Shown here piece by piece: positions 1 to 64,000 of a DNA stretch of 64,000 nucleotides. Each line of letters opens with the position of its first letter. Within the stretch, counting starts at the first letter, position 1. The position numbers and the translations under genes are program-made. This stretch comes from an uncultured Gammaproteobacteria bacterium (GTDB lineage Bacteria > Patescibacteriota > Microgenomatia > Levybacterales > UBA12049), in assembly GCA_964553245.1 (NCBI GenBank), contig CAZKJM010000001.1, positions 16,892 through 80,891 of the forward strand, given 5' to 3'. Under the pieces are notes generated by a model. It had not been told where the DNA came from and searched no databases. It worked only from the letters and a program-made list of their open reading frames with translations.

Positions 1-1127
1 GAACAAATGGTAAAACAACGACCGGTAAACTAATAACTGCAATATTAAAAGAGAATAACTCAAAAGTTATTCATAATGATTCAGGAGCAAATCTTTTAAA
101 CGGAATTGCATCTTCTCTTTTAAAAAATGTAGATAACAACGGTAAAATCAATGCTGATTACGCAATATTTGAAATCGATGAGAATACATTACCCAGCGCA
201 ATCGTAAATACAAATCCACATTTTGTTATCTGCCTAAATTTATTTAGAGACCAGCTGGATAGATATGGAGAAGTAGATGCAATTGCAAAAAAGTGGAAAA
301 ATTCATTCAGTAAATTAAACAACAGCACCATTTTTATAATGAATGCTGATGATCCTCTTATTGCAAATATTGCTTCAGGAATACAAAAAAAAATATATTA
401 TTTTGGTCTGGAAAATAAACAATTAGTAATTAAAGAAGAACAAAACGCTGCTGACTCTATCTACTGCCCAAACTGTCAAAATAAACTTGAATATGAAGAT
501 GTTTATTTTGCGCATTTAGGCAACTGGAAATGTTACCACTGCGAGTCAAGAAGACCAAAATTAGATATTTCGGAATATAAATATTATCCACTATTTGGAA
601 CTTATAACATATATAACACATTAGCTTCGGTTATGTTTGCGACTCTTAATAACATACCATTAGATAGAATTACTCAGGCATTTAAAAAATTTAAGCCGGC
701 ATTTGGAAGACAAGAAAAAATTAATTATAAAAATACAGATTTTTACTTGTATTTGTCGAAAAATCCGACAAGTTTTAACGAATCATTAAGAACCGTTAAC
801 AATTTAAACTCCACTGTACTTTTATTGATCTTAAATGACAGAATTCCAGACGGAAGAGATATTTCGTGGATCTACGACATCGATTTTGAAAAACTGTTGA
901 AAAAAAATCAAAAAATTATTATTTCGGGGGACAGAGCTTATGAAATGGCATTAAGAATAAAATATGCTGATATCATAAAAGATTATCTAGTTTTTGATGA
1001 TTTAAATGATGCAGTTAATTACATTATTAAAAAATATCAATTTCAATCTACAAATATCTATGCTCTTCCCACATACTCTGCAATGCTTGAATTAAGAAAA
1101 ATACTAACAGGAAAAAAAATACTATGA
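1..1127 (+). CDS. murT: Lipid II isoglutaminyl synthase, Mur-ligase-like subunit MurT (5' end cut by window edge; frame 3)
   Basis: ORF open from the window start in frame 3. Mur-ligase P-loop TNGKTTTGK at the first residues. Cys4 ribbon CPNCQNK...CYHC. C-terminal DUF1727-like region. Stop TGA overlaps the ATG of the next gene (ATGA). Confidence 0.85.
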   Translation, partial: TNGKTTTGKLITAILKENNSKVIHNDSGANLLNGIASSLLKNVDNNGKINADYAIFEIDENTLPSAIVNTNPHFVICLNLFRDQLDRYGEVDAIAKKWKNSFSKLNNSTIFIMNADDPLIANIASGIQKKIYYFGLENKQLVIKEEQNAADSIYCPNCQNKLEYEDVYFAHLGNWKCYHCESRRPKLDISEYKYYPLFGTYNIYNTLASVMFATLNNIPLDRITQAFKKFKPAFGRQEKINYKNTDFYLYLSKNPTSFNESLRTVNNLNSTVLLLILNDRIPDGRDISWIYDIDFEKLLKKNQKIIISGDRAYEMALRIKYADIIKDYLVFDDLNDAVNYIIKKYQFQSTNIYALPTYSAMLELRKILTGKKIL

Positions 1128-1867
1128 AATTAGTTATTGCGTGGCTATATCCAAACTTGATGAATACATACGGAGACAGGGGCAATATAATCTGTCTTAA
1201 AAAAAGATGTGAATGGAGAAATATTCAAACAGAAATTAAAGAGCTAAACATTGGATTTGATAAAAAATTACTTGACCAAGCTGATATTTTATTTATGGGA
1301 GGCGCACAGGATAAACAGCAGAGAATCGTAGAGAAAGATTTAAGAAATAAAAGAAATAATCTTGTAGAAATATTAAAAAATAATACCCCAGGATTATTTA
1401 TATGCGGAGCCTATCAACTATTTGGGAATTATTACAAAGACTCAAGCGGATTAACAATAAAAGGACTGGAAATTCTGAATATACATACAGAATCAAATAG
1501 ACACAAAAGAATGATCGGAAATATTTTAATAAAAACTGATTTTAACTCGGGAAATAAAATGATAATAGGTTTTGAAAATCATGGCGGAGAGACTTATTTA
1601 GAAAAAAATGTTAAGCCTTTTGGTAAAGTAATAAAAGGTTATGGAAACAATGGAGTAGATAAATATGAAGGTGTCCTATACAACAATTGGATATTTACAT
1701 ATATGCATGGACCACTGTTGCCTAAGAATCCGGAAATCGCTGACTTTTTAATTAAATGTGCTTTGGAAAAAAAATACAATACTAATATTCTACTTTCTAA
1801 ATTAGATGAGGAATTGGAAAAAAAAGCCAGAGAAACAATTGCAAGAAAGCTTAATATTAGACTATAA
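1124..1867 (+). CDS. gatD: Glutamine amidotransferase GatD (CobB/CobQ-like GATase partner of MurT)
   Basis: 247 aa. GATase class-I-like with nucleophile Cys in FICGAYQ and a His near the C-terminus. Translationally coupled to murT by a 4-nt overlap. Confidence 0.8.
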   Translation: MKLVIAWLYPNLMNTYGDRGNIICLKKRCEWRNIQTEIKELNIGFDKKLLDQADILFMGGAQDKQQRIVEKDLRNKRNNLVEILKNNTPGLFICGAYQLFGNYYKDSSGLTIKGLEILNIHTESNRHKRMIGNILIKTDFNSGNKMIIGFENHGGETYLEKNVKPFGKVIKGYGNNGVDKYEGVLYNNWIFTYMHGPLLPKNPEIADFLIKCALEKKYNTNILLSKLDEELEKKARETIARKLNIRL

Positions 1868-1883
1868 TAACAAAAATAACAAA

Positions 1884-2162
1884 ATGAAAATTAACATCGA
1901 TAAGATTGCTAAATTAGCAAATTTAAAACTGTCTGACAATGAAAAAATTACATTAGAAAAACAATTGGAGGAAATTTTAAAATATGTAGAAAAGTTAAAT
2001 ACCTTAAACACAACCGATGTAACCGAAACTTCTCAAGTAACGAATCTTATAAATATCACTAGGAAAGACACTACCGATAAATCTCTTAAAAAAAATGAAG
2101 CGCTGTCTCAATCAAAAAATACAATTGATGATTTTTTTCATGTAGATGTGGTACTTGAATAA
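1884..2162 (+). CDS. gatC: Asp/Glu-tRNA amidotransferase subunit C
   Basis: MKINIDKIAKLANLKLSDNEKITLEKQLEEILKYVEKLN is a typical GatC. The start is moved to the internal ATG at 1884, because the track ORF from 1806 overlaps gatD. Stop overlaps the gatA start. Confidence 0.8.
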   Translation: MKINIDKIAKLANLKLSDNEKITLEKQLEEILKYVEKLNTLNTTDVTETSQVTNLINITRKDTTDKSLKKNEALSQSKNTIDDFFHVDVVLE

Positions 2163-3580
2163 TGAATATAAAAAACGAAAATAATTTAACAATAAAAAAA
2201 ACTAAATCGTCTCTTGAAAAGAGAGAAATATCTTCTGTTGAGCTTACAAATAAGTATTTAAAAAAAATAAAAATGTTAAACCCAAAACTAAATGCGTTTA
2301 TAACGGTCAATGAAGAATTTGCATTAAAACAAGCGGAAAATGCCGACAAAATGTATAGGGATGGAAAAAAAATGCCATTATTAGGAATACCGATCGCGCT
2401 TAAAGATTTATTTTTAACAAAAGGTTTAAAAACAACAGCTTCTTCAAAAATGCTTGATAACTATGTGCCACAATATGATGCAATGGTTGTAGAAAAATTA
2501 AATTCTGCCGGAGCAATAATTATTGGAAAATTAAATTGTGATGCTTGGGCTCATGGGTCGAGTGGAGAAAATTCAGACTATGGAGTAGTAAGAAATCCTT
2601 GGAATACCGATTACATTCCCGGAGGGTCAAGCAGCGGATCGGCAGTTGCAGTTGCCTCTGATACATGCATTGCTTCAACAGGTACAGATACAGGAGGATC
2701 AATAAGGCTTCCTGCAAGTTTTTGCAATGTTGTAGGCCTAAAGCCAACCTATGGCAGAGTAAGTCGTTATGGAATAATTGCAATGGCATCATCTCTTGAC
2801 TCAATAGGACACTTTACAAAAACGGTTGAAGATTCTGCACTAATGCTTAATGTTACTTCAGGAAAAGACACTAAAGATGCAACAACTGCTGATATTGATT
2901 CAAAAAACTTTGAGAGTAAATTAGAAAATTCTATAAAAGGAATAAAAATAGGTTTACCAAAAGAATATTTCAATAACTCATTAAATAAAAACATAAAAGA
3001 TGCAATAGATAAAGCATTAATGTTTTACAGTGAAAACGGGGCGGAAATTATTGATATTTCCCTACCTCATACGGAATACTCAATAGCCTGTTATTATATA
3101 ATTCAACCTGCAGAAGTATCCTCAAACTTAGCAAGATACGATGGGATTAGATATGGAAACACAAGAGATTATTTTAAAGAAGAAGCAAAAAGAAGAATAA
3201 TATTGGGCACATTTACATTATCTGCGGGATATTATGATGCGTATTACAAAAAGGCAATGCAAGTTAGAACGCTAATAAAACAAGATTTCGAAAAAGCATT
3301 CGAAAAAGTAGATGCAATAATTACTCCTACATCCCCTTCTCTACCATGGAAGATAGGGGAGAAAACAAATGACCCATTAAAAATGTACCTATCGGACATT
3401 TATACTGTAACAGCAAATCTAGCAGGAATTCCAGGAATATCCATTCCCATAGGATTTTCAAACAATTTACCCGTTGGAATGCAAATACTTGGTCCACATT
3501 TTTCCGAAAAACTGCTGTTTAACCTTGGACATCAATACGAAATTAATCATGAATGGCATAAAATGCAACCAAAAATATGA
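2162..3580 (+). CDS. gatA: Glu/Asp-tRNA amidotransferase subunit A (amidase signature family)
   Basis: 472 aa. Amidase signature GGSSSGSAVAVA and Ser-cisSer-Lys context. Operon position between gatC and gatB. Confidence 0.92.
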   Translation: MNIKNENNLTIKKTKSSLEKREISSVELTNKYLKKIKMLNPKLNAFITVNEEFALKQAENADKMYRDGKKMPLLGIPIALKDLFLTKGLKTTASSKMLDNYVPQYDAMVVEKLNSAGAIIIGKLNCDAWAHGSSGENSDYGVVRNPWNTDYIPGGSSSGSAVAVASDTCIASTGTDTGGSIRLPASFCNVVGLKPTYGRVSRYGIIAMASSLDSIGHFTKTVEDSALMLNVTSGKDTKDATTADIDSKNFESKLENSIKGIKIGLPKEYFNNSLNKNIKDAIDKALMFYSENGAEIIDISLPHTEYSIACYYIIQPAEVSSNLARYDGIRYGNTRDYFKEEAKRRIILGTFTLSAGYYDAYYKKAMQVRTLIKQDFEKAFEKVDAIITPTSPSLPWKIGEKTNDPLKMYLSDIYTVTANLAGIPGISIPIGFSNNLPVGMQILGPHFSEKLLFNLGHQYEINHEWHKMQPKI

Positions 3581-4893
3581 AACATAAACCAGTAATAGGA
3601 CTTGAAGTTCATATTGAATTATCCACAAAATCAAAAATGTTTTGTAATTGTTCTGCAAAATACTTTGGAGAACAACCCAATTCCCATACCTGTCCTGTTT
3701 GCCTAGGATTACCCGGAGCATTACCAGTTCCTAACGAAAAAGCAATTGAACACTGTAGAAAAATCGGCCTAGCACTTAACTGCGGTTTAAATGAATTTTC
3801 TAAATTCGACAGAAAAAATTATTTTTATCCGGATTTACCTAAGGGATATCAAATTTCACAATACGATTTTCCATTTTGCGTAAACGGATACATAGAAATT
3901 GGAAAAGAAAATAAAAAGATAAGAATCAAAAGAGTGCATATGGAAGAAGACACAGGAAAACTCATGCACGAAGATAAGAAAACACTTATCGATTTTAACC
4001 GTTCAGGAGTACCATTAGTAGAAATAGTTTCTGAACCAGATTTCGAAAACGGATCGGAAGTGGTCGAATATCTAAAAGCGGTTCAACAAATCGTAAGATA
4101 CCTTGATGTTTCCGATGCAAATATGGAAAAAGGCGAAATGAGACTTGAACCAAACATATCCTTAAAAGAAGAATTTGCTGAAAAATTACCCGAATATAAG
4201 GTAGAAGTAAAGAATATCAATTCTTTTAGATTTGTAGAAAAAGCTATTAATTACGAAATAAAAAGACAGGAAGAATTATTAAAATTAGGTGAAACTCCAA
4301 TGCAAGAGACAAGAGGCTGGAATGAAATAAAACAAAAAACTTTCTCGCAAAGGTCTAAGGAGGAAGCTCATGATTATCGGTATTTTCCCGAACCTGACAT
4401 ACCACCATTATCGATTATAAAAAAAGATATCCAAAAATTAAAAAATTCATTACCAGAACTTCCTAAAGAAAAATTATTAAGATTTATAAATGAATATTCA
4501 ATCACTTATTACAATGCAGAAATACTTACACGTGATATTTCATTAGCAAATTTTTATGAAAAAACGGTATTAGAAGCAAAAAAAATTAACATTTTGCCCA
4601 AAAAAATAGCCAATTTAATAATTAATAAAAAAATAAATATACAAAAAACTACAATTTCTACACTTCTTTCCGAAATAAATTGTGCTAATCAAACAGATAA
4701 TATTTCCAAAGAAGAAATTTTAGATGCTATAGAAAAAACACTAGAAAAGAACAAATCAGCGCTTGAGGATTATAAAAAAGGCAAAACTCAAGTAATTGGT
4801 TTTTTAATAGGGCAAGTCGGGAAAACCTTGGAAAAAAAAGTTAACGCAAGTAATATAAAAATGTTGCTTGAAGAAAAATTAAAAAATGAGTGA
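3577..4893 (+). CDS. gatB: Glu/Asp-tRNA amidotransferase subunit B
   Basis: N-terminus MKHKPVIGLEVHIELSTKSKMFCNC...CPVCLGLPGALPV is a GatB/GatE hallmark. C-terminal YqeY-like tail present. 4-nt overlap with gatA. Confidence 0.92.
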   Translation: MKHKPVIGLEVHIELSTKSKMFCNCSAKYFGEQPNSHTCPVCLGLPGALPVPNEKAIEHCRKIGLALNCGLNEFSKFDRKNYFYPDLPKGYQISQYDFPFCVNGYIEIGKENKKIRIKRVHMEEDTGKLMHEDKKTLIDFNRSGVPLVEIVSEPDFENGSEVVEYLKAVQQIVRYLDVSDANMEKGEMRLEPNISLKEEFAEKLPEYKVEVKNINSFRFVEKAINYEIKRQEELLKLGETPMQETRGWNEIKQKTFSQRSKEEAHDYRYFPEPDIPPLSIIKKDIQKLKNSLPELPKEKLLRFINEYSITYYNAEILTRDISLANFYEKTVLEAKKINILPKKIANLIINKKINIQKTTISTLLSEINCANQTDNISKEEILDAIEKTLEKNKSALEDYKKGKTQVIGFLIGQVGKTLEKKVNASNIKMLLEEKLKNE

Positions 4894-5620
4894 ACAAACA
4901 TTGGAACAACCAGTTATAAAAAAAAGTAAAAATTCAGAGATACAAAAAAGAGTTGAAAGAAGAAAGGGAATCATCAAAGAAAGATACAGATATGAAGACC
5001 CAGTCGCAAATCAACTTGCAAGAGATACTATAGCAGCGGAACTAAGAAATGAAAGACAAATTAAAAAAGACCTAGAAAAAGAAGGCGAAATTGACCACTT
5101 AACAGGAATTTATAACAGGAGAGGATTTGAATTACACATAAAAGAAGAATTACAAAGTGCTAAAAGACATAATTATGATTTAACAATACTTTATTTGGAT
5201 GCAAATAAATTTAAAGAAATAAACGATACCTTTGGACACAGAATCGGAGACGAATACTTAATCAAAATTGCTCAGGCAATAAAAACTGCATGTAGAAGCA
5301 CAGACGTTTTTGCAAGATTAGGAGGAGACGAATTTGCTATTCTTCTTTCCGACACAAAAATTGAAAACGTTGATTCTTTTTGGAACAGAATAAATGAGTT
5401 GTTTAATAAAAGCAAAATAAGTATTAACGAAGAATCTCAAAGCCCAAGAACAATAATCGATGGTTTAAAAATATCAGCAGGAGCTGCAAAAGTTGATCTT
5501 GAAAACTGTAGTCAATCAATTGATCAAGCAGATAAAGCAATGTATAAAGCAAAGGAATTCGCAAGCCTAACGGGAGAAAATACGCTGATTAGATTCGATC
5601 AAATACACCATGAAGTTTAA
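4886..5620 (+). CDS. Standalone GGDEF-domain diguanylate cyclase with a charged/coiled N-terminal ~70 aa
   Basis: LTGIYNRRGFE ... RLGGDEFAIL: GG(D/E)EF active-site motif intact. No sensor, EAL or HD-GYP domain. 8-nt overlap with the gatB end. Confidence 0.8.
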   Translation: MSEQTLEQPVIKKSKNSEIQKRVERRKGIIKERYRYEDPVANQLARDTIAAELRNERQIKKDLEKEGEIDHLTGIYNRRGFELHIKEELQSAKRHNYDLTILYLDANKFKEINDTFGHRIGDEYLIKIAQAIKTACRSTDVFARLGGDEFAILLSDTKIENVDSFWNRINELFNKSKISINEESQSPRTIIDGLKISAGAAKVDLENCSQSIDQADKAMYKAKEFASLTGENTLIRFDQIHHEV

Positions 5621-5631
5621 AACTAACTAAT

Positions 5632-8600
5632 ATGTCCGATTTTATACATCTTCATAATCATACCGAATATTCACTCCTGGATGGTCTTGGAAAAGTTAAA
5701 GAAATGGTCAAAAGAGCAAAGGAGCTAAATATGGACGCATTGGCAATTACAGATCATGGAAATATGTATGGTGTAATAAATTTTTATAAAGCATGTATCG
5801 AAGAAGGAATAAAACCAATAATCGGTTGCGAGGTTTATATGAGTAAAAGATCAAGGCACGATAAAGAAACAGGTCTCGATTCCGATTATACTCACTTAGT
5901 CCTGTTGGCGAAGAACATCACAGGATACAAAAATTTAATGAAAATTGTCTCGGCAGCTCATCTTGAAGGATATTACTACAAACCACGCGCAGATTTAGAA
6001 TTGCTAAAACAATATAGCGATGGACTTATTTGCCTTACGGCATGTGTAGGAGGATATATTGCAAATCCTATTATTGAAAACGATGAAGAAACAGCCCTTA
6101 AAAGAGTAAATTCATTAATGGAAATTTTTGATAAAGATCACTTGTACCTTGAGATACAAAAACACGTTAATCTAAAAGAGCAAGATATTGTAAACGAAAA
6201 ACTTATTGAATATTCAAAAAAGTTTGGATTACCTTTAGTTGCTACAAATGATAATCATTATATATTCCCCGAGGATGCAGAAGCTCAAGACGCATTGGTG
6301 TGTGTTCAAATGCAAACAACTTTAGATAATAAAGATCGAAAACTTACAATGATGTCTTTTCCGGATATTTATATGCGCTCTCAAGAAGAAATGAAAGGAC
6401 TTTTTGTTCAAAATCCGGAAGCTATTGAAAATACGATAAAAATAGCTAATATGTGCAACCTGGAAATTCAGCTTGGAAAATGGATTATGCCTATTTTTGA
6501 TGTTCCAGGTGGAATTAGCGCAGCTGAATATATTCAAAAAAATGTAAACGAAGGATTAATCAAAAGGTATGGAAAAATTACAGAAGAAATTAAAGAAAGA
6601 ACAAATTACGAACTTTCAATAATCCTTAAAAAGGGATACGAAACTTATATATTAATTGTTGCAGATTTTGTAAATTGGGCAAAATCAAACGGTATTACAG
6701 TCGGTCCTGGAAGGGGATCAAATGCTGGATCAATCGTTTCATATGCATTAAACATTTCCGATGTTGATCCGTTGTTTTTTAAATTGCCTTTTGAGCGGTT
6801 TTTAAACCCAATGAGACCTTCTCCTCCGGATATTGATCTTGATTTTGCAGACAATAGAAGAGACGAAGTCATTGAATACGTGACAAATAAATACGGGAAA
6901 GATAAAGTAGCACAAATTATCACTTTTGGAACAATCGAAGCTAGAGGTTCGGTAAGAGATATGGGAAGAGTAATGGGTCTTCCCTATTCTGTCCCCGACC
7001 GTATTGCAAAAATGATTCCTGCAGGATGGCAAGGACATGCAATGACAATAGACAAAGCTTTGGAACAAAGTGCAGATCTGAAAATCGCTTATTCTACAGA
7101 ACCAGAGACAAAACGTCTCTTAGATCTGGCAAGAAAAGTAGAAGGGGTTGCAAGGCATGCATCTGTCCACGCTGCAGGGGTTGTAATAGCAGATAAACCA
7201 ATTACAGAATATGCCCCACTACAAAAAGAGCCAAATGGAGAAAAAATAATCACCCAATACGATATGTATTCTGCTGGAGAAGATGGTGTCGGTCTTTTAA
7301 AAATTGATTTCTTGGGCCTTAGAAACCTTACAATTATTCAAGAATCTCTTAAATTTATAAAAGAAAATCGAGATATTGAAATTGATTTTTCAAAGATTTC
7401 TTTTGATGATAAAAAAACATATGATCTTTTATCATCTGGAGAAACAACCGGTATATTTCAACTAGAATCTCCCGGAATGAGAAGATACATAAAAGAATTA
7501 AAACCTACAACTATATTTGATTTGCAGGCAATGGTTGCCCTATATCGTCCCGGTCCAATGGCAAACATTCCTGAATTTATAAAAAGAAAACATAATCCTT
7601 TACTTATTAAATACCCTGATCCAAGACTAGCAGATACGCTTAAAGAATCATATGGAATTATTACTTTTCAAGATGATTTATTACTTACTGCAATAAATGT
7701 TGCAGGATATTCTTGGCTTGAGGCTGACAAATTAAGAAAAGCTGTTGGTAAAAAAATTCCATCAGAGATGAAAAAACAACATGATAAGTTTATACAAGGC
7801 TGTGTAGATAACGGAATGTCCAAAACCAATGCGGAACATTTATGGATTCAATTTGAACCATTCGCAGGCTATGGATTTGGTAAAGCTCACGCAGCTTGCT
7901 ATGCAACAATTGCTTTTAGAACAGCTTACCTAAAAGCACACTACCCCGTTGAGTTTATGACTGCGTTGTTAACCGCAGAATCGCGAGGATCCTCTGGTCC
8001 AACTAAAGACGAAAAGATTGCCCAAGCCGTCGCAGAGTGCAAAAGATTAGATGTAAAAGTTCTTCCTCCAAACATAAATAAATCAGGTGATGAATTCACT
8101 ATAGAAGATGGTATAAAAATAAGATTTGGATTATCTGCTATAAAAAACGTAGGAGATGCTGCGATTCATTCTATTTTAGGATCGAGAAATAATGGAGTGT
8201 TTAAAAGCTTTGAAGATTTCTGCGAAAGAGTAGATTTAGGACCAGTAAATAAAAAAACTATAGAAAGCTTAATTAAGGCCGGAGCAATGGATATATTCGG
8301 AAACAGAGCAAGTCTTCTAATTCAATATCCTGAAATTGTCGAAAAGACAAATCAAAAACAAAAGCAAAAAGCAAAAGGTCAAACAAGCTTATTTGATGAT
8401 CCCTCAATGGATCCTCCTTCTTCTTTTAAGAAACAGTCGATCGAGGACTTTTCCGAAACTGAAAAATTGGCTTTTGAAAAAGAATTTCTAGGTTTCTACC
8501 TTACTTCTCATCCTCAAATCCATAATTTAATGAATATAAAAAAATTCATCAGTCACGAAATTGATTTACTTTTGGAGGAAATCGAAGGATCAACTGTTAC

Positions 8601-8841
8601 AATCGGTGGACTTGTTGAAAATGTAAAAAAAATATTTACAAAAAAGAACAACCAGGAAATGGCATTTGTAACCATAAGTGACGAAAAAGGTCTAACAATT
8701 GAATGTGTAGTTTTTCCAAAAATTTTTGAGCGATTTAAAAAATACTTAAATAAGGAATCTGTTATCGTTGTTAATGGTCGTTTAGATGTTAAGAACGACA
8801 AGCCTGTAATTATTGTTGAGAAAATATCATTTTTCAGTTAA
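5632..8841 (+). CDS. dnaE: DNA polymerase III alpha subunit (DnaE-type, PHP domain N-terminal)
   Basis: 1069 aa. PHP motif HLHNHTEYSLLDG. Polymerase core motifs (GFGKAHAACYA). OB fold at the C-terminus. Confidence 0.93.
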   Translation: MSDFIHLHNHTEYSLLDGLGKVKEMVKRAKELNMDALAITDHGNMYGVINFYKACIEEGIKPIIGCEVYMSKRSRHDKETGLDSDYTHLVLLAKNITGYKNLMKIVSAAHLEGYYYKPRADLELLKQYSDGLICLTACVGGYIANPIIENDEETALKRVNSLMEIFDKDHLYLEIQKHVNLKEQDIVNEKLIEYSKKFGLPLVATNDNHYIFPEDAEAQDALVCVQMQTTLDNKDRKLTMMSFPDIYMRSQEEMKGLFVQNPEAIENTIKIANMCNLEIQLGKWIMPIFDVPGGISAAEYIQKNVNEGLIKRYGKITEEIKERTNYELSIILKKGYETYILIVADFVNWAKSNGITVGPGRGSNAGSIVSYALNISDVDPLFFKLPFERFLNPMRPSPPDIDLDFADNRRDEVIEYVTNKYGKDKVAQIITFGTIEARGSVRDMGRVMGLPYSVPDRIAKMIPAGWQGHAMTIDKALEQSADLKIAYSTEPETKRLLDLARKVEGVARHASVHAAGVVIADKPITEYAPLQKEPNGEKIITQYDMYSAGEDGVGLLKIDFLGLRNLTIIQESLKFIKENRDIEIDFSKISFDDKKTYDLLSSGETTGIFQLESPGMRRYIKELKPTTIFDLQAMVALYRPGPMANIPEFIKRKHNPLLIKYPDPRLADTLKESYGIITFQDDLLLTAINVAGYSWLEADKLRKAVGKKIPSEMKKQHDKFIQGCVDNGMSKTNAEHLWIQFEPFAGYGFGKAHAACYATIAFRTAYLKAHYPVEFMTALLTAESRGSSGPTKDEKIAQAVAECKRLDVKVLPPNINKSGDEFTIEDGIKIRFGLSAIKNVGDAAIHSILGSRNNGVFKSFEDFCERVDLGPVNKKTIESLIKAGAMDIFGNRASLLIQYPEIVEKTNQKQKQKAKGQTSLFDDPSMDPPSSFKKQSIEDFSETEKLAFEKEFLGFYLTSHPQIHNLMNIKKFISHEIDLLLEEIEGSTVTIGGLVENVKKIFTKKNNQEMAFVTISDEKGLTIECVVFPKIFERFKKYLNKESVIVVNGRLDVKNDKPVIIVEKISFFS

Positions 8842-8848
8842 AAAACTC

Positions 8849-8877
8849 TTGACTTAAACACAAGTTACAATTAAAAT
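8849..8877 (+). promoter_or_regulatory. Sigma70-like promoter of the atp operon (TTGACT-N17-TAAAAT); predicted TSS about 1-2 nt before the atpB ATG (leaderless)
   Basis: TTGACT at 8849-8854, 17-nt spacer, TAAAAT at 8872-8877. atpB ATG at 8886. Confidence 0.5.
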
Positions 8878-8885
8878 AAAGCAAA

Positions 8886-9662
8886 ATGGTTTCATTTGCG
8901 GCAGAACCTATTTTTAGGATAGGTTCTTTTTCAGTTACAAATACGCTTGTTAATACCGCATTAATAGACGCTACACTTCTAAGCGTTTGTTTCGTCACCT
9001 CAAAAAAAATAAAATATGTACCTGGAAAGTTACAAAATATTCTGGAATACATTATTCAAGTATTTAATGACTTAATCGAATCAGTTGCTCCAAATAGGGG
9101 AAAAATAATATTACCGTTTGTAGTAACTTTTTTTGTTTTTATTTTACTAATAAACTGGAGTGGGCTTTTACCCGGTGTTGGAACTATCGGATTCTTTGAA
9201 GAACACGAACATAAAAAAGTGCTAATCCCCTTAGTTAGGGCAGCCACAAGCGATATAAATACAACCTTAGCTCTTGCCTTAGTTTCCGCAGTCTCCACTC
9301 ACGTTTTAAGCATTAAATTAACCGGAATAAAGGATTATTTAAGTAGATTCTTTTCTATAAATCCAATAAATCTTTTCGTGGGGCTACTCGAGTTAGTGTC
9401 GGAAATTACAAAGGTTGTCTCTTTATCATTCCGTCTTTTTGGCAATATTTTTGCAGGTGAAGTTGTATTGGTTACAGTATCATCTTTATTTGCATTCTTA
9501 TTTCCACTTCCTTTTATGTTACTGGAAGTAATCGTAGGAATAGTTCAGGCATTAGTATTTGCCATGCTTACAATGTCTTTTATGGCTATAATGACAACCC
9601 CTCATCATGCGCATGAAAATATCATAGAAAATCATATAAATGGCAAGGAGGTGAGGAAATAG
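8886..9662 (+). CDS. atpB: F0F1 ATP synthase subunit a
   Basis: 258 aa polytopic. RLFGNIFAGEVVL motif with the conserved Arg of subunit a. Confidence 0.9.
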   Translation: MVSFAAEPIFRIGSFSVTNTLVNTALIDATLLSVCFVTSKKIKYVPGKLQNILEYIIQVFNDLIESVAPNRGKIILPFVVTFFVFILLINWSGLLPGVGTIGFFEEHEHKKVLIPLVRAATSDINTTLALALVSAVSTHVLSIKLTGIKDYLSRFFSINPINLFVGLLELVSEITKVVSLSFRLFGNIFAGEVVLVTVSSLFAFLFPLPFMLLEVIVGIVQALVFAMLTMSFMAIMTTPHHAHENIIENHINGKEVRK

Positions 9663-9868
9663 TGTCGTTTACAATAACAGGAGGATTAGTAATTGTGCTT
9701 GGGGGCATGTTTCCAGCTCTTGCTATCGCATTAATTGGATTAAAAGCAATGGAAGCAATTGGAAGAAATCCTGAAGCTGCGAGCAAAATTATGACACCTA
9801 TGCTTTTAGGTATGGCATTTGCCGAAGCTATTGCAATTTATTCTCTAGTATTAGCATTTATTAAATAA
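9662..9868 (+). CDS. atpE: F0F1 ATP synthase subunit c (H+-type: E not followed by S/T)
   Basis: 68 aa two-helix hairpin. GRNPEAAS loop. Carboxylate in AFAEAIAIY. GTG start preceded by a strong SD, AAGGAGGTGA, at 9645-9654. Confidence 0.9.
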   Translation: MSFTITGGLVIVLGGMFPALAIALIGLKAMEAIGRNPEAASKIMTPMLLGMAFAEAIAIYSLVLAFIK

Positions 9869-9873
9869 TAGCT

Positions 9874-10380
9874 ATGGAAATTATTAAAGAATTTGGATTA
9901 GACCCAATATTATTGGGAGCTCAGGTTATAAACTTTTTAATAATTCTTTTTCTGTTAAAAAAATTTTTATACAAACCTCTTCTTGAAATGCTAAGTAAAC
10001 GTGAAGATGCAATAAAAGAAGGTATAAAACAGGCGGAAGAAGGAAGATTAACTTTGGAAAGAGCTCTTGACGAAGAAAAAAATATATTAAAACTTGCACA
10101 AAACCAAGCAAGGAAGATATTGTCAGAATCAAGAGAACAAGCATATATTTCCTCTAAGCAAATCGAGGAAACAACAAGAAAACAGGCAGAAAAAATACTG
10201 TCTGAAGCCAGAGATCAAATAACAGAGGAAACAAAACAGGCAGAAAAAATACTTTCTGAAAAAGTATTTGAACTATCATCTGAGCTTGTTAAAAAAACAT
10301 TAAATGAACTCATATCCGAAAAAGATGAAAAAATGCTCATAGAAAAGGCAATTAGAAAATTAAAAGATAAAAATGAATAA
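9874..10380 (+). CDS. atpF: F0F1 ATP synthase subunit b
   Basis: Single N-terminal TM followed by a long charged helix. Operon position. Confidence 0.8.
   Translation: MEIIKEFGLDPILLGAQVINFLIILFLLKKFLYKPLLEMLSKREDAIKEGIKQAEEGRLTLERALDEEKNILKLAQNQARKILSESREQAYISSKQIEETTRKQAEKILSEARDQITEETKQAEKILSEKVFELSSELVKKTLNELISEKDEKMLIEKAIRKLKDKNE
10105..10263 (+). repeat. Three imperfect in-frame tandem copies (~39-45 nt) inside atpF encoding QA(R/E)KILSE(S/A)R(E/D)Q
   Basis: aaacaggcagaaaaaatact recurs at 10180 and 10234. A related copy, caagcaaggaagatattgtcagaatcaagagaacaagca, lies at 10105. Confidence 0.45.
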
Positions 10381-10729
10381 ATCAGATTTAAAAAACCTAG
10401 CTTTGGCAAGTTACAAAAACAATGAGTTATCATGGAAAAGGATAAGTAAAATTATTAAGCATCTTAATAAACCCGAACTAAGACATTACATAAAACTTCT
10501 TAAGATGCTTGAAAAACAAAAAACAATATCGATTATTTTACCAAAAACAACTTTAAAGCAAAGAAATGATGTTATAAAAAAATTTGCAAAGATTTACAAA
10601 AATAAAAAAATAGACATTTTGGAAAATAAAGATATGGTTTTAGGGATAAAGATTATTGATAATGATCTGATTTATGAATATAATCTTAATCACACATTAA
10701 ATAATATAAAAGATCAAATAATTAGATGA
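10373..10729 (+). CDS. atpH: Short ATP synthase delta (OSCP)-like subunit, 118 aa
   Basis: Sits in the canonical position between atpF and atpA. About 60 aa shorter than a typical delta subunit. Assignment is by position and weak C-terminal OSCP similarity. Confidence 0.55.
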   Translation: MNKSDLKNLALASYKNNELSWKRISKIIKHLNKPELRHYIKLLKMLEKQKTISIILPKTTLKQRNDVIKKFAKIYKNKKIDILENKDMVLGIKIIDNDLIYEYNLNHTLNNIKDQIIR

Positions 10730-10733
10730 GCTT

Positions 10734-12260
10734 ATGATAAATGGCGATAAAATTATAGAAAAACTGGAAGAAAAACTAAAAAGTTATTCGATTAATCCGA
10801 AGGTAGAAAACATAGGAATGGTTGAAAAAAATAACGACGGGGTAATTATTGCCTCCGGTTTATCTAAAGCATTTATGGGAGAAATGGTTGAATTCGAAGA
10901 TAAAACAACAGGAATGATTTTAAACTTGGATGAAGATACTGTTTCTATAATACTGCTTGGGTCTGGAGAAAATATTAAAGAAGGTTCAATGGTAAAAAGA
11001 ACGGAAACTATGCTTTCTATAAATGTATCCGAAGATTTAATAGGACGAGTTGTAAACCCATTAGGAGAAAGCTTAGATGGAAAAGGTAAAATAAAAAAAG
11101 GCAGGAATATGCCTCTTGAAAAAATCGCAGAGGGGGTTGTAGAAAGAGAACCAGTTAATATGCCTCTTAAAACCGGAATAAAAGCAATTGATTCAATGAC
11201 GCCAATTGGAAGAGGGCAAAGAGAATTAATTATAGGAGATCGGGGTCTTGGAAAAACAGCAATTGCAATCGACACAATCATTAATCAAAAACAAAGTACT
11301 GAATCGGAAAAATTACCAAAAACAATATGTATTTATGTTGCAATTGGTCAAAAACAAAGTAGAATTGCGCAGATCGTAGAGAAACTAAAAGAATCGGAAG
11401 CGCTTCCCTACACCATTATTGTTAACGCATCTGCATCTGACCCGGTTGCCTTACAATATCTTGCGCCTTACGCAGGTTCAGCAATCGCAGAATACTTTAT
11501 GGAAAAAGGACAAGATGCGCTAGTAATATACGACGACTTAACAAAACACGCATGGGCTTATAGACAAATTTCGCTTGTTTTAAAAAGACCCGCGGGAAGA
11601 GAAGCCTATCCAGGAGACATATTTTATCTCCATAGCCGACTACTAGAGCGTGCAGTAAAATTAAATAAAGCGCTCGGAGGAGGATCAATAACAGCATTAC
11701 CCATAATCGAAACTCAAGCAAATGATTTATCTGCATATATTCCAACTAACGTTATATCTATAACCGACGGACAAATATATTTACAAGCAGACCTATTTAA
11801 CAGTGGAATGAGACCGGCAATTGATGCGGGAAACTCAGTATCAAGAGTCGGTGGATCAGCTCAAACTGCCGCTATAAAATCAATATCGGGGAAGTTAAGA
11901 ATAGAACTTGCACAATACAGAGAACTTGCAGTATTCGCTCAGTTTGGAAGCGAACTGGATGAAGCAACTTCAAAACAACTTGAAAGAGGAAAAAGATTAA
12001 TCGAGATTTTAAAACAGCCCCAATATCAACCACTCTCAGGGGCTCTTGAGTATTTAAGTCTTTGGGCTGTAACAAATGGATATCTAGACGACGTAATTGT
12101 GGAAAACGTTCAAAAATTTGAAAAAGAGTACCATGAATATTTTAAAACAAGACAACAGAAAGTATTAAATATACTTGCTAAAGGAGAAAAACTTACACCC
12201 GAAACCATAAAGATTATAGAAAAAGCAACATTGGAATTTAAGAAAGGATTTACCGCTTAA
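10734..12260 (+). CDS. atpA: F0F1 ATP synthase alpha subunit
   Basis: Walker A GDRGLGKTAIAIDTI. 508 aa. Confidence 0.95.
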   Translation: MINGDKIIEKLEEKLKSYSINPKVENIGMVEKNNDGVIIASGLSKAFMGEMVEFEDKTTGMILNLDEDTVSIILLGSGENIKEGSMVKRTETMLSINVSEDLIGRVVNPLGESLDGKGKIKKGRNMPLEKIAEGVVEREPVNMPLKTGIKAIDSMTPIGRGQRELIIGDRGLGKTAIAIDTIINQKQSTESEKLPKTICIYVAIGQKQSRIAQIVEKLKESEALPYTIIVNASASDPVALQYLAPYAGSAIAEYFMEKGQDALVIYDDLTKHAWAYRQISLVLKRPAGREAYPGDIFYLHSRLLERAVKLNKALGGGSITALPIIETQANDLSAYIPTNVISITDGQIYLQADLFNSGMRPAIDAGNSVSRVGGSAQTAAIKSISGKLRIELAQYRELAVFAQFGSELDEATSKQLERGKRLIEILKQPQYQPLSGALEYLSLWAVTNGYLDDVIVENVQKFEKEYHEYFKTRQQKVLNILAKGEKLTPETIKIIEKATLEFKKGFTA

Positions 12261-12261
12261 A

Positions 12262-14536
<2,275 letters not shown>

Positions 14537-14544
14537 ATCTATTT

Positions 14545-14973
14545 ATGACAACACTTCTTGAGATAATTACCCCAACGAAGTTAATATTACGTGAAGAAGT
14601 TGAAGAAGTAATCGTACCTACGCTTGATGGAGAAATCGCAATACTCCCAAACCACATCAAACTCTTAACTATGATTACTAATGGAGAATTGATTGTTAAA
14701 AAAAATAGTAAATCAACCTCCTATGCAATTACAGGAGGTTTTCTTGAAGTAGAAAATAATATCGTAAAAATATTAGCAGACTATGCCATTAGAGCAGATG
14801 ACATTGAATTGGCAAAAGTTCAAGAAGCTCACGAAAGAGCAAAAAAACTTATGGAAGAAAGAAGAGGTAAAGAAAATTTTGCATTCGCGGAATCAGAATT
14901 AAAAAGATCTCTCCTGGAATTAAAGCTCGCAAAAAAATATAAACCCAAATTGTCAAACAAATTCACTTCGTAA
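14545..14973 (+). CDS. atpC: F0F1 ATP synthase epsilon subunit
   Basis: 142 aa. Beta-sandwich N-terminus LDGEIAILPNH and helical C-terminus. Last gene of the operon. Confidence 0.85.
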   Translation: MTTLLEIITPTKLILREEVEEVIVPTLDGEIAILPNHIKLLTMITNGELIVKKNSKSTSYAITGGFLEVENNIVKILADYAIRADDIELAKVQEAHERAKKLMEERRGKENFAFAESELKRSLLELKLAKKYKPKLSNKFTS

Positions 14974-14975
14974 AT

Positions 14976-15004
14976 TTGCCAATTATAAGGAAATTTCATA
15001 CAAT
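14976..15004 (+). promoter_or_regulatory. Promoter for tRNA-Thr (TTGCCA-N17-TACAAT); TSS ~1-2 nt before the mature tRNA 5' end
   Basis: TTGCCA at 14976-14981. TACAAT at 14999-15004. tRNA begins at 15013. Confidence 0.45.
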
Positions 15005-15012
15005 TCTAATAT

Positions 15013-15083
15013 GCCGATATAGCTTAACGGCAGAGCAGCGGTTTCGTAAACCGTCGACGACAGTTCGATTCTGTCTATCGGCT
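15013..15083 (+). tRNA. tRNA-Thr(CGU): tRNA-Thr, anticodon CGU, no encoded CCA
   Basis: Cloverleaf folded by hand. Acceptor GCCGATA/TATCGGC. D-arm GCTT-AACGGCA-GAGC. Anticodon arm GCGGT-TTCGTAA-ACCGT. T-arm GACAG-TTCGATT-CTGTC. Discriminator T. Confidence 0.8.
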
Positions 15084-15087
15084 CAAA

Positions 15088-15795
15088 ATGAAAAGAACAA
15101 GACTATCTAGAAGATTAGAAAGAAAAACAAAAAAAACCTTTTTTTTAATGGCAATTACTATAATTGCCGTTTTGATTGCTTTTTTTAAATTTGGAATTCC
15201 TCTATTAATAAATGTAAGCTTATTTATATCTGGTATCGGTAAGAGTAATGAGATTGTTAAAAATGAACAAAAAAATTATATTGCTCCACCAACTATTAAT
15301 CCTTTAATTAGCGCAACAAATAGTGCGGAAATAAAAATAACCGGAAACGCGTTTAAAGATCAAAATATTTCTCTTTATGTAAACAACCGTTTTATTGAAT
15401 CAAATAAAACAAATGAAAAAGGTGAGTTTAGCTTTGAATATGTTTTGGAAAAGGGAGAAAATGAAATAAAAATAAGGGCAAAACAGGGAAATGATCAAAG
15501 TGACTTTTCACCTAGTCAAACTGTAAACTATATCAATAACCAACCTACTCTTGATATTAACACGCCAACAGACGGTCAAAATTTTTCGAAAGATAATAAA
15601 ACAGTAGAAGTTACAGGTAAAACAGATCCAGATGTGATAGTGACCGTAAATGATTTTATAGCAATATTAGACGAGAATAATAATTTTAAACACATCCTTA
15701 CACTTCGCGACGGTGATAACGAAATTATAGTATCTGCAACAGATCCTGCAGGCAATAAAATACAAAAAACCGTAAAAGTTAAGTATTCTCCGTAA
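15088..15795 (+). CDS. Membrane-anchored surface protein: basic N-terminus, one TM, two tandem bacterial Ig-like (Big-type) domains
   Basis: MKRTRLSRRLERKTKK then TM AITIIAVLIAFF. Two ~80-aa repeats ending ...GENEIKIRA and ...GDNEIIVSATDPAGN (Big_6-like pattern tG..dpdv.VtVn....tvd.nG.f...l.L.dG.N.I.v.AtDaAGN). Begins 4 nt after the tRNA-Thr. Confidence 0.55.
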   Translation: MKRTRLSRRLERKTKKTFFLMAITIIAVLIAFFKFGIPLLINVSLFISGIGKSNEIVKNEQKNYIAPPTINPLISATNSAEIKITGNAFKDQNISLYVNNRFIESNKTNEKGEFSFEYVLEKGENEIKIRAKQGNDQSDFSPSQTVNYINNQPTLDINTPTDGQNFSKDNKTVEVTGKTDPDVIVTVNDFIAILDENNNFKHILTLRDGDNEIIVSATDPAGNKIQKTVKVKYSP

Positions 15796-16975
15796 TGCCA
15801 AGCAATATCCAAAACCATAATAAAAGAGGATAATAGAATAAGCTATTAATAAAAAATCCACTAATTATTAACGCAAATAACGAGCAGATAACTGTAACAT
15901 GTAAATACTTATTTTTTTTACTAGAATAATTTATTGCGTTAATTAAGATTGTCCTAATTAGAATAATGTAAGAAATAAAACCAATAACTCCCGTTGTTGC
16001 TAATATAAACAAAAAGCTATTGTCAGCACCCGACCCCGAATGAGTTATCTCCCACTGAGGTCCCCTTAAGTAACCATATTTATACTGGGAATATCTATAC
16101 GCATTAAACCCAACACCAAATATTGGGTTTTTTGCAAATATTTCAACTGCAGCCGTCGAATTTTTAAGTCTTTCTGTAGATGAAGTAATCCTTAATATAT
16201 TGGTACCTTCAGTTTTAAATGCCCTTGGCGACAAAAACAACATTATTATAAATATTAAAAACACAACAATAACATACTTTGTTTTTTTAATTAAAATTAA
16301 AAAAACAATAATAGAAGTAATCAAAGCTAAGATTGCACTTCTTGAATAGGTTAAATAAACCGCTAAAACAGATAAGAAGAACAGAATAAATAATAAAAAT
16401 TTATGTTTTAATTTATTAAAAGGTATTAAAAACCCTAAGGTAAATATACTAAATAAAGTAAAAAAACACCCAGCGAAATTTGGATCAAAAAAGGAAGAGA
16501 ACATTCTATATAAATGTTCGTCCCAGCCTTTATAATATAAATTTTTAAGACTAGGATAATAAAAGTACTGCATAAATCCTATACCTACTATAATGCTCCC
16601 TGCGTAAAGCATTAATTTTTTTACTTTTAGTTTTGAATTTTTGTCTAACGAAACAGTAATAAAATATAAGTTCGCGTAAATTATCCACCGAATCAAATAA
16701 ATAAACGATACTACTAGAGCTTCTGCTTCGTAATTAAAAATATTTACTAAAAACGATGTCAAACAGGCAATAGCAAATAAAATAATACTCTTGGAAAGTT
16801 TTCCCTTAAACGTATGTTTCTTAGTTATTATTAAAATAATATAAACAATAAAAGCTAAAGCAACTAAAAAATCATTTAAGGTAAAAGTAATATTTTTATA
16901 TAAATTAAATCTTGCAAGTTCAAGAAACGGATAGAACAATAGTAAACAGTAGATTAAATATTTTAATATTGACAT
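15779..16975 (-). CDS. O-antigen ligase-like (Wzy_C/WaaL family) polytopic membrane protein
   Basis: 398 aa, ~10 TM. Periplasmic loop motifs YLTYSRSA and HSGSGADNSFLFILATTGVIG are typical of the Wzy_C ligase/polymerase family. Confidence 0.7.
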   Translation of the reverse strand: MSILKYLIYCLLLFYPFLELARFNLYKNITFTLNDFLVALAFIVYIILIITKKHTFKGKLSKSIILFAIACLTSFLVNIFNYEAEALVVSFIYLIRWIIYANLYFITVSLDKNSKLKVKKLMLYAGSIIVGIGFMQYFYYPSLKNLYYKGWDEHLYRMFSSFFDPNFAGCFFTLFSIFTLGFLIPFNKLKHKFLLFILFFLSVLAVYLTYSRSAILALITSIIVFLILIKKTKYVIVVFLIFIIMLFLSPRAFKTEGTNILRITSSTERLKNSTAAVEIFAKNPIFGVGFNAYRYSQYKYGYLRGPQWEITHSGSGADNSFLFILATTGVIGFISYIILIRTILINAINYSSKKNKYLHVTVICSLFALIISGFFINSLFYYPLLLWFWILLGITENT

Positions 16976-18567
16976 TTTTCTTTCTCTAACGAATATAATT
17001 TTATCAAAGTTTTAGGGTTTTGATATATCATCTTCCAATTCTTAAATCTTTTAGGTATTTCTGAATTTTGAACTGCAATATAATTAAAATAATCTCCCTT
17101 TTTTACCCATGACGAATCAATATAAGGAAAATCAACGTAAAATAGATTGTGAAAGCCAAATAGTAGTACTTTATCGTTCTTAGTTATGTTTTGTTTAAAA
17201 TACAGGTCAGTGTCATAAAAATCTCCGAAACCGTAATCTAAATTATTGGATAAAAACTCATTTTTTGATATTTGCCCAAAAATTACAGGTAAATATTTGG
17301 CATTTGCCAATGTCCGGTAAAAAAGCGAGGAAAAGGTAACCAATATTACGCAGATTATAAGTATTTTTTTAATGTACTTATCTTTAACCAAATTAATTGT
17401 TAATGAACATAAAACTGCAAATCCTCCAGTGTAAGGCAAGGCAAATCTATTCCCTCCGATTTTGTATAATAAAATACTAAAAACGATCGCAAATATAAAA
17501 TATATTGTAAGAATCTTAAAATATTTATTTGATTTTTTGTACATAGTAATAATCAAAGGAAATATAAGAATATAAACAGGATTAATCGGGTCACTTGAAA
17601 AGAGAAAAATGTTAAAAAAGTTGCTAAAAAAACTCTGAATCTGAAAAAAGGAGTAATCTGCATTTAACACGTTACCGATAGGATATATTGGGTTTCCCGT
17701 GTTAAAAAAAGAAAACATTAACCACGGTAAGGGTGGTATCAAGGCAGCCACAAAGTAAGAAATCATTGCCTTGATTATCTCTTTTTTCTTTTGATTACTA
17801 TTATATAAATAATAACCAATTAACAACAAAAATATAAATAAACTTACAAAGGACACAATTTTTGCGGCAATCGCAAGCCCAAGTAGAATTCCGGAAAAAT
17901 ATAACCATATATTCTTTTTGTGTCTAATCCATTTTATAAATGCCCAAAGAGCCACCACTTCATAGAAAGTTCTTCCTAAATCAATATAAGCAGTAATTGA
18001 TTCCCAACCAACGGTTAAACTTGAATAAAAGATCAAGGATGCAATAAGCGACAATTTCCTATCCATAAATTCCCTTGAGAGTCCGTAAATCGCTCCAATA
18101 ACTAATAATCCAAAACCAAGATGAATAAACTTTGGAAACTCTTCAATTCCGGTTGAAAGACCAAAGACATAGAGCATTTCTACTAATTTCGGCATGGCAG
18201 AATAATACAAGAGACCACCGGGAATAAAATAAATTGAATGACTTGAAAGATATATCTTAGGAAGCGTTAAGTGATACCATAATGCATCAAATGATAATTC
18301 AGGACCCAATGCTCCAATTAAATTTACGAATATTTGTATAATTAACAAAATTAACAAATATAGGCTTATTTTATCTTTGTTTAATTGTTTTAAAAGTAAA
18401 AATAAATTGAGTTTAAATAATTTATTATTTCTAGATCTAGTTACAATAAAAACTAATATTGAAAATAATGTCAGAATATAAATATTGACCTGATAAAGAA
18501 TACCCAATAAGCCAAAAATAAAAATTAAATAAGAATAAATTCCAATTGCCACTGCTAAGGAGAACAT
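16963..18567 (-). CDS. Large polytopic GT-C-fold glycosyltransferase-like membrane protein (ArnT/PMT_2-like)
   Basis: 534 aa, >10 TM. First extracytoplasmic loop ELSFDALWYHLTLPKIY...GGLLYYSAMPKL resembles the D-E...KPPL.YW loop of GT39/GT83 enzymes. Confidence 0.55.
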   Translation of the reverse strand: MFSLAVAIGIYSYLIFIFGLLGILYQVNIYILTLFSILVFIVTRSRNNKLFKLNLFLLLKQLNKDKISLYLLILLIIQIFVNLIGALGPELSFDALWYHLTLPKIYLSSHSIYFIPGGLLYYSAMPKLVEMLYVFGLSTGIEEFPKFIHLGFGLLVIGAIYGLSREFMDRKLSLIASLIFYSSLTVGWESITAYIDLGRTFYEVVALWAFIKWIRHKKNIWLYFSGILLGLAIAAKIVSFVSLFIFLLLIGYYLYNSNQKKKEIIKAMISYFVAALIPPLPWLMFSFFNTGNPIYPIGNVLNADYSFFQIQSFFSNFFNIFLFSSDPINPVYILIFPLIITMYKKSNKYFKILTIYFIFAIVFSILLYKIGGNRFALPYTGGFAVLCSLTINLVKDKYIKKILIICVILVTFSSLFYRTLANAKYLPVIFGQISKNEFLSNNLDYGFGDFYDTDLYFKQNITKNDKVLLFGFHNLFYVDFPYIDSSWVKKGDYFNYIAVQNSEIPKRFKNWKMIYQNPKTLIKLYSLEKEKCQY

Positions 18568-18661
18568 AAATTCTAAATATACCTATTCAATCCTTTATTA
18601 ATAATATTAATTACGTAAGTAATTAAAATAAGAATTGCCCATAATAAAAATGATATTCTTG

Positions 18662-19405
18662 CTATTCTTTTTTCCATAACATCCATAACTTACCACGAAC
18701 AAGAAAGGAATGCATGCTCATCATTACAGCAAGCATTAAGCCCCTTATTCCATCAAAAATACCAAGTAAGAAAATATAATCTTTAATAAATTTACCCAAA
18801 GGATAAAGGAAAATTAAAAATGAATTTGTTTTAATCTTGTTTTCGAATAACTCATTCGCTCTAATCTCGGTATAAAAATTAATTTCTTTAAGAAACTCAT
18901 TTATTGTTTGATGTGGAAAATGAATTATTGGGTTATTAAGTTTTCCAATTTTACCCTTTACTTTTAGCACTTCGTGAATCTTTCCATTAAATGTTCCACT
19001 ATCTTTTTTAAAAAACCTTATTAATGAAATATTCCCTTGCTCTCCATATTTGATTTTTTTCCCCCATATAACATCTGTTCTTTTTAAAGAATATGCATCT
19101 TTATCTGATTTAAAATCTAAAATTCCCAAAATTTCATTTCTAAGTTCTTCGGGTATTCTTTCATCTGCATCAACAATTAATATCCACTCTGAGTCAACCT
19201 TACTTACTCCATAGTTTCTTTGCAAAGAAAAGTCGTTATTGAGATTTCTTTTATATACCGTAGCACCATTTGCTTTAGCGATTTGTACAGTATCATCGGT
19301 AGAATAATCATCTATAACTATTATTTTATCTGTCCAATTAAGGCTTTTTATGCACTCCTTAATATTATTCTCTTCGTTTTTAGTAAGAATTATTGATGTA
19401 ATCAT
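18662..19405 (-). CDS. Glycosyltransferase family 2 (small soluble GT-A, DxD = DADE)
   Basis: ILTKNEENNI...VIDDYSTDDT...IVDADE is a GT2 N-terminal signature. 247 aa. Confidence 0.75.
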   Translation of the reverse strand: MITSIILTKNEENNIKECIKSLNWTDKIIVIDDYSTDDTVQIAKANGATVYKRNLNNDFSLQRNYGVSKVDSEWILIVDADERIPEELRNEILGILDFKSDKDAYSLKRTDVIWGKKIKYGEQGNISLIRFFKKDSGTFNGKIHEVLKVKGKIGKLNNPIIHFPHQTINEFLKEINFYTEIRANELFENKIKTNSFLIFLYPLGKFIKDYIFLLGIFDGIRGLMLAVMMSMHSFLVRGKLWMLWKKE

Positions 19406-21594
19406 TTAGTTATTATTATTTTATCACCACGTTCTTCTATATAATACTTTAATTCCTGGTTTTTCTCTAAATTAGTTTTACCCAACCACCATAACAAATA
19501 TTCATATGGCATAATAAAACTTCTAAATTTACTTCCTTCTCCTTTTCCAGTTATGATAAAATTTCGATTTTTAGAATCACTTATAATTTTTTTACTGGCA
19601 TTGATTTTTCTTTCTAAATCATTATTTAAAAACTTTTTTGAATTAAAAATTGAATACGTATTTAAAGTAATTGTTAATAGTATTAATGTAATCCCAAATA
19701 TTTTGCTTATACTAATTATTTTTTTATAAAAAACTGCTGTCAAAATTACAAACGCTGGAAAAACAATTGGCATATATGCATCAGATAATGTTTTTGACAA
19801 TATAATTCCGGTAAAAGAAAAAAATATCCAAGCGAGCAGTAAAATGATTGATTTGTTTTTTTTGTAATCTTTAGATAAATAAATAAAATACAAGAGTGAT
19901 AATAAAAAAATTATACCTGCAATTAAATTTGACATTGGGAAAATTAAGTTTTTAAAATACATAAAAAAGTAGTTAAATTGAGAAAAAATGTTGATGTTTT
20001 CCGTAATCAAATCATTTTTAAACGGAATAATAAAGCTAACTAATTTATATCCTATCCAAATAATAAACTTTAACGTCTGAGGAAAACCATTATGGAAATC
20101 ATAATAAATCATAGGAATCATTGGTGTTAACAATAAAATTAAAGAATAAAAGATTGTATCCTTATTCATTATTCTCTTATACCAACTTGTTCTTTTTAAA
20201 TATCCGTAAATAAAAAAAGTTATAAAAATAATCCAAAGCGCAGCAGTTGCAAGCTCTAAATTATAAAGAATCCCTAAATATAAAAAAATTAACGGAAAAT
20301 ATCTTTTATTTCCGTTAATCCAATTAAAAAGTGAATGAATATATAAAACAGTAAAAATAGGTATTGGGCTTGTATGATAAGGCATTCTTGAGAAATTAAT
20401 AACAAGAGGTGAAGTTGCATAAAGTATTGTAGAAATTATTGCTACATTTTTATTAAAAATCTGTTTTGTACATAAATAAATCGCGTAAATCGTAATTATG
20501 CTAATAATTATTGATAAATAAGCTCCGCTTATTGGATTAAAGTTAAATAAATAAAGAAAAGGAATTAGTAAATAAGTCCAAAATGGTCCTTGATGAAGCC
20601 ATGTATGACTTGACGCGATTCCCACCAAGGGAAAATTACCGTTTATTAAAAAATCTCTTGCAGAGATGTAAAACCATGCTTGATCCCCAATAAATACCAT
20701 TGACTTATTAATATTATAAGTAGCTATAAAAAGAAAAAATAAACTTAAAAATAAAAGAATTATTGAATTTATACTTAATCTCGAAGTTAATTCCACAAAA
20801 AATGATGATATTAAACCATAATTTTTTCTAAAGTAATATAACCTGCTTTTTTTAAAAATACTGTCCTTGTTTTTTAACTGTTTAGTACTAACACCCCATT
20901 TATGAATAACTTTTGCAGAAGTAATAATATAGTTTTTATAACCAAGGTCTCTTATCCTTTTACAAAGATCAAATTCCTCAAAATACAAAAAAAACTGTTC
21001 ATCAAACATACCGATTTTTTCAAAAAAATCTTTTTTAACCATAAATGCAGTTCCAGGAACGACATCTACTTCTTTATTTTTATTTTTATTCCAATCTTTC
21101 AACCAATATTCATTTGCAATTTTATTATTTTTAAAAATATTACCCAGAATAGTTAAAGAAAAAATTGCATTTTTTGGACTTAAGATTTTTGTTCCTTGAA
21201 GAGAATATAAAGCTTTATTGTTTTTAAGCAATAATGGCGCAACTAGTCCAATCTTTTTTTTATTTCTTATAAATTTATATAAATTTTCAATTGCTCCCTT
21301 TTTTACGATAGTATCGGGATTAAGAAAAAATAAGAATTCTCCTTTGGCGATTTTTTCTCCATAATTAATCCCTGCTCCAAACCCTAAATTATGTGGAGAT
21401 TTAATATACTTTACATTCGGGTATTTTTTTATTAAAGCTTTTTTTAAGTTATTTTTGCTATCATTGTCTACGACTATTATTTCAAAGCTAACACTCGAGT
21501 TTGAACTATAAATCGAATCTATGCAATTTAATATTTCTTTTTTAACTTTATAATTAACGATAATTATTGAAACCTCAACTTTATATTCACTCAT
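19402..21594 (-). CDS. Fusion protein: N-terminal GT2 (WbbL/rhamnosyltransferase-like GT-A) plus C-terminal ArnT/PMT-like GT-C membrane domain
   Basis: N-terminal SIIIVNYK...VVDNDS...NPDT (GT2). After ~aa 270, more than 10 TM with the loop GDQAWFYISARDFLINGNFPLVG...HQGPFWTYLL matching the ArnT/PMT D-E/Q...KPP..W motif. Confidence 0.7.
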   Translation of the reverse strand: MSEYKVEVSIIIVNYKVKKEILNCIDSIYSSNSSVSFEIIVVDNDSKNNLKKALIKKYPNVKYIKSPHNLGFGAGINYGEKIAKGEFLFFLNPDTIVKKGAIENLYKFIRNKKKIGLVAPLLLKNNKALYSLQGTKILSPKNAIFSLTILGNIFKNNKIANEYWLKDWNKNKNKEVDVVPGTAFMVKKDFFEKIGMFDEQFFLYFEEFDLCKRIRDLGYKNYIITSAKVIHKWGVSTKQLKNKDSIFKKSRLYYFRKNYGLISSFFVELTSRLSINSIILLFLSLFFLFIATYNINKSMVFIGDQAWFYISARDFLINGNFPLVGIASSHTWLHQGPFWTYLLIPFLYLFNFNPISGAYLSIIISIITIYAIYLCTKQIFNKNVAIISTILYATSPLVINFSRMPYHTSPIPIFTVLYIHSLFNWINGNKRYFPLIFLYLGILYNLELATAALWIIFITFFIYGYLKRTSWYKRIMNKDTIFYSLILLLTPMIPMIYYDFHNGFPQTLKFIIWIGYKLVSFIIPFKNDLITENINIFSQFNYFFMYFKNLIFPMSNLIAGIIFLLSLLYFIYLSKDYKKNKSIILLLAWIFFSFTGIILSKTLSDAYMPIVFPAFVILTAVFYKKIISISKIFGITLILLTITLNTYSIFNSKKFLNNDLERKINASKKIISDSKNRNFIITGKGEGSKFRSFIMPYEYLLWWLGKTNLEKNQELKYYIEERGDKIIITK

Positions 21595-22818
21595 TTATAA
21601 ATCTCCCTTAAGTAATCTTACAGTATAGTAGATAGATATTGGAAATATAATAATTATACTTATTAAAAGAGCAGCTACTGATCCATTTAAATCGTACTGT
21701 TTTGTTAAAAGAAACATTAATGGAATCAATATTATTATTCTTAACAAACTAATTTTTGTTAAAATATCCTGTCTTCTTAATGAATAAAATAACGAGCCAT
21801 TCGTTCCAATAATAGAAGATACTAATCCGTATAAGATAAAAAGTTTAAAAATACCTTCAGCTCCAATCCACTTTTTTCCTAAAAATAAAATAATTATCTC
21901 TCTGGAAAACAAAAATAATACTAAGCCAACGATAAGTTCAATAATAAATAAAACGAATGTCATTTTCAGATAACTATTCCCTAACCTTTTTAGACTACTA
22001 GATATCTTTGAATACGTGGGAAAGGTTACTTTTCCGAAAATATCTGCTATTTCGAGCATCGGAGCATAGGAAAACTTTTGAGATATTTGGTAAATTCCTA
22101 AAGAGGATATATTCATTAAACGACTTATAAAAATCACATCCAATTGATTTGTTGTGTAATAAAGTATGCTGTTAAAGTTCATCCATTTTGCTGAATTAAT
22201 AATCTTTTTAAATATAACTAGATCGTATTTTATTCTGGGTTTTTTTAATCCTATAATCCATGAATAAAATACTCCTATTAAAGTTGATATTATAAGTCCT
22301 AATATTAATCCCATGTAATTTCTTATTAAGATAACAAACAAAACGGTAAATATAAAATCGGAAATTATCGTTACCGATCTATAGTAAAATTCTTTATTAA
22401 AATTTAATTCTTTAGTAAAACTAACTACATAAATATTTTCAAAAGCTTTAATCAAAGGAATTATTGAAGCAAGTGGAATTAGAAAAAATAATTCGTTTCT
22501 TTTAAAAAAAATTGAAAGTGGATATGCTAATGTAACGATTACTATACTCAATAATATTCCACGAATTAATTGAATTGACCATGTATAATCAATTACTTTT
22601 TTTATATTCTTTGATTGTATTAAATAATTATTAATACCAAGTTCGGAATAAACTTCTGATACTCCGACAATAAGTACAAGTATTCCGTATATTCCTAAGT
22701 CTGATGGAGATATAAATCTTGCAATAATTGCAAATTTTAAAAGAGAAACAATTCGTGTTATAAACTGAAATGCGCTTAACCAACTTATTCCCTTAATTAC
22801 TTTTTTCTTGTATTTCAT
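21595..22818 (-). CDS. Wzx-like oligosaccharide flippase (MOP/PST family polysaccharide biosynthesis protein)
   Basis: 407 aa, ~12 TM. N-terminus KGISWLSAFQFITRIVSLLKFAIIARFISPSDLGIYGI is characteristic of the Wzx/PST family. Confidence 0.75.
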   Translation of the reverse strand: MKYKKKVIKGISWLSAFQFITRIVSLLKFAIIARFISPSDLGIYGILVLIVGVSEVYSELGINNYLIQSKNIKKVIDYTWSIQLIRGILLSIVIVTLAYPLSIFFKRNELFFLIPLASIIPLIKAFENIYVVSFTKELNFNKEFYYRSVTIISDFIFTVLFVILIRNYMGLILGLIISTLIGVFYSWIIGLKKPRIKYDLVIFKKIINSAKWMNFNSILYYTTNQLDVIFISRLMNISSLGIYQISQKFSYAPMLEIADIFGKVTFPTYSKISSSLKRLGNSYLKMTFVLFIIELIVGLVLFLFSREIIILFLGKKWIGAEGIFKLFILYGLVSSIIGTNGSLFYSLRRQDILTKISLLRIIILIPLMFLLTKQYDLNGSVAALLISIIIIFPISIYYTVRLLKGDL

Positions 22819-23911
22819 TTAATTTTTTATAAATTAATTTTTCTAATTTTTTTCCCATTACATTCCAATCCCAATTTTTTACCATATCATTTCTTGCGTT
22901 TAAGCTCATTCTACTAATAATATTTTTATTTCTTAATAAGTAATTTATCTTTGCTACAAAATCATTTACATCTCTTTTTAATAAAAATCCTGTAGATTTA
23001 TTTTTAACCGTTTCCCTATGTCCTCCTTGATTAACAGCCAAAACAACAACTCCACAAGACATCGCTTCCAAAGGCACTAAGCCAAAAGGCTCATTATAAG
23101 AAGGCGCAATTAATATTTTTGATCTTCTATATGTATCTAAGAGTTCCTTATCGGATAACCACTCGTTTTCAAAGGTAATAATTCTTGTTTTTATTTTATT
23201 ATTTATTTTTTTTAATATTCCTTCCAATAACGGATATCCATCTAGAAAATCTTTTGAACCTATATATAACAAGTCTATGTCTTTATCTTTTTTAGTTGGA
23301 TTAAAAAATGAAGTGTCAACACCATAATAAATTACGTCTCCTTTTATTTGATATGCACTAATAAATTTTTTTCTAGTAAATTTAGATATCGATATGATAA
23401 AATTTGCTCTTCCTATATTGAATCGGTCAAGATATTTTCTTAGTAATCTATTTAATTTTTCGTAACCTAATTTAATAATATTATTAGTTTTTGGTTTATA
23501 AATTTCAGGCTCGTAGATTATTCTATAATAAGGGTCATTGCAGTAAAAAAAACTGGGTATTTTTAAAAATTGTAAAATAAAAGGTGATTCTATATATTGA
23601 GAAGCTGCAATATAAGCAATATCATATTTTCTATTCTTAATATCTTTGGCGATCCTTTTATTCAATTTCCACAAATTAAACAATTCAATTGTATCTTTGT
23701 ATAATCTTACTCTCCAATTATGTCCTCTCCAATTTTTTGGATTAAATTTATAAAAATAAATTTTAGAATAAATCTTTTTTTCATCGCTTTGTGCGTTATC
23801 TATTAAATACAAATCCACAAAATGACCAAGCTTTATTAACTGTTTGGCAAATTCATTAGTCCCTCTTCTCGCGCCACCTTTATGAAGCTCATGGTAAAAC
23901 GCTATCCTCAT
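22793..23911 (-). CDS. Glycosyltransferase family 4 (GT-B, retaining-type)
   Basis: MRIAFYHELHKGGARRG... and C-terminal E-x7-E region EPFGLVPLEAMSCGVVVLA. Confidence 0.8.
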   Translation of the reverse strand: MRIAFYHELHKGGARRGTNEFAKQLIKLGHFVDLYLIDNAQSDEKKIYSKIYFYKFNPKNWRGHNWRVRLYKDTIELFNLWKLNKRIAKDIKNRKYDIAYIAASQYIESPFILQFLKIPSFFYCNDPYYRIIYEPEIYKPKTNNIIKLGYEKLNRLLRKYLDRFNIGRANFIISISKFTRKKFISAYQIKGDVIYYGVDTSFFNPTKKDKDIDLLYIGSKDFLDGYPLLEGILKKINNKIKTRIITFENEWLSDKELLDTYRRSKILIAPSYNEPFGLVPLEAMSCGVVVLAVNQGGHRETVKNKSTGFLLKRDVNDFVAKINYLLRNKNIISRMSLNARNDMVKNWDWNVMGKKLEKLIYKKLNEIQEKSN

Positions 23912-23919
23912 ATTAGTGA

Positions 23920-23949
23920 TTGAAATTATATCAGTTTTAGCCTTATAAT
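23920..23949 (+). promoter_or_regulatory. Candidate promoter (TTGAAA-N18-TATAAT) for the C-methyltransferase gene, in a divergent intergenic region
   Basis: TTGAAA at 23920-23925. TATAAT at 23944-23949. ATG at 23969. On the opposite strand, TGaTATAAT (extended -10) lies 13 nt upstream of the GT4 ATG. Confidence 0.35.
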
Positions 23950-23968
23950 ACGATATCTTTAAACTGGA

Positions 23969-25183
23969 ATGAAAATCAGACAGTGCAGATCATGCAATTC
24001 TAAAAATTTTATTAAAATATTATCTTTAGGAAATCAATATTTATCTGATTTTACTAAAAAAAGCTCCAAACAAAAAACATATCCGTTGAATATTATTCTT
24101 TGCAAAAAATGTAATTTAGTTCAGCTTGACTATACTACTCCAGCAAAATATTTATATACGGAAAGGTATGGTTACAAATCAGGCATAAACAAAACTATGC
24201 AGGACGAGTTAAAAGGGATTGTATCTAGTGGACTTAAAAAGATAAAAAAAACTAAAGATAAAATCATTGCAATCGACATCGGAGCAAATGATGGAACCCT
24301 GCTTAAAAATTATTCTAAAAACAAGGTTTATAGAATCGCTGTGGAACCAATTAAGAAGCTTGCTAAAGAAAATTCTAAAAATGCGGATTTGGTAATAAAT
24401 AACTATTTTAGCTATGAAGCATTGAATAAGAAAATAAAAAATTTAAAAGCGGACATCGTAACAGTAATTTCCTGTTTTTACGATATGGAAGAACCAAATA
24501 AATTTATAAACGACTTAACTAAAATTTTAAAAGAATACGGAATAATTATTATCCAACAAAATTACCTAGTTAGCATGATTAAACAATGTGCATTTGATAA
24601 TATAGTTCACGAACATCTAGAATATTACTCTCTGTTATCTTTAAATAATCTCTTGCAAAAACATGATTTGGAGGTTTTTGATGTTGAGCAAAGAGAGTTA
24701 AATGGGGGAAGCTTTAGGACATATATAGGATTTCGTGGGAAAAGAAAAATATCAAAATCTGTTAACGAAATGGTAAAAAAAGAAAAAAAACTCGGTCTCG
24801 ATAAAAAAAAGATTTATTTAAACTTCGCAAAAAAAATAGAACAGAATAAAACAAAGCTGGTTAGCTTTATCACCAAAGAGAATAATAAAGGTAAAAAAAT
24901 ATACGTATATGGAGCCTCTACCAGAGGAAATACTCTTCTTCAGTATTTTGGATTAAATAATAAACTAATAAAATACGCTGTAGAAAGAAATCCGGAGAAA
25001 TGGGGAAAAATAATTACCTCTGTTAATATACCAATAATCTCAGAAGAACAAGCTAGAAAAGATAAGCCAGACTATATGCTTGTGTTACCTTGGTTTTTTA
25101 AAAAAGAATTTTTAAAACGGGAAAAAGCTTATTTAAAACACGGTCATTTTATCTTTCCCCTTCCAAAGTTTGAAGTTATTTAA
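23969..25183 (+). CDS. Sugar C-methyltransferase, TylCIII/EryBIII-like (N-terminal Zn-ribbon + class I SAM MTase + C-terminal C-methyltransferase domain)
   Basis: CRSCNSKNF...CKKCNLVQLD zinc ribbon. IDIGANDGTLL SAM motif I. ~400 aa architecture typical of NDP-hexose 3-C-methyltransferases. Confidence 0.7.
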   Translation: MKIRQCRSCNSKNFIKILSLGNQYLSDFTKKSSKQKTYPLNIILCKKCNLVQLDYTTPAKYLYTERYGYKSGINKTMQDELKGIVSSGLKKIKKTKDKIIAIDIGANDGTLLKNYSKNKVYRIAVEPIKKLAKENSKNADLVINNYFSYEALNKKIKNLKADIVTVISCFYDMEEPNKFINDLTKILKEYGIIIIQQNYLVSMIKQCAFDNIVHEHLEYYSLLSLNNLLQKHDLEVFDVEQRELNGGSFRTYIGFRGKRKISKSVNEMVKKEKKLGLDKKKIYLNFAKKIEQNKTKLVSFITKENNKGKKIYVYGASTRGNTLLQYFGLNNKLIKYAVERNPEKWGKIITSVNIPIISEEQARKDKPDYMLVLPWFFKKEFLKREKAYLKHGHFIFPLPKFEVI

Positions 25184-25892
25184 AAAATTTCATTTTAATA
25201 ACATGCAATAACGATGTAACCAACTCATTAAAATTAACATTTGATTTACCATAAATACGATAGTTCCAAGTAATTGGCACTTCAGAAATTTTAAAATTAT
25301 TTTTACTTAATTTGTATGCTATTTCCGATAATGCAATAAATCCCTTTGCTTTAATTTTTGTTTTTAATAAAAAAATTACTGCATTTCTACTATATAATCT
25401 AAATCCACTGGTATAGTCACTTATTTTTATATTTAGCCAAAAATATAAAAAGTAATTAATCAACCTACTCATTATTGTTCTATTCGGAGAAATATTATCA
25501 ATCTTACCACCTGATTTATATCGCGAGCCAATTACTAAATCGTAAGGATATACTTCAATTTCTTTAATAAATCTAGAAAATTCTTTTGGATCGTGAGCAA
25601 GATCGGAATCCATTTCAAAAATATAATCAATTTTTTTATATTTCAAAACTCTCTTAAAACCAATTAATACAGCGCTTCCTCTTCCAGATTTTTTTAACCT
25701 TGTAATCAACTCTATGTTCTTAAATTTTTTTATTATTTTCTTTATTTTTTCGTTTTCTTCCATTGCCGAATCATCAATAATTACAATTAATGCGTTTTTA
25801 AGATTCTTGTTTATTCCTGAAATTAAAATACTTATATTTTTTGACTCATTATAAGAAGGAATTACTACTGCAAAATTATTAATCTTCACCAT
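25176..25892 (-). CDS. GT2 polyprenol-phosphate sugar synthase (DPM1/GtrB-like, soluble 238 aa)
   Basis: VVIPSYNE...IIDDSAMEE...EMDSDLAHDP...GSRY...GFRL are DPM1-type motifs. Confidence 0.8.
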   Translation of the reverse strand: MVKINNFAVVIPSYNESKNISILISGINKNLKNALIVIIDDSAMEENEKIKKIIKKFKNIELITRLKKSGRGSAVLIGFKRVLKYKKIDYIFEMDSDLAHDPKEFSRFIKEIEVYPYDLVIGSRYKSGGKIDNISPNRTIMSRLINYFLYFWLNIKISDYTSGFRLYSRNAVIFLLKTKIKAKGFIALSEIAYKLSKNNFKISEVPITWNYRIYGKSNVNFNELVTSLLHVIKMKFFK

Positions 25893-27829
25893 AATTCTCC
25901 TTTGTTAACAATTTCATACAATGTAATGCTCCCTTTAAAATTATTACCTAACGAAATCTCATTAATTACTCTATCTTTATAAAATAAAGGAACTTTTGAC
26001 AAATTAATAAAATAGGGTTCATTTTTATAAGGAGTATCAAATCGGATTAATCCCGATATTGAATCATCTGTTTTTACATAAAGTATGCCATTATTATTTT
26101 TATTATAAGGCACTATCACTAACATTTTATTCTTAGAAGAAATTTTATTGCTCTTTAAATAATTGTTAAAAGCTAAGACACTATATTCATCAATGATTTT
26201 ATTGTTGTTTTTTAATACCTTTATTTTATGAACACCCTCTGAATAAGGAATTTTCGATAAGTTAACATTTAACAAAAAATTTCTATATTCATCAAACAAG
26301 ATGCCTTCTGTTTTAAAAAAGTCTTTATTTTCTTTTTTTAATACTAGATATTTGCCAATTTTTATTTCAGGGATATAATTATTAAGAATATAAGACAATT
26401 CGTTTGGAACTCTTATATATTCAGGAACTGAATCCTGTAATGATTTATTTTTTGTATTTAAAATTATTTTGTTAACATTATTTTTATTAAGATAGTCAAT
26501 CCTACTAAACTGACCTTTTAAAGTAGAACCATCATAAGTGCTTAAATAAAATGGTGGAGCTTGATTTAAAAAAGCATAAATAAAAGGATCTGAAGGAAAA
26601 CTAAAAATCTTGGCTATAATATTTTTCCTGTTAATGTAGTTAATTAAATTTGCAATATCCTTATCTTCAGAAAATATTTTATTTAGATTATTATCAACAC
26701 ATTGAATGCTATTAAGATTAGCTCTTATAAATAACCTGTTATCTGTTTTTATAATGTTAATGACGATAAAAGCAAAATTAAAAATTAAAACTAATAAAAT
26801 TAGTAAATTCCTAACTTTATTACCAATATTATAGTTTACTTTTATGTCTCTAATTATAAACGCGTATAAAATTATGCCGTAAATTATCAACTGCTCACTA
26901 ATAGATCTTAAAATGTTTTTTTGCTCAAGAATAATAATTAAGACTAACACTGAGACTTTTAATAAAAAAAACTTATCTTTGTTTCTTGTTTTTAAAATAA
27001 GTTGCAAACACAAACTTATTTCGACCAAAATAATTCCAAGGATAACATAAATATTATCTATGTTTTTAAGAGAAGGAGGAAAAGGAACTTTTGCAATTTT
27101 AGATAAATACGATAAATTTATTAAATAATCGTAGAAAGAAAATAGACTTGTTTTTGAAATTATAAAAACATAAAACGGCAAAGCGCCAATCGCTAATCCC
27201 AACGAGATATTAAATATTTTTTTAAAAGTATTAATGAACTGGCTTTTTTTGAATTTATTTAAAATATTTTTTGTAATTACAAAAAATAAAATTGAAATAT
27301 AAGAATATATTCCTGAATCAAAGAAAAGAAAAATCGTAAGACCCAAAATAATTCCAAATAAAAACTCTTTAGTTTTGCAATTTTTTTTATCGATATATAT
27401 AGTGTAAAAAATTAACATCGCTAAGGGTATCCCATATCTAATAAATTGATTTTCCATTCCTGTCAAAAAATATGATAAAAATATAAATATATAGAAAATA
27501 ACTGACACAATTCGTGACATAATTATCTTATTAATGGAGTAATAAAAAAAAGTTAAAAGCGTTGAAACTATTAAGAAAAATATCAAGCTGAATATAATAT
27601 TCTGATTTTTATAGTAAAATAACAATCCATAGGGATAAAAAATATCTACATAAGGCAATAAATTTTTAACCTGTGCGTATTGCCAAAAAATAAAATGATG
27701 TGTATCAAAATTAAAATTTTTATATAAAATACAATTATTTATTATTAAGTAAACATTTAAAATACTACTTATTAAAAAAATCGTAACTATTTCTATGTTT
27801 TTGTATAATTTATCAATTATTTTTTTCAT
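25886..27829 (-). CDS. Very large polytopic membrane protein, GT-C/YfhO-like candidate glycosyltransferase with a C-terminal extracytoplasmic domain
   Basis: 647 aa. First loop FDTHHFIFWQYAQVKNLLPYVDIFYPYGLLFYY resembles the YfhO-type D.(F/H)H...P.W....FY.P..YY motif. 14+ predicted TM. Confidence 0.5.
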   Translation of the reverse strand: MKKIIDKLYKNIEIVTIFLISSILNVYLIINNCILYKNFNFDTHHFIFWQYAQVKNLLPYVDIFYPYGLLFYYKNQNIIFSLIFFLIVSTLLTFFYYSINKIIMSRIVSVIFYIFIFLSYFLTGMENQFIRYGIPLAMLIFYTIYIDKKNCKTKEFLFGIILGLTIFLFFDSGIYSYISILFFVITKNILNKFKKSQFINTFKKIFNISLGLAIGALPFYVFIISKTSLFSFYDYLINLSYLSKIAKVPFPPSLKNIDNIYVILGIILVEISLCLQLILKTRNKDKFFLLKVSVLVLIIILEQKNILRSISEQLIIYGIILYAFIIRDIKVNYNIGNKVRNLLILLVLIFNFAFIVINIIKTDNRLFIRANLNSIQCVDNNLNKIFSEDKDIANLINYINRKNIIAKIFSFPSDPFIYAFLNQAPPFYLSTYDGSTLKGQFSRIDYLNKNNVNKIILNTKNKSLQDSVPEYIRVPNELSYILNNYIPEIKIGKYLVLKKENKDFFKTEGILFDEYRNFLLNVNLSKIPYSEGVHKIKVLKNNNKIIDEYSVLAFNNYLKSNKISSKNKMLVIVPYNKNNNGILYVKTDDSISGLIRFDTPYKNEPYFINLSKVPLFYKDRVINEISLGNNFKGSITLYEIVNKGELW

Positions 27830-28079
27830 TTTTTTTAACTAAAAACATAATAATTATCAATGAGAAAAACGGAGAAAGAATAATTAATAAAAACAACAAA
27901 TTATCAAAATTACCAGGATATCCATAATAATTAATATAACCAATTATTTTCTCTTTTCCTATTTTTTGAACTGGAAAAAAACTTCTAATTTGTCTAAGAA
28001 ATAAAACAATCAAAAACAAAAATGTGAACGTTGTAGAGAGATATTCTATAATTAGCTCTGTTGATTTTCCTTTATTCAT
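27813..28079 (-). CDS. Small 2-TM membrane protein (88 aa) overlapping the start of the large membrane protein; possible accessory subunit
   Basis: Two hydrophobic helices, TTFTFLFLIVLFL and LLFLLIILSPFFSLIIIMFLV. 17-nt overlap with the downstream gene. Confidence 0.35.
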   Translation of the reverse strand: MNKGKSTELIIEYLSTTFTFLFLIVLFLRQIRSFFPVQKIGKEKIIGYINYYGYPGNFDNLLFLLIILSPFFSLIIIMFLVKKNEKNN

Positions 28080-28117
28080 AAGGTATATTATATAAAATTA
28101 AGAGTAATAATTATACA

Positions 28118-28993
28118 ATGGCAAGAAAACCTTTAAAAAAGATACTAATATTGGGGTCTTCTGGAATGCTTGGATCAATGGTTTATGATTATTTTAAGAA
28201 AGACCATAAGTTATTCGTTGAAGCTACAACCAGAAATAAAAAAGACAAAACTAAAAGATATTTTGAAGTTAATAATTTTTTAGAAATAAAACATAAATAT
28301 TCATATTTAAAAACATATGACTATATTATTAATTGCATTGGTGCAATTAAATTTACAGAAAATCAAAAAAATATATACAATGCAATTAAAGTAAATTCAT
28401 TATTCCCTCATGAACTATCTTCATTCCTAAATAAATCTAAGACTAAAATAATTCAAATAGCAACAGATTGTGTTTTTTCTGGGAAAAACGGTGCGTATAA
28501 TGAATCTTTCGAACACGATGACTCAAGCGTTTATGGCAAAACAAAAAGCTTAGGAGAAGTAAATAACGATAATTTTTTGAATATAAGGTGTTCTATTATT
28601 GGTCCGGAAAAATTAAGAAGCAAAAATCTAATGCAATGGGTATTAAGTCAAAAAAACGATTCCGTAATACAGGGATTCTCAGATTACAAATGGAACGGAG
28701 TTACAACTCTCCAATTTGCAAAACTTTGTTCAAGTATTATCAACAGAAATATGTTTAATAAAATTAGAAAAATAAATCATACACACCACTATGTACCAAA
28801 TAACTCAACTTCTAAATATGAATTAGTAAAAATGATAAGTGAGATTTTTGAAAAAAAAATAAAAGTTATAAAAGTAAAAAAATTTAATAAGCCGATTAAC
28901 AGAACTCTTTCATCTAGATATAAAATTTTACAATTAATAACAGGAAAAAGTACAATAAAAGGAGAGGTTTTAAAACTAAAATATGAAAAATAA
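28118..28993 (+). CDS. NAD(P)-dependent sugar reductase, RmlD/CapF-N-domain-like short-chain dehydrogenase
   Basis: KILILGSSGMLGS Rossmann motif. 291 aa. Upstream of the 2-epimerase gene. Confidence 0.7.
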   Translation: MARKPLKKILILGSSGMLGSMVYDYFKKDHKLFVEATTRNKKDKTKRYFEVNNFLEIKHKYSYLKTYDYIINCIGAIKFTENQKNIYNAIKVNSLFPHELSSFLNKSKTKIIQIATDCVFSGKNGAYNESFEHDDSSVYGKTKSLGEVNNDNFLNIRCSIIGPEKLRSKNLMQWVLSQKNDSVIQGFSDYKWNGVTTLQFAKLCSSIINRNMFNKIRKINHTHHYVPNNSTSKYELVKMISEIFEKKIKVIKVKKFNKPINRTLSSRYKILQLITGKSTIKGEVLKLKYEK

Positions 28994-30182
28994 ATCACGA
29001 AAAAAAATAGCATTTGTTCTTGGAATAAGACCTGACTTGATTAGATCTGTTCTAATATTAAATCATCTTAAAAAAGCAAAAGATATTGACGTAAAACTAA
29101 TTTGGTCAGGACAAAATTATTCATACAATTTAAAAGATATTTTCTTCAAAGAATTTAATATACAAAAACCAGACATTGAACTGAATTGTAAAGGGAAAAC
29201 TGACGCTGAAATTGTTTCGAAGTTAATCGCAAATATATATCCAGTTCTGGAAAAAATGAAGCCAGAAGCGATAATTTTTTTAGGAGACACAAATACTACT
29301 GCAGGATGCATTGCTGCAGCGCAACTTAATATTCCTATTATACACATTGAAGGATGTTGGCATTCATACGACTGGAGAATGCCTGAGGAAAAATATAGAA
29401 CCATGGCAGATCATTTAGCTGATGTTATCTATACTTATGACGAAGAATATAAAAAACTTGGAATAACAGAAGGATTAAATCCAAAAAACATTATTGTCGT
29501 AAAAAATCCAATTGTAGACATACTAAATGAGTTCTATTTAAAAAGAAAAAAACTATTTCTTAAAAAAAGCACTAATATTTTTTTTAAGAAAAGAGGGATT
29601 AAAAAAAATGAATATTATCTAATGACTTGTCATAGAAGAGAAAATGTGCAATTAAAAAAATCATTCGATGCAATATTAGATTTGGTATCAAAAGCAAATT
29701 ATAAGGTTTATTTCCCTGCAAGTTACAGAACCCAAGAAATCATAAAAAATAGAAAAATAAACCTTCCAAAAAATTTAATTATGGTAAATCCTGTTGGATA
29801 TGAAGAGTTAATAATTTTATTGACTAATTCAAAAGCTGTTATAACTGATTCGGGAACATTAAATGAAGAAGCATGCGTTTTAAATATCCCTTGTATAAAT
29901 TTAAGAAAATCTACAGAAAGACCACAGGTATATGATGTAAAAAGTTCTGTAAAGTTTGATCCTGATCAATCCGAAAAATATCCATTAGACGTTATTTACA
30001 AAAAATTAAATAAAATTACAAATACAAAGTGGTCTCAAACATTAGGAGACGGAAAGGCTTCAGAAAGAATTGCTGAAGATATAATAAAAAAAGTAAGAAA
30101 TAATAATTTAAACGGTCATTTACCTAAAAATAATCATTTACCGATTAAAAGATCATTTATGGAAGATGGAATTAAAATATAA
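28983..30182 (+). CDS. UDP-N-acetylglucosamine 2-epimerase family protein (WecB/CapG/WbjD-like)
   Basis: KIAFVLGIRPDLIR...IIFLGDTNTTAGCIAAAQLNIPIIHIEG is a UDP-GlcNAc 2-epimerase fold signature. Confidence 0.8.
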   Translation: MKNKSRKKIAFVLGIRPDLIRSVLILNHLKKAKDIDVKLIWSGQNYSYNLKDIFFKEFNIQKPDIELNCKGKTDAEIVSKLIANIYPVLEKMKPEAIIFLGDTNTTAGCIAAAQLNIPIIHIEGCWHSYDWRMPEEKYRTMADHLADVIYTYDEEYKKLGITEGLNPKNIIVVKNPIVDILNEFYLKRKKLFLKKSTNIFFKKRGIKKNEYYLMTCHRRENVQLKKSFDAILDLVSKANYKVYFPASYRTQEIIKNRKINLPKNLIMVNPVGYEELIILLTNSKAVITDSGTLNEEACVLNIPCINLRKSTERPQVYDVKSSVKFDPDQSEKYPLDVIYKKLNKITNTKWSQTLGDGKASERIAEDIIKKVRNNNLNGHLPKNNHLPIKRSFMEDGIKI

Positions 30183-30894
30183 AAATTCATTAGCAGTAAT
30201 CATTCCGATGTACAATGAAGAAGCAACTGCATCAAAATGCATAGATAAAGTTGTAGAGGAAATTAAAAAATTAAAACTAAAATCTACATTGATGATTATT
30301 AATGACGGAAGCAAAGATTCAACTTTAAAAATCCTCACAGAAAAAAAGAAGATTTATAAAAATAAATTAATTATCATTAATAAAAAAAATGGCGGTTATG
30401 GATCCGCCTTAAGATTGGGCATTAAAAAAGCGATAGAATTGAAATTTGAATATTATCTTACGATGGATTCTGATCTAACGAATCCGCCAAAATATATCCC
30501 AAAACTAATAAGTGCTTTAAAAAATGGAGCGGATTGTGTTAAGGCATCAAGATATATTAAAGGAGGAAAAATGGTTAATGTGCCCTACTACAGACAGATA
30601 ATTTCTATTATTGGTAATTACTTTGCAAAATTAGCATTTAATGTAGGAATAAATGATTGCACAAATGGATTTAAAATTGTAAAGTTATCATATTTAAAAA
30701 ATATTAATTTTAAAGAAAATAATTTTTCAATTATATTGGAAGAATTATATTACCTAAAAAAAGCTGGCGCAAAATTTGCTGAGGTGCCAAATATATTGTA
30801 TTGCCGAACAAATAGTAAATCCCACTTTAATTACACTCCAAAAATATTTTATGATTACTTTAAATACGCACTACTTGCTATTTTTATAAGATAA
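30166..30894 (+). CDS. GT2 polyprenol-phosphate sugar synthase (DPM1-like, 242 aa)
   Basis: AVIIPMYNE...IINDGSKDST...MDSDLTNPP...ASRY...GFK. Confidence 0.8.
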   Translation: MELKYKNSLAVIIPMYNEEATASKCIDKVVEEIKKLKLKSTLMIINDGSKDSTLKILTEKKKIYKNKLIIINKKNGGYGSALRLGIKKAIELKFEYYLTMDSDLTNPPKYIPKLISALKNGADCVKASRYIKGGKMVNVPYYRQIISIIGNYFAKLAFNVGINDCTNGFKIVKLSYLKNINFKENNFSIILEELYYLKKAGAKFAEVPNILYCRTNSKSHFNYTPKIFYDYFKYALLAIFIR

Positions 30895-31929
30895 AAGCTT
30901 TTGTTTTAATTCAGGAATTTTTAATAATAAGTTTACAGTCTGATCAACATTAAGTCTTATTGCGTTTTCGGAAGTATATGCATCTACCTTTTCCGAATTA
31001 TTTACTTTCAATCCTTTATAGAAATATTTATTATAATCTAATCCTTGACTTTCTGGTGGAATACAATAGAAATCCTTATTTGTTGTTGATCTAAAAAGCT
31101 CTTCTTTTGTAACTAGCGTTTCGTGCATTTTTTCTCCTGCTCTTATCCCAACTTCGTAATATCCTTTTTTATAATTGAATATTTTGCACAATGCCTTAGC
31201 AAGTGTTTCCAATGTACAAGCAGGCGATTTTTTAACATATATATATCCACTTTTTCCCTGAATTAACGAATAAAGAACTAAAGAAACTGCTTCATCTAAG
31301 GGTAACAAAAATCTGGTCATTTTATAATCAGTTATCGGAAGTTTTTGATTTTTTTTAATCAAAGACAATAGATAAGGCAATACTGATCCTCTTGTAAACA
31401 ATACATTACCATATCTTACGCCACATAAAATAGTAGAACTGTTTTTATGGCTATCTTTTTTAGACTCCGCAATCATAATTTTTTCCATCATCGCTTTAGA
31501 AATGCCAATTGTATTTATTGGATAAACTGCTTTATCTGTACCTAAAACAACTACTCTTTTAACCTTATTTTCTATAGCAGAAGATAGAACATTATGTGTT
31601 CCTATAATATTTGTTTTTACAGCCTCCATTGGAAAAAATTCACAAGTCGGAACTTGTTTTAAAGCAGCTGCGTGAAACACATAGTCGACTCCTTCCATTG
31701 CATTAAGAATGTTTTCCTTTTCCCTTACGTCTCCGATAATGAATCGTAATTTTGGGTTATTAAATTTATTCCTCATATCAAACTGTTTTTTTTCGTCTCT
31801 GCTAAAAATAATTATTTTTTTAGGACTAAAATTTAATAATTTATCAACAACCGAATTCCCGAAAGAACCTGTTCCTCCAGTAATTAATATTGTCTTATTT
31901 TTTATTGATTTTTTTACCCTGCTATCCAT
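30871..31929 (-). CDS. UDP-GlcNAc 4,6-dehydratase, PseB/FlaA1/CapE/WbjB family
   Basis: ILITGGTGSFGNSVV...DVRE...FHAAALKQVPTCEFFPMEAVKTNIIGTHNVL is near-canonical for this family. 352 aa. Confidence 0.85.
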   Translation of the reverse strand: MDSRVKKSIKNKTILITGGTGSFGNSVVDKLLNFSPKKIIIFSRDEKKQFDMRNKFNNPKLRFIIGDVREKENILNAMEGVDYVFHAAALKQVPTCEFFPMEAVKTNIIGTHNVLSSAIENKVKRVVVLGTDKAVYPINTIGISKAMMEKIMIAESKKDSHKNSSTILCGVRYGNVLFTRGSVLPYLLSLIKKNQKLPITDYKMTRFLLPLDEAVSLVLYSLIQGKSGYIYVKKSPACTLETLAKALCKIFNYKKGYYEVGIRAGEKMHETLVTKEELFRSTTNKDFYCIPPESQGLDYNKYFYKGLKVNNSEKVDAYTSENAIRLNVDQTVNLLLKIPELKQKLLSYKNSK

Positions 31930-31946
31930 AAAGCTTGATAATTATA

Positions 31947-34532
31947 TTACTTTTTAATATAGATTGATAGATCGTACGGAGCAGCAATAAGACCTGAATA
32001 CATATAATTAAATGTATTTCCAAATAAGTCATAAAATTTAAAATAAGGATTAAATTCAATTTTTTTAACATAATTTTCTTTTAATAATCTTTGAATTAAA
32101 AATTTTTTTGGAGTGTTAATTTCATGTTCTAGTGCAAGTTTAGAATTGGATATAATAATAATATCGGGTAATTTTTTTACCGATTCATCTACCAAAGCAT
32201 ACTTATAATTATTAGTTAAGGTTTTACCATATTGAAAATCGTAAAATTCCAGCAATACAATATCAGGCTCAAACTGATAAATTGGTATATTTTCAATTCC
32301 TATGACTTTACCTATTGGAATGTTTTTAGTTATCCATAAAGATGCAGATCTTTGAGGAGAGTCCATATATTTTAGAGAAATCCAAAAAAATGATTCAATA
32401 AACTGAAAAACCATTATTATCAAAAATAATACAATTAACAATTTATTTAAAAATGTTTTATTAGTTTTTACACGACTAATAAATATTCCAACTATAATAA
32501 CCATAAAAGGAATTAGAACAAGCGCTCTACTACCGGTTATAAAATATCTTAAAGGTATTAAGCTAAGTAAAAATATAAATAAAGAAATTAAAATAAATAT
32601 CAGTAATTTATCTTTTTTACCCCGTACTATGTCTATTATTGTTTTTGTGAATAAGAAAAAAAATGAGATTAAAAATATTAAGTAAAAAAAGTGTCCAAAA
32701 ATTGTCGGAAAATGATAAAAAAATACATATTCAAAATATGAATATCCTAAATTTATATCTTGAGAAAAAGACGGAATGGTCACTAGATTTTGATAAAGAT
32801 ACAAGCCAATATTTTTATTACTAAATACAAAATCTGGAATTCCTAGTAAAAAAACTGCAACGATCAACAATGTCAACCCCAAAAATAAAGTTTTAAGATG
32901 ATACTTGAATTTTGAATTGAAAAATAAAAAACTAAAAATATATACAAATATAATTGGCAATACGCTAACTTTTACCGAAATGGCAACTGCACTAAAAATT
33001 CCTGCAATTATAAAATTACTGGGAGTTGGTTTAAGACAATATTTTAAAATTAGATAAATTGAAAAGGTGAACCAAAACATAAGTGCAATATCGTACTTGA
33101 AATGGTTACTTAACATTAGCCAAAGCGGGTTAAATACAAACAAAAAAATAGCAATAATTGTATTTATTTTAAGCAATTTTGAAATTTTGTTAACTATAAT
33201 TATTGTTAATAATCCGAATAACATAGTGTTCAATCTTAAAACTGTAAATATACTTGCCTGCATTGATAAATTATCTACCGCAGACTTAATAGAAAAAGGG
33301 TCAATTATTTTAAATAAAACAAAAGGAATTAAATATAAACCGGAGAGAAAAAAGTGAAACATTGTTCCATTTGCGGATCCATCCATATTTGGAGATCCGT
33401 ATTTAAAAACATTTTTTACCGATTGAAGCTGATGCCATTCGTCCATGTGATATAAAAAGGGATGCTCTGATCCTGGTATTCCCCACCCAATAACAGAAAT
33501 AAGTAACGTTGAATAGAGCAAAATTAAAAAAACTAAAAGTTTATTTTTTAAAACGATTTTTTTTATGTTAATATGTATTATGCTTTTTAATACTCCTAAT
33601 GTCGTTCCAATAATCACCGCAATATCCGAAAGTATCTGTATTACTATCGAAAAAAATAACCCCTTTTTTGTTTTAATATATTTTTTATTTTTATTTATTA
33701 TTAAAAAAATATAAAAAAGAAAAAATAAAATTAAAGTAAATATTGGAAATAGTGACTTATATAAATAAGATAAAATTAATAAGTAAAAAGCTAAAAAGTA
33801 TCTTAAATATAAATAAAATATTGTTGGTCTAAAATAATGCATTTCCCCATCACCAAAAGCAAATCTATAAAACATTTTAAAAGACTGTTTTAAATTGCTT
33901 CTCGGAATCCAGTTAACAATTGCGTTTTTGGCAAAAACAATTTTTGCATTGTATTTTTTTAATCTAATTGCAAAATCGTAATCTTCATTATGACTTAAGT
34001 TATTATTAAACCCTGATATTTTTTCCCATATTCTTTTTTTAAACGCAATTGATCTTGTAGCAGGTAAAAAATTTTCCTTATCTATTTTATTGGACATTAC
34101 TAATACATATGGAACTAGTGCTTTTTGTAATTCGTTTTTTGGTAATCCTTTATAATACCCAGAAACAACGTCAATCGATTTATCTTTAAATGGAGCCGTT
34201 ATATTCTTAACCCAATTTTTATCCAAAACACAACCTGCGTCTGTACAAAGAATTATTTCTCCTTTCGCTTTTTTAATAGCAGCATTTCTACCAATAGATC
34301 TATTTCCTTTCACTTTTATCAGTTTAATTTTTATAATATTTTTGTATTCATTGGCTTTTTTAATAATTAAATTACATGTATTGTCTGTACTTAATCCGTC
34401 AGCAATAATGAATTCATCCGGTATAATAGTTTGGGAAACAACAGATTTAATTAATTTTTCTATTGTTTCTTCTTCGTTAAAAACCGTAATAATTAAGGAT
34501 TTCGTTATCCGTTTGTTTTTTTTCATTTCCAA
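31947..34532 (-). CDS. Fusion protein: N-terminal GT2 domain plus ~600-aa polytopic GT-C-like membrane domain
   Basis: 861 aa. N-terminal LIITVFNEEETIEKLIKSV...IIADGLSTDNT...CTDAGC (GT2). Membrane part carries the loop HPFLYHMDEWHQL (DE motif). Confidence 0.7.
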   Translation of the reverse strand: MEMKKNKRITKSLIITVFNEEETIEKLIKSVVSQTIIPDEFIIADGLSTDNTCNLIIKKANEYKNIIKIKLIKVKGNRSIGRNAAIKKAKGEIILCTDAGCVLDKNWVKNITAPFKDKSIDVVSGYYKGLPKNELQKALVPYVLVMSNKIDKENFLPATRSIAFKKRIWEKISGFNNNLSHNEDYDFAIRLKKYNAKIVFAKNAIVNWIPRSNLKQSFKMFYRFAFGDGEMHYFRPTIFYLYLRYFLAFYLLILSYLYKSLFPIFTLILFFLFYIFLIINKNKKYIKTKKGLFFSIVIQILSDIAVIIGTTLGVLKSIIHINIKKIVLKNKLLVFLILLYSTLLISVIGWGIPGSEHPFLYHMDEWHQLQSVKNVFKYGSPNMDGSANGTMFHFFLSGLYLIPFVLFKIIDPFSIKSAVDNLSMQASIFTVLRLNTMLFGLLTIIIVNKISKLLKINTIIAIFLFVFNPLWLMLSNHFKYDIALMFWFTFSIYLILKYCLKPTPSNFIIAGIFSAVAISVKVSVLPIIFVYIFSFLFFNSKFKYHLKTLFLGLTLLIVAVFLLGIPDFVFSNKNIGLYLYQNLVTIPSFSQDINLGYSYFEYVFFYHFPTIFGHFFYLIFLISFFFLFTKTIIDIVRGKKDKLLIFILISLFIFLLSLIPLRYFITGSRALVLIPFMVIIVGIFISRVKTNKTFLNKLLIVLFLIIMVFQFIESFFWISLKYMDSPQRSASLWITKNIPIGKVIGIENIPIYQFEPDIVLLEFYDFQYGKTLTNNYKYALVDESVKKLPDIIIISNSKLALEHEINTPKKFLIQRLLKENYVKKIEFNPYFKFYDLFGNTFNYMYSGLIAAPYDLSIYIKK

Positions 34533-34572
34533 AATTATACCACTAAATAAGCATATAATAAATTTAATTGGC

Positions 34573-34602
34573 TTGAAAAATTAAAGAAAAAATAACTATA
34601 AT
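34573..34602 (+). promoter_or_regulatory. Promoter TTGAAA-N18-TATAAT, 6 nt upstream of ATG 34609 (leaderless transcript predicted)
   Basis: TTGAAA at 34573-34578. TATAAT at 34597-34602. Confidence 0.4.
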
Positions 34603-34608
34603 ACAACA

Positions 34609-36456
34609 ATGCTGGAACTATTTGCATCCTTAATTAACAACGTTATTAACAACTTAAGGTTTTTAACTCAGGATTTTATTGGTATTCAAATAAATTACAC
34701 ATATATCGTTAACGTATTTTTTTCGTTTTTACTTTCTTTATTTCTTTTGCCTTTTATTTTTTTAACAGGTATTAAGATAAGAAAATTGTTTTTTAAAAGC
34801 GTGTCTGAATCAACATACAAGTATTTAATTGATTTTTCATTGGGATATATCTTTATTTCATCTTTAATAGGAATACTTGGATTCGTATCATTACTTTATA
34901 GGAATTATTTACTTTTAATATTTATGTTTATATTTATAATTTCATTATTTCATTTTAGAACATCATTTATTTATTTAAATAAACTGATTTTTTACTTTAA
35001 ATCCAGCTTGAAAGACGTATATAAAAATAAGTTTGTTTTTACATTCTTGTTCTTGTTTATTTTATTAGCAATAGTAAATTTAATAAATTTAGAAACAAGG
35101 GAAGATCAATATCATATAGATTTTGCGAAAATGTATCTTCAAAATAACACGATAATGATCGAACCAAAGGAACAGCTCGAGGTTTCCGGAGCACCGATGC
35201 TTTCTGAAATGTATTACGTAATTGGATTAACGTTCAACTTAATGGAATTTGCCAGATTTAATCACTTTTACTTTTATATTTTAATTTTAATAATATTAAT
35301 TGAATTTTCTAAAAATAAAAAAAATAAATTTGCAATCTACGCACCAATAATATTTGCAAGCGCGCCGGTAATAATAAAAGAAACCTCATCTTCATATGTT
35401 GATTTTCAATGGATTTTTTGTTTTATTCTTGCTGCGTTTATCATAAATCAAAAATTTAAACACAATTTAATAATAGCTGGAATTATTACAGGAGGAATGC
35501 TTGCAGGAAAAATGTGGACCATTCCTTTTTTAAGCGTTTATATTTTTTATATAGTCCTATTAAATCGGAAAAATAAATTTTTAGATACAATCAAAAAAAT
35601 ATTTATATTTACATTTTTTGCGTTTTTAATTTCTTCTTTATGGTATTTAAGATCATACTTATTAACAGGAACTCCGATTTTCCCCGTTATGATTAATCAA
35701 AGCAATAATGTAGTCTCATTTGCATCTAAATTTGATAGATACATTGGGGTAAATTTTCCTTTTATAAATATTTTTTCTTATTTCAATGTCTATAGTCCGC
35801 TTTTTTATTATGGGTTAATTTTGTTTTTTTATAAATTCAAAAAGAACTTTTCTGTATTAATCAAAAATGATATTTTCCTTTTTCTTTTTTTAACTTTTTT
35901 ATTATTTATTTTTATTCACTATCCTTTTGGAAGATACACAATGGGAATTTACGTTTTATTTTCAATTTTTTCATCTATAGGGATAAATAATTTCCATCTT
36001 AAATTTAGGAATGGAAAATATATAACCGGGATAATTTTATTACTTATATTTTCTTATTATTTCTTAAATTCATTAATGCAATTGCCATATGCAATCGGCT
36101 TTGCTAACGAAAATAAATATTTAACAAGAGTTTTATCCAGAGATGGATCAAGCTATTATAATTTTGATAATAAATTTGAAAAACATTTTAATAAGAATGA
36201 TTGCATTGCAACCTATAAAATATTCGGATTTTATTATGCAAATTTTTGTTATTCAGATATAAATTTTATTTTAAATAAAGAAGAAAAGTCTTTAAATACG
36301 CTGAAAAAGAAAGGTTTTACAAAATTATTAACTAAAATGGAAAACGCAGAAGGTTTTTGTAAAACTGAAAGAATTAAAAACTGTAATAATAAAAGTTTTA
36401 AATTAATAGATAGTTATATGGGAGTAAATAATTATTATCTATACGAATTAAAATAA
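34609..36456 (+). CDS. Large polytopic membrane protein (615 aa), GT-C-like candidate
   Basis: More than 12 TM. Early loop LINLETREDQYHIDFAKMYL carries an acidic pair. Tandem with a similar gene. Confidence 0.5.
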   Translation: MLELFASLINNVINNLRFLTQDFIGIQINYTYIVNVFFSFLLSLFLLPFIFLTGIKIRKLFFKSVSESTYKYLIDFSLGYIFISSLIGILGFVSLLYRNYLLLIFMFIFIISLFHFRTSFIYLNKLIFYFKSSLKDVYKNKFVFTFLFLFILLAIVNLINLETREDQYHIDFAKMYLQNNTIMIEPKEQLEVSGAPMLSEMYYVIGLTFNLMEFARFNHFYFYILILIILIEFSKNKKNKFAIYAPIIFASAPVIIKETSSSYVDFQWIFCFILAAFIINQKFKHNLIIAGIITGGMLAGKMWTIPFLSVYIFYIVLLNRKNKFLDTIKKIFIFTFFAFLISSLWYLRSYLLTGTPIFPVMINQSNNVVSFASKFDRYIGVNFPFINIFSYFNVYSPLFYYGLILFFYKFKKNFSVLIKNDIFLFLFLTFLLFIFIHYPFGRYTMGIYVLFSIFSSIGINNFHLKFRNGKYITGIILLLIFSYYFLNSLMQLPYAIGFANENKYLTRVLSRDGSSYYNFDNKFEKHFNKNDCIATYKIFGFYYANFCYSDINFILNKEEKSLNTLKKKGFTKLLTKMENAEGFCKTERIKNCNNKSFKLIDSYMGVNNYYLYELK

Positions 36457-36457
36457 T

Positions 36458-38215
36458 ATGCCAAGTAATTATCATATGGTTGTTGTTAATCTTATTGCAT
36501 CTGCAATTCTTGGAATCGGTATATTGTTTTACAAATTTATTTATCCAAAGAAAAAAATAAATTTGTTTATTCTTTTATTATTAATATCAATATTACCTAT
36601 AATTAGTATTTTTAGACCGGGTACTTATGAAAGCGGAGACTTCAATATACATATTTATAGAATAATTACATTTTACAATTCACTAAAAGAAGGTATATTT
36701 ATGCCTTCATGGGCAGCCGATTTAAATGCAACATATGGAAATCCGTTGTTTATATTTAATTATAATTTACCCTATTATATTATTTCCCTATTTCATTTTT
36801 TCGGATTTAGTTTTATAACAAGTACTAAATTATACTTAGCATTTGTAATGTACTTTTCCGGAATAGCGATGTATCTATGGTTTAATAAACTTACAGGAAA
36901 TAAATTAGCTTCATTTACAGCAAGCATATTTTATTTATTTAGCCCATATCATTTAATTGACGTACATTTTAGGGCAACGCTAGGTGAATCTACAATTTTT
37001 TTTCTTCTCCCAATGTTTTTTTATACAATTATTAATTATTATGATCATAAAAAAGTTAATTATCTAATTTACATATGTTTAACAAGCGCATTGTTATTCT
37101 TAGCTCATCCATTGCTTGCTATACCTTCAATCGGTATTGGTTTTTTATATTCCCTTTTTATATTTATAACAAACAGGAAAACGGTCTTGCTAATTAATGT
37201 TTTCCTCTCTCTCGTTCTTGGCGTATTAGGAGCTTCATATCTTTGGATTCCATTTTTATTATTTTCGGGTTTCACTTTTTCAAATGGAACTCCTAATTTA
37301 TATTTTTATCCATTCAGCTATTTATTTTATTCTCCTTGGAGGCTAGGATTTCTTTTTCAGGGACCAAAAGGAGAGTTGCAGCTTATTATTGGATATACTC
37401 AAATATTTGTTGTTATTATTAGTTTAATTATTTTATGTAAGAATTTAATTTATTCAAAAATTAGACATGATTATATTTTTTGGATAAGTATTTTTTTGCT
37501 TTTAGTATTTTTTTTAAGTCCTATTTCAATTTTTATTTGGATCTTTTTTCCGTTATTATGGATGCTCTTACCCTATGGAAGACTCCTATTGCTTATATCC
37601 TTTTCTACATCAATGATTGCTGGTTATTTTACAATATTTTGTCAAAAATTTAAGAGAGGACAAGGTTTAATATTAATATTAATTTTAATCACAATTCTCT
37701 ATTCTATATTAAATTGGGGACACAGAAGGGTTATAGAAGACATAAACGATGATTATTTGATTAAAAATGTACCATACAGCACTCTAAACGAAGGTTTAAC
37801 AGCGTATTTTTTAAACAACAAGTGGGCTGATGTTAATAATTTTTGGTTTGATAAGATACCCAAAAATCATCTTGAAATAATTAATGGAGTTGGTTATGTA
37901 AAGCAAATTAAAAGAAATTCAATCAGTCACAGATATGAAGTCAATGCTAAAACATCACTAAAAGTAAAAGAAAATACATTATTCTTTCCAGGTTGGCAAT
38001 TAAGAATAGGTAATAAAATAATCCCCATTTATCCGGGAGAAAGAGGGATAATTAATGCTGATTTGCCAATGGGAAAATATGAAATTGAATTAAAATATGA
38101 AGATATTTTTATCTATAAGTTATCTAAATTTATTGCTATATTTTTTTTCTCTGTATTAATATTCATGATCTTAATTTATAGCATTTCAAGTCGAAGATTT
38201 AACTCCAAACCATAA
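36458..38215 (+). CDS. Large polytopic membrane protein (585 aa), YfhO-like GT-C candidate
   Basis: YESGDFNIHIYRIITFYNSLKEGIFMPSWAADLNATYGNPLFIFNYNLPYY matches the YfhO-family N-terminal loop pattern D.FH..R....G..P.W....G.P.F.FY.PL.YY. Confidence 0.5.
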   Translation: MPSNYHMVVVNLIASAILGIGILFYKFIYPKKKINLFILLLLISILPIISIFRPGTYESGDFNIHIYRIITFYNSLKEGIFMPSWAADLNATYGNPLFIFNYNLPYYIISLFHFFGFSFITSTKLYLAFVMYFSGIAMYLWFNKLTGNKLASFTASIFYLFSPYHLIDVHFRATLGESTIFFLLPMFFYTIINYYDHKKVNYLIYICLTSALLFLAHPLLAIPSIGIGFLYSLFIFITNRKTVLLINVFLSLVLGVLGASYLWIPFLLFSGFTFSNGTPNLYFYPFSYLFYSPWRLGFLFQGPKGELQLIIGYTQIFVVIISLIILCKNLIYSKIRHDYIFWISIFLLLVFFLSPISIFIWIFFPLLWMLLPYGRLLLLISFSTSMIAGYFTIFCQKFKRGQGLILILILITILYSILNWGHRRVIEDINDDYLIKNVPYSTLNEGLTAYFLNNKWADVNNFWFDKIPKNHLEIINGVGYVKQIKRNSISHRYEVNAKTSLKVKENTLFFPGWQLRIGNKIIPIYPGERGIINADLPMGKYEIELKYEDIFIYKLSKFIAIFFFSVLIFMILIYSISSRRFNSKP

Positions 38216-39088
38216 CATTTCTCCTGGAATGTAAAAAGTCCACTTTTTTTTAAAAATAAAAAAAGGTTTTATAAACTTCATTATTTTATGTATATGTTTG
38301 TATCTACTCAGTGAATTATCAAGTAAATCGAAAAGAAAGACCACAGGATAAGTCTTTGTAAATAAATGGTTTACTCCAAATTTTTTTGCCAGCAGAGTCA
38401 AGCTTTTATGCGAAAAATATTGAATATGTTGTCCTTGCCAATACCACCAATTATGACCAAGTAATTTACTACTAAAAGCATTAACATCTCCTGTCCAAAT
38501 AATAATTAAGCCTCCGGGTTTTAATAATTTACTTATGTACTTCATCTCTATTGAAGGATTTTCGAAATGCTCAATTACCCCAAATAGAGTTACGATATCA
38601 TATCTATTCTTGATTTTTTTTGATAATGTTTTTAAAAGCATTCTGTGTACTTTTATTTTGTTTTTTTTTGCAATCTTTGAAGACCAATTAGATATTTCCA
38701 AGCCTTCTACTTTGTATCCATAACTTCGTGCAACATTTAAGAATTCTCCTGTTGCACATCCTATGTCAAGTATTTTGCCTGATGTAATTTGGCGCTTAAT
38801 TATTGGTAATATTTTTTTTGCTGATTCCCTAATTGACTCAAGATAGTTCAGATACTCTTTATCCTCAACATCTTTATAGTTCCTATACATGTTACGGGGA
38901 AGCGGATTACAAAAAACGTGAGAGCAATTCATGCACATTACCGATCGAAATGTTTTTCCGGAATCAGGCGTTTTAACATATATAAATGATAATTTTTTAA
39001 TATCGATTGTTGATGGGTATAATTCTTTTGTCTCAGTAGATTTACATATCGGACATGAATCTAATTTCATAAATTTATTTCTTGGCAA
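38186..39088 (-). CDS. Class I SAM-dependent methyltransferase with N-terminal Cys4 zinc ribbon
   Basis: CPICKST...CMNCSHVFCNP. ILDIGCATGEF SAM motif I. Confidence 0.7.
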   Translation of the reverse strand: MPRNKFMKLDSCPICKSTETKELYPSTIDIKKLSFIYVKTPDSGKTFRSVMCMNCSHVFCNPLPRNMYRNYKDVEDKEYLNYLESIRESAKKILPIIKRQITSGKILDIGCATGEFLNVARSYGYKVEGLEISNWSSKIAKKNKIKVHRMLLKTLSKKIKNRYDIVTLFGVIEHFENPSIEMKYISKLLKPGGLIIIWTGDVNAFSSKLLGHNWWYWQGQHIQYFSHKSLTLLAKKFGVNHLFTKTYPVVFLFDLLDNSLSRYKHIHKIMKFIKPFFIFKKKWTFYIPGEMLWFGVKSST

Positions 39089-39857
39089 CTAGAAAAATAT
39101 TTGTACCATTATCTTGTTCATCAACATATTTTAAATATTTTCTAACCAGATAATTTCTGACAAAATCTGGTTTAAAAACCATTCTCTTTCCAAAAATTAC
39201 TTTTAGAATTTGCGATGGCCAAGATGTAAGTATAAATAAGTCATAAATCTTGGTTACATTTGGGGAAACGATATTTTCCATTTTTACTATTTTAAATCCG
39301 TTTTTTTCAAAAAGTTTTTTCCATTCATTATTGTTCAATAATATGTGCCTCTTAAAAAAACTGTTATATTTTTTTGTTAAATATTTACTAATAGATTTTA
39401 ATCCGTATTTTTTAAGCATTGGTCTATAAAAAGTATTATTGTCTACCCTATCTGTTTCTATAGATGCAATTATCTTTCCACCTGGTTTTAATACTCGATA
39501 ACACTCTTTTAATAATTTATTAGAATTTTTTATGTGCTCAAGAGTACTGATTGATATAATTGTATAAAATGTATTATCCGCAAACGGCATCTTCCTTGCA
39601 TCGGCTAAAATTAATTTTTTGTATTTATTAGTTTTTCCTGCCATTGATAAGTCTCTTTTACTAATATCTAACCCAATATCGATTTTTTTATCCGTAAAAC
39701 ACTGCATAAATTCGCCAAATCCACAACCTAAATCAATAACAGGAGCTTTTATTTTTTCATTTGCTAAATATTTTGCTTCAACACTTCTCCATATAGCTAC
39801 GCTAAGAGGGGTAATTCTTAAAAACCTACGAAAATATTTTTCTGATTTTGAATTCAT
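39075..39857 (-). CDS. Class I SAM-dependent methyltransferase (Methyltransf_11-like)
   Basis: VIDLGCGFGEF motif I. LKPGGKII motif. Confidence 0.75.
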   Translation of the reverse strand: MNSKSEKYFRRFLRITPLSVAIWRSVEAKYLANEKIKAPVIDLGCGFGEFMQCFTDKKIDIGLDISKRDLSMAGKTNKYKKLILADARKMPFADNTFYTIISISTLEHIKNSNKLLKECYRVLKPGGKIIASIETDRVDNNTFYRPMLKKYGLKSISKYLTKKYNSFFKRHILLNNNEWKKLFEKNGFKIVKMENIVSPNVTKIYDLFILTSWPSQILKVIFGKRMVFKPDFVRNYLVRKYLKYVDEQDNGTNIFLVAKK

Positions 39858-39907
39858 TTAATTTTACAAATTTAAATTCTAACAGATGAAATTAACTGTG
39901 TAAAGAA

Positions 39908-40984
39908 TTACTGAGTATTTTTCCAAAGCTTTAAGTAGATATCTGCAATATCTGTCCATGTTTTATCCATTACCCATTTATATCCATTATCGACCATATT
40001 CTTATACTTAAAATTATTATTCACAACGTCCATTATTCCCCTAGATAATTCTTTTGAATTTTTAAAAATAAGTATAAAGTTTTTAAATGGAGTATTCACT
40101 AAGTAATCTTTTTTAATTCCATTGTTATACAAAGCAAATACAATCTTTTTTGACACTAAAGACTCAAATATGCCTAAGTATCTAGAAACAAAAATAAATT
40201 TATAATTTTTAATTTGCTCGTCTGCATTTGAAATAAAACCCTTAAATTGAATTTTTAACTTATTATTTTTAGCAAAAATTTTCGCTGCTTTTCCTAATGA
40301 ACCATCGCCATAAACATCGAGTGCAATATTTATTTTTTTTGATTTTAATATTTTTATAGCTTTTAGATAATCCATTATTCCTGTTTCTTTTTCCAATCTA
40401 CCAATAAACATTGCTTTATTAAAAGCTACAGATTTATCTTTAATTTTAATGTATTTTACAGCTCCGTATATTATATGATTTGGTTTTGTCCTATACCACT
40501 TTTCATAAAAGTTTCCAACGCAAATATTTCCCTTTGTTAGCTTTTCTGCAAGCTTATGCATAAAAATCGATCTCTTGTTAGGAATTGAGTTTCCTTCATA
40601 TCCGTGAAACGTAACAAAAACCTTTTTATTAGGGTAAATGAATCTAAACGGAAGATACCAATAAAAAATATCGTGACAATGAATAATATCCGCGTCTTTA
40701 ATAATATTTTTAATTTTAAATAATTCTTTCCATGCTTTAAGTTTTTCTAACTTATTTACCTTACCGTTGTTTATATAAATTATTCTTATTTTATCGATTT
40801 CTCCCGTCATCTTATCACTTAAAAGCATTGATTGATAATCCGTGTTTTGAGAAAAACTCTCTTTTGAAGTAATTACAGTAATACTATGACCTTTTTTAAT
40901 AAGTTCTTTTCCTAATTCCAAACAATGTTTCTCTACTCCACCAATATGGGGGTAAAAATACCTACACAAAAAAATAATTTTCAT
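39908..40984 (-). CDS. Glycosyltransferase family 4 (GT-B)
   Basis: MKIIFLCRYFYPHIGGVEKHCLELGKELIKKGHSITVIT is a GT4 N-terminal signature. 358 aa. Confidence 0.8.
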   Translation of the reverse strand: MKIIFLCRYFYPHIGGVEKHCLELGKELIKKGHSITVITSKESFSQNTDYQSMLLSDKMTGEIDKIRIIYINNGKVNKLEKLKAWKELFKIKNIIKDADIIHCHDIFYWYLPFRFIYPNKKVFVTFHGYEGNSIPNKRSIFMHKLAEKLTKGNICVGNFYEKWYRTKPNHIIYGAVKYIKIKDKSVAFNKAMFIGRLEKETGIMDYLKAIKILKSKKINIALDVYGDGSLGKAAKIFAKNNKLKIQFKGFISNADEQIKNYKFIFVSRYLGIFESLVSKKIVFALYNNGIKKDYLVNTPFKNFILIFKNSKELSRGIMDVVNNNFKYKNMVDNGYKWVMDKTWTDIADIYLKLWKNTQ

Positions 40985-41709
40985 TTCTTCCTAGCAACAA
41001 TAATAAAATTAGATTCACCGAATAGATAAACAAGCAAATTGTCTATTAATGTTAAGGAATCTGAGAAAATAAATTTTATAAATTTTATACCTTTTCCTGC
41101 GACACTATTAGTAAATAGAAAATTTCGAAGTATCCCTTCAACCTTTTTTACTTCTATAATATTAAAACCATTCCTTTCTATTTTATTACATAATTCATCG
41201 ATCGAATATCGTCTTAAATGACCAACCTTTTTATCGAATTTTTTTAATAGGCCCATTCTATAAAGCGGTGCACTTTTGGATGGAGCAGACAAAAACAGTA
41301 AACCATTTTTATCTAACATTTTTTTTATTTTTTTCAGAACATATTCATCTTTTTTTAAATGCTCTATCACCTCTGTTAATAAAATTAAATTATATCTACC
41401 AGCAATGTATTGTTTGGGAAAATCAATAACACGAAAATTTACATATTCACTTAGGTTTAAATATCTTGCAGTTGATGAGCTAGCCCTAATTGCATTTATT
41501 GATATATCTACTCCCAAGACCTTAATGCCTTTACTTCCTAAATATAAACTCAATGTTCCCGCCCCACATCCTATATCCAATGCGGTGGCAATACTTGCAA
41601 TATATTTATCTAAAACTTCCAAAATTAATCGATATGTAAAATCTTTTTTATTTATTATTTTCTTTTGAACCGATGTGTATTTATGAAAAAGGTTATAATT
41701 TATTTCCAT
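40981..41709 (-). CDS. Class I SAM-dependent methyltransferase
   Basis: ALDIGCGAGTLS motif I. LKKDGLLFLSAP-like motif. Confidence 0.75.
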   Translation of the reverse strand: MEINYNLFHKYTSVQKKIINKKDFTYRLILEVLDKYIASIATALDIGCGAGTLSLYLGSKGIKVLGVDISINAIRASSSTARYLNLSEYVNFRVIDFPKQYIAGRYNLILLTEVIEHLKKDEYVLKKIKKMLDKNGLLFLSAPSKSAPLYRMGLLKKFDKKVGHLRRYSIDELCNKIERNGFNIIEVKKVEGILRNFLFTNSVAGKGIKFIKFIFSDSLTLIDNLLVYLFGESNFIIVARKK

Positions 41710-41719
41710 TCGCTTAAGT

Positions 41720-41748
41720 ATTTTACCACTGTGTATATTTATTCACAA
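41720..41748 (-). promoter_or_regulatory. Minus-strand promoter TTGTGA-N17-TAAAAT, 10 nt upstream of the ATG of the methyltransferase/GT4 operon (near-leaderless)
   Basis: The reverse complement of 41743-41748 is TTGTGA. The reverse complement of 41720-41725 is TAAAAT. Confidence 0.35.
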
Positions 41749-41835
41749 ACGAATTATTCATAGTTGAATTATGTTGTAAATTTTTTAGATTTTCTATCTT
41801 GACAAAGATATTAAAAGTATACTTATATTAAAATT

Positions 41836-43644
41836 GTGAATAAAAAATTATTATTACGATCAATGTTAGTAACTTTAATCGGTATACTATACTTTATTAA
41901 TCCAAATACCGTTCATGGAACAACAACTATATTTAAAGACGACTTCGAAAATGGAAATATTAATCAATGGACAAGCGTAAGGGGTCCAGCTAATTTATGG
42001 CAAATAAAACAAATAAATGGAACTAACATGCTTGGAGCAAGAATTGAGAATGGTAGCACCATCATTGATAGCATCGCCAAATCAACTCAAATTGCAACAT
42101 CAAGCTATGTATTAGAGTTTGATTACTTAACAATTACTGGAATTGATAATAGCTTAGATTCTCGATGGACATATAATTTAACTGAGGACTATTATGACGT
42201 AAAGGAAGTTCATTATCTTGGAGAAAATAATGTCTGGACAAATTTCGGATGCGTAAATTTTATAAACTCATCTACGCTGAAATATAATTTTTTAAACCAC
42301 ATTAAAATCATTTACGAAAACCAACGCATGCAATTTTATTTAAATAACATAAAAATAATTGATTATAATGATACGAATTATTTATTTCCAGGGAATGAGT
42401 ACATAGGTATAAGAATAAGTACTGGAGCAAGTTATCCAAAAGAAGCATGGTTTGATAATATTTTAGTAACAAGCCTAGAAGACGAACCAGGTTTAGATAT
42501 TCCATTATTAAAGCAAACTGATCCCCTTTGGAAAGATGAAGTTTATGATACTGCTATGAATTGGTCTCCAAGCGATCCAACTATAAATTCCTGGGGTTGT
42601 GCAATGACCTCTGCTGCAATGATCTTGAACTATCATAAAATCGTAAATCTACCCAATGGAGAAATGTTAAATCCAAAAACACTTAACGAATGGCTTAAAA
42701 ACCAACCTGATGGATACATAGGTAATGGGCTAACCAATTGGTTAGCCATATCAAGATTATCAAAACTTGCAAAAGAAAGCGGGAATAACCAAAGTTTTAA
42801 TTACGATTCTCTGGAATATATACGCAACAAGGGAGAAGATAGGCAGCTGTTAACAGATGACCTTAAAAATCTACACCCAGATATCCTTGAGCAACAAGGT
42901 CATTTTGTCGTCGCAACCGGCATATCTGGAGAAACTTTTCTAATAAATGATCCCTATTTCAACAGAACAACATTAAATGATGGATACAATAATACATTTT
43001 TATCTCTCGGAAGATATATTCCATCCAATAGCGACCTTTCTTATTTTATGTTTACGACTAAACCCGATGTTAATATTGAATTGAAAGATGTAAACGGAAA
43101 CATTGTAGAATCTGAATTTTCTGAAGAACAAATCATTAATCATGATAATCAAACAAACGGAGAAAAGATAAAAATAGTTTATTTTCCGAAACCGGAATCT
43201 GGTAAATACAAACTAATTTTTAGCTCGAAACTCAGCAGCCTTAGAACGTTTAAATCGTATGTTTATGATTTAAACGGAAATGTTAAAATACAGGAATCCG
43301 ATAAAGCCCTAATCAATTCATTGCCAACGATATTTAATGTTAACTTTGACAAAAATAATCTAAATTATTATAAACTAGAGAAAACAGTTAGTTTTGAGAG
43401 TACGATCAGAGACATTGAATATTTCATCAAAACTGGATCTATAAAAAATAAAGATTTCGGAAATGCCCTCATAACCTTGGTTAAAAATACAAAGAAATAT
43501 ACTAATAGGAATATGATAAAAATTGCAAAAATAAATTTAAACCAAGCAAAAAAATTAATTTCAACTACAAAAGGTATATTAATAAATAAAGATGCTTACG
43601 AGACTATAAACTACGATTTAGATTATCTTCTAAAAAATTTATAA
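41836..43644 (+). CDS. Secreted multidomain protein: signal peptide, concanavalin/LamG-like jelly-roll domain, C39-like papain-fold cysteine peptidase domain, ~200-aa C-terminal region of unknown function
   Basis: MNKKLLLRSMLVTLIGILYFINPNTVHG signal peptide. FKDDFENGNINQWTSVRGP...W lectin-fold start. WSPSDPTINSWGCAMTSAAMILNYHKI (catalytic Cys context of Peptidase_C39_2) and QGHFVVATGISGETFLINDPY (His/Asp). GTG start at 41836. Confidence 0.6.
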   Translation: MNKKLLLRSMLVTLIGILYFINPNTVHGTTTIFKDDFENGNINQWTSVRGPANLWQIKQINGTNMLGARIENGSTIIDSIAKSTQIATSSYVLEFDYLTITGIDNSLDSRWTYNLTEDYYDVKEVHYLGENNVWTNFGCVNFINSSTLKYNFLNHIKIIYENQRMQFYLNNIKIIDYNDTNYLFPGNEYIGIRISTGASYPKEAWFDNILVTSLEDEPGLDIPLLKQTDPLWKDEVYDTAMNWSPSDPTINSWGCAMTSAAMILNYHKIVNLPNGEMLNPKTLNEWLKNQPDGYIGNGLTNWLAISRLSKLAKESGNNQSFNYDSLEYIRNKGEDRQLLTDDLKNLHPDILEQQGHFVVATGISGETFLINDPYFNRTTLNDGYNNTFLSLGRYIPSNSDLSYFMFTTKPDVNIELKDVNGNIVESEFSEEQIINHDNQTNGEKIKIVYFPKPESGKYKLIFSSKLSSLRTFKSYVYDLNGNVKIQESDKALINSLPTIFNVNFDKNNLNYYKLEKTVSFESTIRDIEYFIKTGSIKNKDFGNALITLVKNTKKYTNRNMIKIAKINLNQAKKLISTTKGILINKDAYETINYDLDYLLKNL

Positions 43645-43655
43645 ATTATTGGCTG

Positions 43656-43729
43656 TGGACTTGAGAGGATTCGAACCTCTGACCTCTTCGATGTGAACGA
43701 AGCGCTCTAACCAACTGAGCCACAAGTCC
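43656..43729 (-). tRNA. tRNA-Val(CAC): tRNA-Val, anticodon CAC, no encoded CCA
   Basis: Reverse complement folds as GGACTTG-TG-GCTC-AGTTGGTTA-GAGC-G-CTTCG-TTCACAT-CGAAG-AGGTC-AGAGG-TTCGAAT-CCTCT-CAAGTCC-A. Confidence 0.8.
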
Positions 43730-43739
43730 ATATTCTAGA

Positions 43740-43768
43740 ATCTTACCACAATTTAGCCTCATTGACAA
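43740..43768 (-). promoter_or_regulatory. Minus-strand promoter TTGTCA-N17-TAAGAT for tRNA-Val; overlaps the 5' end of the divergent lepB ORF
   Basis: The reverse complement of 43763-43768 is TTGTCA. The reverse complement of 43740-43745 is TAAGAT. tRNA 5' end at 43729. Confidence 0.4.
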
Positions 43769-44361
43769 AATTAAATAAATTTAAGACAATCATATATGTG
43801 TTAAATATTTTACGAAAAATTTATTCCTTCTTTTTAGATACAATTCAGACATTTTTGCTTGCAGCTGCTGTATTTTTAATTATCTATGCGTTTTTATTTA
43901 GACCATTCGAAGTCAAAGGAGATTCAATGTATCCTAATTTTAAGGACAAACAATATACACTTACCAACCTTATTAGCTTAAAGTTTTCCGACCCAAAAAG
44001 AGGTGATGTGATCGTTTTTAAAGCACCGAACGATACAGAAAAAGATTACATTAAAAGAATAATCGGTGTTCCTGGCGACGTAGTTTCGGTTAAAGACGGT
44101 AATATTTACCTTAATAAAACCCTAATGGATCAAAGCTCATTTTTAAAGCCCGATATTAAAACATATGGCGGAAGTTTTATGAAAGAAGGGGAAGAATATA
44201 TTGTTCCCCAAGGTTATTTTTTAACGATGGGTGACAATAGACCATACAGCTCGGACTCACGTGAATGGGGATATGTAGAAAAATCAAAGATCATTGGAAT
44301 CGCAATATTTGTTTATTGGCCAATAGGGGAAATAAAAGTAATACAAAATCCACTTAAATAA
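43762..44361 (+). CDS. lepB: Signal peptidase I (start uncertain: TTG at 43762 or GTG at 43798)
   Basis: KGDSMYPNF (catalytic Ser box). RGDVIVFKAP. GDNRPYSSDSREWGYV (box E). Confidence 0.85.
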   Translation: MTKLNKFKTIIYVLNILRKIYSFFLDTIQTFLLAAAVFLIIYAFLFRPFEVKGDSMYPNFKDKQYTLTNLISLKFSDPKRGDVIVFKAPNDTEKDYIKRIIGVPGDVVSVKDGNIYLNKTLMDQSSFLKPDIKTYGGSFMKEGEEYIVPQGYFLTMGDNRPYSSDSREWGYVEKSKIIGIAIFVYWPIGEIKVIQNPLK

Positions 44362-45189
44362 TTATTTAGAGAGCATTTCGTAGATTTCTTTAATTTTTAC
44401 AGTTGTTAATTCCGCATCGCCCTTAATAACCATTGTTATTTTCGCCTGTGTTCCTGATTGATGAATTGCAACTTTATTAAATTTATATTTTTCCTCAAGT
44501 TTTTTTGCCATATCATCCAATTCCGGTATGTAAAGCCTATCAAGCTTTGCCCTTGGTTCCTTTTTTTGGACTTCCGCCTTTATTTGCCTTGCCAAATCTT
44601 CCGTTTGCCTTACAGTACTGTTTTCTCTTAAGATTTTTTTGAATAATTCAAGCATTAACTTAGGATCACCAAGAGACAAAAGCGGTCTTACGTGTCCTTC
44701 TGTAATTACACCTGCTACCAAAGCATCCTTAATTGCGTCCGGTAAGGATAATAATCTTATTGTATTTGAAACTGTTGGTGCACTTTTACCTACCTTTTTT
44801 GCAACTTCGTTTGTTCCCAATCCAAATTCATCTATTAATCTTTTGTACGCCAGTGCTTTTTCTATCGGGTTAAGATCTTCTCTCTGAACATTTTCGACAA
44901 TAGACATCTCTAGCATTCCCTGAGGAGAAGTTTCTTTAATAATTACCGGAACCTTAATCAATCCCAATACTTTAGCAGCTCTCCATCTTCTCTCTCCTGC
45001 AATTATTTGATATCCTGCCGGTGTTTTAGCAACCACTAACGGCTCTAATATACCCTGTTCTCTTATTGAATCTACTAATTCCTGTAATGATTCTGGAACA
45101 ATAATTCCACGTGGCTGCAGAGGATTTGCCTGAAGCATATTTGTTTCAAGCTCATGTATTTTACCATCAGTTTTATCCATTTTATACAA
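44362..45189 (-). CDS. parB: Chromosome partitioning protein ParB/Spo0J (no adjacent parA)
   Basis: ParB box [41 protein letters not shown]. Confidence 0.85.
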
Positions 45190-45427
45190 CTTCTATATAT
45201 TTTTTACCTTTTAAGGTCTTAAATTTTACTAATCCGTCTATTAAAGAAAATATCGTATAGTCTTTGCCCATAGAAACACCTTTTCCGGGATGGAATTTAG
45301 TTCCCTTTTGTCTTGCAATAATGTTTCCTGCAAAAACCTTTTGACCATCATATAACTTTACGCCTAAGCGCTTTGCTATTGAATCCCTATTCCCTTTTAC
45401 TGATCCTTGTGCTTTTGTATGTGCCAT
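45182..45427 (-). CDS. rpmA: 50S ribosomal protein L27 (no Prp-cleaved N-terminal extension)
   Basis: [24 protein letters not shown]. Confidence 0.93.
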
Positions 45428-45497
45428 TTTTTCTTTTGTGAAAACTACATCACATTTTAACGTTTTTTTTCACGGAATGTCAATATGTCAAACTGGG

Positions 45498-45899
45498 TTA
45501 TTTTTTGGTTTTTACCTTATCGGCTTTCGTTTTTTGTGAAGTAATTTTTTTTGGTTTTTGCTTAACAATCGATAGATTAATGTCTTTTTTATCACCGATT
45601 TTTTCAATTTGCACCTTTGTCAAACTCGACCTAAAACCTGTTCTTCTTCTATATCTAACTTTTGCTTTGTATTTAGAGACGTAAATTTTATCACCTTTAA
45701 TCTGCTCAATTATTTTTCCTTCTACGTTTTCTTTTAAAAAAGGTTTTCCCAACTTTACTCCGGAAGCATCGGATAAAAGCAATACTTCTTCAAATATTAC
45801 TTTTTTATCCTTTTCTCCCAAAAGTTTATCTACCTCTATAATATCTCCTTCGGAAATTCTATATTGTTTTCCACCGGTTCTTATAACTGCGTATTTCAT
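45498..45899 (-). CDS. rplU: 50S ribosomal protein L21 with ~35-aa Lys-rich C-terminal extension
   Basis: MKYAVIRTGGKQYRISEGDIIEVDKL. Confidence 0.9.
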   Translation of the reverse strand: MKYAVIRTGGKQYRISEGDIIEVDKLLGEKDKKVIFEEVLLLSDASGVKLGKPFLKENVEGKIIEQIKGDKIYVSKYKAKVRYRRRTGFRSSLTKVQIEKIGDKKDINLSIVKQKPKKITSQKTKADKVKTKK

Positions 45900-45925
45900 A
45901 ACAAATGTAAATTATATCAGATTTA

Positions 45926-47008
45926 TCAGCTAATTTCTAGAACATTATCCTCTTTTATAGATCGACTAATAGAAACTAAAAGCCCAAGCATAATAAAGTT
46001 AGATAACATTGAGCTTCCACCGTATGATACAAATGGCAATGTTACTCCTACAATCGGCAAGATTCCAACATTCATTCCAACATTTATAAAAAACTGCATT
46101 AATAAAATAAAAAAACAAATCGCAGAATAGAATTTACTAAATTGATCATTTGAATTAAGGGAAATTTTAATAATTCTATAAAATAAAAAAATAAAACAGA
46201 CAACTATCAAAAACGAACCGACAAAGCCCGTTTGTTCGGAAATTGTTGCAAATATAAAATCCGTATGACGCTCCGGTAAAAAACGTAATTCAGATTGCGA
46301 ACCCTGACCCAGGCCCTTGCCAAGAAACATTCCTGATCCAACGGCAATCATTGATTGAATTGCGTTGTAGGACTTACCTAATGGATCTCTTGACGGATCA
46401 AGAAAAGTTAGCACTCTGTATTTTTGATAATCATGCAAAAAATTCCATGCAATTGGAGCTGTTAAAACAACAATTAAAATTAATACTGTAAAGTAATACC
46501 AAGAAAAACCTGCAAAAATCAACGTAAATATTGTCACAAAAACGTAAATTAGCGCATCTCCTAAATCGGGTTGAATAAATATCAAAAAAGCAATCGGAGC
46601 CATTAAAAATAGTATTTTTGCAAAATTTTTTATATTTCTCTTGCTATTTCCTGATAAGTATCCTGCAAGCGAAATTCCCAAGAAAGGTTTAAGAATCTCT
46701 GAGAATTGGAATCTAAAACCAAATATTTCTACCCATCTTAATGATCCCCTGGTCTCTACTCCAATTATTAAAACCACTACCAATAATATCAAAGAAATAA
46801 CGTAAATTGGCGCTCCGTATAATTTTGGAATCTTATAATGAACCTGTGAAAAAAGAAAAAACACGACAAGTCCTACAAAAACAAAAAGAAGTTCGTTTTT
46901 AAATAAATTTATATTTAAAGAAAAAAGCGTAACCAAATTTATTAAAATTAAAATTATGCATGGTATAAAAAGCCCCCAATCAATATAAAATAATCCTCTC
47001 TTAGACAT
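45926..47008 (-). CDS. SEDS family peptidoglycan glycosyltransferase (RodA/FtsW-like)
   Basis: 360 aa, 10 TM. FTS/ROD motifs PERHTDFIFA...VGVTLPFVSYGGSSML. Confidence 0.8.
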   Translation of the reverse strand: MSKRGLFYIDWGLFIPCIILILINLVTLFSLNINLFKNELLFVFVGLVVFFLFSQVHYKIPKLYGAPIYVISLILLVVVLIIGVETRGSLRWVEIFGFRFQFSEILKPFLGISLAGYLSGNSKRNIKNFAKILFLMAPIAFLIFIQPDLGDALIYVFVTIFTLIFAGFSWYYFTVLILIVVLTAPIAWNFLHDYQKYRVLTFLDPSRDPLGKSYNAIQSMIAVGSGMFLGKGLGQGSQSELRFLPERHTDFIFATISEQTGFVGSFLIVVCFIFLFYRIIKISLNSNDQFSKFYSAICFFILLMQFFINVGMNVGILPIVGVTLPFVSYGGSSMLSNFIMLGLLVSISRSIKEDNVLEIS

Positions 47009-49997
47009 TATTAATAATCTTAAAATCTTTTCCTTTTATCAATTTATTTACCAATGCTTTTCTTTTTATATATTCTTCATATTCTTTAGGATAATCCTCA
47101 ATTTCCACATCTATTCTTTGCGCTATATCGGTACCCAGTTTTTTTCTCTCTTTTTGAATTTGCCTAACAATATCTCTTGCAATTCCTGCTTTAATATTTT
47201 GGTTTGACTCAGAGCTGTCTATAAAAATTGCTTTATCTTTTGTATCCTGATATTCCAAGTTTTCTATATTTAACTCATCTTTAATCAAAGTTAGTGTTTT
47301 TTCTTGAATTTTTTTGGGAGCAGAATAAGTTCCCTTTACTAAAGGAATCCTAACTTTTACTCCGGATTGTTTTCTTTGTGCGTGTCCCAATTCAACTAAG
47401 TCTCTTGCTAAAATCATTTCTTCTTCTAAATCTTTATTTATTAAATCCTTATTACATTCCGGCCAATTGGATAAGTGAACCGATTCTTTATCTGTTAAGT
47501 TTTTGTAAATTTCTTCAGCAATAAATGGATTAAAGGGAGCAAGGAGCTTGGAAAGTTTTATTAAAACTTCATATAACGTTTCGTAACATTCATCCTTGTC
47601 TTTTGCATCCTCTGCCGATACACCAATCCTATCCCTACTTCTTCTTACATACCATAAGGATAAATCGCTAACAAACTCTTCTATTGCTAAAGATGCCTTC
47701 TGAGCATTAAACTTTTCCAGTTTTTTGGTTACTGTTTCTATACAATTATTAAGTCTAGAAATTATCCATTTATCCAAAATGAATTCGCTCTTAAGAAAAT
47801 TATCTTTTTCCTTAGGTTGCCAATCATCAGCTATAGCATAGGTTACAAAAAAATTATAAATATTCCAAAGCATTAGGTGAAATTTTCTTCTTGTTTCATC
47901 TGCTTTTTTGTATCCAAATAATAAATTTTGTTCGGGATTCTGGGTTACAAAAATCCAACGCATTACATCTACTCCGATCTTATCTGCCCCTTCGTTAAAT
48001 TCAATCGAATTCCCCCATGATTTGTGCATTGGCCTTCCATCTTCTCCAAGCATTGAACCAAAACCCAAAACATATTTATAAGGATTTGTTTTCTCAAAAA
48101 CTGTAGACATCGCAATCATCGAATAAAACCAGTTTTTAAACTGACCGGGGAACGACTCTGTTATAAAGTCTGCAGGAAACCATTCGTTCCAGTATTTTTT
48201 ATCCTTTAGGTAACTTATTTCTTTTGTTTCTGGATCTATATATGTAGAAAACGGAACAATGCCCGCATCTAACCAAACATTTCCAACATCGTCTATCCTT
48301 TTTATTATTTCTTTGCATTTACTGCATTTAATTTCTACTTCGTCAATAAAAGGCTTATGAGGCGAGTGTCCATCAAAATTTTCCCAACCCGAAACCGATT
48401 TTTCTTTTAATTCTTCTTTGCTTCCAATAATATCAAAGTTCCCGCAACTCTGGCACTCATAAATAGGAAGCGCTAATCCCCAGTATCTGTTTTTTTTACT
48501 TATTAACCAATCGCTCATATTGGACAACCAATCTAATTCTCTTTCTAACCCGAATTTTGGATACCATTTTATTTTTTTTGCAGTTTCTATCATTTGCTCT
48601 CTTAATGTTATTCCATTCTTTATGTTTTCTTTCTTATCCATTGCTATATACCATTCTTCGGTTACTTTCCAGACTAGTTCGGTTTTACATCTCCAACAGG
48701 CGGGATATCTATGTGTGTAATTAAGTGTCTTAAGCATAAACTTGCTATTCTCTTTTTGTTTTAAATAATCAATTATTAATTCGGGATGTTTTTTCGCGTT
48801 TTTACCACTGAATTCCCCCAATCCTGCTACATAAATAGCATCATCTGTAATTGGAGAAATTATTGAAAGATTTTTATTCTTAGATAACTCAAAATCTTCT
48901 TTTCCTGCACCCGGTGCCACATGCAAAAGCCCTGTTCCTTCATTTGAAACAACAATTTCTGAACCATCAACTACTGTATGAAATGTATTTTCTTTTTCTC
49001 TTTTTGCTTTTTTAACAATTTCCAAATCATCAAAAGGACCTTTGTATTTTAGTCCAACCAGTTTTTCTCCGCTTACCTCCTCAACCAATTCATATTCGTC
49101 TTCAATACCGTTAAAAATGTATTCCTGTATATTTAGTTCTTTTTGCTTTAATAATCTTTTTGGAGTATTTTTTTCTTCGTTCTTTGTAATAAAAATTATT
49201 CTTTCTTTTGTTTTCTTATTCTCCCAAATTCCATATAAATATTTTGTGTTAACTGCAACGGCAACGTTGGCAGGAATTGTCCAAGGAGTCGTAGTCCAAA
49301 CTAAAACAGACGTATCTTTAAATCCGCCGGAAATTATTGGAAATTTAATAAATACAGATTCGTGGGTTAACTCTTTATAATCCTCAGTTAACATTTCGTG
49401 CTGGGAAATTGCGGTTTCACATCTTGGACACCACGCAACGCAATCTTTTCCCTTATAAATCCAGCCTTTTTCGTTACAAGTTTTTAGAAAATGCCAGATC
49501 ATATAATTATTTTCATCCGACATTGTATAGTAGGAATTATCCCAATCCATAAAGTAAGCAAGCCTTTGACTTTGATCTGACTGAATTTTACTGTACTTAA
49601 GTACTCTTTCCTTGCATAGGTTCACAAATTTAGCAATGCTTTCTTTCTTATTACCAGAGACAAGGTTTTCGATATCTTTTTTATTTCTTATTCCAAGTTC
49701 TTTTTCCACCTCTACTTCTACCCATAATCCTTGACAATCAAAGCCGTTTTGAAATCTTTGTTTTTTACCTCTCATGTTCCAAAACCTCTGCCATAAATCT
49801 TTATAGGTTCTTCCCCACGCATGATGCACTCCCATTGGATTATTTGCAGTTATTGGTCCGTCTAGGAATGAATATTTTTCTTTTGACTCATCGTTTTTAT
49901 GAAGATATTTTTCGACAAGTTTTTCTTTTTCCCAAGTTTTTAAAATTTCCTTTTCCAGTTCCGGAAAATTTACTTGAGGCGCTGTTGACTTAAACAT
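47001..49997 (-). CDS. ileS: Isoleucyl-tRNA synthetase (long, type-2-like)
   Basis: 998 aa. HIGH-region PMGVHHAWGRT. KMSKS-like MHKSWGNS. CP1 editing domain. C-terminal Zn-binding CxxC pairs. Confidence 0.95.
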   Translation of the reverse strand: MFKSTAPQVNFPELEKEILKTWEKEKLVEKYLHKNDESKEKYSFLDGPITANNPMGVHHAWGRTYKDLWQRFWNMRGKKQRFQNGFDCQGLWVEVEVEKELGIRNKKDIENLVSGNKKESIAKFVNLCKERVLKYSKIQSDQSQRLAYFMDWDNSYYTMSDENNYMIWHFLKTCNEKGWIYKGKDCVAWCPRCETAISQHEMLTEDYKELTHESVFIKFPIISGGFKDTSVLVWTTTPWTIPANVAVAVNTKYLYGIWENKKTKERIIFITKNEEKNTPKRLLKQKELNIQEYIFNGIEDEYELVEEVSGEKLVGLKYKGPFDDLEIVKKAKREKENTFHTVVDGSEIVVSNEGTGLLHVAPGAGKEDFELSKNKNLSIISPITDDAIYVAGLGEFSGKNAKKHPELIIDYLKQKENSKFMLKTLNYTHRYPACWRCKTELVWKVTEEWYIAMDKKENIKNGITLREQMIETAKKIKWYPKFGLERELDWLSNMSDWLISKKNRYWGLALPIYECQSCGNFDIIGSKEELKEKSVSGWENFDGHSPHKPFIDEVEIKCSKCKEIIKRIDDVGNVWLDAGIVPFSTYIDPETKEISYLKDKKYWNEWFPADFITESFPGQFKNWFYSMIAMSTVFEKTNPYKYVLGFGSMLGEDGRPMHKSWGNSIEFNEGADKIGVDVMRWIFVTQNPEQNLLFGYKKADETRRKFHLMLWNIYNFFVTYAIADDWQPKEKDNFLKSEFILDKWIISRLNNCIETVTKKLEKFNAQKASLAIEEFVSDLSLWYVRRSRDRIGVSAEDAKDKDECYETLYEVLIKLSKLLAPFNPFIAEEIYKNLTDKESVHLSNWPECNKDLINKDLEEEMILARDLVELGHAQRKQSGVKVRIPLVKGTYSAPKKIQEKTLTLIKDELNIENLEYQDTKDKAIFIDSSESNQNIKAGIARDIVRQIQKERKKLGTDIAQRIDVEIEDYPKEYEEYIKRKALVNKLIKGKDFKIINNV

Positions 49998-50092
49998 AAA
50001 TTCAATTTTAGCTTAAATTAATTCTATCTTCAACTCTTACGGTTTTAAATGATCCTTTATTAAAATCCTATTTATCTGTTACAATATTTATT

Positions 50093-50692
50093 GTGATAAG
50101 AGAACAGTTTATCGGCAAAAACCCCTCACGCTTTCAACTCAATCCCTTTGTGAAAGCTTTTATCGTATCCGAAGGGTTTGTTTGGTCCGCTTATAATTTT
50201 ATAATACCAATAATTGCAATTTTTGTTGTAAAAAATATTCCCGGGGGAACAATTGAAATAGCTGCATTTGCATTTAGTACTTATTTAATCTCTAGGGTAT
50301 TAGCGGAACTAACTACAAGCAGGTACTTAAATGGAGCCGGAGATAAATTTAAACTAAAATTTATTTTCTCTGGACTCATTCTTTTATCAATTTCTTATAT
50401 TGTTTTTTCTTTATTAAACTCTATAGAGCAACTATTTTTGGCGTATATTTTTGCAGGAACAGGTATGGGAATAACTGCACCTGCTAAATACTCTCTATTT
50501 TCTACACATTTAGACAAAGGGAAAGAACCGGCTGAATGGAGTATGTATGACGCATTTACGTTTATCGGAATGGCACTGGCGACTTCCCTTGGCGGTTTTG
50601 TTGCGGCTCAATATGGATTTCCTGTTTTATTCATTATGGCTGCAGTAATTAATACGCTTAGTATTATCCCTTATATTTTGTATATTCGATAA
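50093..50692 (+). CDS. Half-size (6-TM, 199 aa) major-facilitator-superfamily-like membrane protein; corresponds to an MFS C-terminal half
   Basis: Six hydrophobic helices. MFS-like loop TTSRYLNGAGDKFKLKF. No upstream N-terminal half: 95-bp gap to the divergent ileS, with stops in all frames. Confidence 0.5.
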   Translation: MIREQFIGKNPSRFQLNPFVKAFIVSEGFVWSAYNFIIPIIAIFVVKNIPGGTIEIAAFAFSTYLISRVLAELTTSRYLNGAGDKFKLKFIFSGLILLSISYIVFSLLNSIEQLFLAYIFAGTGMGITAPAKYSLFSTHLDKGKEPAEWSMYDAFTFIGMALATSLGGFVAAQYGFPVLFIMAAVINTLSIIPYILYIR

Positions 50693-50704
50693 AATATCGA
50701 ATAT
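50682..50704. terminator. AT-rich 10-bp inverted repeat with 3-nt loop spanning the stop codons of the convergent MFS-half and ftsZ genes; possible bidirectional terminator
   Basis: atattcgata-aaa-tatcgaatat. Only 2 GC pairs, so a weak hairpin. Confidence 0.2.
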
Positions 50705-51822
50705 TAGTTTCTGTTTCTAAGGAATGCGGGAATGTCCCAAGTATCGTCTTCTTCCTGAACTGGAGGCTCCTCAGCTTTTGGTTTTTCCACAACTTGTTGA
50801 GTTTGAGTATCATTTGATTGAACAATTGGCTTAACAGGTGGTGCCATAAATTCTTTTAAAGTTTGCCTTGTTTGGTCAAATCCTGTTGCAACAACAGTAA
50901 TCTTCATTTGATCGTGCATTGTATTATCTATCATTGCCCCAAAAATTATATTTGCATCCTGATCCGCAGCCGAAGCAATAATCTTTGCAGCTTCGTCTAC
51001 CTCGCTCATTGTAAGATCCGGTCCTCCAGTTATATTAAAAAGAACTCCTCTTGCCCCATCCATAGAGATTTCCAAAAGTGGAGAAGCTATTGCAGACCTT
51101 GCCGCAGTTTGTGCCCTGTTTTCTCCAACACCCGTTCCAATTCCCATAAGTGCCGATCCAGCCTCGGACATTATTGTTTTAACATCTGCAAAATCCACAT
51201 TGATAAGACCAGGCAAAGTAATAAGATCCGAAATTCCTTGAACTCCTTGAGTAAGCACCGAATCCGCAACTTTAAATGCTTCCAGAAGAGATAGTTTTTT
51301 ATCTACGACTTCCAAAATTCTTTGGTTTGGAATAACAATTAATGTATCAACTTTATCTCTTAGCTCGTCTATGCCACTTTCTGCATTAACCATTCTTCGT
51401 GTTCCTTCGAATGCAAAGGGCTTAGTAACAACTGCAACCGTTAATGTACCTACTTCTTTTGCCGCTTTTGCAATAATCGGTGTTGCTCCAGTTCCTGTTC
51501 CGCCCCCCATTCCGCAAGTTAAAAATAACATATCTGTCCCGTCAATCATTTCCTTTATTCTTTCGTACGATTCTTCTGCAGACTGTCGTCCAATATCCGG
51601 GTTTCCACCAGAACCAAGACCTTTAGTAAGACCTTCTCCTATCTGAAGTTTCGTTGCTGCCTGACACATTAATAATGCTTGAGCATCTGTATTAACCGAA
51701 ATAAAATCAACTCCGGAAATATTACATTGCGCAATCATCGAATTTAAAGCATTATTTCCTCCGCCCCCAATTCCCATCACACGTATTTTGGCAAAATTAG
51801 CTGTTTGAGGTTTAATTAACAT
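50704..51822 (-). CDS. ftsZ: Cell division GTPase FtsZ
   Basis: GIGGGGNNA. Tubulin signature [10 protein letters not shown]. Confidence 0.95.
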
Positions 51823-51901
51823 AACATTAAATTATAGGCGAATACTAGCAAAATAAAAATCTTTTTGCAAGTAAGTTCTTAAGGCAGATTTTCGACTCTA
51901 T

Positions 51902-53185
51902 TCAAGGTAAAAATGACTTAAAAAACGAAATTATTTTTGAAACAGTCTTATTATTAAAACCTGGAATAGAAAACTTAGGAATATTTACTCCAAAAGGTAA
52001 GTTTGACTTTGCTTCAATTGTTGACCCATAATCTGCCAATCCAATTACGGTAGCAAACGGTGAATCCGAAACTTCATCAATAATTCCTTTAATGTTTGCT
52101 GGATCACCAACTCTTACTGGCATTGCAAGCATTCTCTTAGCGCTTTCTATTATTCCGATTGTTTTACCACCGCCACCAGTTATTACGAGCCCGGAAGGTG
52201 TTTGACCAACGAATCCGCTCTTTTTTATTTCTAGTCCTATAAAAGTAAATATTTCATTTAATCTTGGTCTAATTATTCCTTCTATAAGAGTTTTTTTAGA
52301 AACTTTATTAACCTCTTCTGCTAATCCAAGACCGGATAAATCAAGTTCGTCTGATTTATCCTTTGGTCCAAGATCGTTTTCAAAACCCAATGATTTTTTT
52401 GTTGGCTTAGATAAAAACAGCTTGATTTTTTCTGCAGACTCCAAGGAAATTCTTAGACCAATTGCTAAATCGTTGGTGATGTGCCTTGCACCAATTGGCA
52501 AAACCGACGAATAAGCAACAGAACCATCTACATAGATCGAAATATCTGTAGTTCCGGCACCAATATCAACTAACACAACGCCTAATTCTTTTTCTGTATC
52601 CGATAAAGTAGAAAGGGAACTTGCGTAACCACTAAATACCACTCCGTCTATATCTACCCCAACCGTCGAAAATGCTTTTTCGATATTTCTTAAAACAGCC
52701 GTACTCGCCGATATTATATGCGTATCTACTTCTAGCCTTACACCAGACATTCCAATCGGATCTTTTATTCCCTCTTGCCCATCAACAGTATATGTTCTTG
52801 GTAGTACATGAATAATTTCTCTTGTGGAAGGAAGAGAAACTGCTTTTGCCGCATCAATTACTCTTATCAAATCATTTTCCGTTATCTCTCCTTGTGGACT
52901 TGAAACAGCTACAACTCCCCTGGAATTTTGAGATTCTATATGACTTCCGCCGATTGAAACAATCACTCTAGAAGCAGAATATCCTGCCATTCTTTCAGCT
53001 GCTTCAAGTGAATTATTTATTGCTAAAACAGCTTCGTCTATATCTACTATCTGACCCTTTTTAATTCCTGCTGACTTTACCTCAGAAACACCCAATACAT
53101 TAACGACTTCATCCACTCTTGCAATTACAGTTACAACCTTAGAAGAACCAATATCTACTGCTACGACAATTTTTCCTTCATTCAT
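51902..53185 (-). CDS. ftsA: Cell division protein FtsA (actin-like ATPase)
   Basis: VAVDIGSSKVVTVIA...DIGAGTTDIS. 427 aa. Confidence 0.92.
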   Translation of the reverse strand: MNEGKIVVAVDIGSSKVVTVIARVDEVVNVLGVSEVKSAGIKKGQIVDIDEAVLAINNSLEAAERMAGYSASRVIVSIGGSHIESQNSRGVVAVSSPQGEITENDLIRVIDAAKAVSLPSTREIIHVLPRTYTVDGQEGIKDPIGMSGVRLEVDTHIISASTAVLRNIEKAFSTVGVDIDGVVFSGYASSLSTLSDTEKELGVVLVDIGAGTTDISIYVDGSVAYSSVLPIGARHITNDLAIGLRISLESAEKIKLFLSKPTKKSLGFENDLGPKDKSDELDLSGLGLAEEVNKVSKKTLIEGIIRPRLNEIFTFIGLEIKKSGFVGQTPSGLVITGGGGKTIGIIESAKRMLAMPVRVGDPANIKGIIDEVSDSPFATVIGLADYGSTIEAKSNLPFGVNIPKFSIPGFNNKTVSKIISFFKSFLP

Positions 53186-53190
53186 AGAAG

Positions 53191-53607
53191 CTAAAATACA
53201 ATTAACGGTTTATCATACCTAAAATCTAGGCTTTTAAACCTTTTCCCTTCTATTGTAAGTCGTTTTATTATTAATTGTAAAGAGGCTATTTGCGTGCTAA
53301 GTTGCTTTTTTGAGGAAAAAATTACCTCTTCTTTACTATTTAAAATCACTAATAAAGAAGAATCATCGTTTATTTTTGTTTTTTGATACTGTATATTTGC
53401 ATTTTTTAGTCCTTCCTCCAATCTTAAACTATTACTGTATTTGTTTAACGGTAGAGGACTAATAAGCTTATTCGCTCTAAAAAAAATCAAGTAACATATT
53501 ATTAAAGCTGTCGCTAAAAAAATTAATATTGCCACAAAAAAGATCGTTTTTCTGCTTTTTCTTTTTCTTATTATTAATTTATTTCTGTATTTATTTCTTT
53601 GCCACAT
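53191..53607 (-). CDS. ftsQ: Minimal FtsQ/DivIB-like protein (138 aa, single TM, no recognisable POTRA)
   Basis: Position between murG and ftsA. Basic N-terminus plus a TM. C-terminus SLDFRYDKPLIVF resembles the FtsQ C-terminal (D/S)LR(Y/F)..(R/K)..V motif. Confidence 0.5.
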   Translation of the reverse strand: MWQRNKYRNKLIIRKRKSRKTIFFVAILIFLATALIICYLIFFRANKLISPLPLNKYSNSLRLEEGLKNANIQYQKTKINDDSSLLVILNSKEEVIFSSKKQLSTQIASLQLIIKRLTIEGKRFKSLDFRYDKPLIVF

Positions 53608-54697
53608 CTCTTATAACACTGACTATTTTTTCCGCTGAATTATTGCTAAAAATATTTTCCCCTAAGGAATTAATTTTGTATTGATCAAGTTTTTTTAGCA
53701 TGTTATTTACAGTTTCCAAAAACTTTTCCCTATCTAAATTATTTTGCTCAATAACTTCCGCAAGGCCTATTTTTTTAAGAAAAAAAGCATTTTTAAGTTG
53801 TTCCCCTTTTTGACCCGTTAAAAGAGGAATTAAAAGCGCTGGTTTTTTAAAATAAATTAATTCAGAAACTGTATTTATACCTGATCTAGAAATTACCATA
53901 TCGCACTTTCTTAATATTTCTGAAACTTCATTTACTTTAAAAAACTTAGAAATAATGTATCTTTGTTTTATTAAATCAGGAAAACTTTTTTTCGTCTGTT
54001 TAAATTTTTCGAAATCCAAAAAAACTTTGGCATCTCCTATTTGATGAATAATATTTGCTTTTTTTAATAAAACTAACAAAGAATTAATTAGCAAAGTATT
54101 TATAGAATGTGAACCAAGGCTTCCGCCTGTAATATAAATTACCGGAAAACTATTTTTAAAATTAAATTTGTTTTTTATTTGTTTTCCTTCCAGTATCTCT
54201 TCTCTTAAAGGATTCCCTGTCAAAATTGTTTTCTCTTTTGGAAAAAATTTTTCCGACTGTTTCCAGGAAATACAAACTTTATCCGCAAATTTTGAAATAA
54301 TTTTATTTGCGGCTCCTGCCTCTAACGTTTGTTCGTGAATAACAATAGGAATTTTTAAAATCTTCGCTGCAATACAAACAGGAAAAGAAACATAACCTCC
54401 AAATCCAATAACAACTTCTGGCTTAAATTTTTTCAAGATTCTCAAAGAAGTTAAAACAGCTTTTGGAATTTTTAAAAGAGACGGAAGTGTATATTTTGTT
54501 AAATTTCGTTGAAGTCTTCCTGTATTGATGTTTACAAACGGAATATTTAATTTCTTTATAAATTGATATTCAAGGGACAAAGCAGCATCTCCTTCAAGCG
54601 CAAATTTTCTTCCGATAAATAAAATGTCTTCCCCTGTTAGTTTTTCCAAAACCGACAAAGCAGGCGATAAATGCCCTCCTATTGCTACTATTTTCAT
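53591..54697 (-). CDS. murG: Undecaprenyl-PP-MurNAc-pentapeptide-UDP-GlcNAc GlcNAc transferase MurG
   Basis: GGT28 two-domain fold. GGHLSPALSV. GGYVSFPVCIAAKILKIPIVIHEQ. Confidence 0.9.
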   Translation of the reverse strand: MKIVAIGGHLSPALSVLEKLTGEDILFIGRKFALEGDAALSLEYQFIKKLNIPFVNINTGRLQRNLTKYTLPSLLKIPKAVLTSLRILKKFKPEVVIGFGGYVSFPVCIAAKILKIPIVIHEQTLEAGAANKIISKFADKVCISWKQSEKFFPKEKTILTGNPLREEILEGKQIKNKFNFKNSFPVIYITGGSLGSHSINTLLINSLLVLLKKANIIHQIGDAKVFLDFEKFKQTKKSFPDLIKQRYIISKFFKVNEVSEILRKCDMVISRSGINTVSELIYFKKPALLIPLLTGQKGEQLKNAFFLKKIGLAEVIEQNNLDREKFLETVNNMLKKLDQYKINSLGENIFSNNSAEKIVSVIRDVAKK

Positions 54698-54699
54698 AT

Positions 54700-55770
54700 T
54701 TAGATTTTACTTTGTTTAGAAATATTTAGCAAAATTCCTATGGATACAAAACTCATTATAAGCGCAGATCCACCGTACGAAATAAATGGAAGAGGTATCC
54801 CAGTCAATGGAATAAGAGCTGTTTGAGCTGCCAAATTAACAATTATCTGCATGGATAAAAATGTTATAATCCCACCTGCTAAAAGTTTGCCAAAATTATC
54901 TTTTGCATTTATGGCTATATAAAAACCTCGCCAAATTAAAAACATAAATAAAAGAATAATAATTAATGATCCAATAAAGCCAATTTCCTCTGCGAGAATT
55001 GCAAAAATGGAATCAGTTGTATTCTCCGGAAGATAAGCATATTTTTGAAGTGAATTTCCAATCCCAACTCCGGTTAATCCACCCGATCCAAGCGCGATCA
55101 AAATCTGCTTAACGTGATAAGAATAATTATCTGGGGTTTGATTAAAATTTAAAAACGTCGCCAATCTTTGTGCTCTATAAGGAGATGTTTTTATTAAAAT
55201 AAAACCGATGATTCCTAGAATCGGTAAAGATGCAAGTATATGGGAGATACTTGCCCCCGATAAAAAATAAACAGCAATCGCTTCTGATAATATTATCGTT
55301 GCTGTTCCCATATCAGGCTCAAGCAATATTAAACCCAATATTAAACCAAGAAGCAATAAAAATGCTAAAAATCTTCCTTTTTCCTTATTAGAAAGCCAAG
55401 CAGCTAAATAAATTGCAAAAGCAAGCTTAGCAAATTCTGATGGCTGAAGAACTGTAAAACCTAAATCTATCCAACGTCTTGCCCCTAATAAATGAACACC
55501 TATTCCAGGAATAAAAACCAAAGATAGTAAAATAATGGATACAATTATTAACGGTAGTGCAATCTGATAAAATTTGTGATAATCAAAGCGCAAAAAAAAC
55601 ATCATAAATAAAACCCCTAGCGCCCCCCAGAACGCCTGTTCTTTTAGGTAATGATATTTATCACCAAAATCTCTAAAAGCAACAAAAGAAGAAGCATCGT
55701 AAATTATTAAAAGTCCAAGACTGGTTAGGAAAAAAATTACTAAAATAAAAATATGGTCAATTTTTTTCAT
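54700..55770 (-). CDS. ftsW: SEDS family protein in the FtsW position
   Basis: 356 aa, 10 TM. Sits between mraY and murG. Confidence 0.85.
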   Translation of the reverse strand: MKKIDHIFILVIFFLTSLGLLIIYDASSFVAFRDFGDKYHYLKEQAFWGALGVLFMMFFLRFDYHKFYQIALPLIIVSIILLSLVFIPGIGVHLLGARRWIDLGFTVLQPSEFAKLAFAIYLAAWLSNKEKGRFLAFLLLLGLILGLILLEPDMGTATIILSEAIAVYFLSGASISHILASLPILGIIGFILIKTSPYRAQRLATFLNFNQTPDNYSYHVKQILIALGSGGLTGVGIGNSLQKYAYLPENTTDSIFAILAEEIGFIGSLIIILLFMFLIWRGFYIAINAKDNFGKLLAGGIITFLSMQIIVNLAAQTALIPLTGIPLPFISYGGSALIMSFVSIGILLNISKQSKI

Positions 55771-55821
55771 AACATCTATATTTTTAGTTTACTACGTTTT
55801 GAGGATAAATTACTATTATTG

Positions 55822-56835
55822 TTATCTAATAAATGCAATATACAAGCCTAATACCGCGAAGAAGAAACCCAGTAGCCATGCCCTCATTACGATTTTTGGC
55901 TCGTCCCAACCTCTTTCCAAAAGATACAAATGGAATGGAGCGATAGGAAGTAATCGTTTCTTTAAAAATTTTTTTCCTAAAATCTGAATGAGTGATGACG
56001 CAACTTCAATAATAAATACTCCACCAATTACCACAAGTGCAATTATTTTGCCACTTAATAAACCAATTACCGCAAGTGATGCTCCAAGAGAAAGTGATCC
56101 GACATCCCCTAGCCAAATTCTAGCCTTATAAATATTAAAGTACAAAAACGCAGCAACGCTTCCTGTTAAAAAGGCAATAAAAATTCCAAGTGCCGGATTC
56201 ATCATGCTTGAAGAAATAGATAAAAATGCAAGTAAACAAATCAGAAATAAACCGGAAGCAAGTCCATCTAATCCATCTGTAATGTTAAAAGCATTTGTAA
56301 ATGCTACGATCACAAATGCTGCGAAGGGAATAAACAAAAAACCAATGCTGGCAAGACCAAAGCCTCGTATAAAAACAAAATCGTATCCTAATTTATAATA
56401 GAAAACAGTTGCGATTATTAAAGACATAGCAATTTGTATTAAAAGTTTATGTCTGATCCTAAGGCCAAAAAATACTGTTTTCTTACCGTTTACCAATTTT
56501 TTAAGATCATCGTAAAAACCTAATAAGCCAAATCCTACAAATGTAAAGAAAATTACAAAAATCTGCCAAGGATTAATTTCTACGTCAAACATTCCGTATC
56601 CCCAAATTGTTAAAGCACTTACTACTAAAATTATTAAAATACCGCCGCCAAAAGGAGTTCCAACCTTCCAACCATTATTGAATTTATCAAATATATTTGC
56701 TCTATTATTAAGAACATCCTTTGTTTCCTGCTTTTGTCTTCTTAGCTTTGCTTTATAAAGGAAGTCAATAAAAGGAATAAGTAGAATACCTGTTAGTATC
56801 AGAGACAATAGGGTTAAACCTAAGAGTTGGGCCAT
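55822..56835 (-). CDS. mraY: Phospho-N-acetylmuramoyl-pentapeptide transferase
   Basis: NAFNITDGLDGLA. Conserved DD and HHH loops. 337 aa. Confidence 0.93.
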   Translation of the reverse strand: MAQLLGLTLLSLILTGILLIPFIDFLYKAKLRRQKQETKDVLNNRANIFDKFNNGWKVGTPFGGGILIILVVSALTIWGYGMFDVEINPWQIFVIFFTFVGFGLLGFYDDLKKLVNGKKTVFFGLRIRHKLLIQIAMSLIIATVFYYKLGYDFVFIRGFGLASIGFLFIPFAAFVIVAFTNAFNITDGLDGLASGLFLICLLAFLSISSSMMNPALGIFIAFLTGSVAAFLYFNIYKARIWLGDVGSLSLGASLAVIGLLSGKIIALVVIGGVFIIEVASSLIQILGKKFLKKRLLPIAPFHLYLLERGWDEPKIVMRAWLLGFFFAVLGLYIAFIR

Positions 56836-56893
56836 AACTTATTATTATAATATGTTTTCTAATTATATTCAATTTTTAAGTATTAAAAAAATA

Positions 56894-57652
56894 TTACTTA
56901 TTTACCCCAGAATTAAATAGCTTTTGAGCCTCTATCAGTTCTTCTTTTGTATTAACTCCTCGCCATGAAATATTACCTGCGCTCAAAGTATTTATTTTTT
57001 CATTATTTTTTTGCCCTAAGCCAATAAGACTAGTCAAATAGTACTCTCCTGTTATCCTGCTTTTTTTAATCTTAGAAATATATTTTCTTAAAAATTTTGT
57101 ACTAAATATATAACAAGAAGTATTTATTTCTGTTATTTTTTTCTGTTCTTCTGTTGCATCTTTTTCTTCTACAACTGAAACTAAATTTTCGTTTTTATCC
57201 CTAATTATCCTGCCTAATCCAAACGGCTCGTCTTTTTTTATGGTCAAAAAAGTAAAAGCCGAATCGGTTTTACAATGATGATTTATTAATTTATCGATAA
57301 GGTCTTTTGTGTAAAAAGCAGAATCATCACCGTTCACCACCAATACATCCTCTATGCCTTTAGGGAGTGTTTTTAAAGCGCAGGAAACTGCATGACCGGT
57401 TCCCAATCTTTTTCTTTGTTCGGCAAAAATAACTTTGTTTTTTAGAATTTCTATAACCGATTTTTTAGCAAATCCAACAACGACCACAATATTATCCACC
57501 TTTAATTTTTTAAAAAGTTCGACTACATGAAGAACCATTGGCTTATTACCAAGTTTAAGAGTAACCTTATTGTGGTCACTGGAATTCATTCTTTTGCCTT
57601 TTCCAGCAGCCAAAATTATAGCCCCAAGTCTTTTTTTATTAATTTTATTCAT
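56894..57652 (-). CDS. glmU: GlcNAc-1-phosphate uridyltransferase domain protein (GlmU N-terminal domain only; no left-handed beta-helix acetyltransferase domain)
   Basis: ILAAGKGKRM and LGTGHAV GlmU signatures. 252 aa total. No hexapeptide repeats. Confidence 0.75.
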   Translation of the reverse strand: MNKINKKRLGAIILAAGKGKRMNSSDHNKVTLKLGNKPMVLHVVELFKKLKVDNIVVVVGFAKKSVIEILKNKVIFAEQRKRLGTGHAVSCALKTLPKGIEDVLVVNGDDSAFYTKDLIDKLINHHCKTDSAFTFLTIKKDEPFGLGRIIRDKNENLVSVVEEKDATEEQKKITEINTSCYIFSTKFLRKYISKIKKSRITGEYYLTSLIGLGQKNNEKINTLSAGNISWRGVNTKEELIEAQKLFNSGVNK

Positions 57653-58982
57653 GATTTAATCTTATAATATCTGCCCCTAAAGACTTTAGACGTTTTTCAA
57701 AACTTTCATAACCTCTATCTAAATGTTCTATGCCAAAAAGCGTACTTGTTCCCTTAGCTGCTAAAGCTGCTATAACAAGTGTTGCACCTGCTCTTAAATC
57801 TGAAACATCTAAAATTGCATTGTGTAGTAAAGATGATCCTTTAATTTTTGCTGCATGGAAAAAATTTTCATTATCATCGGTAATGTTAAAATTATAAAAC
57901 TTTTTTGGATTTTTTATGTCGGGGTTAAATAATTCTATATCTGCACCCATTTTTTTAAGCTCATTTGTATAGCCAAGTCTATTTTCATATATTGTTTCAT
58001 GAATTACTGAAACTCCCTTCGCTTTTGTCATTAAAATTGCCCATGGACCCTGCCAATCCGTCATAAATCCCGGATAAAAAGCAGTAGAAATTTTTGTTGG
58101 TTTAAGTTCACCTTTGTAAAAAAATCTAATACCGTCGTTTTTTATTTCATATCCACCGTTTGCTTTCTTTAACATTAGCAAAAATTCTTCAAGACCGTTT
58201 TTCTTAATACTTTTAACAAAGACATCTCCTTCTGTAATTATGGAAGCAACGGCTAACGTAACTACTTCGTTCCTGTCCGGGCTTATTTTTAAATTTGCAC
58301 CATGTAATTCATCAACTCCAATAATTTCTATTACCCTGGGCTTTATTCTTTTTACTTTTGCACCCATTTGATTTAAAAAGTTAATTAGTTCATCTACTTC
58401 CGGCTCCTGTGCTGCATTTTCAAGAATTGTCTTTCCATTTGCCAGAACTCCTGCTAGTATCATGGTTTCTGTTCCAGTGTGTGTGTTTTTTATAAATTTA
58501 TATGTAGCACCCTTTAATCTTTTATTTTTCAAAATTGCGTGAAAATAGCCATCCTTACTATCGTAAGTAATTTCCGATCCCATTTTTTCAATTCCCTTAA
58601 CGATTCTATCTATAGGTCTGGCACCAATTCTGCATCCTCCGGGATTTGGAATTACTGCTGAACCAACTCTTGCCAAAATTGGTGCAATAAACATAAACGA
58701 GGTTCTTGTTTCTGCAGCTTTATACAAAAAAATTTTATCGTGCTCAAAGTTTTCCATTTTTATTACCAAAGAATGGTCTTTAAACTCTGCTTCTCCACCA
58801 AGCTGTTTTACAATATCAGCCATTATGTATAAATCAGAAATCAACGGAACGTTTTCGATTACTACTTCTTCTTTTGTTAAACACGCTGCAACAATTGCTT
58901 TTAAAGCAACGTTTTTTGATCCAGACACAGTTGTCGATCCATTTAGTTTTTTGCCGCCTTTAATAACTAATTTTTCAATCAT
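57645..58982 (-). CDS. murA: UDP-GlcNAc 1-carboxyvinyltransferase MurA (Cys-type active site)
   Basis: KLVIKGGKKLNGSTTVSGSKNVALK...NPGGCRIGARPIDR. Start placed at MIEKL (the track ORF starts 13 codons further upstream). Confidence 0.92.
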   Translation of the reverse strand: MIEKLVIKGGKKLNGSTTVSGSKNVALKAIVAACLTKEEVVIENVPLISDLYIMADIVKQLGGEAEFKDHSLVIKMENFEHDKIFLYKAAETRTSFMFIAPILARVGSAVIPNPGGCRIGARPIDRIVKGIEKMGSEITYDSKDGYFHAILKNKRLKGATYKFIKNTHTGTETMILAGVLANGKTILENAAQEPEVDELINFLNQMGAKVKRIKPRVIEIIGVDELHGANLKISPDRNEVVTLAVASIITEGDVFVKSIKKNGLEEFLLMLKKANGGYEIKNDGIRFFYKGELKPTKISTAFYPGFMTDWQGPWAILMTKAKGVSVIHETIYENRLGYTNELKKMGADIELFNPDIKNPKKFYNFNITDDNENFFHAAKIKGSSLLHNAILDVSDLRAGATLVIAALAAKGTSTLFGIEHLDRGYESFEKRLKSLGADIIRLNHE

Positions 58983-60402
58983 ATTTTTTACATAACAAGA
59001 TTTTCCCAATCTTATAAACATCTCCTGCTCCCATTGTTACAAGCAAAATATCTTTTCCGTAGCGTTTTTGTCCGATATATTTTATCACATCGTCAAATTT
59101 TGCAAAAAACTTTATATTATTCTTATGCTTACTAATTTCTAAAAATAGATTTTCCGAAAGATTTTCACTAGGGTCTTGCTCCCGTTCCGATGAAAATATT
59201 TTAATTAAAATGAGCTCATCAGCAACAAAAAATGATCTAGAAAATTGTTCGAACAAACTTTTTGTTCTTGAATATGTATGTGGCTGAAAAACACAAATTA
59301 ATCTCTTTTTAGGATAGATTTGTTTTATGGTCTTAAGACTATTTACAATTTCTGTAGGATGATGGGCATAATCATCGTAAATCAGCATCCCGTATTCTGA
59401 TTCTCCTACATACTCCAAGCGCCTTTTTGATCCCGAAAACATAGACAGACTTTTTTTAATCGAATCTATAGATAAACCAAGTTCAAGTCCAATTATTATC
59501 GAAGGTAATGAATTTAAAACATTAAAATCTCCCGGAACAGATATGGAAAATTCTCCTAAGCTGATATTTTTATAAACAACCCAAAAAAATGTCTTATCAA
59601 TATTACTGCTCGTCTTTGTAATTTTATAATCACAGACATTTGAAAACCCAAATGTAATCTTCTGAGCATCTATACCGGAAAATAATTCTTTTAAAATTTG
59701 ATCATCTCCATTAAAAATAATTAGCTTTCCTTTAAGTTTATCGGCAAAGTTTTTATATGCTTTTTTTATCTCGTCTTCAGATTTGTATAAATCCGGATGA
59801 TCAAAATCAAAGTTAGTAAAAACGGCAATCTCCGGTTCTTGCCACATAAATTTTGGAGTTTTATCATAATTTGGTTCCGTTGCATATTCATCAGCCTCAG
59901 CAACAAAATATTCTCCTTTACCAAAGTGACCAGGAAAACCCAAAGATGAAATACTACTTGTTCCAATAACATAACTTGGATCCATATTGCTGTTTTTAAG
60001 AACTGAGGAGATAATTGCAGACGTTGTTGTTTTTCCGTGACAACCCGTAACAGAAATCCCTTTTAATTTTCTTCCTAGAATTTTTCCTTTCATAAACTCC
60101 CCAACGGCTTGACCTTGCATAAAAACCGGTATTTTAAATTCTCTTGCTGCTACAACCTCTACATTGTTAATTCCATTATGAGCGCCTGTTGCAATTACGT
60201 AATCCAAATCGTCTGAAATATTTTCTTTTTTAAATCCCGTTTTAATGTCTATTTCGTTTTCTTTAAGGATTTCATCTGTTATAAATTCATTTTCCGTGTC
60301 TGAACCTGTTACAATCATCCCCGCCTCTTTGGCAATTATTGCTAGGGGAGTCATACCAACTCCTTTTATACCGACGAAATGAATTTTTTTATGTTTTTTC
60401 AT
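58975..60402 (-). CDS. murC: UDP-N-acetylmuramate-L-alanine ligase MurC
   Basis: N-terminal HFVGIKGVGMTPLA Rossmann domain. GCHGKTTTS P-loop. Confidence 0.9.
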   Translation of the reverse strand: MKKHKKIHFVGIKGVGMTPLAIIAKEAGMIVTGSDTENEFITDEILKENEIDIKTGFKKENISDDLDYVIATGAHNGINNVEVVAAREFKIPVFMQGQAVGEFMKGKILGRKLKGISVTGCHGKTTTSAIISSVLKNSNMDPSYVIGTSSISSLGFPGHFGKGEYFVAEADEYATEPNYDKTPKFMWQEPEIAVFTNFDFDHPDLYKSEDEIKKAYKNFADKLKGKLIIFNGDDQILKELFSGIDAQKITFGFSNVCDYKITKTSSNIDKTFFWVVYKNISLGEFSISVPGDFNVLNSLPSIIIGLELGLSIDSIKKSLSMFSGSKRRLEYVGESEYGMLIYDDYAHHPTEIVNSLKTIKQIYPKKRLICVFQPHTYSRTKSLFEQFSRSFFVADELILIKIFSSEREQDPSENLSENLFLEISKHKNNIKFFAKFDDVIKYIGQKRYGKDILLVTMGAGDVYKIGKILLCKKYD

Positions 60403-61652
60403 TCTTTATCTACCGCTTTGTTTTTAATAGCATTTTTAACCGCTTCATATTCATTCCATGGCTCTTCCCCTTTTCCATAATTCATTGATTTCTCATGGCT
60501 TTTTCCCGTTGTGATAATAACATCGCCTTTTTTTGCAATTGAAACAGCAAAATTTATTGCTTCTTTCCGATCGTTAATCTTAAAATAAATATTCTTATTT
60601 TTTCTGTTATCTTGGTAATTTTTAGTATTTACTAATTTAAAATGTTTTTTTAACCCTTTTTCTATTTCTGAATTAATCATATCTACAGATTCGCTTCTTG
60701 GATCTTCTGCCGTTAATATAATAATGTCTGAAAAAAGAGATGACATTTTTCCCATTTCCGATCTTTTTTCCGTATCTCTTTCCCCCGCAGAGCCAAAAAC
60801 ATGAATAACTCTTCCTTTTGTTTCTTTAGAAACTACAGAAAGAGCATTTTTTAAAGCATTTGGGGTATGAGCAAAATCAACTATTATAGAGAATTCTTTT
60901 TTATAAACCCTTTCCATTCTTCCAATTGGCAATTCAAAAATATTTATCGCCTTTTTAATTAAAGACTCATCAATTCCCAATTCTTTACACACTGCATATG
61001 CTGCTAAGATATTGTATTTGTTAAAATCACCTGTTATTTTTGCCTTAAAATCTGTACTTTTAAGATTAAAATCAGCTTTTAAATTAAGAGAATAAGTAAT
61101 TATTTTTTTATTTTTTACATAGTCGAGTTTTTTTATAATCTCAAACGACTTATCGTCTTTGTTTAAAACAATTTTTTTTGCATTTTTAAACAGTTTTGCT
61201 TTTGTGTTTACATAATTTTCGTAAGTCTTATGATAATCCAAATGCTCATTAGTAACATTTGTAATAACTCCTATTTCATAGTTTATTCCCCAGGTCCTTT
61301 TTTGATCTAAAGCGTGAGAGGTAACTTCTAAAACTAGAAAATTTTTTTGGGATGAATTAGTAATTAAGTCTTTAATCTTTTTTATAAAAGCCTGAAGCTG
61401 CCAAGACGAAGGAGTTGTTACGTGAAATCCAACATCATAATCTTTTCCGTCTATTCTCGCACCAACAGAAGAAATCATTGATGTATTGTATCCGACAAAA
61501 CTTAAAATATGAAAAATTAAATATACCGTAGTTGTTTTTCCATCCGTTCCGGTAACGCCAATTACTTTTAATTTCCTTGAAGGAAATCCGTTTTTAAAAT
61601 TAGATATTAAAGCTATAGCAAAATGGTATAAATTTTTAAATCTTTGCCACAT
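60399..61652 (-). CDS. murE: Mur ligase, MurE-like (UDP-MurNAc-L-Ala-D-Glu:diamino acid ligase), compact form without the N-terminal UDP-binding domain
   Basis: P-loop GVTGTDGKTTT at aa 33. EVTSHAL. PIGRMERV. VDFAHTPNAL (MurE DYAHTPDAL motif). LTAEDPRSE (DNPR-region). Confidence 0.7.
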   Translation of the reverse strand: MWQRFKNLYHFAIALISNFKNGFPSRKLKVIGVTGTDGKTTTVYLIFHILSFVGYNTSMISSVGARIDGKDYDVGFHVTTPSSWQLQAFIKKIKDLITNSSQKNFLVLEVTSHALDQKRTWGINYEIGVITNVTNEHLDYHKTYENYVNTKAKLFKNAKKIVLNKDDKSFEIIKKLDYVKNKKIITYSLNLKADFNLKSTDFKAKITGDFNKYNILAAYAVCKELGIDESLIKKAINIFELPIGRMERVYKKEFSIIVDFAHTPNALKNALSVVSKETKGRVIHVFGSAGERDTEKRSEMGKMSSLFSDIIILTAEDPRSESVDMINSEIEKGLKKHFKLVNTKNYQDNRKNKNIYFKINDRKEAINFAVSIAKKGDVIITTGKSHEKSMNYGKGEEPWNEYEAVKNAIKNKAVDKE

Positions 61653-61717
61653 ACTGGATATTATACCTTTTATAAAAATTCTTTTCGATATTTATGTGGA
61701 AAACAATTAATTGCATA

Positions 61718-63055
61718 TTATGGGGTCAAATTCCTCTTTCTATTCCAAAATTTACCTCTTCTGCATAATTTATTTCTATCTTGAGGATTTTTTAAAAGCA
61801 TCTCGACAACTCTTTCCAAATAAAGAGTATTTTGAGAACTCTTAACAAGAATTAAATCACCGTTTTTAACTTCTCCCAAAATACTATTTTTTGCCTCAGT
61901 AAAATTTAAAAACCATTTATGCTTGAATTTGTTTTTTTGCAATACAGGGCTAGCATATCTTTTCATTAAAGGACCAATTAAAATTGTAAAATCTACTGTA
62001 TTTAAAAGTTTGTCCGCTAAAATTTCGTGAGCCTCCTTACTAAAGCTGCCAAGCTCGCGCATATCTCCTAAAATTGCTATTCTCCTTTGATTTTTACCAA
62101 CTGTTTTTAACATTTCCAAAATATCTAATATTGGAGGAAGTGTTGCGTTATTGTAGGAAGAATCAATAATTTTTGTGTTTTTAATGCCATTGAAAACAGA
62201 CATTCTTCCAGGAGGAAGGGAAAAATTATCTTTAATAATTTTTATTGAATCATTAATCGAAACTCCGCATGTTTTTGCAATAGCAATAGCAAAAACTATT
62301 GTTTTCGCATAGTGAACCGGCAAAAGAGTAGGGACGGTAATTGAATATTTATGTTTTTCATTTACAAAATCTATGGTAAATTTTTCTAATGTATATTTAG
62401 TATTGTTAATATAAAAATCTGCATTTTTGTCTTTTTTTGAAACCGAGATTCTATTTGCTTTTATATCTTCTATTGCATGCTTAATTTTTTCGTCGTCAAT
62501 GTTTAAAAAAGCAGTACCGTTTTTTGGTAATTTTTTAAGAAGCAAAAGCTCCTGGTCGGCGGTAAGCTTGAGCAATTTTTCTTTTCTAGTTTCTGCGTCT
62601 TTACCCATAGCGAGCTTATCAAAATATTGACTGTGTTCATATGAAATATTTGTTAAAACCCCAATGGTGGGATTTATAATTTTTTGTAAATATGTCATAT
62701 TTTTTGGCTCGAGTGGACCATCAATACCCATTTCAGCTACGTAAAACCTATATCTTTTCCAGTTGAACAACAAACAAAAAGGGGCAAGCAATAATACTTT
62801 TATCCAATCAAATATGTTATAACTTCTCATTTTTATGCCTAATATATTAAGCGGGATACCTGTTTCACTATTCATTCCTTCGTTAAAATGAACCTTGTAT
62901 CTTGATGCTAAAATTATTGAAATTAAACTAGACAAAGAGCTCTTACCACTACTTCCCCCGACACCAATTATCAATGGTTTTATTTTTTTTAACTGTAGTT
63001 TTGCCAATGTTTTTAAAAACACTAATATAAATTTTGAAAACTGTTTTTTAATCAT
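61718..63055 (-). CDS. murF: Mur ligase, MurF-like (D-Ala-D-Ala adding enzyme), compact form with P-loop at aa 31
   Basis: GVGGSSGKSS degenerate P-loop. YVAEMGIDGP. PPGRM. IIDSSYNNA (MurF IDDSYNANP). ILGDMRELGSFSKEAH (MurF GDMLELG). Confidence 0.6.
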   Translation of the reverse strand: MIKKQFSKFILVFLKTLAKLQLKKIKPLIIGVGGSSGKSSLSSLISIILASRYKVHFNEGMNSETGIPLNILGIKMRSYNIFDWIKVLLLAPFCLLFNWKRYRFYVAEMGIDGPLEPKNMTYLQKIINPTIGVLTNISYEHSQYFDKLAMGKDAETRKEKLLKLTADQELLLLKKLPKNGTAFLNIDDEKIKHAIEDIKANRISVSKKDKNADFYINNTKYTLEKFTIDFVNEKHKYSITVPTLLPVHYAKTIVFAIAIAKTCGVSINDSIKIIKDNFSLPPGRMSVFNGIKNTKIIDSSYNNATLPPILDILEMLKTVGKNQRRIAILGDMRELGSFSKEAHEILADKLLNTVDFTILIGPLMKRYASPVLQKNKFKHKWFLNFTEAKNSILGEVKNGDLILVKSSQNTLYLERVVEMLLKNPQDRNKLCRRGKFWNRKRNLTP

Positions 63056-63088
63056 GATTAATTTTGTATATTATACCTTATTTTAGCC

Positions 63089-64000
63089 TTATTGTCTTTC
63101 TGGAGAAATCCCATAGTAGGTTAAAATCTCCCTTGCTATTTCAAAAAAAGTCGGAGCAGCGGTTTCTGCTCCGTATATTGAAGTGGTAGGACGATTGTAA
63201 ATTACCAGCATTACAAACCTTGGATCATCTGCCGGAGCAAAACCGACAAAAGAAGCTATCGTATGCGTAGGATCATAATGTCCTTTTATGGGAATAGACG
63301 CCGTGCCTGTTTTCCCTGCTATCCTGTAACCTTTTGGCTTTGCCCACGCTGCCTCTCCTTTATCAACTGCATTAACCATCATCTCAGTCATTATTTTAGC
63401 CGTTTCCTCATTTATAGGGCTTCCTAGAGCCTTTGGAAATACCTTGGTAAGCGTTCCATCAAAAGATTCAACTGCTGATACAACGTGCGGTTCCATTCTT
63501 TTGCCATTATTCGCAATCGCAGAAATTGCGGAAAGAATCTGTATTGGAGTCACGGAAATACCCTGACCAAATGCTGCTGTTGCAACATCAACAGGATACC
63601 ATGTTTTATCTTCTAAATTAGAAGTTGCTTCTCCTTGAAGATCTATACCCGAAAGCTCACCAATTCCAAATTTTTTAAGATAGTTAAACATTTTTTCATA
63701 GCCAAGTTTTTGCGAAACATAAACCATACCAGTATTGTCCGAATGTTGAATGATTTCCGTCATATTAATATCTTTGTAATATTTATCATTCCATGTATGA
63801 ATAACATAATCTCCTATTGTGACCGGACCCGAACAAACAGGACATTTAGTTAGAGGTTTTACTAATTTTGCATCCAAGGCAGCGGACATAATAATTGGTT
63901 TAAAAGTCGAACCTGGTTCATAAAGATCAGTAATAAAAGGGTTTTTGTATAAATCATCCGAATAATCCTGATAGGATTTAGGATCAAATGTCGGAAATGA
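63089..64000 (-). CDS. Penicillin-binding protein transpeptidase domain (FtsI/PBP2-like); gene continues beyond the window end (N-terminus missing)
   Basis: Minus-strand frame is open to position 64000. Read upstream of the track ATG it gives ...YEPGSTFKPIIMSAALD (SxxK). HSDNTG (SxN). AGKTGTA (KTG). Confidence 0.85.
   Translation of the reverse strand, partial: SFPTFDPKSYQDYSDDLYKNPFITDLYEPGSTFKPIIMSAALDAKLVKPLTKCPVCSGPVTIGDYVIHTWNDKYYKDINMTEIIQHSDNTGMVYVSQKLGYEKMFNYLKKFGIGELSGIDLQGEATSNLEDKTWYPVDVATAAFGQGISVTPIQILSAISAIANNGKRMEPHVVSAVESFDGTLTKVFPKALGSPINEETAKIMTEMMVNAVDKGEAAWAKPKGYRIAGKTGTASIPIKGHYDPTHTIASFVGFAPADDPRFVMLVIYNRPTTSIYGAETAAPTFFEIAREILTYYGISPERQ

Follow-up and report, generated by a model that had tools for sequence, protein, structure and literature searches.

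Is the 28.6 kb between tRNA-Thr(CGT) and tRNA-Val(CAC) a horizontally acquired island or an inherited locus with changing content, and what might its genes produce together? The interval holds a very large surface-glycan gene cluster and lies in a stretch of 64,000 nucleotides, here called the window. The host is a tiny-genome CPR/Patescibacteria bacterium of the Microgenomates, probably Levybacteria-like.

Boundaries and gene content

Both flanking tRNA genes are present. The left flank contains MurT/GatD, GatCAB, a GGDEF protein, DnaE and atpBF(H)AGDC, and the right flank LepB, ParB, L21, a SEDS protein, IleRS, FtsZ, FtsA, MurG, FtsW, MraY, MurA, Mur ligases and a PBP. This agrees with the atp operon on the left and the lepB, parB, ribosomal and division genes on the right that an earlier note on this DNA had described. 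The interval, with a coding fraction of about 99%, consists of 23 ORFs (25 genes had been claimed), 22 of them of at least 100 aa and one a two-TM gene also called by the gene caller (Table 1).

Table 1. Features of the interval with the evidence for each assignment
Feature	Position	Strand	Evidence
tRNA-Thr(CGT), conserved left boundary	15013..15084	+	ARAGORN
Ig-like protein, 235 aa, N-terminal membrane anchor	15088..15795	+	Pfam Glucodextran_B 5e-18; one TM, residues 23-41
Wzy_C-domain polytopic protein, 398 aa	15779..16975	-	Pfam Wzy_C 7e-22; ~11 TM; kept in relatives
GT-C glycosyltransferase, PMT_2 family, 534 aa	16963..18567	-	Pfam PMT_2 1.7e-7
GT2 with C-terminal TM, 247 aa	18662..19405	-	Pfam Glycos_transf_2 9e-19
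GT2 + PMT_2 (GT-C) fusion, 730 aa	19402..21594	-	Pfam GT2 4e-22, PMT_2 1.6e-10
Wzx-type (MOP) flippase, 407 aa	21595..22818	-	Pfam Polysacc_synt_3 9e-50; NCBIfam MOP flippase 1e-47
GT4 glycosyltransferase a, 372 aa	22793..23911	-	Pfam Glycos_transf_1, Glyco_transf_4
NDP-sugar C-methyltransferase-type enzyme, 404 aa	23969..25183	+	Pfam Methyltransf_14 6e-50, Methyltransf_13 1e-12
Soluble DPM1-like GT2 a, putative polyprenyl-phosphate-sugar synthase, 238 aa	25176..25892	-	PDB DPMS 5mlz 3.5e-20 full-length; ArnC
Orphan-family GT-C-fold membrane protein, 647 aa	25886..27829	-	predicted GT-C fold
Small two-TM membrane protein, 88 aa	27813..28079	-	ORF and gene call; 17-base overlap with orphan GT-C start
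RmlD-like sugar 4-reductase, 291 aa	28118..28993	+	Pfam RmlD_sub_bind 9e-21; NCBIfam rmlD 2.5e-18, below cutoff
Non-hydrolysing UDP-HexNAc 2-epimerase, 399 aa	28983..30182	+	Pfam Epimerase_2 1.8e-74; NCBIfam WecB 211 bits (cutoff 210)
Soluble DPM1-like GT2 b, 242 aa	30166..30894	+	Pfam GT2 1.9e-25; NCBIfam ArnC, PgfS, AglJ, Dol-P-hexose transferase
FnlA/CapE-like UDP-GlcNAc 4,6-dehydratase/5-epimerase, 352 aa	30871..31929	-	Pfam Polysacc_synt_2 4e-93, Polysacc_syn_2C
GT2 + PMT_2 (GT-C) fusion, 861 aa	31947..34532	-	Pfam GT2 1.3e-20, PMT_2 2.3e-7
GT-C-like membrane protein, 615 aa	34609..36456	+	paralog of 16963-18567 (blastp 28% over 450 aa, 2e-21)
PTPS_related polytopic membrane protein, GT-C-like, 585 aa	36458..38215	+	Pfam PTPS_related 3.5e-10
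SAM methyltransferase, 300 aa	38186..39088	-	Pfam Methyltransf_23 4.5e-29
SAM methyltransferase, 260 aa	39075..39857	-	Pfam Methyltransf_11 3.4e-20; homologs in 8/31 relatives
GT4 glycosyltransferase b, 358 aa, conserved right-end marker	39908..40984	-	Pfam Glyco_transf_4, Glycos_transf_1
SAM methyltransferase, 242 aa	40981..41709	-	Pfam Methyltransf_23 3.4e-20
Secreted multidomain protein with C39_2 peptidase-like domain, 602 aa	41836..43644	+	Pfam Peptidase_C39_2 1e-9, residues 220-374
tRNA-Val(CAC), conserved right boundary	43655..43729	-	ARAGORN

Base composition and signs of mobility

The earlier note had read the interval as a horizontally acquired island in view of its placement between tRNA genes. 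GC is 0.2615 in the interval compared with 0.3247 and 0.3252 in the left and right flanks (26.2% versus 32.5%), and homopolymer runs of six or more bases occur 8.9 times per kb versus 5.5 and 6.7, confirming what had been judged by eye. The deficit sits at codon positions 1 and 2 and not at synonymous sites: GC1 is 0.305 (flanks 0.434 and 0.415), GC2 0.273 (0.315 and 0.328), GC3 0.209 (0.226 and 0.239) and GC at four-fold sites 0.197 (0.210 and 0.230). The tetranucleotide signature also matches that of the flanks: z-scores of the interval correlate with those of the flanks at 0.65-0.75, no less well than left and right flank do with each other (0.64). The same GC dip is found at the locus in 35 of 37 relatives. 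The low GC stems from the amino acids that its fast-evolving, membrane-rich proteins contain, and not from foreign DNA. Signs of mobility are absent, as the note had already remarked: there is no integrase or transposase among the interval ORFs, and neither a tRNA-derived repeat of more than 10 nt nor an att-like repeat was found.

Synteny in related genomes

Relatives were compared at AtpD identities of 77-83% or ParB identities of 56-81%. The sample on the lepB side was chosen by ParB alone and is therefore unbiased as to glycan genes.

On the atp side the common frame is atpC, tRNA-Thr(CGT), the Ig-like gene, Wzy_C, PMT_2, GT2 and the GT2-PMT_2 fusion, usually with a GT4 and Wzx, and homologs occupy the same site in L001, L002, L103, L166 and L167. 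In L001 (AtpD 83%) and L002 (AtpD 77%) the order from atpC to PMT_2 is kept at 36-50% identity, and the 247-aa GT2 has a homolog in each. L001 continues with the fusion and GT4a (42-53%). L166 and L167 (AtpD 80-82%) have the same left block followed by a GT4, a methyltransferase and Wzx. Ig-like homologs (35-50% identity) adjoin Wzy_C in L001, L002, L097, L103, L156, L166 and L167, and in all of these except L097, which ends in the Ig-like gene about 6 kb from tRNA-Val, this gene also adjoins tRNA-Thr(CGT). Orthologs of the 534-aa PMT_2 protein (47-51%) are found in the five loci with atp-side homologs, and those of GT4a (41-48%) adjoin the fusion gene in L001, L164, L166 and L167. The 247-aa GT2 has orthologs of 45-55% identity in relatives, and its nearest solved structures are GmaR (1.2e-18) and SunS (7e-12). 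The 730-aa fusion has at least 1567 homologs; the best 120 are all of 722-753 aa, and those named by source are labelled Levybacteria or Patescibacteria group.

The frame on the lepB side is a GT4 followed by tRNA-Val(CAC), lepB and parB. This tRNA lies beside lepB in 31 of 37 loci, homologs of interval genes are found beyond it in 28 of the 31 ParB-selected loci, and 25 of 31 relatives have a GT4b homolog in the same orientation 0.2-6.8 kb from lepB. Exceptions to the frame exist, since L099, L124 and L155, also ParB-selected, have other genes past tRNA-Val. Both boundaries are on one contig in L103, which reaches atpC/atpD and has Wzx, GT4, GT2, methyltransferase, GT2, PMT_2, Wzy_C and the Ig-like protein within 8.1 kb from tRNA to tRNA; in L156 this distance is 5.8 kb.

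How many genes the middle holds and which nucleotide-sugar pathway it encodes vary among relatives: L166 has a heptose-type set (GHMP kinase, SIS, NTP-transferase, HAD), L167 UDP-glucose dehydrogenase, L163 RmlC and RmlD, and L164 transketolase-like genes. There are also rearrangements near the tRNAs, namely a duplicated tRNA-Val in L085, a displaced tRNA-Thr in L154 and, in L166, two inserted genes that separate tRNA-Thr from atpC, so some gene flux at the site is real. The homologous genes of relatives stand at the same site, and the tRNAs and core genes that bound them are the same as here. The earlier note would have given up the island if relatives shared locus, genes and composition, and homologs at the same locus with the same GC dip are what was found; import as an island is thus not supported. 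Nor is everything between the tRNAs accessory, as had been stated, because the lineage as a whole keeps the end blocks, and it is the middle that differs between relatives. The same chromosomal spot, conserved ends and changeable middle indicate an inherited variable locus. We therefore regard this as probably a surface-glycan locus that the lineage has kept in one chromosomal position while its content varied, and not a recently acquired mobile island. The more distant Microgenomates, represented by Roizman-, Woyke- and Daviesbacteria loci, have no such block after atpC, and the left block was gained, or moved behind atpC, at the base of the studied clade.

Glycosyltransferases, sugar pathway and end genes

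The family assignments uphold the idea of one large envelope-glycan machine. Pfam supports the Wzx flippase, the Wzy_C protein, both GT4 enzymes, the C-methyltransferase with three other SAM methyltransferases, and the UDP-6-deoxy-HexNAc trio of FnlA-like dehydratase (NCBIfam FnlA 403 bits, cutoff 730; PseB 324 bits), RmlD-like reductase and UDP-GlcNAc 2-epimerase. The Wzy_C protein matches RfaL and TfpM only weakly (NCBIfam, 45 bits) and could be a polymerase, a ligase or of the O-oligosaccharyltransferase type. Anchor and Ig-like assignment of the Ig-like protein hold, as do the signal peptide and C39_2 domain of the secreted protein, which has a signal-peptide-like N-terminus, a weak 3keto-disac_hyd (LamG-like) match at 117-211 and homologs in 8 of 31 relatives; in the L154 homolog Kelch repeats precede the C39_2 domain.

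Six large GT-C-like membrane proteins had been counted, and all are retained, four by Pfam (three PMT_2, one PTPS_related), one by paralogy and one by predicted fold. The paralogous 615-aa protein has no Pfam match, with homologs in L081, L087 and L100; the PTPS_related protein has homologs in 14 of 31 relatives. No protein gave a Pfam YfhO match, contrary to the several YfhO-like proteins reported, and five GT2 domains were found instead of six. The two soluble GT2s are DPMS/ArnC-like, as had been said. GT2 a has NCBIfam matches to AglJ, ArnC and PpgS, the motif DSDLAH and no TM, and GT2 b is its paralog (33% identity). In place of DxDxQ, the motif proposed to characterise polyprenyl-P glycosyltransferases, the sequence here is DSDLA or DSDLT. 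A DPM1-like fusion domain had also been claimed; this was rejected for both fusions, since among solved structures their GT2 domains come nearest to TarS/TarP-type enzymes and chondroitin synthase. The domain of the 730-aa fusion is closest to chondroitin synthase and TarP/TarS, not DPMS, and that of the 861-aa fusion, with homologs of 39-56% identity in many relatives, is TarP/TarS-like.

A module of small protein, orphan GT-C, (GT2) and C-methyltransferase recurs in L162, L163 and L164, where the C-methyltransferase is again convergent. In L162, L164 and L165, too, the 88-aa gene immediately precedes the orphan GT-C gene; family searches gave its product no match and no detectable GtrA or GacJ similarity.

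Proposed glycan machinery

On the best reading of the gene families, the locus would join a Wzx/Wzy_C route to decoration modules of the polyprenyl-phosphate-sugar/GT-C type, with a 6-deoxy-HexNAc pathway and methylation besides. The FnlA-like dehydratase, RmlD-like reductase and 2-epimerase would yield a UDP-2-acetamido-2,6-dideoxy-L-hexose (L-QuiNAc, L-RhaNAc or L-FucNAc type), and the four methyltransferases may modify sugars. Cytoplasmic GT4 and GT2 enzymes would assemble an oligosaccharide, with polyprenyl phosphate as its carrier. The window has no initiating phosphoglycosyl transferase, so priming would be encoded elsewhere in the genome or be performed by a DPM1-like GT2 on polyprenyl monophosphate, for which lactococcal WpsA/B offer a parallel. 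A chain-length regulator and an LCP-type ligase are likewise absent from the window. These absences, like the deviating DxDxQ motif and the missing GtrA or GacJ similarity of the small protein, count against the scheme. Wzx would then flip the lipid-linked unit, and the Wzy_C protein would polymerise it or ligate it to an acceptor. The two DPM1-like GT2s probably provide polyprenyl-P-monosaccharides, which the six GT-C enzymes may spend outside the membrane in polymer extension or decoration. One clear candidate module brings together the orphan GT-C, the 88-aa protein and a DPM1-like GT2, with the C-methyltransferase convergent. Candidate acceptors are a wall polysaccharide, peptidoglycan, an S-layer protein, a pilin and the neighbouring Ig-like protein.

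Comparison with described systems

The combination of genes had been said to match no described pathway. This is true in that no characterised cluster has exactly this composition, but its logic follows described systems, and a GT2 combined with a small membrane protein, a Wzx-type flippase and a GT-C has a described precedent (PMC10821137). DPMS-like GT2s and GT-C transferases alongside a flippase of the Wzx type and a sugar pathway that varies make up this logic, of which lactococcal cwps/PSP, streptococcal GacIJKL, Gtr and CsbB/YfhO are examples (PMC10821137).

Conservation of the locus

The locus between tRNA-Thr(CGT) and tRNA-Val(CAC) is ancestral to its clade. Its ends are conserved while its middle varies, and a recent integration is rejected. 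On the atp side, relatives were sampled by an AtpD scan with one genome per species. The nearest relatives with downstream sequence, L001 (AtpD 83%) and L002 (77%), have both kept atpC, tRNA-Thr(CGT) and the genes for the Ig-like, Wzy_C and PMT_2 proteins at 36-50% identity, together with a homolog of the 247-aa GT2. L001 goes on with a GT2-PMT_2 fusion and GT4a, the left of the two GT4 genes, at 42-53% identity. L166 and L167 (AtpD 80-82%), two loci found through homologs of the fusion protein, have the same atp-side block and, after it, genes for GT4, a methyltransferase and Wzx. The block after atpC is absent in more distant Microgenomates (Roizman-, Woyke- and Daviesbacteria).

On the lepB side, metagenome contigs were scanned with ParB, a query that is blind to glycan genes. 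In 31 of the 37 loci that extend 3 kb or more past lepB, tRNA-Val(CAC) lies beside this gene, and homologs of interval genes occur in 28 of the 31 loci that extend 5 kb or more. GT4b, the GT4 gene that marks the right end, has an equally oriented homolog at a distance of 0.2-6.8 kb from lepB in 25 of 31 loci. The frame is seen down to identities of 56% for ParB and 77% for AtpD. Both tRNAs are on one contig in two loci: they are 5.8 kb apart in L156 and 8.1 kb apart in L103, compared with 28.6 kb in the window. L103 reaches atpC/atpD and contains Wzx, GT4, GT2, methyltransferase, GT2, PMT_2, Wzy_C and Ig-like genes. In L097 the Ig-like gene ends the locus about 6 kb from tRNA-Val. The genes of the end block are always kept together in relatives, and the Ig-like gene always adjoins the Wzy_C gene in convergent orientation. 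The fusion protein has at least 1567 homologs. Every one of the best 120 is full-length (722-753 aa), and wherever a source is named it is Candidatus Levybacteria or Patescibacteria group, which gives a placement for the organism as well.

The earlier note had favoured a genomic island, taken up horizontally at a tRNA gene, which would have imported an envelope-glycosylation machine from another organism. Since the site is filled with homologous genes in relatives, within the same frame of tRNAs and core genes, that reading falls, and it is largely refuted by synteny. Seen from the atp side, the site is occupied in L001, L002, L103, L166 and L167; seen from the lepB side, it is occupied in the 28 loci mentioned.

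In three loci (L099, L124 and L155) tRNA-Val is followed by different genes. In L155 (ParB 77%, 724-kb contig) no homolog of the window's locus follows tRNA-Val in the stretch listed in the table. The genes there are UDG, FemAB, a DegT aminotransferase, a Mur-ligase-like gene, a hydrolase, GlmS and a hexapeptide transferase, a set which is different yet also envelope-related. Small rearrangements near the tRNAs are seen in L085, L154 and L166. In L085 the tRNA-Val(CAC) gene occurs in two complete copies at a distance of 2.9 kb, immediately ahead of the C39-like gene. An FkbM-type methyltransferase and two ORFs that have no Pfam match lie between the copies, and there is no integrase; the arrangement suggests that the conserved tRNA-Val boundary underwent a local duplication or insertion. 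In L154 the locus is rearranged, with tRNA-Thr(CGT) displaced to only 2.2 kb from tRNA-Val and further glycan genes beyond it.

As in replacement islands, the position is constant, with conserved atpC-tRNA-Thr and tRNA-Val-lepB-parB frames, and the same function is served by differing gene sets. The middle holds a 6-deoxy-HexNAc trio in the window, a heptose-type set (GHMP kinase, SIS, NTP-transferase and HAD) in L166, UDP-glucose dehydrogenase in L167, RmlC and RmlD with two C-methyltransferases in L163, and transketolase-like genes in L164. L162, a fragment from a close relative (70-91% amino acid identity), keeps the gene order of the window unchanged along 12.9 kb.

Such variation might also arise if the site simply tolerates insertions, so that several independent small GT2 and GT-C systems with separate envelope targets and no common product have gathered there as a patchwork. 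The interval is divided into at least eight transcription blocks, distributed over both strands, modules recur in relatives in other combinations and orders, and the module of the orphan GT-C protein moves as a unit. Against this, the minimal 8.1-kb version in L103 is already coherent (Wzx, GT4, GT2s, GT-C and Wzy_C), there is a single Wzx and a single Wzy_C in 28.6 kb, and the end blocks are never separated. A patchwork is quite unlikely on this evidence.

Features of the window and of three related loci (positions in nucleotides)
Sequence	Feature	Position	Strand	Remark
Window	GGDEF protein, 244 aa	4886-5620		between gatB and dnaE
Window	tRNA-Thr(CGT)	15013-15084	+	left end of interval
Window	Ig-like protein	15088-15795	+	N-terminal anchor
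Window	534-aa PMT_2 protein	16963-18567	-	
Window	247-aa GT2	18662-19405	-	nearest solved relatives GmaR, SunS
Window	GT2-PMT_2 fusion	19402-21594	-	
Window	GT4a	22793-23911	-	
Window	soluble GT2	25176-25892	-	DPMS 5mlz, 3.5e-20 over full length; ArnC, ~1e-7
Window	orphan GT-C, 647 aa	25886-27829	-	
Window	88-aa partner	27813-28079	-	two TM segments
Window	soluble GT2	30166-30894	+	best NCBIfam matches ArnC, PgfS, AglJ, Dol-P-hexose transferase
Window	GT2-PMT_2 fusion	31947-34532	-	
Window	GT4b	39908-40984	-	right-end marker
Window	tRNA-Val(CAC)	43655-43729	-	right end of interval
Window	SEDS (FtsW/RodA) paralogs	45926-47008, 54700-55770		right flank
Window	199-aa ORF, GTG start	50093-50692		between IleRS and FtsZ
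Window	NTP-transferase	56894-57652		dcw block, between mraY and murA
Window	longest partial tRNA match, 13 nt	63154-63166		right flank
L085	tRNA-Val(CAC) pair	4393-7359		
L154	region with C39_2 protein, 724 aa	1289-3608		N-terminal Kelch beta-propeller
L155	genes at the tRNA-Val site	11524-20822		

Base composition and mobility

The GC content of the interval is 0.2615, compared with 0.325 in each flank, and homopolymer runs are commoner in it. The higher AT and homopolymer content had earlier been judged by eye, and the computed GC and run counts agree with it. However, the composition shows no foreign signal, because the synonymous sites and the tetranucleotide signature match those of the flanks. 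The correlation of tetranucleotide z-scores is 0.65-0.75 between interval and flanks and 0.64 between the two flanks.

GC content at codon positions
Position	Interval	Left flank	Right flank
GC1	0.305	0.434	0.415
GC2	0.273	0.315	0.328
GC3	0.209	0.226	0.239
Four-fold sites	0.197	0.210	0.230

The AT shift is an amino acid composition effect of membrane-rich, weakly constrained proteins in an AT-biased genome, because the deficit is not located where foreign DNA would show it and the tetranucleotide profile tracks the flanks. The same GC dip beyond lepB is found in 35 of 37 related loci, and the GC content of L162 (0.261) equals that of the interval. A comparable GC dip is reported for O-chain clusters in general and was measured in Pelagibacterales, with 23.8% in the clusters and 29.4% in the genome (PMC11898729).

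The cumulative GC skew reaches its maximum near 15 kb, which is the left boundary of the locus, and declines steadily from there. Inside the interval the skew tracks gene orientation and is positive over plus-strand genes (28-31 and 34.6-38 kb) and negative over minus-strand genes. A replication terminus at the switch was considered and dropped for this reason; the peak is read as a coding-strand effect where gene orientation converges and is no proof of a terminus.

No integrase, recombinase or other mobility gene was found among the 23 ORFs with Pfam and NCBIfam, and the interval, being about 99% coding, leaves no space for one that was overlooked. Searches with both tRNAs against the window (blastn-short) gave no partial tRNA copy longer than 10 nt inside the interval that could represent an att site. 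The repeats in 14500-44500 are AT-rich pairs of low identity, with nothing above chance. These scans confirm the earlier observation that integrase, transposase and a direct repeat of a tRNA 3' end are absent.

In favour of an island are the tRNA genes at either end, a GC content 6 points below the flanks, the gene content varying between relatives and the rearrangements beside the tRNAs in L085 and L154. But low GC and flanking tRNAs alone are no evidence of horizontal acquisition in AT-rich reduced genomes, the GC dip is shared by nearly all the relatives, and the fusion protein has more than 1500 homologs. Horizontal acquisition is therefore very improbable, and the locus is better described as an inherited one whose glycan genes vary.

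Gene content of the interval and its flanks

ARAGORN recovers exactly two tRNAs in the window, both at the interval ends where they had been noted. The core genes described on either side were also found with Pfam-type assignments. The left flank has MurT/GatD-like genes, GatC/A/B, the GGDEF protein, DnaE and the atp operon with atpD and atpC last. The right flank has LepB, ParB, L21, a SEDS protein and IleRS, followed by a dcw-type block of FtsZ, FtsA, MurG, FtsW, MraY, MurA, Mur ligases and PBP. There are two SEDS paralogs in this flank, and an NTP-transferase gene lies within the dcw block. The ORF between IleRS and FtsZ matches only positions 8-167 of the 347 in the MFS_1 profile and may be a truncated or split transporter gene. 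The gene for the GGDEF protein, which has a diguanylate-cyclase domain, is wedged between gatB and dnaE in a reduced genome; it has no match at the equivalent position in L002 and L069, and L003 has a gap of about 780 bp there, also with no match.

Between the tRNAs there are 23 ORFs and not 25 as first counted: 22 of at least 100 aa and the gene of the 88-aa partner, which was also found by an independent gene caller. Pfam and NCBIfam searches of each ORF support nearly all the families named earlier. This applies to Wzx, the Wzy_C protein and the two GT4 enzymes, the C-methyltransferase (Methyltransf_13/14) and three SAM methyltransferases, the UDP-6-deoxy-HexNAc trio (an FnlA-like dehydratase, an RmlD-like reductase and a WecB-type 2-epimerase) and the membrane-anchored Ig-like protein. 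The protein described as a secreted lectin/C39 peptidase does have a signal peptide and a C39_2 domain, but the LamG-like match of its N-terminal part is weak. Its counterpart in L154 combines a C39_2 domain with a Kelch beta-propeller, a difference that suggests a modular secreted family in which a binding domain is joined to a C39-like domain. The proposed YfhO-like proteins did not hold, as no interval protein matches Pfam YfhO, and five GT2 domains were counted where six had been reported.

GT2 domains and GT-C membrane proteins

The two soluble GT2s had been described as DPM1-like, and their resemblance to DPMS and ArnC agrees with this. As a pair they have ArnC, PpgS, PgfS and AglJ as NCBIfam neighbours; both lack TM segments and carry the motif DSDLAH or DSDLTN. 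A GT2 of the DPMS/GtrB/ArnC type encoded together with a GT-C transferase is what the three- or four-component polyprenyl-monophosphate systems (Gtr, CsbB/GtcA/YfhO, GacIJKL, WpsABGJ) have, and both are present here, but the DxDxQ proposed as the hallmark reads DSDLA or DSDLT here. The fusion GT2 domain had also been called DPM1-like; both fusion domains instead resemble TarS/TarP and chondroitin-synthase-type enzymes.

At least six GT-C-like membrane proteins had been proposed, and six stand. Their genes make up about 11.9 of the 28.6 kb, or 42% of the locus. Four of the six have a GT-C-type Pfam match (three PMT_2 and one PTPS_related, a family whose Pfam clan places it with the GT-C families). 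A fifth, of 615 aa, has no Pfam match but is clearly paralogous to the 534-aa PMT_2 protein, with 28% identity across 450 aa (2e-21).

The sixth, the 647-aa orphan protein, has no Pfam or NCBIfam match. In 25 homologs that were collected and aligned, D42 is invariant and D62 is conserved in at least 90%. Both follow the first TM helix, D42 directly, so that the protein has the conserved acidic residue of GT-C enzymes in its first extracytoplasmic loop. The AlphaFold2 model, which is a confident one (pLDDT 83.6, pTM 0.79), predicts a GT-C membrane fold. Homology to the PMT_2 and PTPS_related proteins was tried and rejected, with hhalign probabilities of 39% and 0.3%, neither of them significant; the link to GT-C enzymes is therefore one of predicted fold only. 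Judged from the model, the protein represents a sequence-orphan family with a predicted GT-C fold, outside the existing GT-C sequence families. The family is unannotated, not rare: an exhaustive profile search gives 253 clusters at 50% identity with E<=1e-30 and 1105 with E<=1e-3, and supersedes a word-index search that had given just 26 proteins.

A small gene with two TM segments (79-88 aa) is conserved directly upstream of the orphan GT-C gene and would be the candidate for the small membrane flippase or activator (GtrA/GtcA or GacJ/WpsB type) of polyprenyl-monophosphate systems. Relaxing the threshold to E<=5 still brings up no Pfam or NCBIfam family for the 88-aa partner. This small protein, the orphan GT-C protein, a DPM1-like GT2 and a convergent C-methyltransferase are kept as a unit, whole in L162 and partly in L163 and L164. 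Homologs of 770-905 aa were considered as GT2 fusions, but Pfam finds no domain in any of them and the extensions are extra TM segments. In the longest (about 900 aa; P0255, P0256 and P0263) these are N-terminal, with a loop motif, G-x-x-x-x-Q-Y/F-x-G-V/I-S-x-F/M-G/A-D/E, that is faintly like GYINYYGYPGNFDN in the 88-aa partner. The resemblance in these three has a best phmmer E of 0.008 in a search of 11 sequences and is too weak for use; the long homologs may be a fusion of the orphan GT-C and partner genes.

Proposed glycan assembly and alternative products

An inherited locus of this content could work as follows. The FnlA-like dehydratase/epimerase (403 bits to FnlA and 324 to PseB in NCBIfam), the RmlD-type reductase and the 2-epimerase would form the classic route to UDP-2-acetamido-2,6-dideoxy-L-hexoses. 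The reductase presumably points slightly to L-RhaNAc or L-QuiNAc (WbvB/WbvR/WbvD, FnlABC). The C-methyltransferase belongs to a family that acts on NDP-keto-sugars, and the three SAM methyltransferases are probably for sugar O-methylation. The two GT4 enzymes and the conserved 247-aa GT2 would act at the cytoplasmic face, the lipid-linked unit would be flipped by Wzx (Polysacc_synt_3 9e-50; MOP flippase 1e-47), and the Wzy_C protein would polymerise or ligate it. The six GT-C enzymes would draw on polyprenyl-P-sugars made by the two soluble GT2s.

With Pfam, neither a Bac_transf nor a Glycos_transf_4 protein that could be an initiating phosphoglycosyl transferase (WbaP or WecA type) was found in 15085-43654, and Pfam and NCBIfam gave no Wzz-family chain-length regulator among the interval's proteins. 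The only Glycos_transf_4 protein in the window is the MraY-like protein of the dcw cluster, and the window as a whole has no phosphoglycosyl transferase, Wzz or LCP ligase for the locus. In lactococci, priming that lacks a classical phosphoglycosyl transferase is explained by polyprenyl-monophosphate logic (PMC10821137). A wall-linked polymer is compatible with the position of the locus between peptidoglycan-related gene blocks.

The same genes could instead serve mainly general protein O-glycosylation, with no polysaccharide polymerase/ligase system. The Wzy_C protein would then be an O-oligosaccharyltransferase of the PglL/TfpO/TfpM type, the PMT_2 enzymes and the GmaR-like GT2 would glycosylate proteins, and glycans would be attached to pilins, to an S-layer protein or to the Ig-like protein anchored in the membrane and encoded next door. 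The Wzy_C domain (7e-22) matches TfpM, an O-linking oligosaccharyltransferase, as well as RfaL, but the 45 bits for each are far under the NCBIfam cutoffs of 277-600 bits. PDB searches by sequence were uninformative for the Wzy_C, PTPS_related and C39-like proteins and gave no solved relative of the Wzy_C protein. The constant neighbourhood of the Ig-like and Wzy_C genes is like the adjacency of pilin and tfpO genes; the Ig-like protein, however, has no obvious Ser/Thr-rich acceptor tract. GmaR and SunS, nearest to the 247-aa GT2, glycosylate proteins or peptides, and genes for a chain-length regulator and an LCP ligase are absent. PMT_2 is a protein O-mannosyltransferase-like family, but it also includes ArnT-like lipid and polysaccharide transferases, and the number of GT-C enzymes and the variability of the sugar pathways are like those of wall-polysaccharide loci. 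Protein O-glycosylation as the main function is possible though unlikely.

It is also conceivable, and rather improbable, that the conserved end block is an undescribed glycosylation system specific to Levybacteria. The block would consist of the anchored Ig-like protein, the Wzy_C protein, PMT_2, the GmaR/SunS-like GT2 and the GT2-GT-C fusion. The fusions would be self-contained, with the cytoplasmic GT2 loading the lipid carrier and the protein's own GT-C domain transferring the sugar outside the membrane; the Ig-like protein would be an acceptor or scaffold, and the orphan GT-C protein with its 88-aa partner a further module.

PamR anchors the Pam pilus, a structure recently described in CPR bacteria, and has no reported link to glycosylation. 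An identity of the Ig-like protein with PamR was considered and rejected. The match to CPR_pilus_PamR is 26 bits against a cutoff of 300, and the TM segment is N-terminal here and C-terminal in PamR, so the similarity is probably that of a generic Ig/FnIII-like fold.

Significance and comparison with known systems

CPR bacteria (Patescibacteria) have tiny genomes and are thought to be host-attached, and their envelope chemistry is almost unknown. The inherited variable locus accounts for as much as about 5% of its 562-kb contig. A fixed site with swapped sugar pathways is the pattern expected under diversifying selection (phage, host recognition or grazing), as in O-antigen and cell-wall polysaccharide loci. 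The conserved frame can be used to retrieve and type such loci in Levybacteria-like metagenome-assembled genomes. A further gain is a GT-C family that lacks annotation and a Pfam model although it numbers hundreds of 50%-identity clusters, and that has conserved gene partners. No direct description of CPR glycan loci like this one, or of characterised GT2-GT-C fusions, was found in the literature.

Wzx/Wzy clusters for O-antigen or capsule share with the locus Wzx, a Wzy_C-domain protein, GT4 and GT2 enzymes, an FnlA-type 6-deoxy-HexNAc trio and methyltransferases. Unlike them, the interval has no initiating phosphoglycosyl transferase or Wzz/PCP, and GT-C enzymes occupy 42% of it. Mycobacterial arabinogalactan/LAM assembly (Emb, Aft, PimE) is analogous in that many extracytoplasmic GT-C enzymes would use polyprenyl-P-sugar donors. 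However, the sequence identity is only 6-12%, genes for decaprenyl-phospho-arabinose (DPA) or galactofuranose (Galf) are lacking here, and the mycobacterial genes are not one variable locus with Wzx and Wzy_C.

Replacement flexible genomic islands and O-chain clusters in Alteromonas and Pelagibacterales (PMC4033161, PMC11898729) also lie between the same core genes, share a function with differing genes, have a GC content under the genome average and lack an integrase. The variation there is among strains of one species, whereas here it is seen across species- and genus-level relatives, the cluster's own ends are conserved, and the organism is probably a monoderm with no lipopolysaccharide.

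[quoted passage not shown] They also share the division into a conserved part and a variable one (strain-variable in those loci), with no classical phosphoglycosyl transferase in the variable part. The present locus differs in having six GT-C proteins, two of them fused to TarS/TarP-like GT2 domains, no rhamnan ABC-transporter genes, a small protein (88 aa, 2 TM) with no detectable resemblance to any Pfam family, and a GT2 motif of DSDLA/T instead of DxDxQ, and in belonging to a CPR bacterium. Its distinctive features are the lack of priming and chain-length genes, the abundance of GT-C proteins, the orphan GT-C-fold family with its partner, and two uncharacterised GT2-GT-C fusions that are abundant in Levybacteria-like genomes. 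By analogy, the locus appears to behave like fixed-site variable glycan clusters and like the wall-polysaccharide loci of Gram-positive bacteria, with their conserved and variable parts.

Follow-up and report, generated by a model that had tools for sequence, protein, structure and literature searches.

Described systems that combine a cytoplasmic GT2 with a polytopic GT-C enzyme carrying its catalytic acid in the first external loop include GtrA/GtrB/GtrC, ArnC/ArnT, CsbB/GtcA/YfhO, GacI/GacL, and PgfS with its GT-C partners. Production of a polyprenyl-phosphate sugar by the GT2 for use by the GT-C has been established for GacI/GacL (bioRxiv 10.1101/180810) and also for lipoteichoic acid glycosylation (PMC7389260). 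Three-component systems of this kind lie in surface-glycan loci and are accompanied by undecaprenyl-phosphate machinery. To our knowledge, the passage of polyprenyl-phosphate sugars across the membrane to GT-C enzymes is poorly understood, the flippase step being the weakest link.

We analyzed a 64,000-nucleotide window – the whole stretch of DNA under study – that contains a glycan locus of 26 kb and 20 genes (15779..41709). The locus is syntenic across Levybacteria, with synteny in 79 related loci, and holds three genes that we call A, B, and C. It shares with the systems described above the cytoplasmic GT2, the polytopic GT-C with a first-external-loop acid, the surface-glycan setting, and the undecaprenyl-phosphate machinery: MraY, MurG, and FtsW are encoded in the window, so a polyprenyl-phosphate carrier is available. 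It differs from them in that GT2 and GT-C are one polypeptide here, or separate genes in sister genomes; in that as many as five genes of the GT-C type (A, B, C, E, and F) and the polytopic protein D occupy a single locus; and in that no GtrA-type flippase was found among the window's ORFs of 120 aa or longer, the search covering the window alone. Protein A is a fusion variant of an already known system. In the literature that we searched, neither a GT2–GT-C fusion nor this locus in Patescibacteria was described, though such absence is not proof that they are undescribed.

The locus also contains a MOP flippase, a Wzy_C ligase-like gene, and two GT4s, all conserved, as well as three small GT2s, a sugar C-methyltransferase, three SAM methyltransferases, and a three-gene cassette for nucleotide-sugar modification. 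No priming phosphoglycosyl transferase was found in it. GT2 and GT-C are encoded together in this locus: they are fused in A and in E, a second GT2-PMT_2 fusion (19402-21594), and adjacent pairs are formed with D (25886-27829, 647 aa), which adjoins the small GT2 at 25176-25892, and with the PMT_2 gene F (16963-18567; 32.0 bits to PMT_2, above the cut-off of 26.1), which adjoins the small GT2 at 18662-19405. An exhaustive search returned 368 relatives of D; hhalign against the profiles of B and C gave no link between D and GT-C, and longer D-like proteins lack a Pfam domain. Two of the small GT2s (25176-25892 and 30166-30894) are Dpm1/ArnC/PpgS-like, with ArnC, AglJ, PpgS, and PgfS as best matches, and an ArnC model scores 52-68 bits on the small GT2s of the locus.

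We found ORFs A, B, and C at the coordinates and on the strands given by the initial annotation, along with every peptide quoted there: LIITVFNEEETIEKL, IIADGLSTDNT, and CTDAGC in A, and GDFNIHIYRIITF...GIFMPSWAADLNATYGNPLFIFNYNLPYY in C. Public records label the three as glycosyltransferases or hypothetical proteins. Their lengths of 585-861 codons in local DNA of ~25% GC, together with numerous full-length homologues at 40-80% identity (over 340 for A, around 35 for B, and over 500 for C), mark them as genuine genes and not ORFs that arose by chance, and all three proteins are members of known superfamilies. Gene A (31947..34532, minus strand) encodes 861 aa when counted from the TTG of the listed ORF; the ATG two codons in, at 34526, gives 859 aa and is where the public gene call starts and where the true start probably lies. 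Genes B (34609..36456, plus strand, 615 aa) and C (36458..38215, plus strand, 585 aa) are separated by a 1-nt gap (36456/36458) and are both divergent from A, with a 76 bp intergenic spacer between A and B (34533..34608). The strongest sigma-70-like match in the region (TTGAAA-18-TATAAT, 34573-34602, plus strand) falls in this spacer and is the sole hit that we singled out from a promoter and terminator scan whose counts were not above chance in AT-rich DNA.

The three genes are not equally conserved. Gene C lies directly beside A, or with only B between them, in 23 of the 43 loci with enough flank, and at another place in the locus in a further 13; C is part of the conserved locus core, and the divergent C–A pair is conserved. 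Gene B is an accessory gene, which roughly one in four related loci carries. As a lead only, B tends to co-occur with a Dpm1/GtrB-like small GT2 (11/15 loci vs 10/64; Fisher p 3e-5, uncorrected for kinship).

Protein A had been read as a GT2 N-terminus fused to a GT-C domain, and both parts exceed their Pfam cut-offs: PF00535 at 74.4 bits (cut-off 23.3, residues 12-125) and PMT_2 (PF13231) at 31.6 bits (cut-off 26.1, residues 430-560). The AlphaFold model of A is a confident one, with a pLDDT of 87.6 and a pTM of 0.84. Residues 11-230 (33843..34502, minus strand) comprise a GT-A-fold GT2 catalytic domain, predicted to be cytoplasmic, and an interface helix. This domain has the conserved Asp residues of a DxD-like motif and a catalytic base, and D45, D50, D98, E183-D184 (NED), and R223-F224 (in MFYRF) are invariant. 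Three hydrophobic helices complete the GT2 module in the AF2 model (residues 236-319; 33576..33827, minus strand) and carry the invariant polar residues K281, N282, Y285, Q299, and D303. Stand-alone GT2 modules terminate just past the equivalent segment.

By structural comparison, the GT2 part of A is nearest to membrane 'synthase-like' GT2s (hyaluronan synthase and PcManGT), and the best curated-family matches of the domain are the non-Dpm1 families TIGR04283, EpsD, MftF, and PgaC. GtrB, ArnC, and DPMS are not among its closest structural neighbors, and an ArnC model scores 20.3 bits on the module against a cut-off of 529, which places it outside the GtrB/ArnC/DPMS type. The module also differs from PcManGT, the Pyrobaculum calidifontis membrane mannosyltransferase (PDB 6yv7), and from class I hyaluronan synthase/BcsA: its QxxRW equivalent is degenerate (MFYRF), its hydrophobic helices number only three, and the module is joined to a GT-C enzyme. 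A search of solved-structure sequences with the A profile returned GT2 domains only.

Residues 323-737 of A (32322..33566, minus strand) form a PMT/ArnT-like membrane module with the GT-C fold and ~11-12 helices in the AF2 model, which with the three helices of the GT2 module makes the original estimate of ~15 TM helices roughly correct. The acidic DE loop reported alongside it is real: D364 and E365 of HMDEWH are invariant in 30 family members and, in the AF2 model, immediately follow helix 1 of the module. This pair (33438..33443, minus strand; HMDEWHQLQSV) lies where the helix of the first extracytoplasmic loop begins and resembles the PMT 'DE' motif. We predict that D364-E365 is the GT-C catalytic motif of A, and by the positive-inside rule its loop would face outward. 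The relationship to Pmt1/Pmt2/Pmt4 (GT39) and ArnT (GT83) is close – PMT_2 matches above its cut-off, and the best GT-C structural neighbors are Pmt4 and Pmt1 – but the GT-C of A differs from all of these by its fusion to a GT2 domain. Unlike the PMTs, A lacks a MIR domain and instead has a 124-residue alpha/beta domain after its last TM helix (residues 738-861; 31950..32321, minus strand; AF2 secondary structure). This domain is predicted to be extracytoplasmic, a location that follows from the topology we infer, and is a candidate acceptor-binding domain.

Protein B is a polytopic, PMT_2-related GT-C protein. It has no Pfam hit itself, and 12 of its 24 orthologues match PMT_2 (PF13231), with E down to 4.7e-7. 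BLASTP aligns B with F at 28% identity over 450 aa (E 1e-22), and hhalign of the B profile against the GT-C domain of A gave a probability of 89% over 347 columns (E 2e-6). The latter sets ETREDQYH of B (residues 162-169; 35092..35115, plus strand), in which E162, E165, D166, Y168, and H169 are invariant, against the loop-1 motif YHMDEWH of A.

Protein C scores 39.4 bits against PF10131 (PTPS_related; cut-off 26.4), which is matched by 29 of 30 family members and has been placed in the GT-C clan (PMC7801869). It has a GT-C fold, and its top 21 structural neighbors are all GT-C enzymes. The sequence ESGD (residues 58-61; 36629..36640, plus strand) opens the helix of the first loop; S59, G60, and D61 are invariant, and D61 is the predicted catalytic acid. 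In the AF2 model, a beta-sandwich domain (residues 472-547; 37871..38098, plus strand) precedes the final TM helix (551-580). Because we found no characterized PF10131 member, the family name is uninformative on the donor or acceptor of C. The initial annotation had called C YfhO-like, a label that holds weakly for the family – 14 of 30 relatives, or about half, have weak hits to YfhO (PF09586; best E 3.3e-5) – but not for the protein in the window, which has none at E up to 1.

The same annotation treated B and C as tandem paralogs. Neither BLASTP nor profile comparison relates them, and the nearest paralog of B is F, 16 kb off. In profile-profile comparison C matched A weakly (48%) and B not at all, and the reading as paralogs was therefore rejected.

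Fused and split forms of A alternate among related genomes. The full A-type fusion is present in 53 of the 79 related loci, and in 10 loci A is split into a GT2 module (287-388 aa, 41-54% identical) and a GT-C (~475-560 aa) encoded in the same locus. Two other kinds of GT2–GT-C fusion occur in this locus: an E-type GT2 fused to an A-type GT-C (L075 and L077), and a Dpm1/GtrB-like small GT2 fused to a PMT/PMT_2 domain (L001, L004, L047, and L053). The alternation of fused and split A, together with these other fusions, suggests that a cytoplasmic GT2 and an outward GT-C function as a pair. Some loci, such as L053 and L070, have an A-type GT-C module without an A-type GT2.

We tentatively favor a reading in which A is a bifunctional membrane glycosyltransferase with active sites on opposite membrane faces, its GT2 making a polyprenyl-phosphate sugar for its own GT-C, with B and C as further outside transferases. 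The GT2, nucleotide-sugar-dependent and anchored by the interface helix and three hydrophobic helices, would put a sugar on polyprenyl (undecaprenyl) phosphate at the inner leaflet. The lipid-linked sugar would then arrive at the outer leaflet, where the fused GT-C would pass it to an extracytoplasmic acceptor – possibly a glycan of the wall or surface, or else a surface protein. The PMT_2-like B and the PF10131 protein C, divergently expressed from A, would be other GT-Cs adding other residues outside the cell, and the sequential extracytoplasmic transfers originally proposed for the three proteins are plausible. Here we infer the polyprenyl-phosphate acceptor of the GT2, the coupling of donor to acceptor, and all sugar and acceptor identities.

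Several observations run against this reading. The GT2 of A falls outside the canonical polyprenyl-phosphate sugar synthases, and two small Dpm1/ArnC-like GT2s could supply lipid-linked donors, freeing the GT2 of A for another role. In addition, no GtrA-type flippase was found in the window, and the A-type GT-C sometimes occurs without its GT2.

An alternative that we consider unlikely, though still a serious contender, is that the fusion joins consecutive steps on one substrate rather than a donor–acceptor pair. The GT2 of A would be an inner-face transferase that uses a nucleotide sugar to extend a lipid-linked glycan or to glycosylate a membrane lipid; the MOP flippase would export the product, which the GT-C would decorate with a polyprenyl-phosphate sugar supplied by one of the small Dpm1-like GT2s. 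The non-Dpm1 family matches of the GT2 and its structural proximity to PcManGT and hyaluronan synthase favor this arrangement, as do the Dpm1/ArnC/PpgS-like character of the small GT2s at 25176-25892 and 30166-30894 and the conservation of the MOP flippase, Wzy_C ligase-like gene, and two GT4s. However, a priming phosphoglycosyl transferase is missing from the locus, and K281, N282, Y285, Q299, and D303 are no less compatible with a lipid-phosphate acceptor than with another kind. Sister genomes, moreover, fuse a genuinely Dpm1-like GT2 to a PMT-type GT-C, so fusion of a donor synthase to a GT-C does happen in this locus.

A more ambitious form of the bifunctional reading, which we regard as improbable, makes A a self-contained machine that loads, flips, and transfers. 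Its GT2 would charge undecaprenyl phosphate, and K281, N282, Y285, Q299, and D303 together with the GT-C helices would carry the lipid-linked sugar through the membrane to the active site of the GT-C, dispensing with a separate GtrA-type flippase.

Less probable again is that the GT2 of A is a processive, synthase-like polymerase, with the GT-C helices providing or extending an export path or attaching the polymer to an acceptor. Pfam Glyco_trans_2_3 and Glyco_tranf_2_3 both match A, and we take its order NED ... P ... MFYRF to resemble the TED ... QxxRW of hyaluronan and cellulose synthases. Yet the QxxRW equivalent is degenerate, M220 standing for Q and F224 for W, both invariant; the three hydrophobic helices of the stand-alone GT2 module do not suffice for a polymer channel; and PcManGT, the closest small relative, is not known to be processive. 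The idea that A, B, and C are unrelated transporters or permeases has almost no probability left: the lack of a Pfam hit for B itself and of any match for B or C in profile searches of solved-structure sequences would allow it, but it is refuted by the PMT_2 matches of B orthologues, the exclusively GT-C structural neighbors of C, and the resemblance of the C-terminal module of A to Pmt4 and Pmt1. The homology of B to PMT_2 proteins and the invariant first-loop acids of all three (A, D364/E365; B, E165/D166; C, D61) also count against it, and the original view of B and C as GT-C-type enzymes stands.

The A family provides a natural, well-folded GT2–GT-C fusion, and since the same fusion is also found split in sister genomes, the coupling of GT2 to GT-C is open to experimental study. 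Were A to load, flip, and transfer on its own, the repeated independent GT2–GT-C fusions would represent substrate channelling in minimal-genome cells. Levybacteria-type CPR bacteria, which are thought to live attached to other cells, give a conserved 26-kb locus of their tiny genomes to surface glycosylation. That conservation, together with about five GT-C enzymes in the locus, points to an elaborate, strain-variable surface glycan.

We identified A, a minus-strand gene encoding a GT2-GT-C fusion (31947-34532; 861 codons counted from a TTG), and two plus-strand genes of GT-C type that diverge from it, B (34609-36456; 615 aa) and C (36458-38215; 585 aa). The initial annotation had placed all three ORFs exactly, and every peptide motif that it quoted is found in proteins of the window. 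A single nucleotide separates B from C, and 76 bp lie between A and the pair. In DNA of ~25% GC, stop-free frames this long cannot have arisen by chance, and full-length homologues are numerous for each. The true start of A is probably the ATG two codons in (34526), since the gene starts there in public annotation and an identical public protein is 859 aa long. In the protein collection, A and B have 100% identity matches that lie on a contig of 561,761 bp. For C, the closest match is only 70% identical, though C adjoins A and B on the same DNA – probably the result of a different gene call or a word-index limitation.

Profile searches matched residues 12-125 of A to Glycos_transf_2 (74.4 bits) and residues 430-560 to PMT_2 (31.6 bits against a cut-off of 26.1). 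Across an alignment of 30 family members, invariant residues include D45, D50, D98, and E183-D184 in the GT2 domain; M220, R223, and F224 in the helix that follows; K281, N282, Y285, Q299, and D303 in the three hydrophobic helices beyond it; and D364-E365 within the motif HMDEWHQLQSV. An AlphaFold model generated from this alignment is confident (pLDDT 87.6, pTM 0.84), and structural comparison places the GT2 part clearly nearer hyaluronan synthase/PcManGT than GtrB (16.8), DPMS (16.5), or ArnC (16.1). Two linkers, KKYIKTKK (283-290) and IKKIVLKNK (323-331), are strongly positive, and the second coincides with the point at which stand-alone GT-C modules start. From these features we infer that the GT2/GT-C junction is cytoplasmic and that the DE loop – the first extracytoplasmic loop of the GT-C module, which carries D364-E365 – lies outside.

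B has no Pfam match of its own, and 12 of 24 B orthologues match PMT_2. B shares 28% identity across 450 residues (E 1e-22) with F, a PMT_2 protein of the window (16963-18567), and hhalign matched its profile to the GT-C module of A over 347 columns (89%, E 2e-6), with the invariant REDQYH of B aligned to YHMDEWH of A. The C-terminal soluble region of B contains two invariant cysteines, C584 and C592, which suggest a disulfide and hence a putatively extracytoplasmic C-terminal domain. C matches PF10131 (PTPS_related) over its cut-off (39.4 bits), as do 29 of 30 members of its family, and PF10131 belongs to GT-C clan CL0111 (PMC7801869). In the structure model of C (pLDDT 82.1, pTM 0.85), the GT-C core is succeeded by a beta-sandwich (residues 472-547) and then by one last transmembrane helix; D61, within ESGD, is invariant. 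The earlier description of C as YfhO-like holds in part for the family, 14 of 30 members of which have weak YfhO matches (best E 3e-5), but not for C itself, which has none at E up to 1. B and C had also been read as tandem paralogues. This is not supported: BLASTP of B against C finds nothing, hhalign gives the pair 0.6% probability, and the two have only the superfamily fold in common. The profile match between C and A is likewise weak (48%). A role for A, B, and C as transporters was refuted.

The three genes are part of a 26-kb glycan locus of 20 genes (15779-41709) that lies between tRNA-Thr and tRNA-Val, in a window whose housekeeping genes encode ATP synthase, DnaE, GatAB, FtsZ/FtsA, MurG, FtsW, MraY, and Mur ligases. 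The locus begins with a Wzy_C/O-antigen-ligase-like gene, F, a small GT2, a second GT2-PMT_2 fusion that we call E (19402-21594, minus strand; 730 aa; Glycos_transf_2 79.3 bits, PMT_2 41.9 bits), a MOP flippase, and a GT4. These are followed by a sugar C-methyltransferase-like gene (23969-25183, plus strand) with Methyltransf_14 and zinc-binding Methyltransf_13 domains, a small GT2 (25176-25892), and D, a 647-aa polytopic protein (25886-27829, minus strand). The C-methyltransferase-like gene usually sits beside the small GT2 in related loci (60-76% identity), a hint that the glycan includes a C-methylated sugar. D overlaps the start of the small GT2 by 7 nt, has 368 representative homologues with D42 invariant in the first loop, matches nothing in Pfam or NCBIfam, and has no link to GT-C by profile comparison; it may represent an unrecognised extracytoplasmic transferase family. 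In other genomes D accompanies the nucleotide-sugar cassette. That cassette (28118-31929) encodes an RmlD-like reductase, a UDP-GlcNAc 2-epimerase-family enzyme, an embedded Dpm1-like small GT2 (30166-30894), and a CapD/Polysacc_synt_2 dehydratase – a set that resembles a 6-deoxy-hexosamine (FucNAc-type) pathway – and it shifts as one block between genomes. For the small GT2s at 25176-25892 and 30166-30894, the best-matching models are ArnC, AglJ, PpgS, PgfS, and Dol-P hexose transferase, each match falling short of the curated cut-off; these two genes are thus the Dpm1/GtrB-like candidates of the locus. Directly downstream of C, the minus strand (38186-41709) carries a GT4 with SAM-dependent methyltransferases on both sides, two on one and a third on the other (300, 260, and 242 aa); which of them are present differs among related loci, suggestive of methylated sugars or of variable capping of the glycan. 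The window showed neither a priming phosphoglycosyl transferase nor a GtrA-type flippase, and its sole Glycos_transf_4 protein is the MraY-like gene product (55822-56835).

Two genes outside the locus deserve mention. One, at its edge (41836-43644, plus strand) and also found in several related loci, encodes 602 aa with a Peptidase_C39_2 domain; the N-terminal region of this protein weakly resembles a 3-keto-disaccharide hydrolase (lectin-type), and its C-terminus matches FIMAH weakly. The other, a cyclic-di-GMP signalling gene located between gatB and dnaE (4886-5620, plus strand), encodes a stand-alone diguanylate cyclase domain of the GGDEF type (144.5 bits) and is notable in a bacterium of this kind.

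The A family occurs full-length in Patescibacteria, mostly Levybacteria (99% coverage, 43-53% identity). Scanning species-representative genomes yielded 79 related loci, whose ORFs were called and labelled by BLASTP against the window proteins. These loci are syntenic: typically, one strand carries ParB, signal peptidase, (the C39-like protein), GT4, methyltransferases, C, and (B), and the other A, a variable middle, flippase, GT4, E, small GT2, F, and a Wzy-like gene. Upstream sequence exceeds 4.5 kb for 43 of 53 full-length A fusions; among these 43, B then C diverge from A in 12, C is directly divergent in 11, C lies elsewhere in the locus in 13, and C is absent from 7. This distribution makes C a core partner of A and B an accessory gene. 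Orthologues of the small GT2 at 25176-25892 co-occur with B (11 of 15 versus 10 of 64 loci, a count that ignores phylogeny).

A is split in ten loci. There the GT2 module (287-388 aa) stops just beyond its third hydrophobic helix, with K281, N282, Y285, Q299, and D303 all retained, and a separate GT-C module (~475-560 aa) is encoded in the same locus. Between the halves lie an unlabelled 1.65-kb stretch (locus L066), D (L059, L061, and L063), or the whole sugar-precursor cassette (L062). Two more fusion types were found in the same locus. In L075 and L077, an E-type GT2 and an A-type GT-C form one protein. A third kind of GT2-GT-C fusion, at the same syntenic locus, joins a Dpm1-like small GT2 to a PMT/PMT_2 domain in proteins of 752-764 aa (L001:12597-14855, L047:12546-14804, L004:2627-4885, and L053:9947-12241; Pfam was run on L001 and L047), and its GT2s are orthologues of 25176-25892 (57-67% identity). 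The GT2 domains of E and A give no BLASTP match, so these two fusions look independent. We argue from the alternation of fused and split forms, together with repeated independent fusion, that in this lineage an outward-facing GT-C and a cytoplasmic GT2 form a functional pair.

Such pairs have precedent. In GacI/GacL, a GT2-made polyprenyl-phosphate sugar is flipped and then used by a GT-C (10.1101/180810), as likewise in lipoteichoic acid glycosylation (PMC7389260). Our best explanation of A, held tentatively, is that its GT2 module would make a polyprenyl-phosphate sugar, which would be flipped across the membrane and consumed by its own GT-C module; the predicted topology, with the DE loop outside, is consistent with this scheme. 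The main weakness of this explanation is that the GT2 of A is not GtrB/ArnC-like, by sequence or structure, and canonical Dpm1-like GT2s lie nearby. The leading alternative, which we consider somewhat less likely, is that the GT2 of A acts on the same glycoconjugate in another step at the inner face. With a degenerate QxxRW equivalent and too few helices, the module is unlikely to be a processive synthase.

Public annotation names these proteins 'glycosyltransferase' or 'hypothetical protein', and all domains of A, B, and C fall within known superfamilies. Literature searches found neither a GT2-GT-C fusion nor this locus described and, to our knowledge, none has been characterised. We rate A as a fused version of a known GT2/GT-C extracytoplasmic glycosylation system. 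The A family offers a structural and biochemical handle on the coupling of lipid-linked sugar synthesis to GT-C transfer, and the locus supports the view that CPR bacteria have elaborate surface glycosylation.

What the first reader, a model, noticed from the sequence alone, without database searches (positions are those of the whole stretch)
41836..43644. Secreted lectin-fold + C39-like cysteine peptidase two-domain protein at the island edge
After a signal peptide comes a ~190-aa Con A/LamG-like jelly-roll (FKDDFENGNINQWTSVRGP...). The next domain is an unmistakable papain-like C39_2-type peptidase: nucleophile context INSWGCAMTSAAMILNYHK, and QGHFVVATGISGETFLINDPY supplying His/Asp. Last is ~200 aa with no recognisable motif. 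C39-like domains outside bacteriocin ABC transporters occur in cell-wall/peptide-processing enzymes such as BtrH-type gamma-glutamyl hydrolases. Carbohydrate-binding plus peptidase next to a glycosylation island suggests a glycan- or glycoprotein-directed peptidase (envelope remodelling, or processing of a glycosylated substrate). Its own promoter (TTGACA at 41799) is divergent from the MTase operon.
Basis: partly seen in the sequence, partly recalled or inferred. Interest (0 to 1): 0.55.

Follow-up and report, generated by a model that had tools for sequence, protein, structure and literature searches.

The report
Secreted modular C39-like cysteine peptidase
This gene encodes an exported cysteine peptidase with an intact active site, flanked by sugar-binding-type modules, from an uncultured Microgenomates (CPR) bacterium; it belongs to a large uncharacterised family whose front domain is swapped between lineages, and its substrate is unknown.

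Summary
ORF 41836..43644 (+) encodes a 602-aa protein with a signal peptide, a Con A-like jelly-roll (res 29-214) and a Peptidase_C39_2 domain (Pfam E 1e-9, above cut-off). Gln227, Cys255, His356 and Asp372 are invariant in 115 homologs, and the last three align on the proven triad of the LahT protease.

The "motif-less" last 200 aa form a beta-sandwich plus a four-helix bundle (FIMAH-like). This is the same pair that ends a secreted GH92 mannosidase.

The family is large (about 1050 50%-identity clusters at E<=1e-30) and found almost only in Microgenomates-group Patescibacteria. The peptidase, beta-sandwich and helix-bundle core is constant. The N-terminal domain is exchanged (LamG, Kelch, BNR, GH130-like, PQQ) even between genes in the same syntenic slot upstream of LepB-ParB-L27-L21-RodA-IleRS.

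A GT4 and a SAM-methyltransferase are recurrent upstream neighbours, but one ortholog directly abuts the ATP synthase operon with no glycan island.

An exact TTGACA box is conserved across orthologs and is placed for a leaderless or near-leaderless mRNA.

Best reading: an active envelope peptidase docked by glycan-binding modules. The substrate (wall peptide or surface glycoprotein) is unresolved. This is an uncharacterised variant of a known enzyme kind, of moderate interest.

The parts
41799..41804 (+). -35 box TTGACA of the gene's own promoter
   Evidence: Read directly. The 47 nt upstream of the start are identical in the 75%-identical ortholog locus L002. The exact TTGACA is conserved 29-60 nt upstream of the start codon in 11 of 16 distinct orthologous loci whose flanks have diverged. 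The generic promoter scan did not call this site, and promoter-like sites in the region are not above chance.
41824..41829 (+). -10-like box TATATT (19-nt spacer), 6 nt before the start codon
   Evidence: Read directly. The spacing places the transcription start at or next to the GTG, so the mRNA would be leaderless or nearly so. No Shine-Dalgarno sequence is present. This is an inference, not a measurement.
41836..43644 (+). Complete ORF, 602 aa, GTG start, TAA stop
   Evidence: 100% identical to database protein P0001 apart from the annotated start.
41836..41919 (+). Sec-type signal peptide, residues 1-28 (MNKKLLLRS / MLVTLIGILYFI / NPNTVHG, predicted cleavage G28|T29)
   Evidence: The n-region carries K3, K4 and R8. 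The hydrophobic core scores up to 2.7 on Kyte-Doolittle. The model shows a helix at 3-20 followed by a low-pLDDT linker at 22-26. Nearly all 115 homologs start with the same kind of sequence. There is no lipobox Cys and no LPXTG motif.
41920..42477 (+). Con A-like (LamG/DUF1080/CBM66-like) beta-jelly-roll, residues 29-214
   Evidence: Foldseek against the PDB gives 4jqt (BT3469), 1oq1 (YesU), calreticulin, GH16 and ERGIC-53, with E 1e-7 to 4e-6. PF06439 is weak in this protein (E 0.012) but is precomputed in 10 homologs. A profile match to levanase CBM66 (4azz) has E 0.008.
42478..43035 (+). Peptidase_C39_2 papain-fold catalytic domain, residues 215-400
42514..42516 (+). Gln227 codon, candidate oxyanion-hole residue
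   Evidence: Invariant in 115 sequences. Coordinate verified. The role is inferred from its position at the start of the C39_2 profile and by analogy with Gln21 of LahT.
42598..42600 (+). Cys255 codon, nucleophile
   Evidence: Invariant. It is the first residue of helix 255-266 in the model. It aligns with Cys27 of LahT150 and with the Cys of 3erv.
42901..42903 (+). His356 codon, general base
   Evidence: Invariant. It is the first residue of strand 356-364. It aligns with His101 of LahT150.
42949..42951 (+). Asp372 codon, third triad member
   Evidence: Invariant. It directly follows strand 367-371. It aligns with Asp117 of LahT150, with the same 16-residue His-to-Asp spacing.
43036..43386 (+). 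Beta-sandwich domain, residues 401-517
43387..43641 (+). Four-helix bundle (FIMAH-like), residues 518-602
40981..41709 (-). Divergently transcribed SAM-dependent methyltransferase (242 aa), a recurrent neighbour
   Evidence: Pfam Methyltransf_23/12/31/11. A match lies directly upstream and divergent in 28 of 88 fetched loci, and 21 of them are at least 40% identical. These include loci that lack the LepB-ParB block.
39908..40984 (-). GT4 glycosyltransferase (358 aa), a recurrent neighbour
   Evidence: Pfam Glyco_transf_4 and Glycos_transf_1. Matches at 25-53% identity lie upstream in 31 of 88 loci.
43655..43729 (-). tRNA-Val(CAC) on the opposite strand, separating the peptidase gene from lepB
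   Evidence: ARAGORN. It implies that the peptidase gene is monocistronic.
43762..44361 (+). Signal peptidase I (LepB), a conserved downstream neighbour; the real start is probably the GTG at 43798
   Evidence: Pfam Peptidase_S26, E 1e-45. It lies downstream in 36 of 88 loci. Homology to orthologs begins at residues 13-16 of the listed ORF. TTGACA-17-GACAAT precedes the GTG at 43798.

Best explanation
The gene encodes a Sec-exported, catalytically competent clan-CA cysteine endopeptidase of the C39-like (Pfam Peptidase_C39_2) kind that works outside the membrane on the cell envelope.

Shown:
- A signal peptide.
- An N-terminal Con A-like jelly-roll.
- A papain-fold domain with invariant Gln227, Cys255, His356 and Asp372. 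The last three superpose in sequence on the triad of the proven LahT protease.
- A C-terminal beta-sandwich plus four-helix bundle of the type appended to secreted glycoside hydrolases.
- A peptidase, beta-sandwich and bundle core that models as one compact, co-conserved unit.
- An N-terminal module that is exchangeable. Five different lectin or propeller-type domains occupy it in genes at the same chromosomal slot.

Inferred:
- The non-catalytic modules dock the enzyme onto a surface glycan. The most economical candidate is the cell's own wall-associated polysaccharide or glycoconjugate made by the adjacent Wzx/Wzy island.
- Docking holds the catalytic domain against a chemically conserved peptide of the envelope.
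- My preferred substrate is the peptidoglycan stem peptide or cross-link. That would make this an autolysin-like remodelling enzyme addressed by a secondary wall glycan, as many Gram-positive autolysins are.
- The catalytic chemistry would be the standard thiolate-imidazolium acyl-enzyme mechanism.

The gene is monocistronic. It is transcribed from its own conserved sigma-70-type promoter, probably as a leaderless or near-leaderless mRNA.
For: Architecture and active site:
- Pfam C39_2 is above cut-off.
- Q227, C255, H356 and D372 are invariant in 115 sequences.
- The models have pLDDT 91 and 96. Cys sits at a helix N-terminus, and His and Asp sit on adjacent strands.
- The residue-level alignment places C255, H356 and D372 on Cys27, His101 and Asp117 of LahT.

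Export:
- The signal peptide is present in almost all members.

Glycan-type modules:
- N-terminal Con A-like fold.
- N-terminal alternatives in homologs are Kelch, BNR/sortilin, GH130-like and PQQ propellers and Laminin_G_3.
- The C-terminal pair resembles the CBM32 plus four-helix bundle of NnGH92. Removing that bundle roughly halved binding to yeast cell walls.

Constant core, variable address:
- The peptidase domain is 55-66% identical across the family. The beta-sandwich is 29-41%, the bundle 16-39%, and the N-terminal domain 10-67% (closest ortholog P0002 left out).
- LamG, Kelch, GH130-like, BNR and PQQ types all occur in the LepB-ParB slot.
- pTM is 0.91 for residues 215-602 against 0.74 for the full length.

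Housekeeping character:
- Synteny with LepB-ParB-L27-L21-RodA/FtsW-IleRS is conserved.
- The gene's GC content is closer to the backbone than to the island.

Precedents for a wall-peptide substrate in this structural cluster:
- PeiR pseudomurein endoisopeptidase.
- The 3erv-like N5 domain of mycobacteriophage LysA endolysins.
- The single viral structural hit is a cyanophage 'lysozyme'.

The organism makes Gram-positive-type peptidoglycan: MurT/GatD and RodA/FtsW are in the window.

Glycan link:
- GT4 and methyltransferase orthologs recur upstream.
- The island is a Wzx/Wzy surface-glycan locus.
Against: - No activity data exist for any member, and no substrate is identified.
- None of the 120 listed homologs carries a classical peptidoglycan-binding module such as LysM, SH3b, PG_binding, SLH or CWB.
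- There is no PHROG match and no relative in viral contigs, so there is no close tie to endolysins.
- The nearest relatives with proven activity cleave peptides or proteins (LahT, ComA, staphopain, streptopain), not peptidoglycan.
- Carbohydrate binding by any of the three non-catalytic domains is untested. PF06439 and FIMAH are below Pfam cut-offs in this protein.
- The island link may be purely positional. One ortholog abuts ATP synthase with no glycan genes.
- I could not inspect model coordinates, so the Cys-His distance is inferred from topology and alignment, not measured.
Confidence: 0.45

Rival explanations
1. Surface-(glyco)protein maturation or shedding protease. The lectin-type modules recognise a glycosylated surface protein (S-layer subunit, pilin or adhesin). 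The C39-like domain cleaves it, as Cwp84 (a cysteine protease with a lectin-like domain) processes SlpA in Clostridioides difficile, or as LapG releases LapA.
For: - The closest relatives with proven activity are peptide or protein proteases (LahT150, ComA, staphopains, streptopain).
- The island encodes several outward-acting GT-C enzymes of the protein-O-mannosyltransferase type (PMT_2, PTPS_related) and a Wzy_C protein, a family that includes O-oligosaccharyltransferases.
- GT4 and methyltransferase orthologs stay next to the peptidase gene even where the downstream synteny is lost.
- The Cwp84 and LapG analogies come from my own knowledge.
Against: - No candidate substrate gene is conserved next to the peptidase.
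- The catalytic domain is unusually uniform across lineages (55-66% identity). That fits an invariant chemical substrate better than a co-evolving protein.
- One ortholog lacks any neighbouring glycosylation genes.
Confidence: 0.28
2. Host-directed factor of an episymbiont. The enzyme is released or displayed to attack the envelope or surface proteins of the host cell. The swappable N-terminal domain would determine which host surface glycan is recognised.
For: - Replacement of a whole domain at the N-terminus between positional orthologs is the pattern seen in specificity determinants.
- Patescibacteria are generally thought to live attached to hosts (general knowledge; for example PMC8406219 as listed).
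- The protein has no membrane anchor, lipobox or sortase signal (read from the sequence).
Against: - The gene sits in a conserved housekeeping neighbourhood, and the loci fetched from species-representative genomes show no genome with two copies.
- Between close relatives the N-terminal domain is the best-conserved part (89% against 56-81% for the other domains), so there is no sign of diversifying selection.
- No host is known for any Microgenomates lineage, so nothing can be tested here.
Confidence: 0.14
3. Same fold, different chemistry. The Cys-His-Asp site would catalyse transpeptidation, acyl transfer or amide or glycoside cleavage on a glycoconjugate rather than endopeptidase hydrolysis. 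Precedents are phytochelatin-synthase-like Alr0975, BtrH-type acyltransferases, and the archaeal C39-like protein reported to hydrolyse beta-galactoside analogues.
For: - A 2026 paper reports weak glycosidase activity for an archaeal C39-like protein (PMC13642728).
- The enzyme is embedded among carbohydrate-type modules and next to a glycan locus.
Against: - The archaeal protein has Asn in place of the triad Asp. This family keeps the canonical Asp invariantly.
- The best sequence and structure matches are true peptidases.
- The reported glycosidase rate is very low and was measured on artificial substrates.
Confidence: 0.08
4. Canonical C39 role (removal of double-glycine leader peptides from bacteriocin or signalling precursors), or else an inactive C39-like binding domain.
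Against: - PF03412 is below its cut-off (18.9 against 22 bits).
- The protein has a signal peptide and is not fused to or next to an ABC transporter. No small precursor genes are nearby. Canonical C39 domains act on the cytoplasmic side.
- The inactive-domain reading is excluded, because the catalytic Cys that HlyB-type C39-like domains lack is invariant here, together with His, Asp and Gln.
Confidence: 0.03

Closest known systems
Stand-alone C39-like peptidases of Pfam PF13529 (Bacillus anthracis 3ERV; YvpB-type proteins of Firmicutes; E. faecalis OG1RF_12322)
   Same: - Same Pfam family, with the score above cut-off.
- The Cys, His and Asp motifs align.
- These proteins are also exported rather than fused to a transporter.
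   Different: - Those proteins are about 200-260 aa and consist of a single domain.
- This one adds a Con A-like domain in front and a beta-sandwich plus four-helix bundle behind.
- It has a roughly 27-residue insert between the conserved Gln and the Cys.
- None of these proteins has a demonstrated substrate.
C39 peptidase domains of PCAT/AMS ABC transporters (LahT150, ComA, PCAT1)
   Same: - The Cys27, His101 and Asp117 triad aligns residue for residue, with identical His-to-Asp spacing.
   Different: - Those domains are cytoplasmic, fused to an ABC exporter, and specific for double-glycine leaders.
- This protein is Sec-exported and free-standing, scores below the PF03412 cut-off, and has no linked exporter or precursor.
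Pseudomurein endoisopeptidases PeiW/PeiP/PeiR, and the C39-like N5 domain of mycobacteriophage LysA
   Same: - The N5 domain was matched to 3erv.
- They show that this fold cluster is used to cut cell-wall peptides.
   Different: - They are phage or prophage lysins with wall-binding repeats of other kinds.
- This family has no detectable phage relatives.
- It sits in a housekeeping locus.
Cwp84 of Clostridioides difficile (a surface cysteine protease with a lectin-like domain that matures the S-layer precursor)
   Same: The design principle is the same: a papain-fold protease joined to a lectin-like beta-sandwich and surface-retention modules, acting on an envelope protein. This is an analogy from my own knowledge and was not tested here.
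   Different: - Cwp84 belongs to a different peptidase family (C1A, cathepsin-L-like).
- It has a cleavable propeptide, its lectin-like domain lies C-terminal to the protease, and it is anchored by CWB2 repeats.
Non-catalytic tail of secreted glycoside hydrolases (NnGH92: CBM32 plus four-helix bundle; Pfam FIMAH)
   Same: - FIMAH is detected in 11 family members.
   Different: - Here the tail is attached to a peptidase instead of a glycosidase.
- The beta-sandwich has no CBM32 sequence signature.
- The function of the bundle is unknown even in NnGH92.

Membership tests
Pfam Peptidase_C39_2 (PF13529), clan CA papain-like peptidases | Profile match above the curated gathering score | tested here: met
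   39.4 bits against a cut-off of 24, E 1.1e-9. Residues 220-374 cover profile positions 1-143 of 143.
Pfam Peptidase_C39_2 (PF13529), clan CA papain-like peptidases | Catalytic Cys, His and Asp (plus oxyanion Gln) present and conserved | tested here: met
   Q227, C255, H356 and D372 are invariant in 115 homologs. They align with the Cys, His and Asp of 3erv and with Cys27, His101 and Asp117 of LahT150.
Pfam Peptidase_C39_2 (PF13529), clan CA papain-like peptidases | Papain-like fold, with Cys at a helix N-terminus facing His and Asp on adjacent strands | tested here: met
   [not shown]
MEROPS C39 / Pfam Peptidase_C39 (PF03412), bacteriocin-processing peptidases | Profile match above the gathering score | tested here: not met
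   18.9 bits against a cut-off of 22. Only residues 348-381 match.
MEROPS C39 / Pfam Peptidase_C39 (PF03412), bacteriocin-processing peptidases | N-terminal cytoplasmic domain of an ABC exporter, or encoded with one, together with double-glycine precursor genes | tested here: not met
   The protein has a signal peptide and no ABC domains. No exporter or small precursor gene was seen in the window neighbourhood or in 8 inspected orthologous loci.
MEROPS C39 / Pfam Peptidase_C39 (PF03412), bacteriocin-processing peptidases | Cleavage after a Gly-Gly leader motif | not testable with these tools
   Needs an enzyme assay.
Concanavalin A-like lectin/glucanase superfamily (PF06439 DUF1080 / CBM66 / LamG) | Beta-jelly-roll fold | tested here: met
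   Foldseek probability is 1.00 and E 1e-7 to 4e-6 to BT3469 (4jqt), YesU (1oq1), calreticulin, GH16 and ERGIC-53.
Concanavalin A-like lectin/glucanase superfamily (PF06439 DUF1080 / CBM66 / LamG) | Sequence-profile membership in a specific family | tested here: inconclusive
   PF06439 scores 16.1 bits against a cut-off of 26.8 in this protein. Ten homologs carry precomputed PF06439 hits and two carry PF13385. The CBM66 levanase profile hit has E 0.008.
Concanavalin A-like lectin/glucanase superfamily (PF06439 DUF1080 / CBM66 / LamG) | Carbohydrate binding | not testable with these tools
   Needs a glycan array or ITC.
Pfam FIMAH (PF22888) four-helix bundle | Profile match above cut-off, and a four-helix bundle at the C-terminus | tested here: inconclusive
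   [not shown]
Peptidoglycan hydrolases / autolysins | Catalytic domain of an established peptidoglycan-peptidase family, or a classical wall-binding module (LysM, SH3b, PG_binding, SLH, CWB, SPOR) | tested here: not met
   [not shown]
Peptidoglycan hydrolases / autolysins | Hydrolysis of muropeptides or sacculi | not testable with these tools
   Needs an enzyme assay.

The most novel reading that the evidence does not exclude
The family is the wall or surface peptidase of Microgenomates, and its address module is matched to the strain's own hypervariable surface glycan. On this reading, N-terminal domain swaps (LamG, Kelch, BNR, GH130-like, PQQ) track changes in the adjacent Wzx/Wzy island. 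That would give a lock-and-key pairing between a cell's glycan coat and its envelope peptidase. Alternatively, the pairing could be with the glycan coat of the host that the episymbiont attaches to.
Probability: 0.18. Interest if true: 0.65.

Novelty: new variant of a known kind. Interest (0 to 1): 0.4.

Why it matters
Microgenomates and other CPR bacteria are uncultured, have tiny genomes and carry few recognisable envelope-remodelling enzymes. This family has about 1000 clusters at 50% identity, sits in a conserved core locus and is clearly catalytically intact. It is therefore a good candidate for a basic envelope function, such as wall turnover, cell separation or surface-protein processing.

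Its constant catalytic core with an exchangeable lectin or propeller address domain next to a variable glycan locus gives a concrete hypothesis for how such cells coordinate wall chemistry with wall enzymes, or how they recognise partners. The hypothesis can be tested with recombinant protein alone.

If the substrate turns out to be ordinary, the finding reduces to a better annotation of a 'C39 family peptidase'.

Tried and rejected
- **Full-length PDB sequence search:** only a spurious PI4P-5-kinase hit (E 0.008).
- **NCBIfam:** no family.
- **PHROGs:** no family.
- **Viral contigs:** 57 pattern matches, none confirmed.
- **BFVD viral structures:** a single marginal hit, so an endolysin origin is not supported.
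- **Foldseek of the full-length model:** it returned only N-terminal-domain hits. A second model of residues 215-602 was needed.
- **AFDB fold search:** the library was unavailable.
- **Pfam scan of the whole alignment:** I used the precomputed Pfam columns instead.
- **Generic promoter scan:** it did not call the TTGACA site, and promoter-like sites are not above chance (14 found against 17.4 expected). The promoter claim rests on cross-species conservation.
- **Leaderless arrangement as a general feature of the window:** only 2 of 22 TTGACA sites have it, which is no more than permuted hexamers give. No general claim is made.
- **Literature:** the FIMAH search returned only fimA/fimH papers, and the YvpB search was uninformative.
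- **Rejected readings:** pseudo-peptidase (all catalytic residues are invariant); canonical bacteriocin-leader peptidase (exported, no transporter); operon with lepB (an opposite-strand tRNA lies between them).
Full report
**1. Observation**

The quoted sequence strings are all present: F33-P51, I250-K268 with C255, and Q354-Y374 with H356 and D372. TTGACA lies at 41799-41804.

The gene is real. Pfam finds Peptidase_C39_2 over residues 220-374 (E 1.1e-9, 39.4 bits against a cut-off of 24). There are 190 significant homologs among the scored candidates. A profile search of 1.84 billion cluster representatives finds 1050 proteins at E<=1e-30. AlphaFold models are confident, with mean pLDDT 91.1 for the full length and 95.9 (pTM 0.91) for residues 215-602.

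**2. Anatomy**

Residues 1-28 form a standard Sec signal peptide (K3, K4, R8; hydrophobic core; VHG|T). It appears only if the GTG start is used. The database copy P0001 starts at the internal ATG 41863 and loses the charged n-region. The 75%-identical ortholog has GTG at the same place and Leu at position 10, which supports the GTG start.

Residues 29-214 form a Con A-like jelly-roll.
- The best Foldseek hits to solved structures are the DUF1080 protein BT3469, galectin-like YesU, calreticulin, GH16 glucanases and ERGIC-53, with E 1e-7 to 4e-6.
- PF06439 is weak in this protein but is present in 10 homologs.
- The family profile touches levanase CBM66 (E 0.008).

Residues 215-400 form the papain-fold peptidase.

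Residues 401-517 are a beta-sandwich, and residues 518-602 are a four-helix bundle.
- The paper on that structure describes exactly such a C-terminal CBM32 followed by a four-helix bundle of unknown function. Deleting the bundle roughly halved binding to yeast cell walls.
- Pfam's FIMAH family matches the bundle weakly here (E 0.014) and is precomputed in 11 homologs.

**3. Active site**

Gln227, Cys255, His356 and Asp372 are invariant in an alignment of 115 family members. A peptidase-domain-only profile aligns WGCA, HFVV and INDP onto RGCE, HCVV and IRDP of 3erv, and onto ECGA, HFVV and INDP of LahT150. The LahT paper gives its triad as Cys27 (on helix alpha1), His101 and Asp117 (on adjacent strands), with Gln21 as the candidate oxyanion residue. 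In the alignment, chain positions 27, 101 and 117 fall exactly on C255, H356 and D372. The His-to-Asp spacing is 16 residues in both.

In the model, C255 opens helix 255-266, H356 opens strand 356-364, and D372 follows strand 367-371. This is the canonical papain arrangement. The non-catalytic C39-like domains of HlyB-type exporters lack the Cys, and this family never does. I could not read atomic distances because coordinates are not returned.

**4. Family and domain swapping**

Named members come from Levybacteria, Woesebacteria, Roizmanbacteria, Cerribacteria, 'Microgenomates' and 'Patescibacteria group', with a few from Paceibacterota or Parcubacteria. Many MAG records are labelled 'uncultured Gammaproteobacteria' but carry the same locus, so those names are evidently placeholders.

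Domain lengths are strikingly constant for the peptidase (173-185 aa) and, in most members, for the beta-sandwich (about 110-120 aa) and the bundle (about 85 aa). The N-terminal region is either about 195-250 aa or about 330-380 aa.

According to the precomputed Pfam content:
- the long N-termini are Kelch (about 30 of the 120 listed), BNR/sortilin (5), PF04041/GH130-like (5), PQQ (2) or DUF5122 (1) propellers;
- the short N-termini are LamG/DUF1080-like;
- five members add Fn3 and CHB_HEX modules after the beta-sandwich.

Per-domain identity to the window protein among the 20 closest homologs, leaving out the 75%-identical P0002, is 55-66% for the peptidase, 29-41% for the beta-sandwich, 16-39% for the bundle and 10-67% for the N-terminal domain. 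Between the two closest relatives the N-terminal domain is the best-conserved part (89%). Change therefore happens by replacing the whole domain, not by rapid point divergence.

The higher pTM of the 215-602 model (0.91 against 0.74) suggests that the three C-terminal domains form one rigid unit, with the N-terminal domain attached more loosely.

**5. Genomic context**

Upstream on the opposite strand lie a 242-aa SAM-methyltransferase, a GT4, two more methyltransferases, GT-C-type membrane proteins (PTPS_related; GT2+PMT_2), nucleotide-sugar enzymes, GT2s, a sugar C-methyltransferase, a Wzx flippase and a Wzy_C protein. Together these make a Wzx/Wzy-type surface-glycan locus from about 15.8 to 41.7 kb with GC 0.258.

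Downstream lie tRNA-Val on the opposite strand, signal peptidase I, then ParB, L27, L21, FtsW/RodA and IleRS on the minus strand. The left flank holds MurT/GatD, GatA/GatB, a GGDEF protein, DnaE and the ATP synthase operon, which ends at 14973.

In 8 inspected orthologous loci and 80 loci from species-representative genomes (88 in all, 3 of them fetched twice):
- LepB follows the peptidase gene in 36, ParB in 33, L27 in 29, L21 in 28 and RodA in 25;
- the divergent methyltransferase lies directly upstream in 28 (21 of them at 40% identity or more);
- the GT4 lies upstream in 31.

In locus L004 the ATP synthase epsilon gene is the immediate upstream neighbour and there is no glycan island. The island is therefore a variable insertion between two backbone blocks, and the peptidase gene (GC 0.305; flanks 0.325) belongs to the backbone.

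On the other hand, the methyltransferase and GT4 neighbours persist in loci that have lost the LepB-ParB block (for example L007, L021, L025 and L037). A functional tie to glycan synthesis therefore cannot be dismissed.

LamG (11), Kelch (7), GH130-like (3), BNR (2) and PQQ (1) N-termini all occur in the LepB-ParB slot. Positional orthologs therefore carry different address domains.

**6. Promoter**

The generic scan does not call the site, and promoter-like matches in this AT-rich region are not above chance. Conservation is what supports the claim.
- The 47 nt before the GTG are identical in the 75%-identical ortholog locus.
- An exact TTGACA is present 29-60 nt upstream of the start codon in 11 of 16 distinct orthologous intergenic regions whose surrounding sequence has diverged. 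About 0.03 occurrences per 100 nt would be expected from base composition (my estimate).

In the window, TTGACA (41799-41804) is followed after 19 nt by TATATT (41824-41829), and the GTG follows 6 nt later with no Shine-Dalgarno sequence. This predicts a leaderless or near-leaderless transcript. lepB shows the same layout (TTGACA-17-GACAAT, with GTG at 43798). Only 2 of 22 TTGACA sites in the window have this layout, no more than permuted hexamers give, so I make no general claim.

**7. Function**

Shown: an exported clan-CA cysteine peptidase with an intact active site, framed by modules of the kinds attached to secreted carbohydrate-active enzymes. It has a constant catalytic core and an exchangeable N-terminal domain, and it sits in a conserved core locus beside a variable glycan island.

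Inferred: the modules dock the enzyme on a surface glycan, and the catalytic domain cuts a conserved envelope peptide.

I favour a peptidoglycan stem or cross-link peptide, for these reasons:
- The catalytic core is highly uniform.
- PeiR and the LysA N5 domain are precedents in this fold cluster.
- The locus has a housekeeping character.
- From general knowledge, Gram-positive autolysins are commonly addressed by secondary wall polymers.

The absence of any classical wall-binding module or phage relative weakens this reading.

The main rival is a Cwp84/LapG-like surface-glycoprotein protease. It is supported by the protein-O-mannosyltransferase-type GT-C enzymes and the Wzy_C protein in the island, and by the protein-protease neighbours in fold space. 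A host-directed role, non-peptidase chemistry and the canonical leader-peptidase role are less likely. The pseudo-enzyme reading is excluded.

**8. Comparison and novelty**

The protein is a member of Pfam Peptidase_C39_2. It is not a member of the bacteriocin-processing C39 family in the strict sense: it scores below that family's cut-off, it is exported, and it has no transporter.

NCBI already labels relatives 'C39 family peptidase'. One Microgenomates genome paper lists a signal-peptide-bearing C39 peptidase without further analysis. I found no study of this architecture or of its domain swapping.

I rate it a new variant of a known kind, of moderate interest. It is a solid annotation upgrade with a testable hypothesis, not a surprise in kind.

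Noticed in passing
window 41709-41836, and loci L002, L006, L016, L021, L024, L028, L036, L049, L052, L055, L062: The short divergent intergenic region between the methyltransferase and the peptidase gene keeps an exact TTGACA across distant orthologs. In many of them the start codon lies only 29-35 nt after it and has no Shine-Dalgarno sequence, which suggests leaderless or near-leaderless mRNAs in Microgenomates.
   Followed up: partly
window 43762-43800: The listed lepB ORF starts at a TTG that is itself the first base of a TTGACA-17-GACAAT promoter-like site. Homology to orthologs begins at residues 13-16, so the real start is probably the in-frame GTG at 43798, again right after the -10-like box.
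   Followed up: partly
window 41863 (protein P0001): The public annotation of the identical protein starts at an internal ATG (593 aa). This removes the positively charged n-region of the signal peptide, so localisation predictors run on the database entry could miss the export signal.
   Followed up: yes
window about 15779-41709: A 26-kb low-GC (0.258) Wzx/Wzy-type surface-glycan locus. It encodes Wzy_C, a Wzx flippase, several GT2, GT4 and GT-C (PMT_2, PTPS_related) enzymes, four methyltransferases including a sugar C-methyltransferase, RmlD, a UDP-GlcNAc 2-epimerase and a Polysacc_synt_2 dehydratase. It is absent from the same position in ortholog locus L004, where ATP synthase abuts the peptidase gene.
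   Followed up: partly
window 25886-27829 (-) and 34609-36456 (+): Two large ORFs (646 and 615 aa) inside the island have no Pfam match. The 615-aa one has orthologs (40-44% identity) at the same relative position in six other loci, next to the PTPS_related GT-C protein.
   Followed up: no
window 339-1867: A MurT C-terminal domain protein and a CobQ-type glutamine amidotransferase (a GatD-like pair). This is the lipid II iso-glutamine amidation system typical of Gram-positive peptidoglycan, and it bears on which stem peptide a wall peptidase would meet.
   Followed up: no
window 43655-43729 (-): tRNA-Val(CAC) is encoded on the opposite strand in the 117-nt gap between the peptidase gene and lepB.
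   Followed up: yes
window 15088-15795 (+): A 235-aa ORF with a Glucodextranase domain B (PF09136) match sits between the ATP synthase operon and the island, at the other edge of the island.
   Followed up: no
loci L014, L015, L017, L019, L022 and many others: Dozens of MAG records titled 'uncultured Gammaproteobacteria' or 'uncultured Pseudomonadales' carry this Microgenomates-specific gene and, in many cases, the same LepB-ParB-L27-L21-RodA synteny. The organism names in those records look like placeholders or errors.
   Followed up: no
proteins P0081, P0083, P0085, P0104, P0109 (locus L007): A subfamily of about 1040 aa inserts Fn3, CHB_HEX_C and Pur_ac_phosph_N-type modules after the beta-sandwich. 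In L007 the gene is followed by a Y1 transposase rather than lepB.
   Followed up: no
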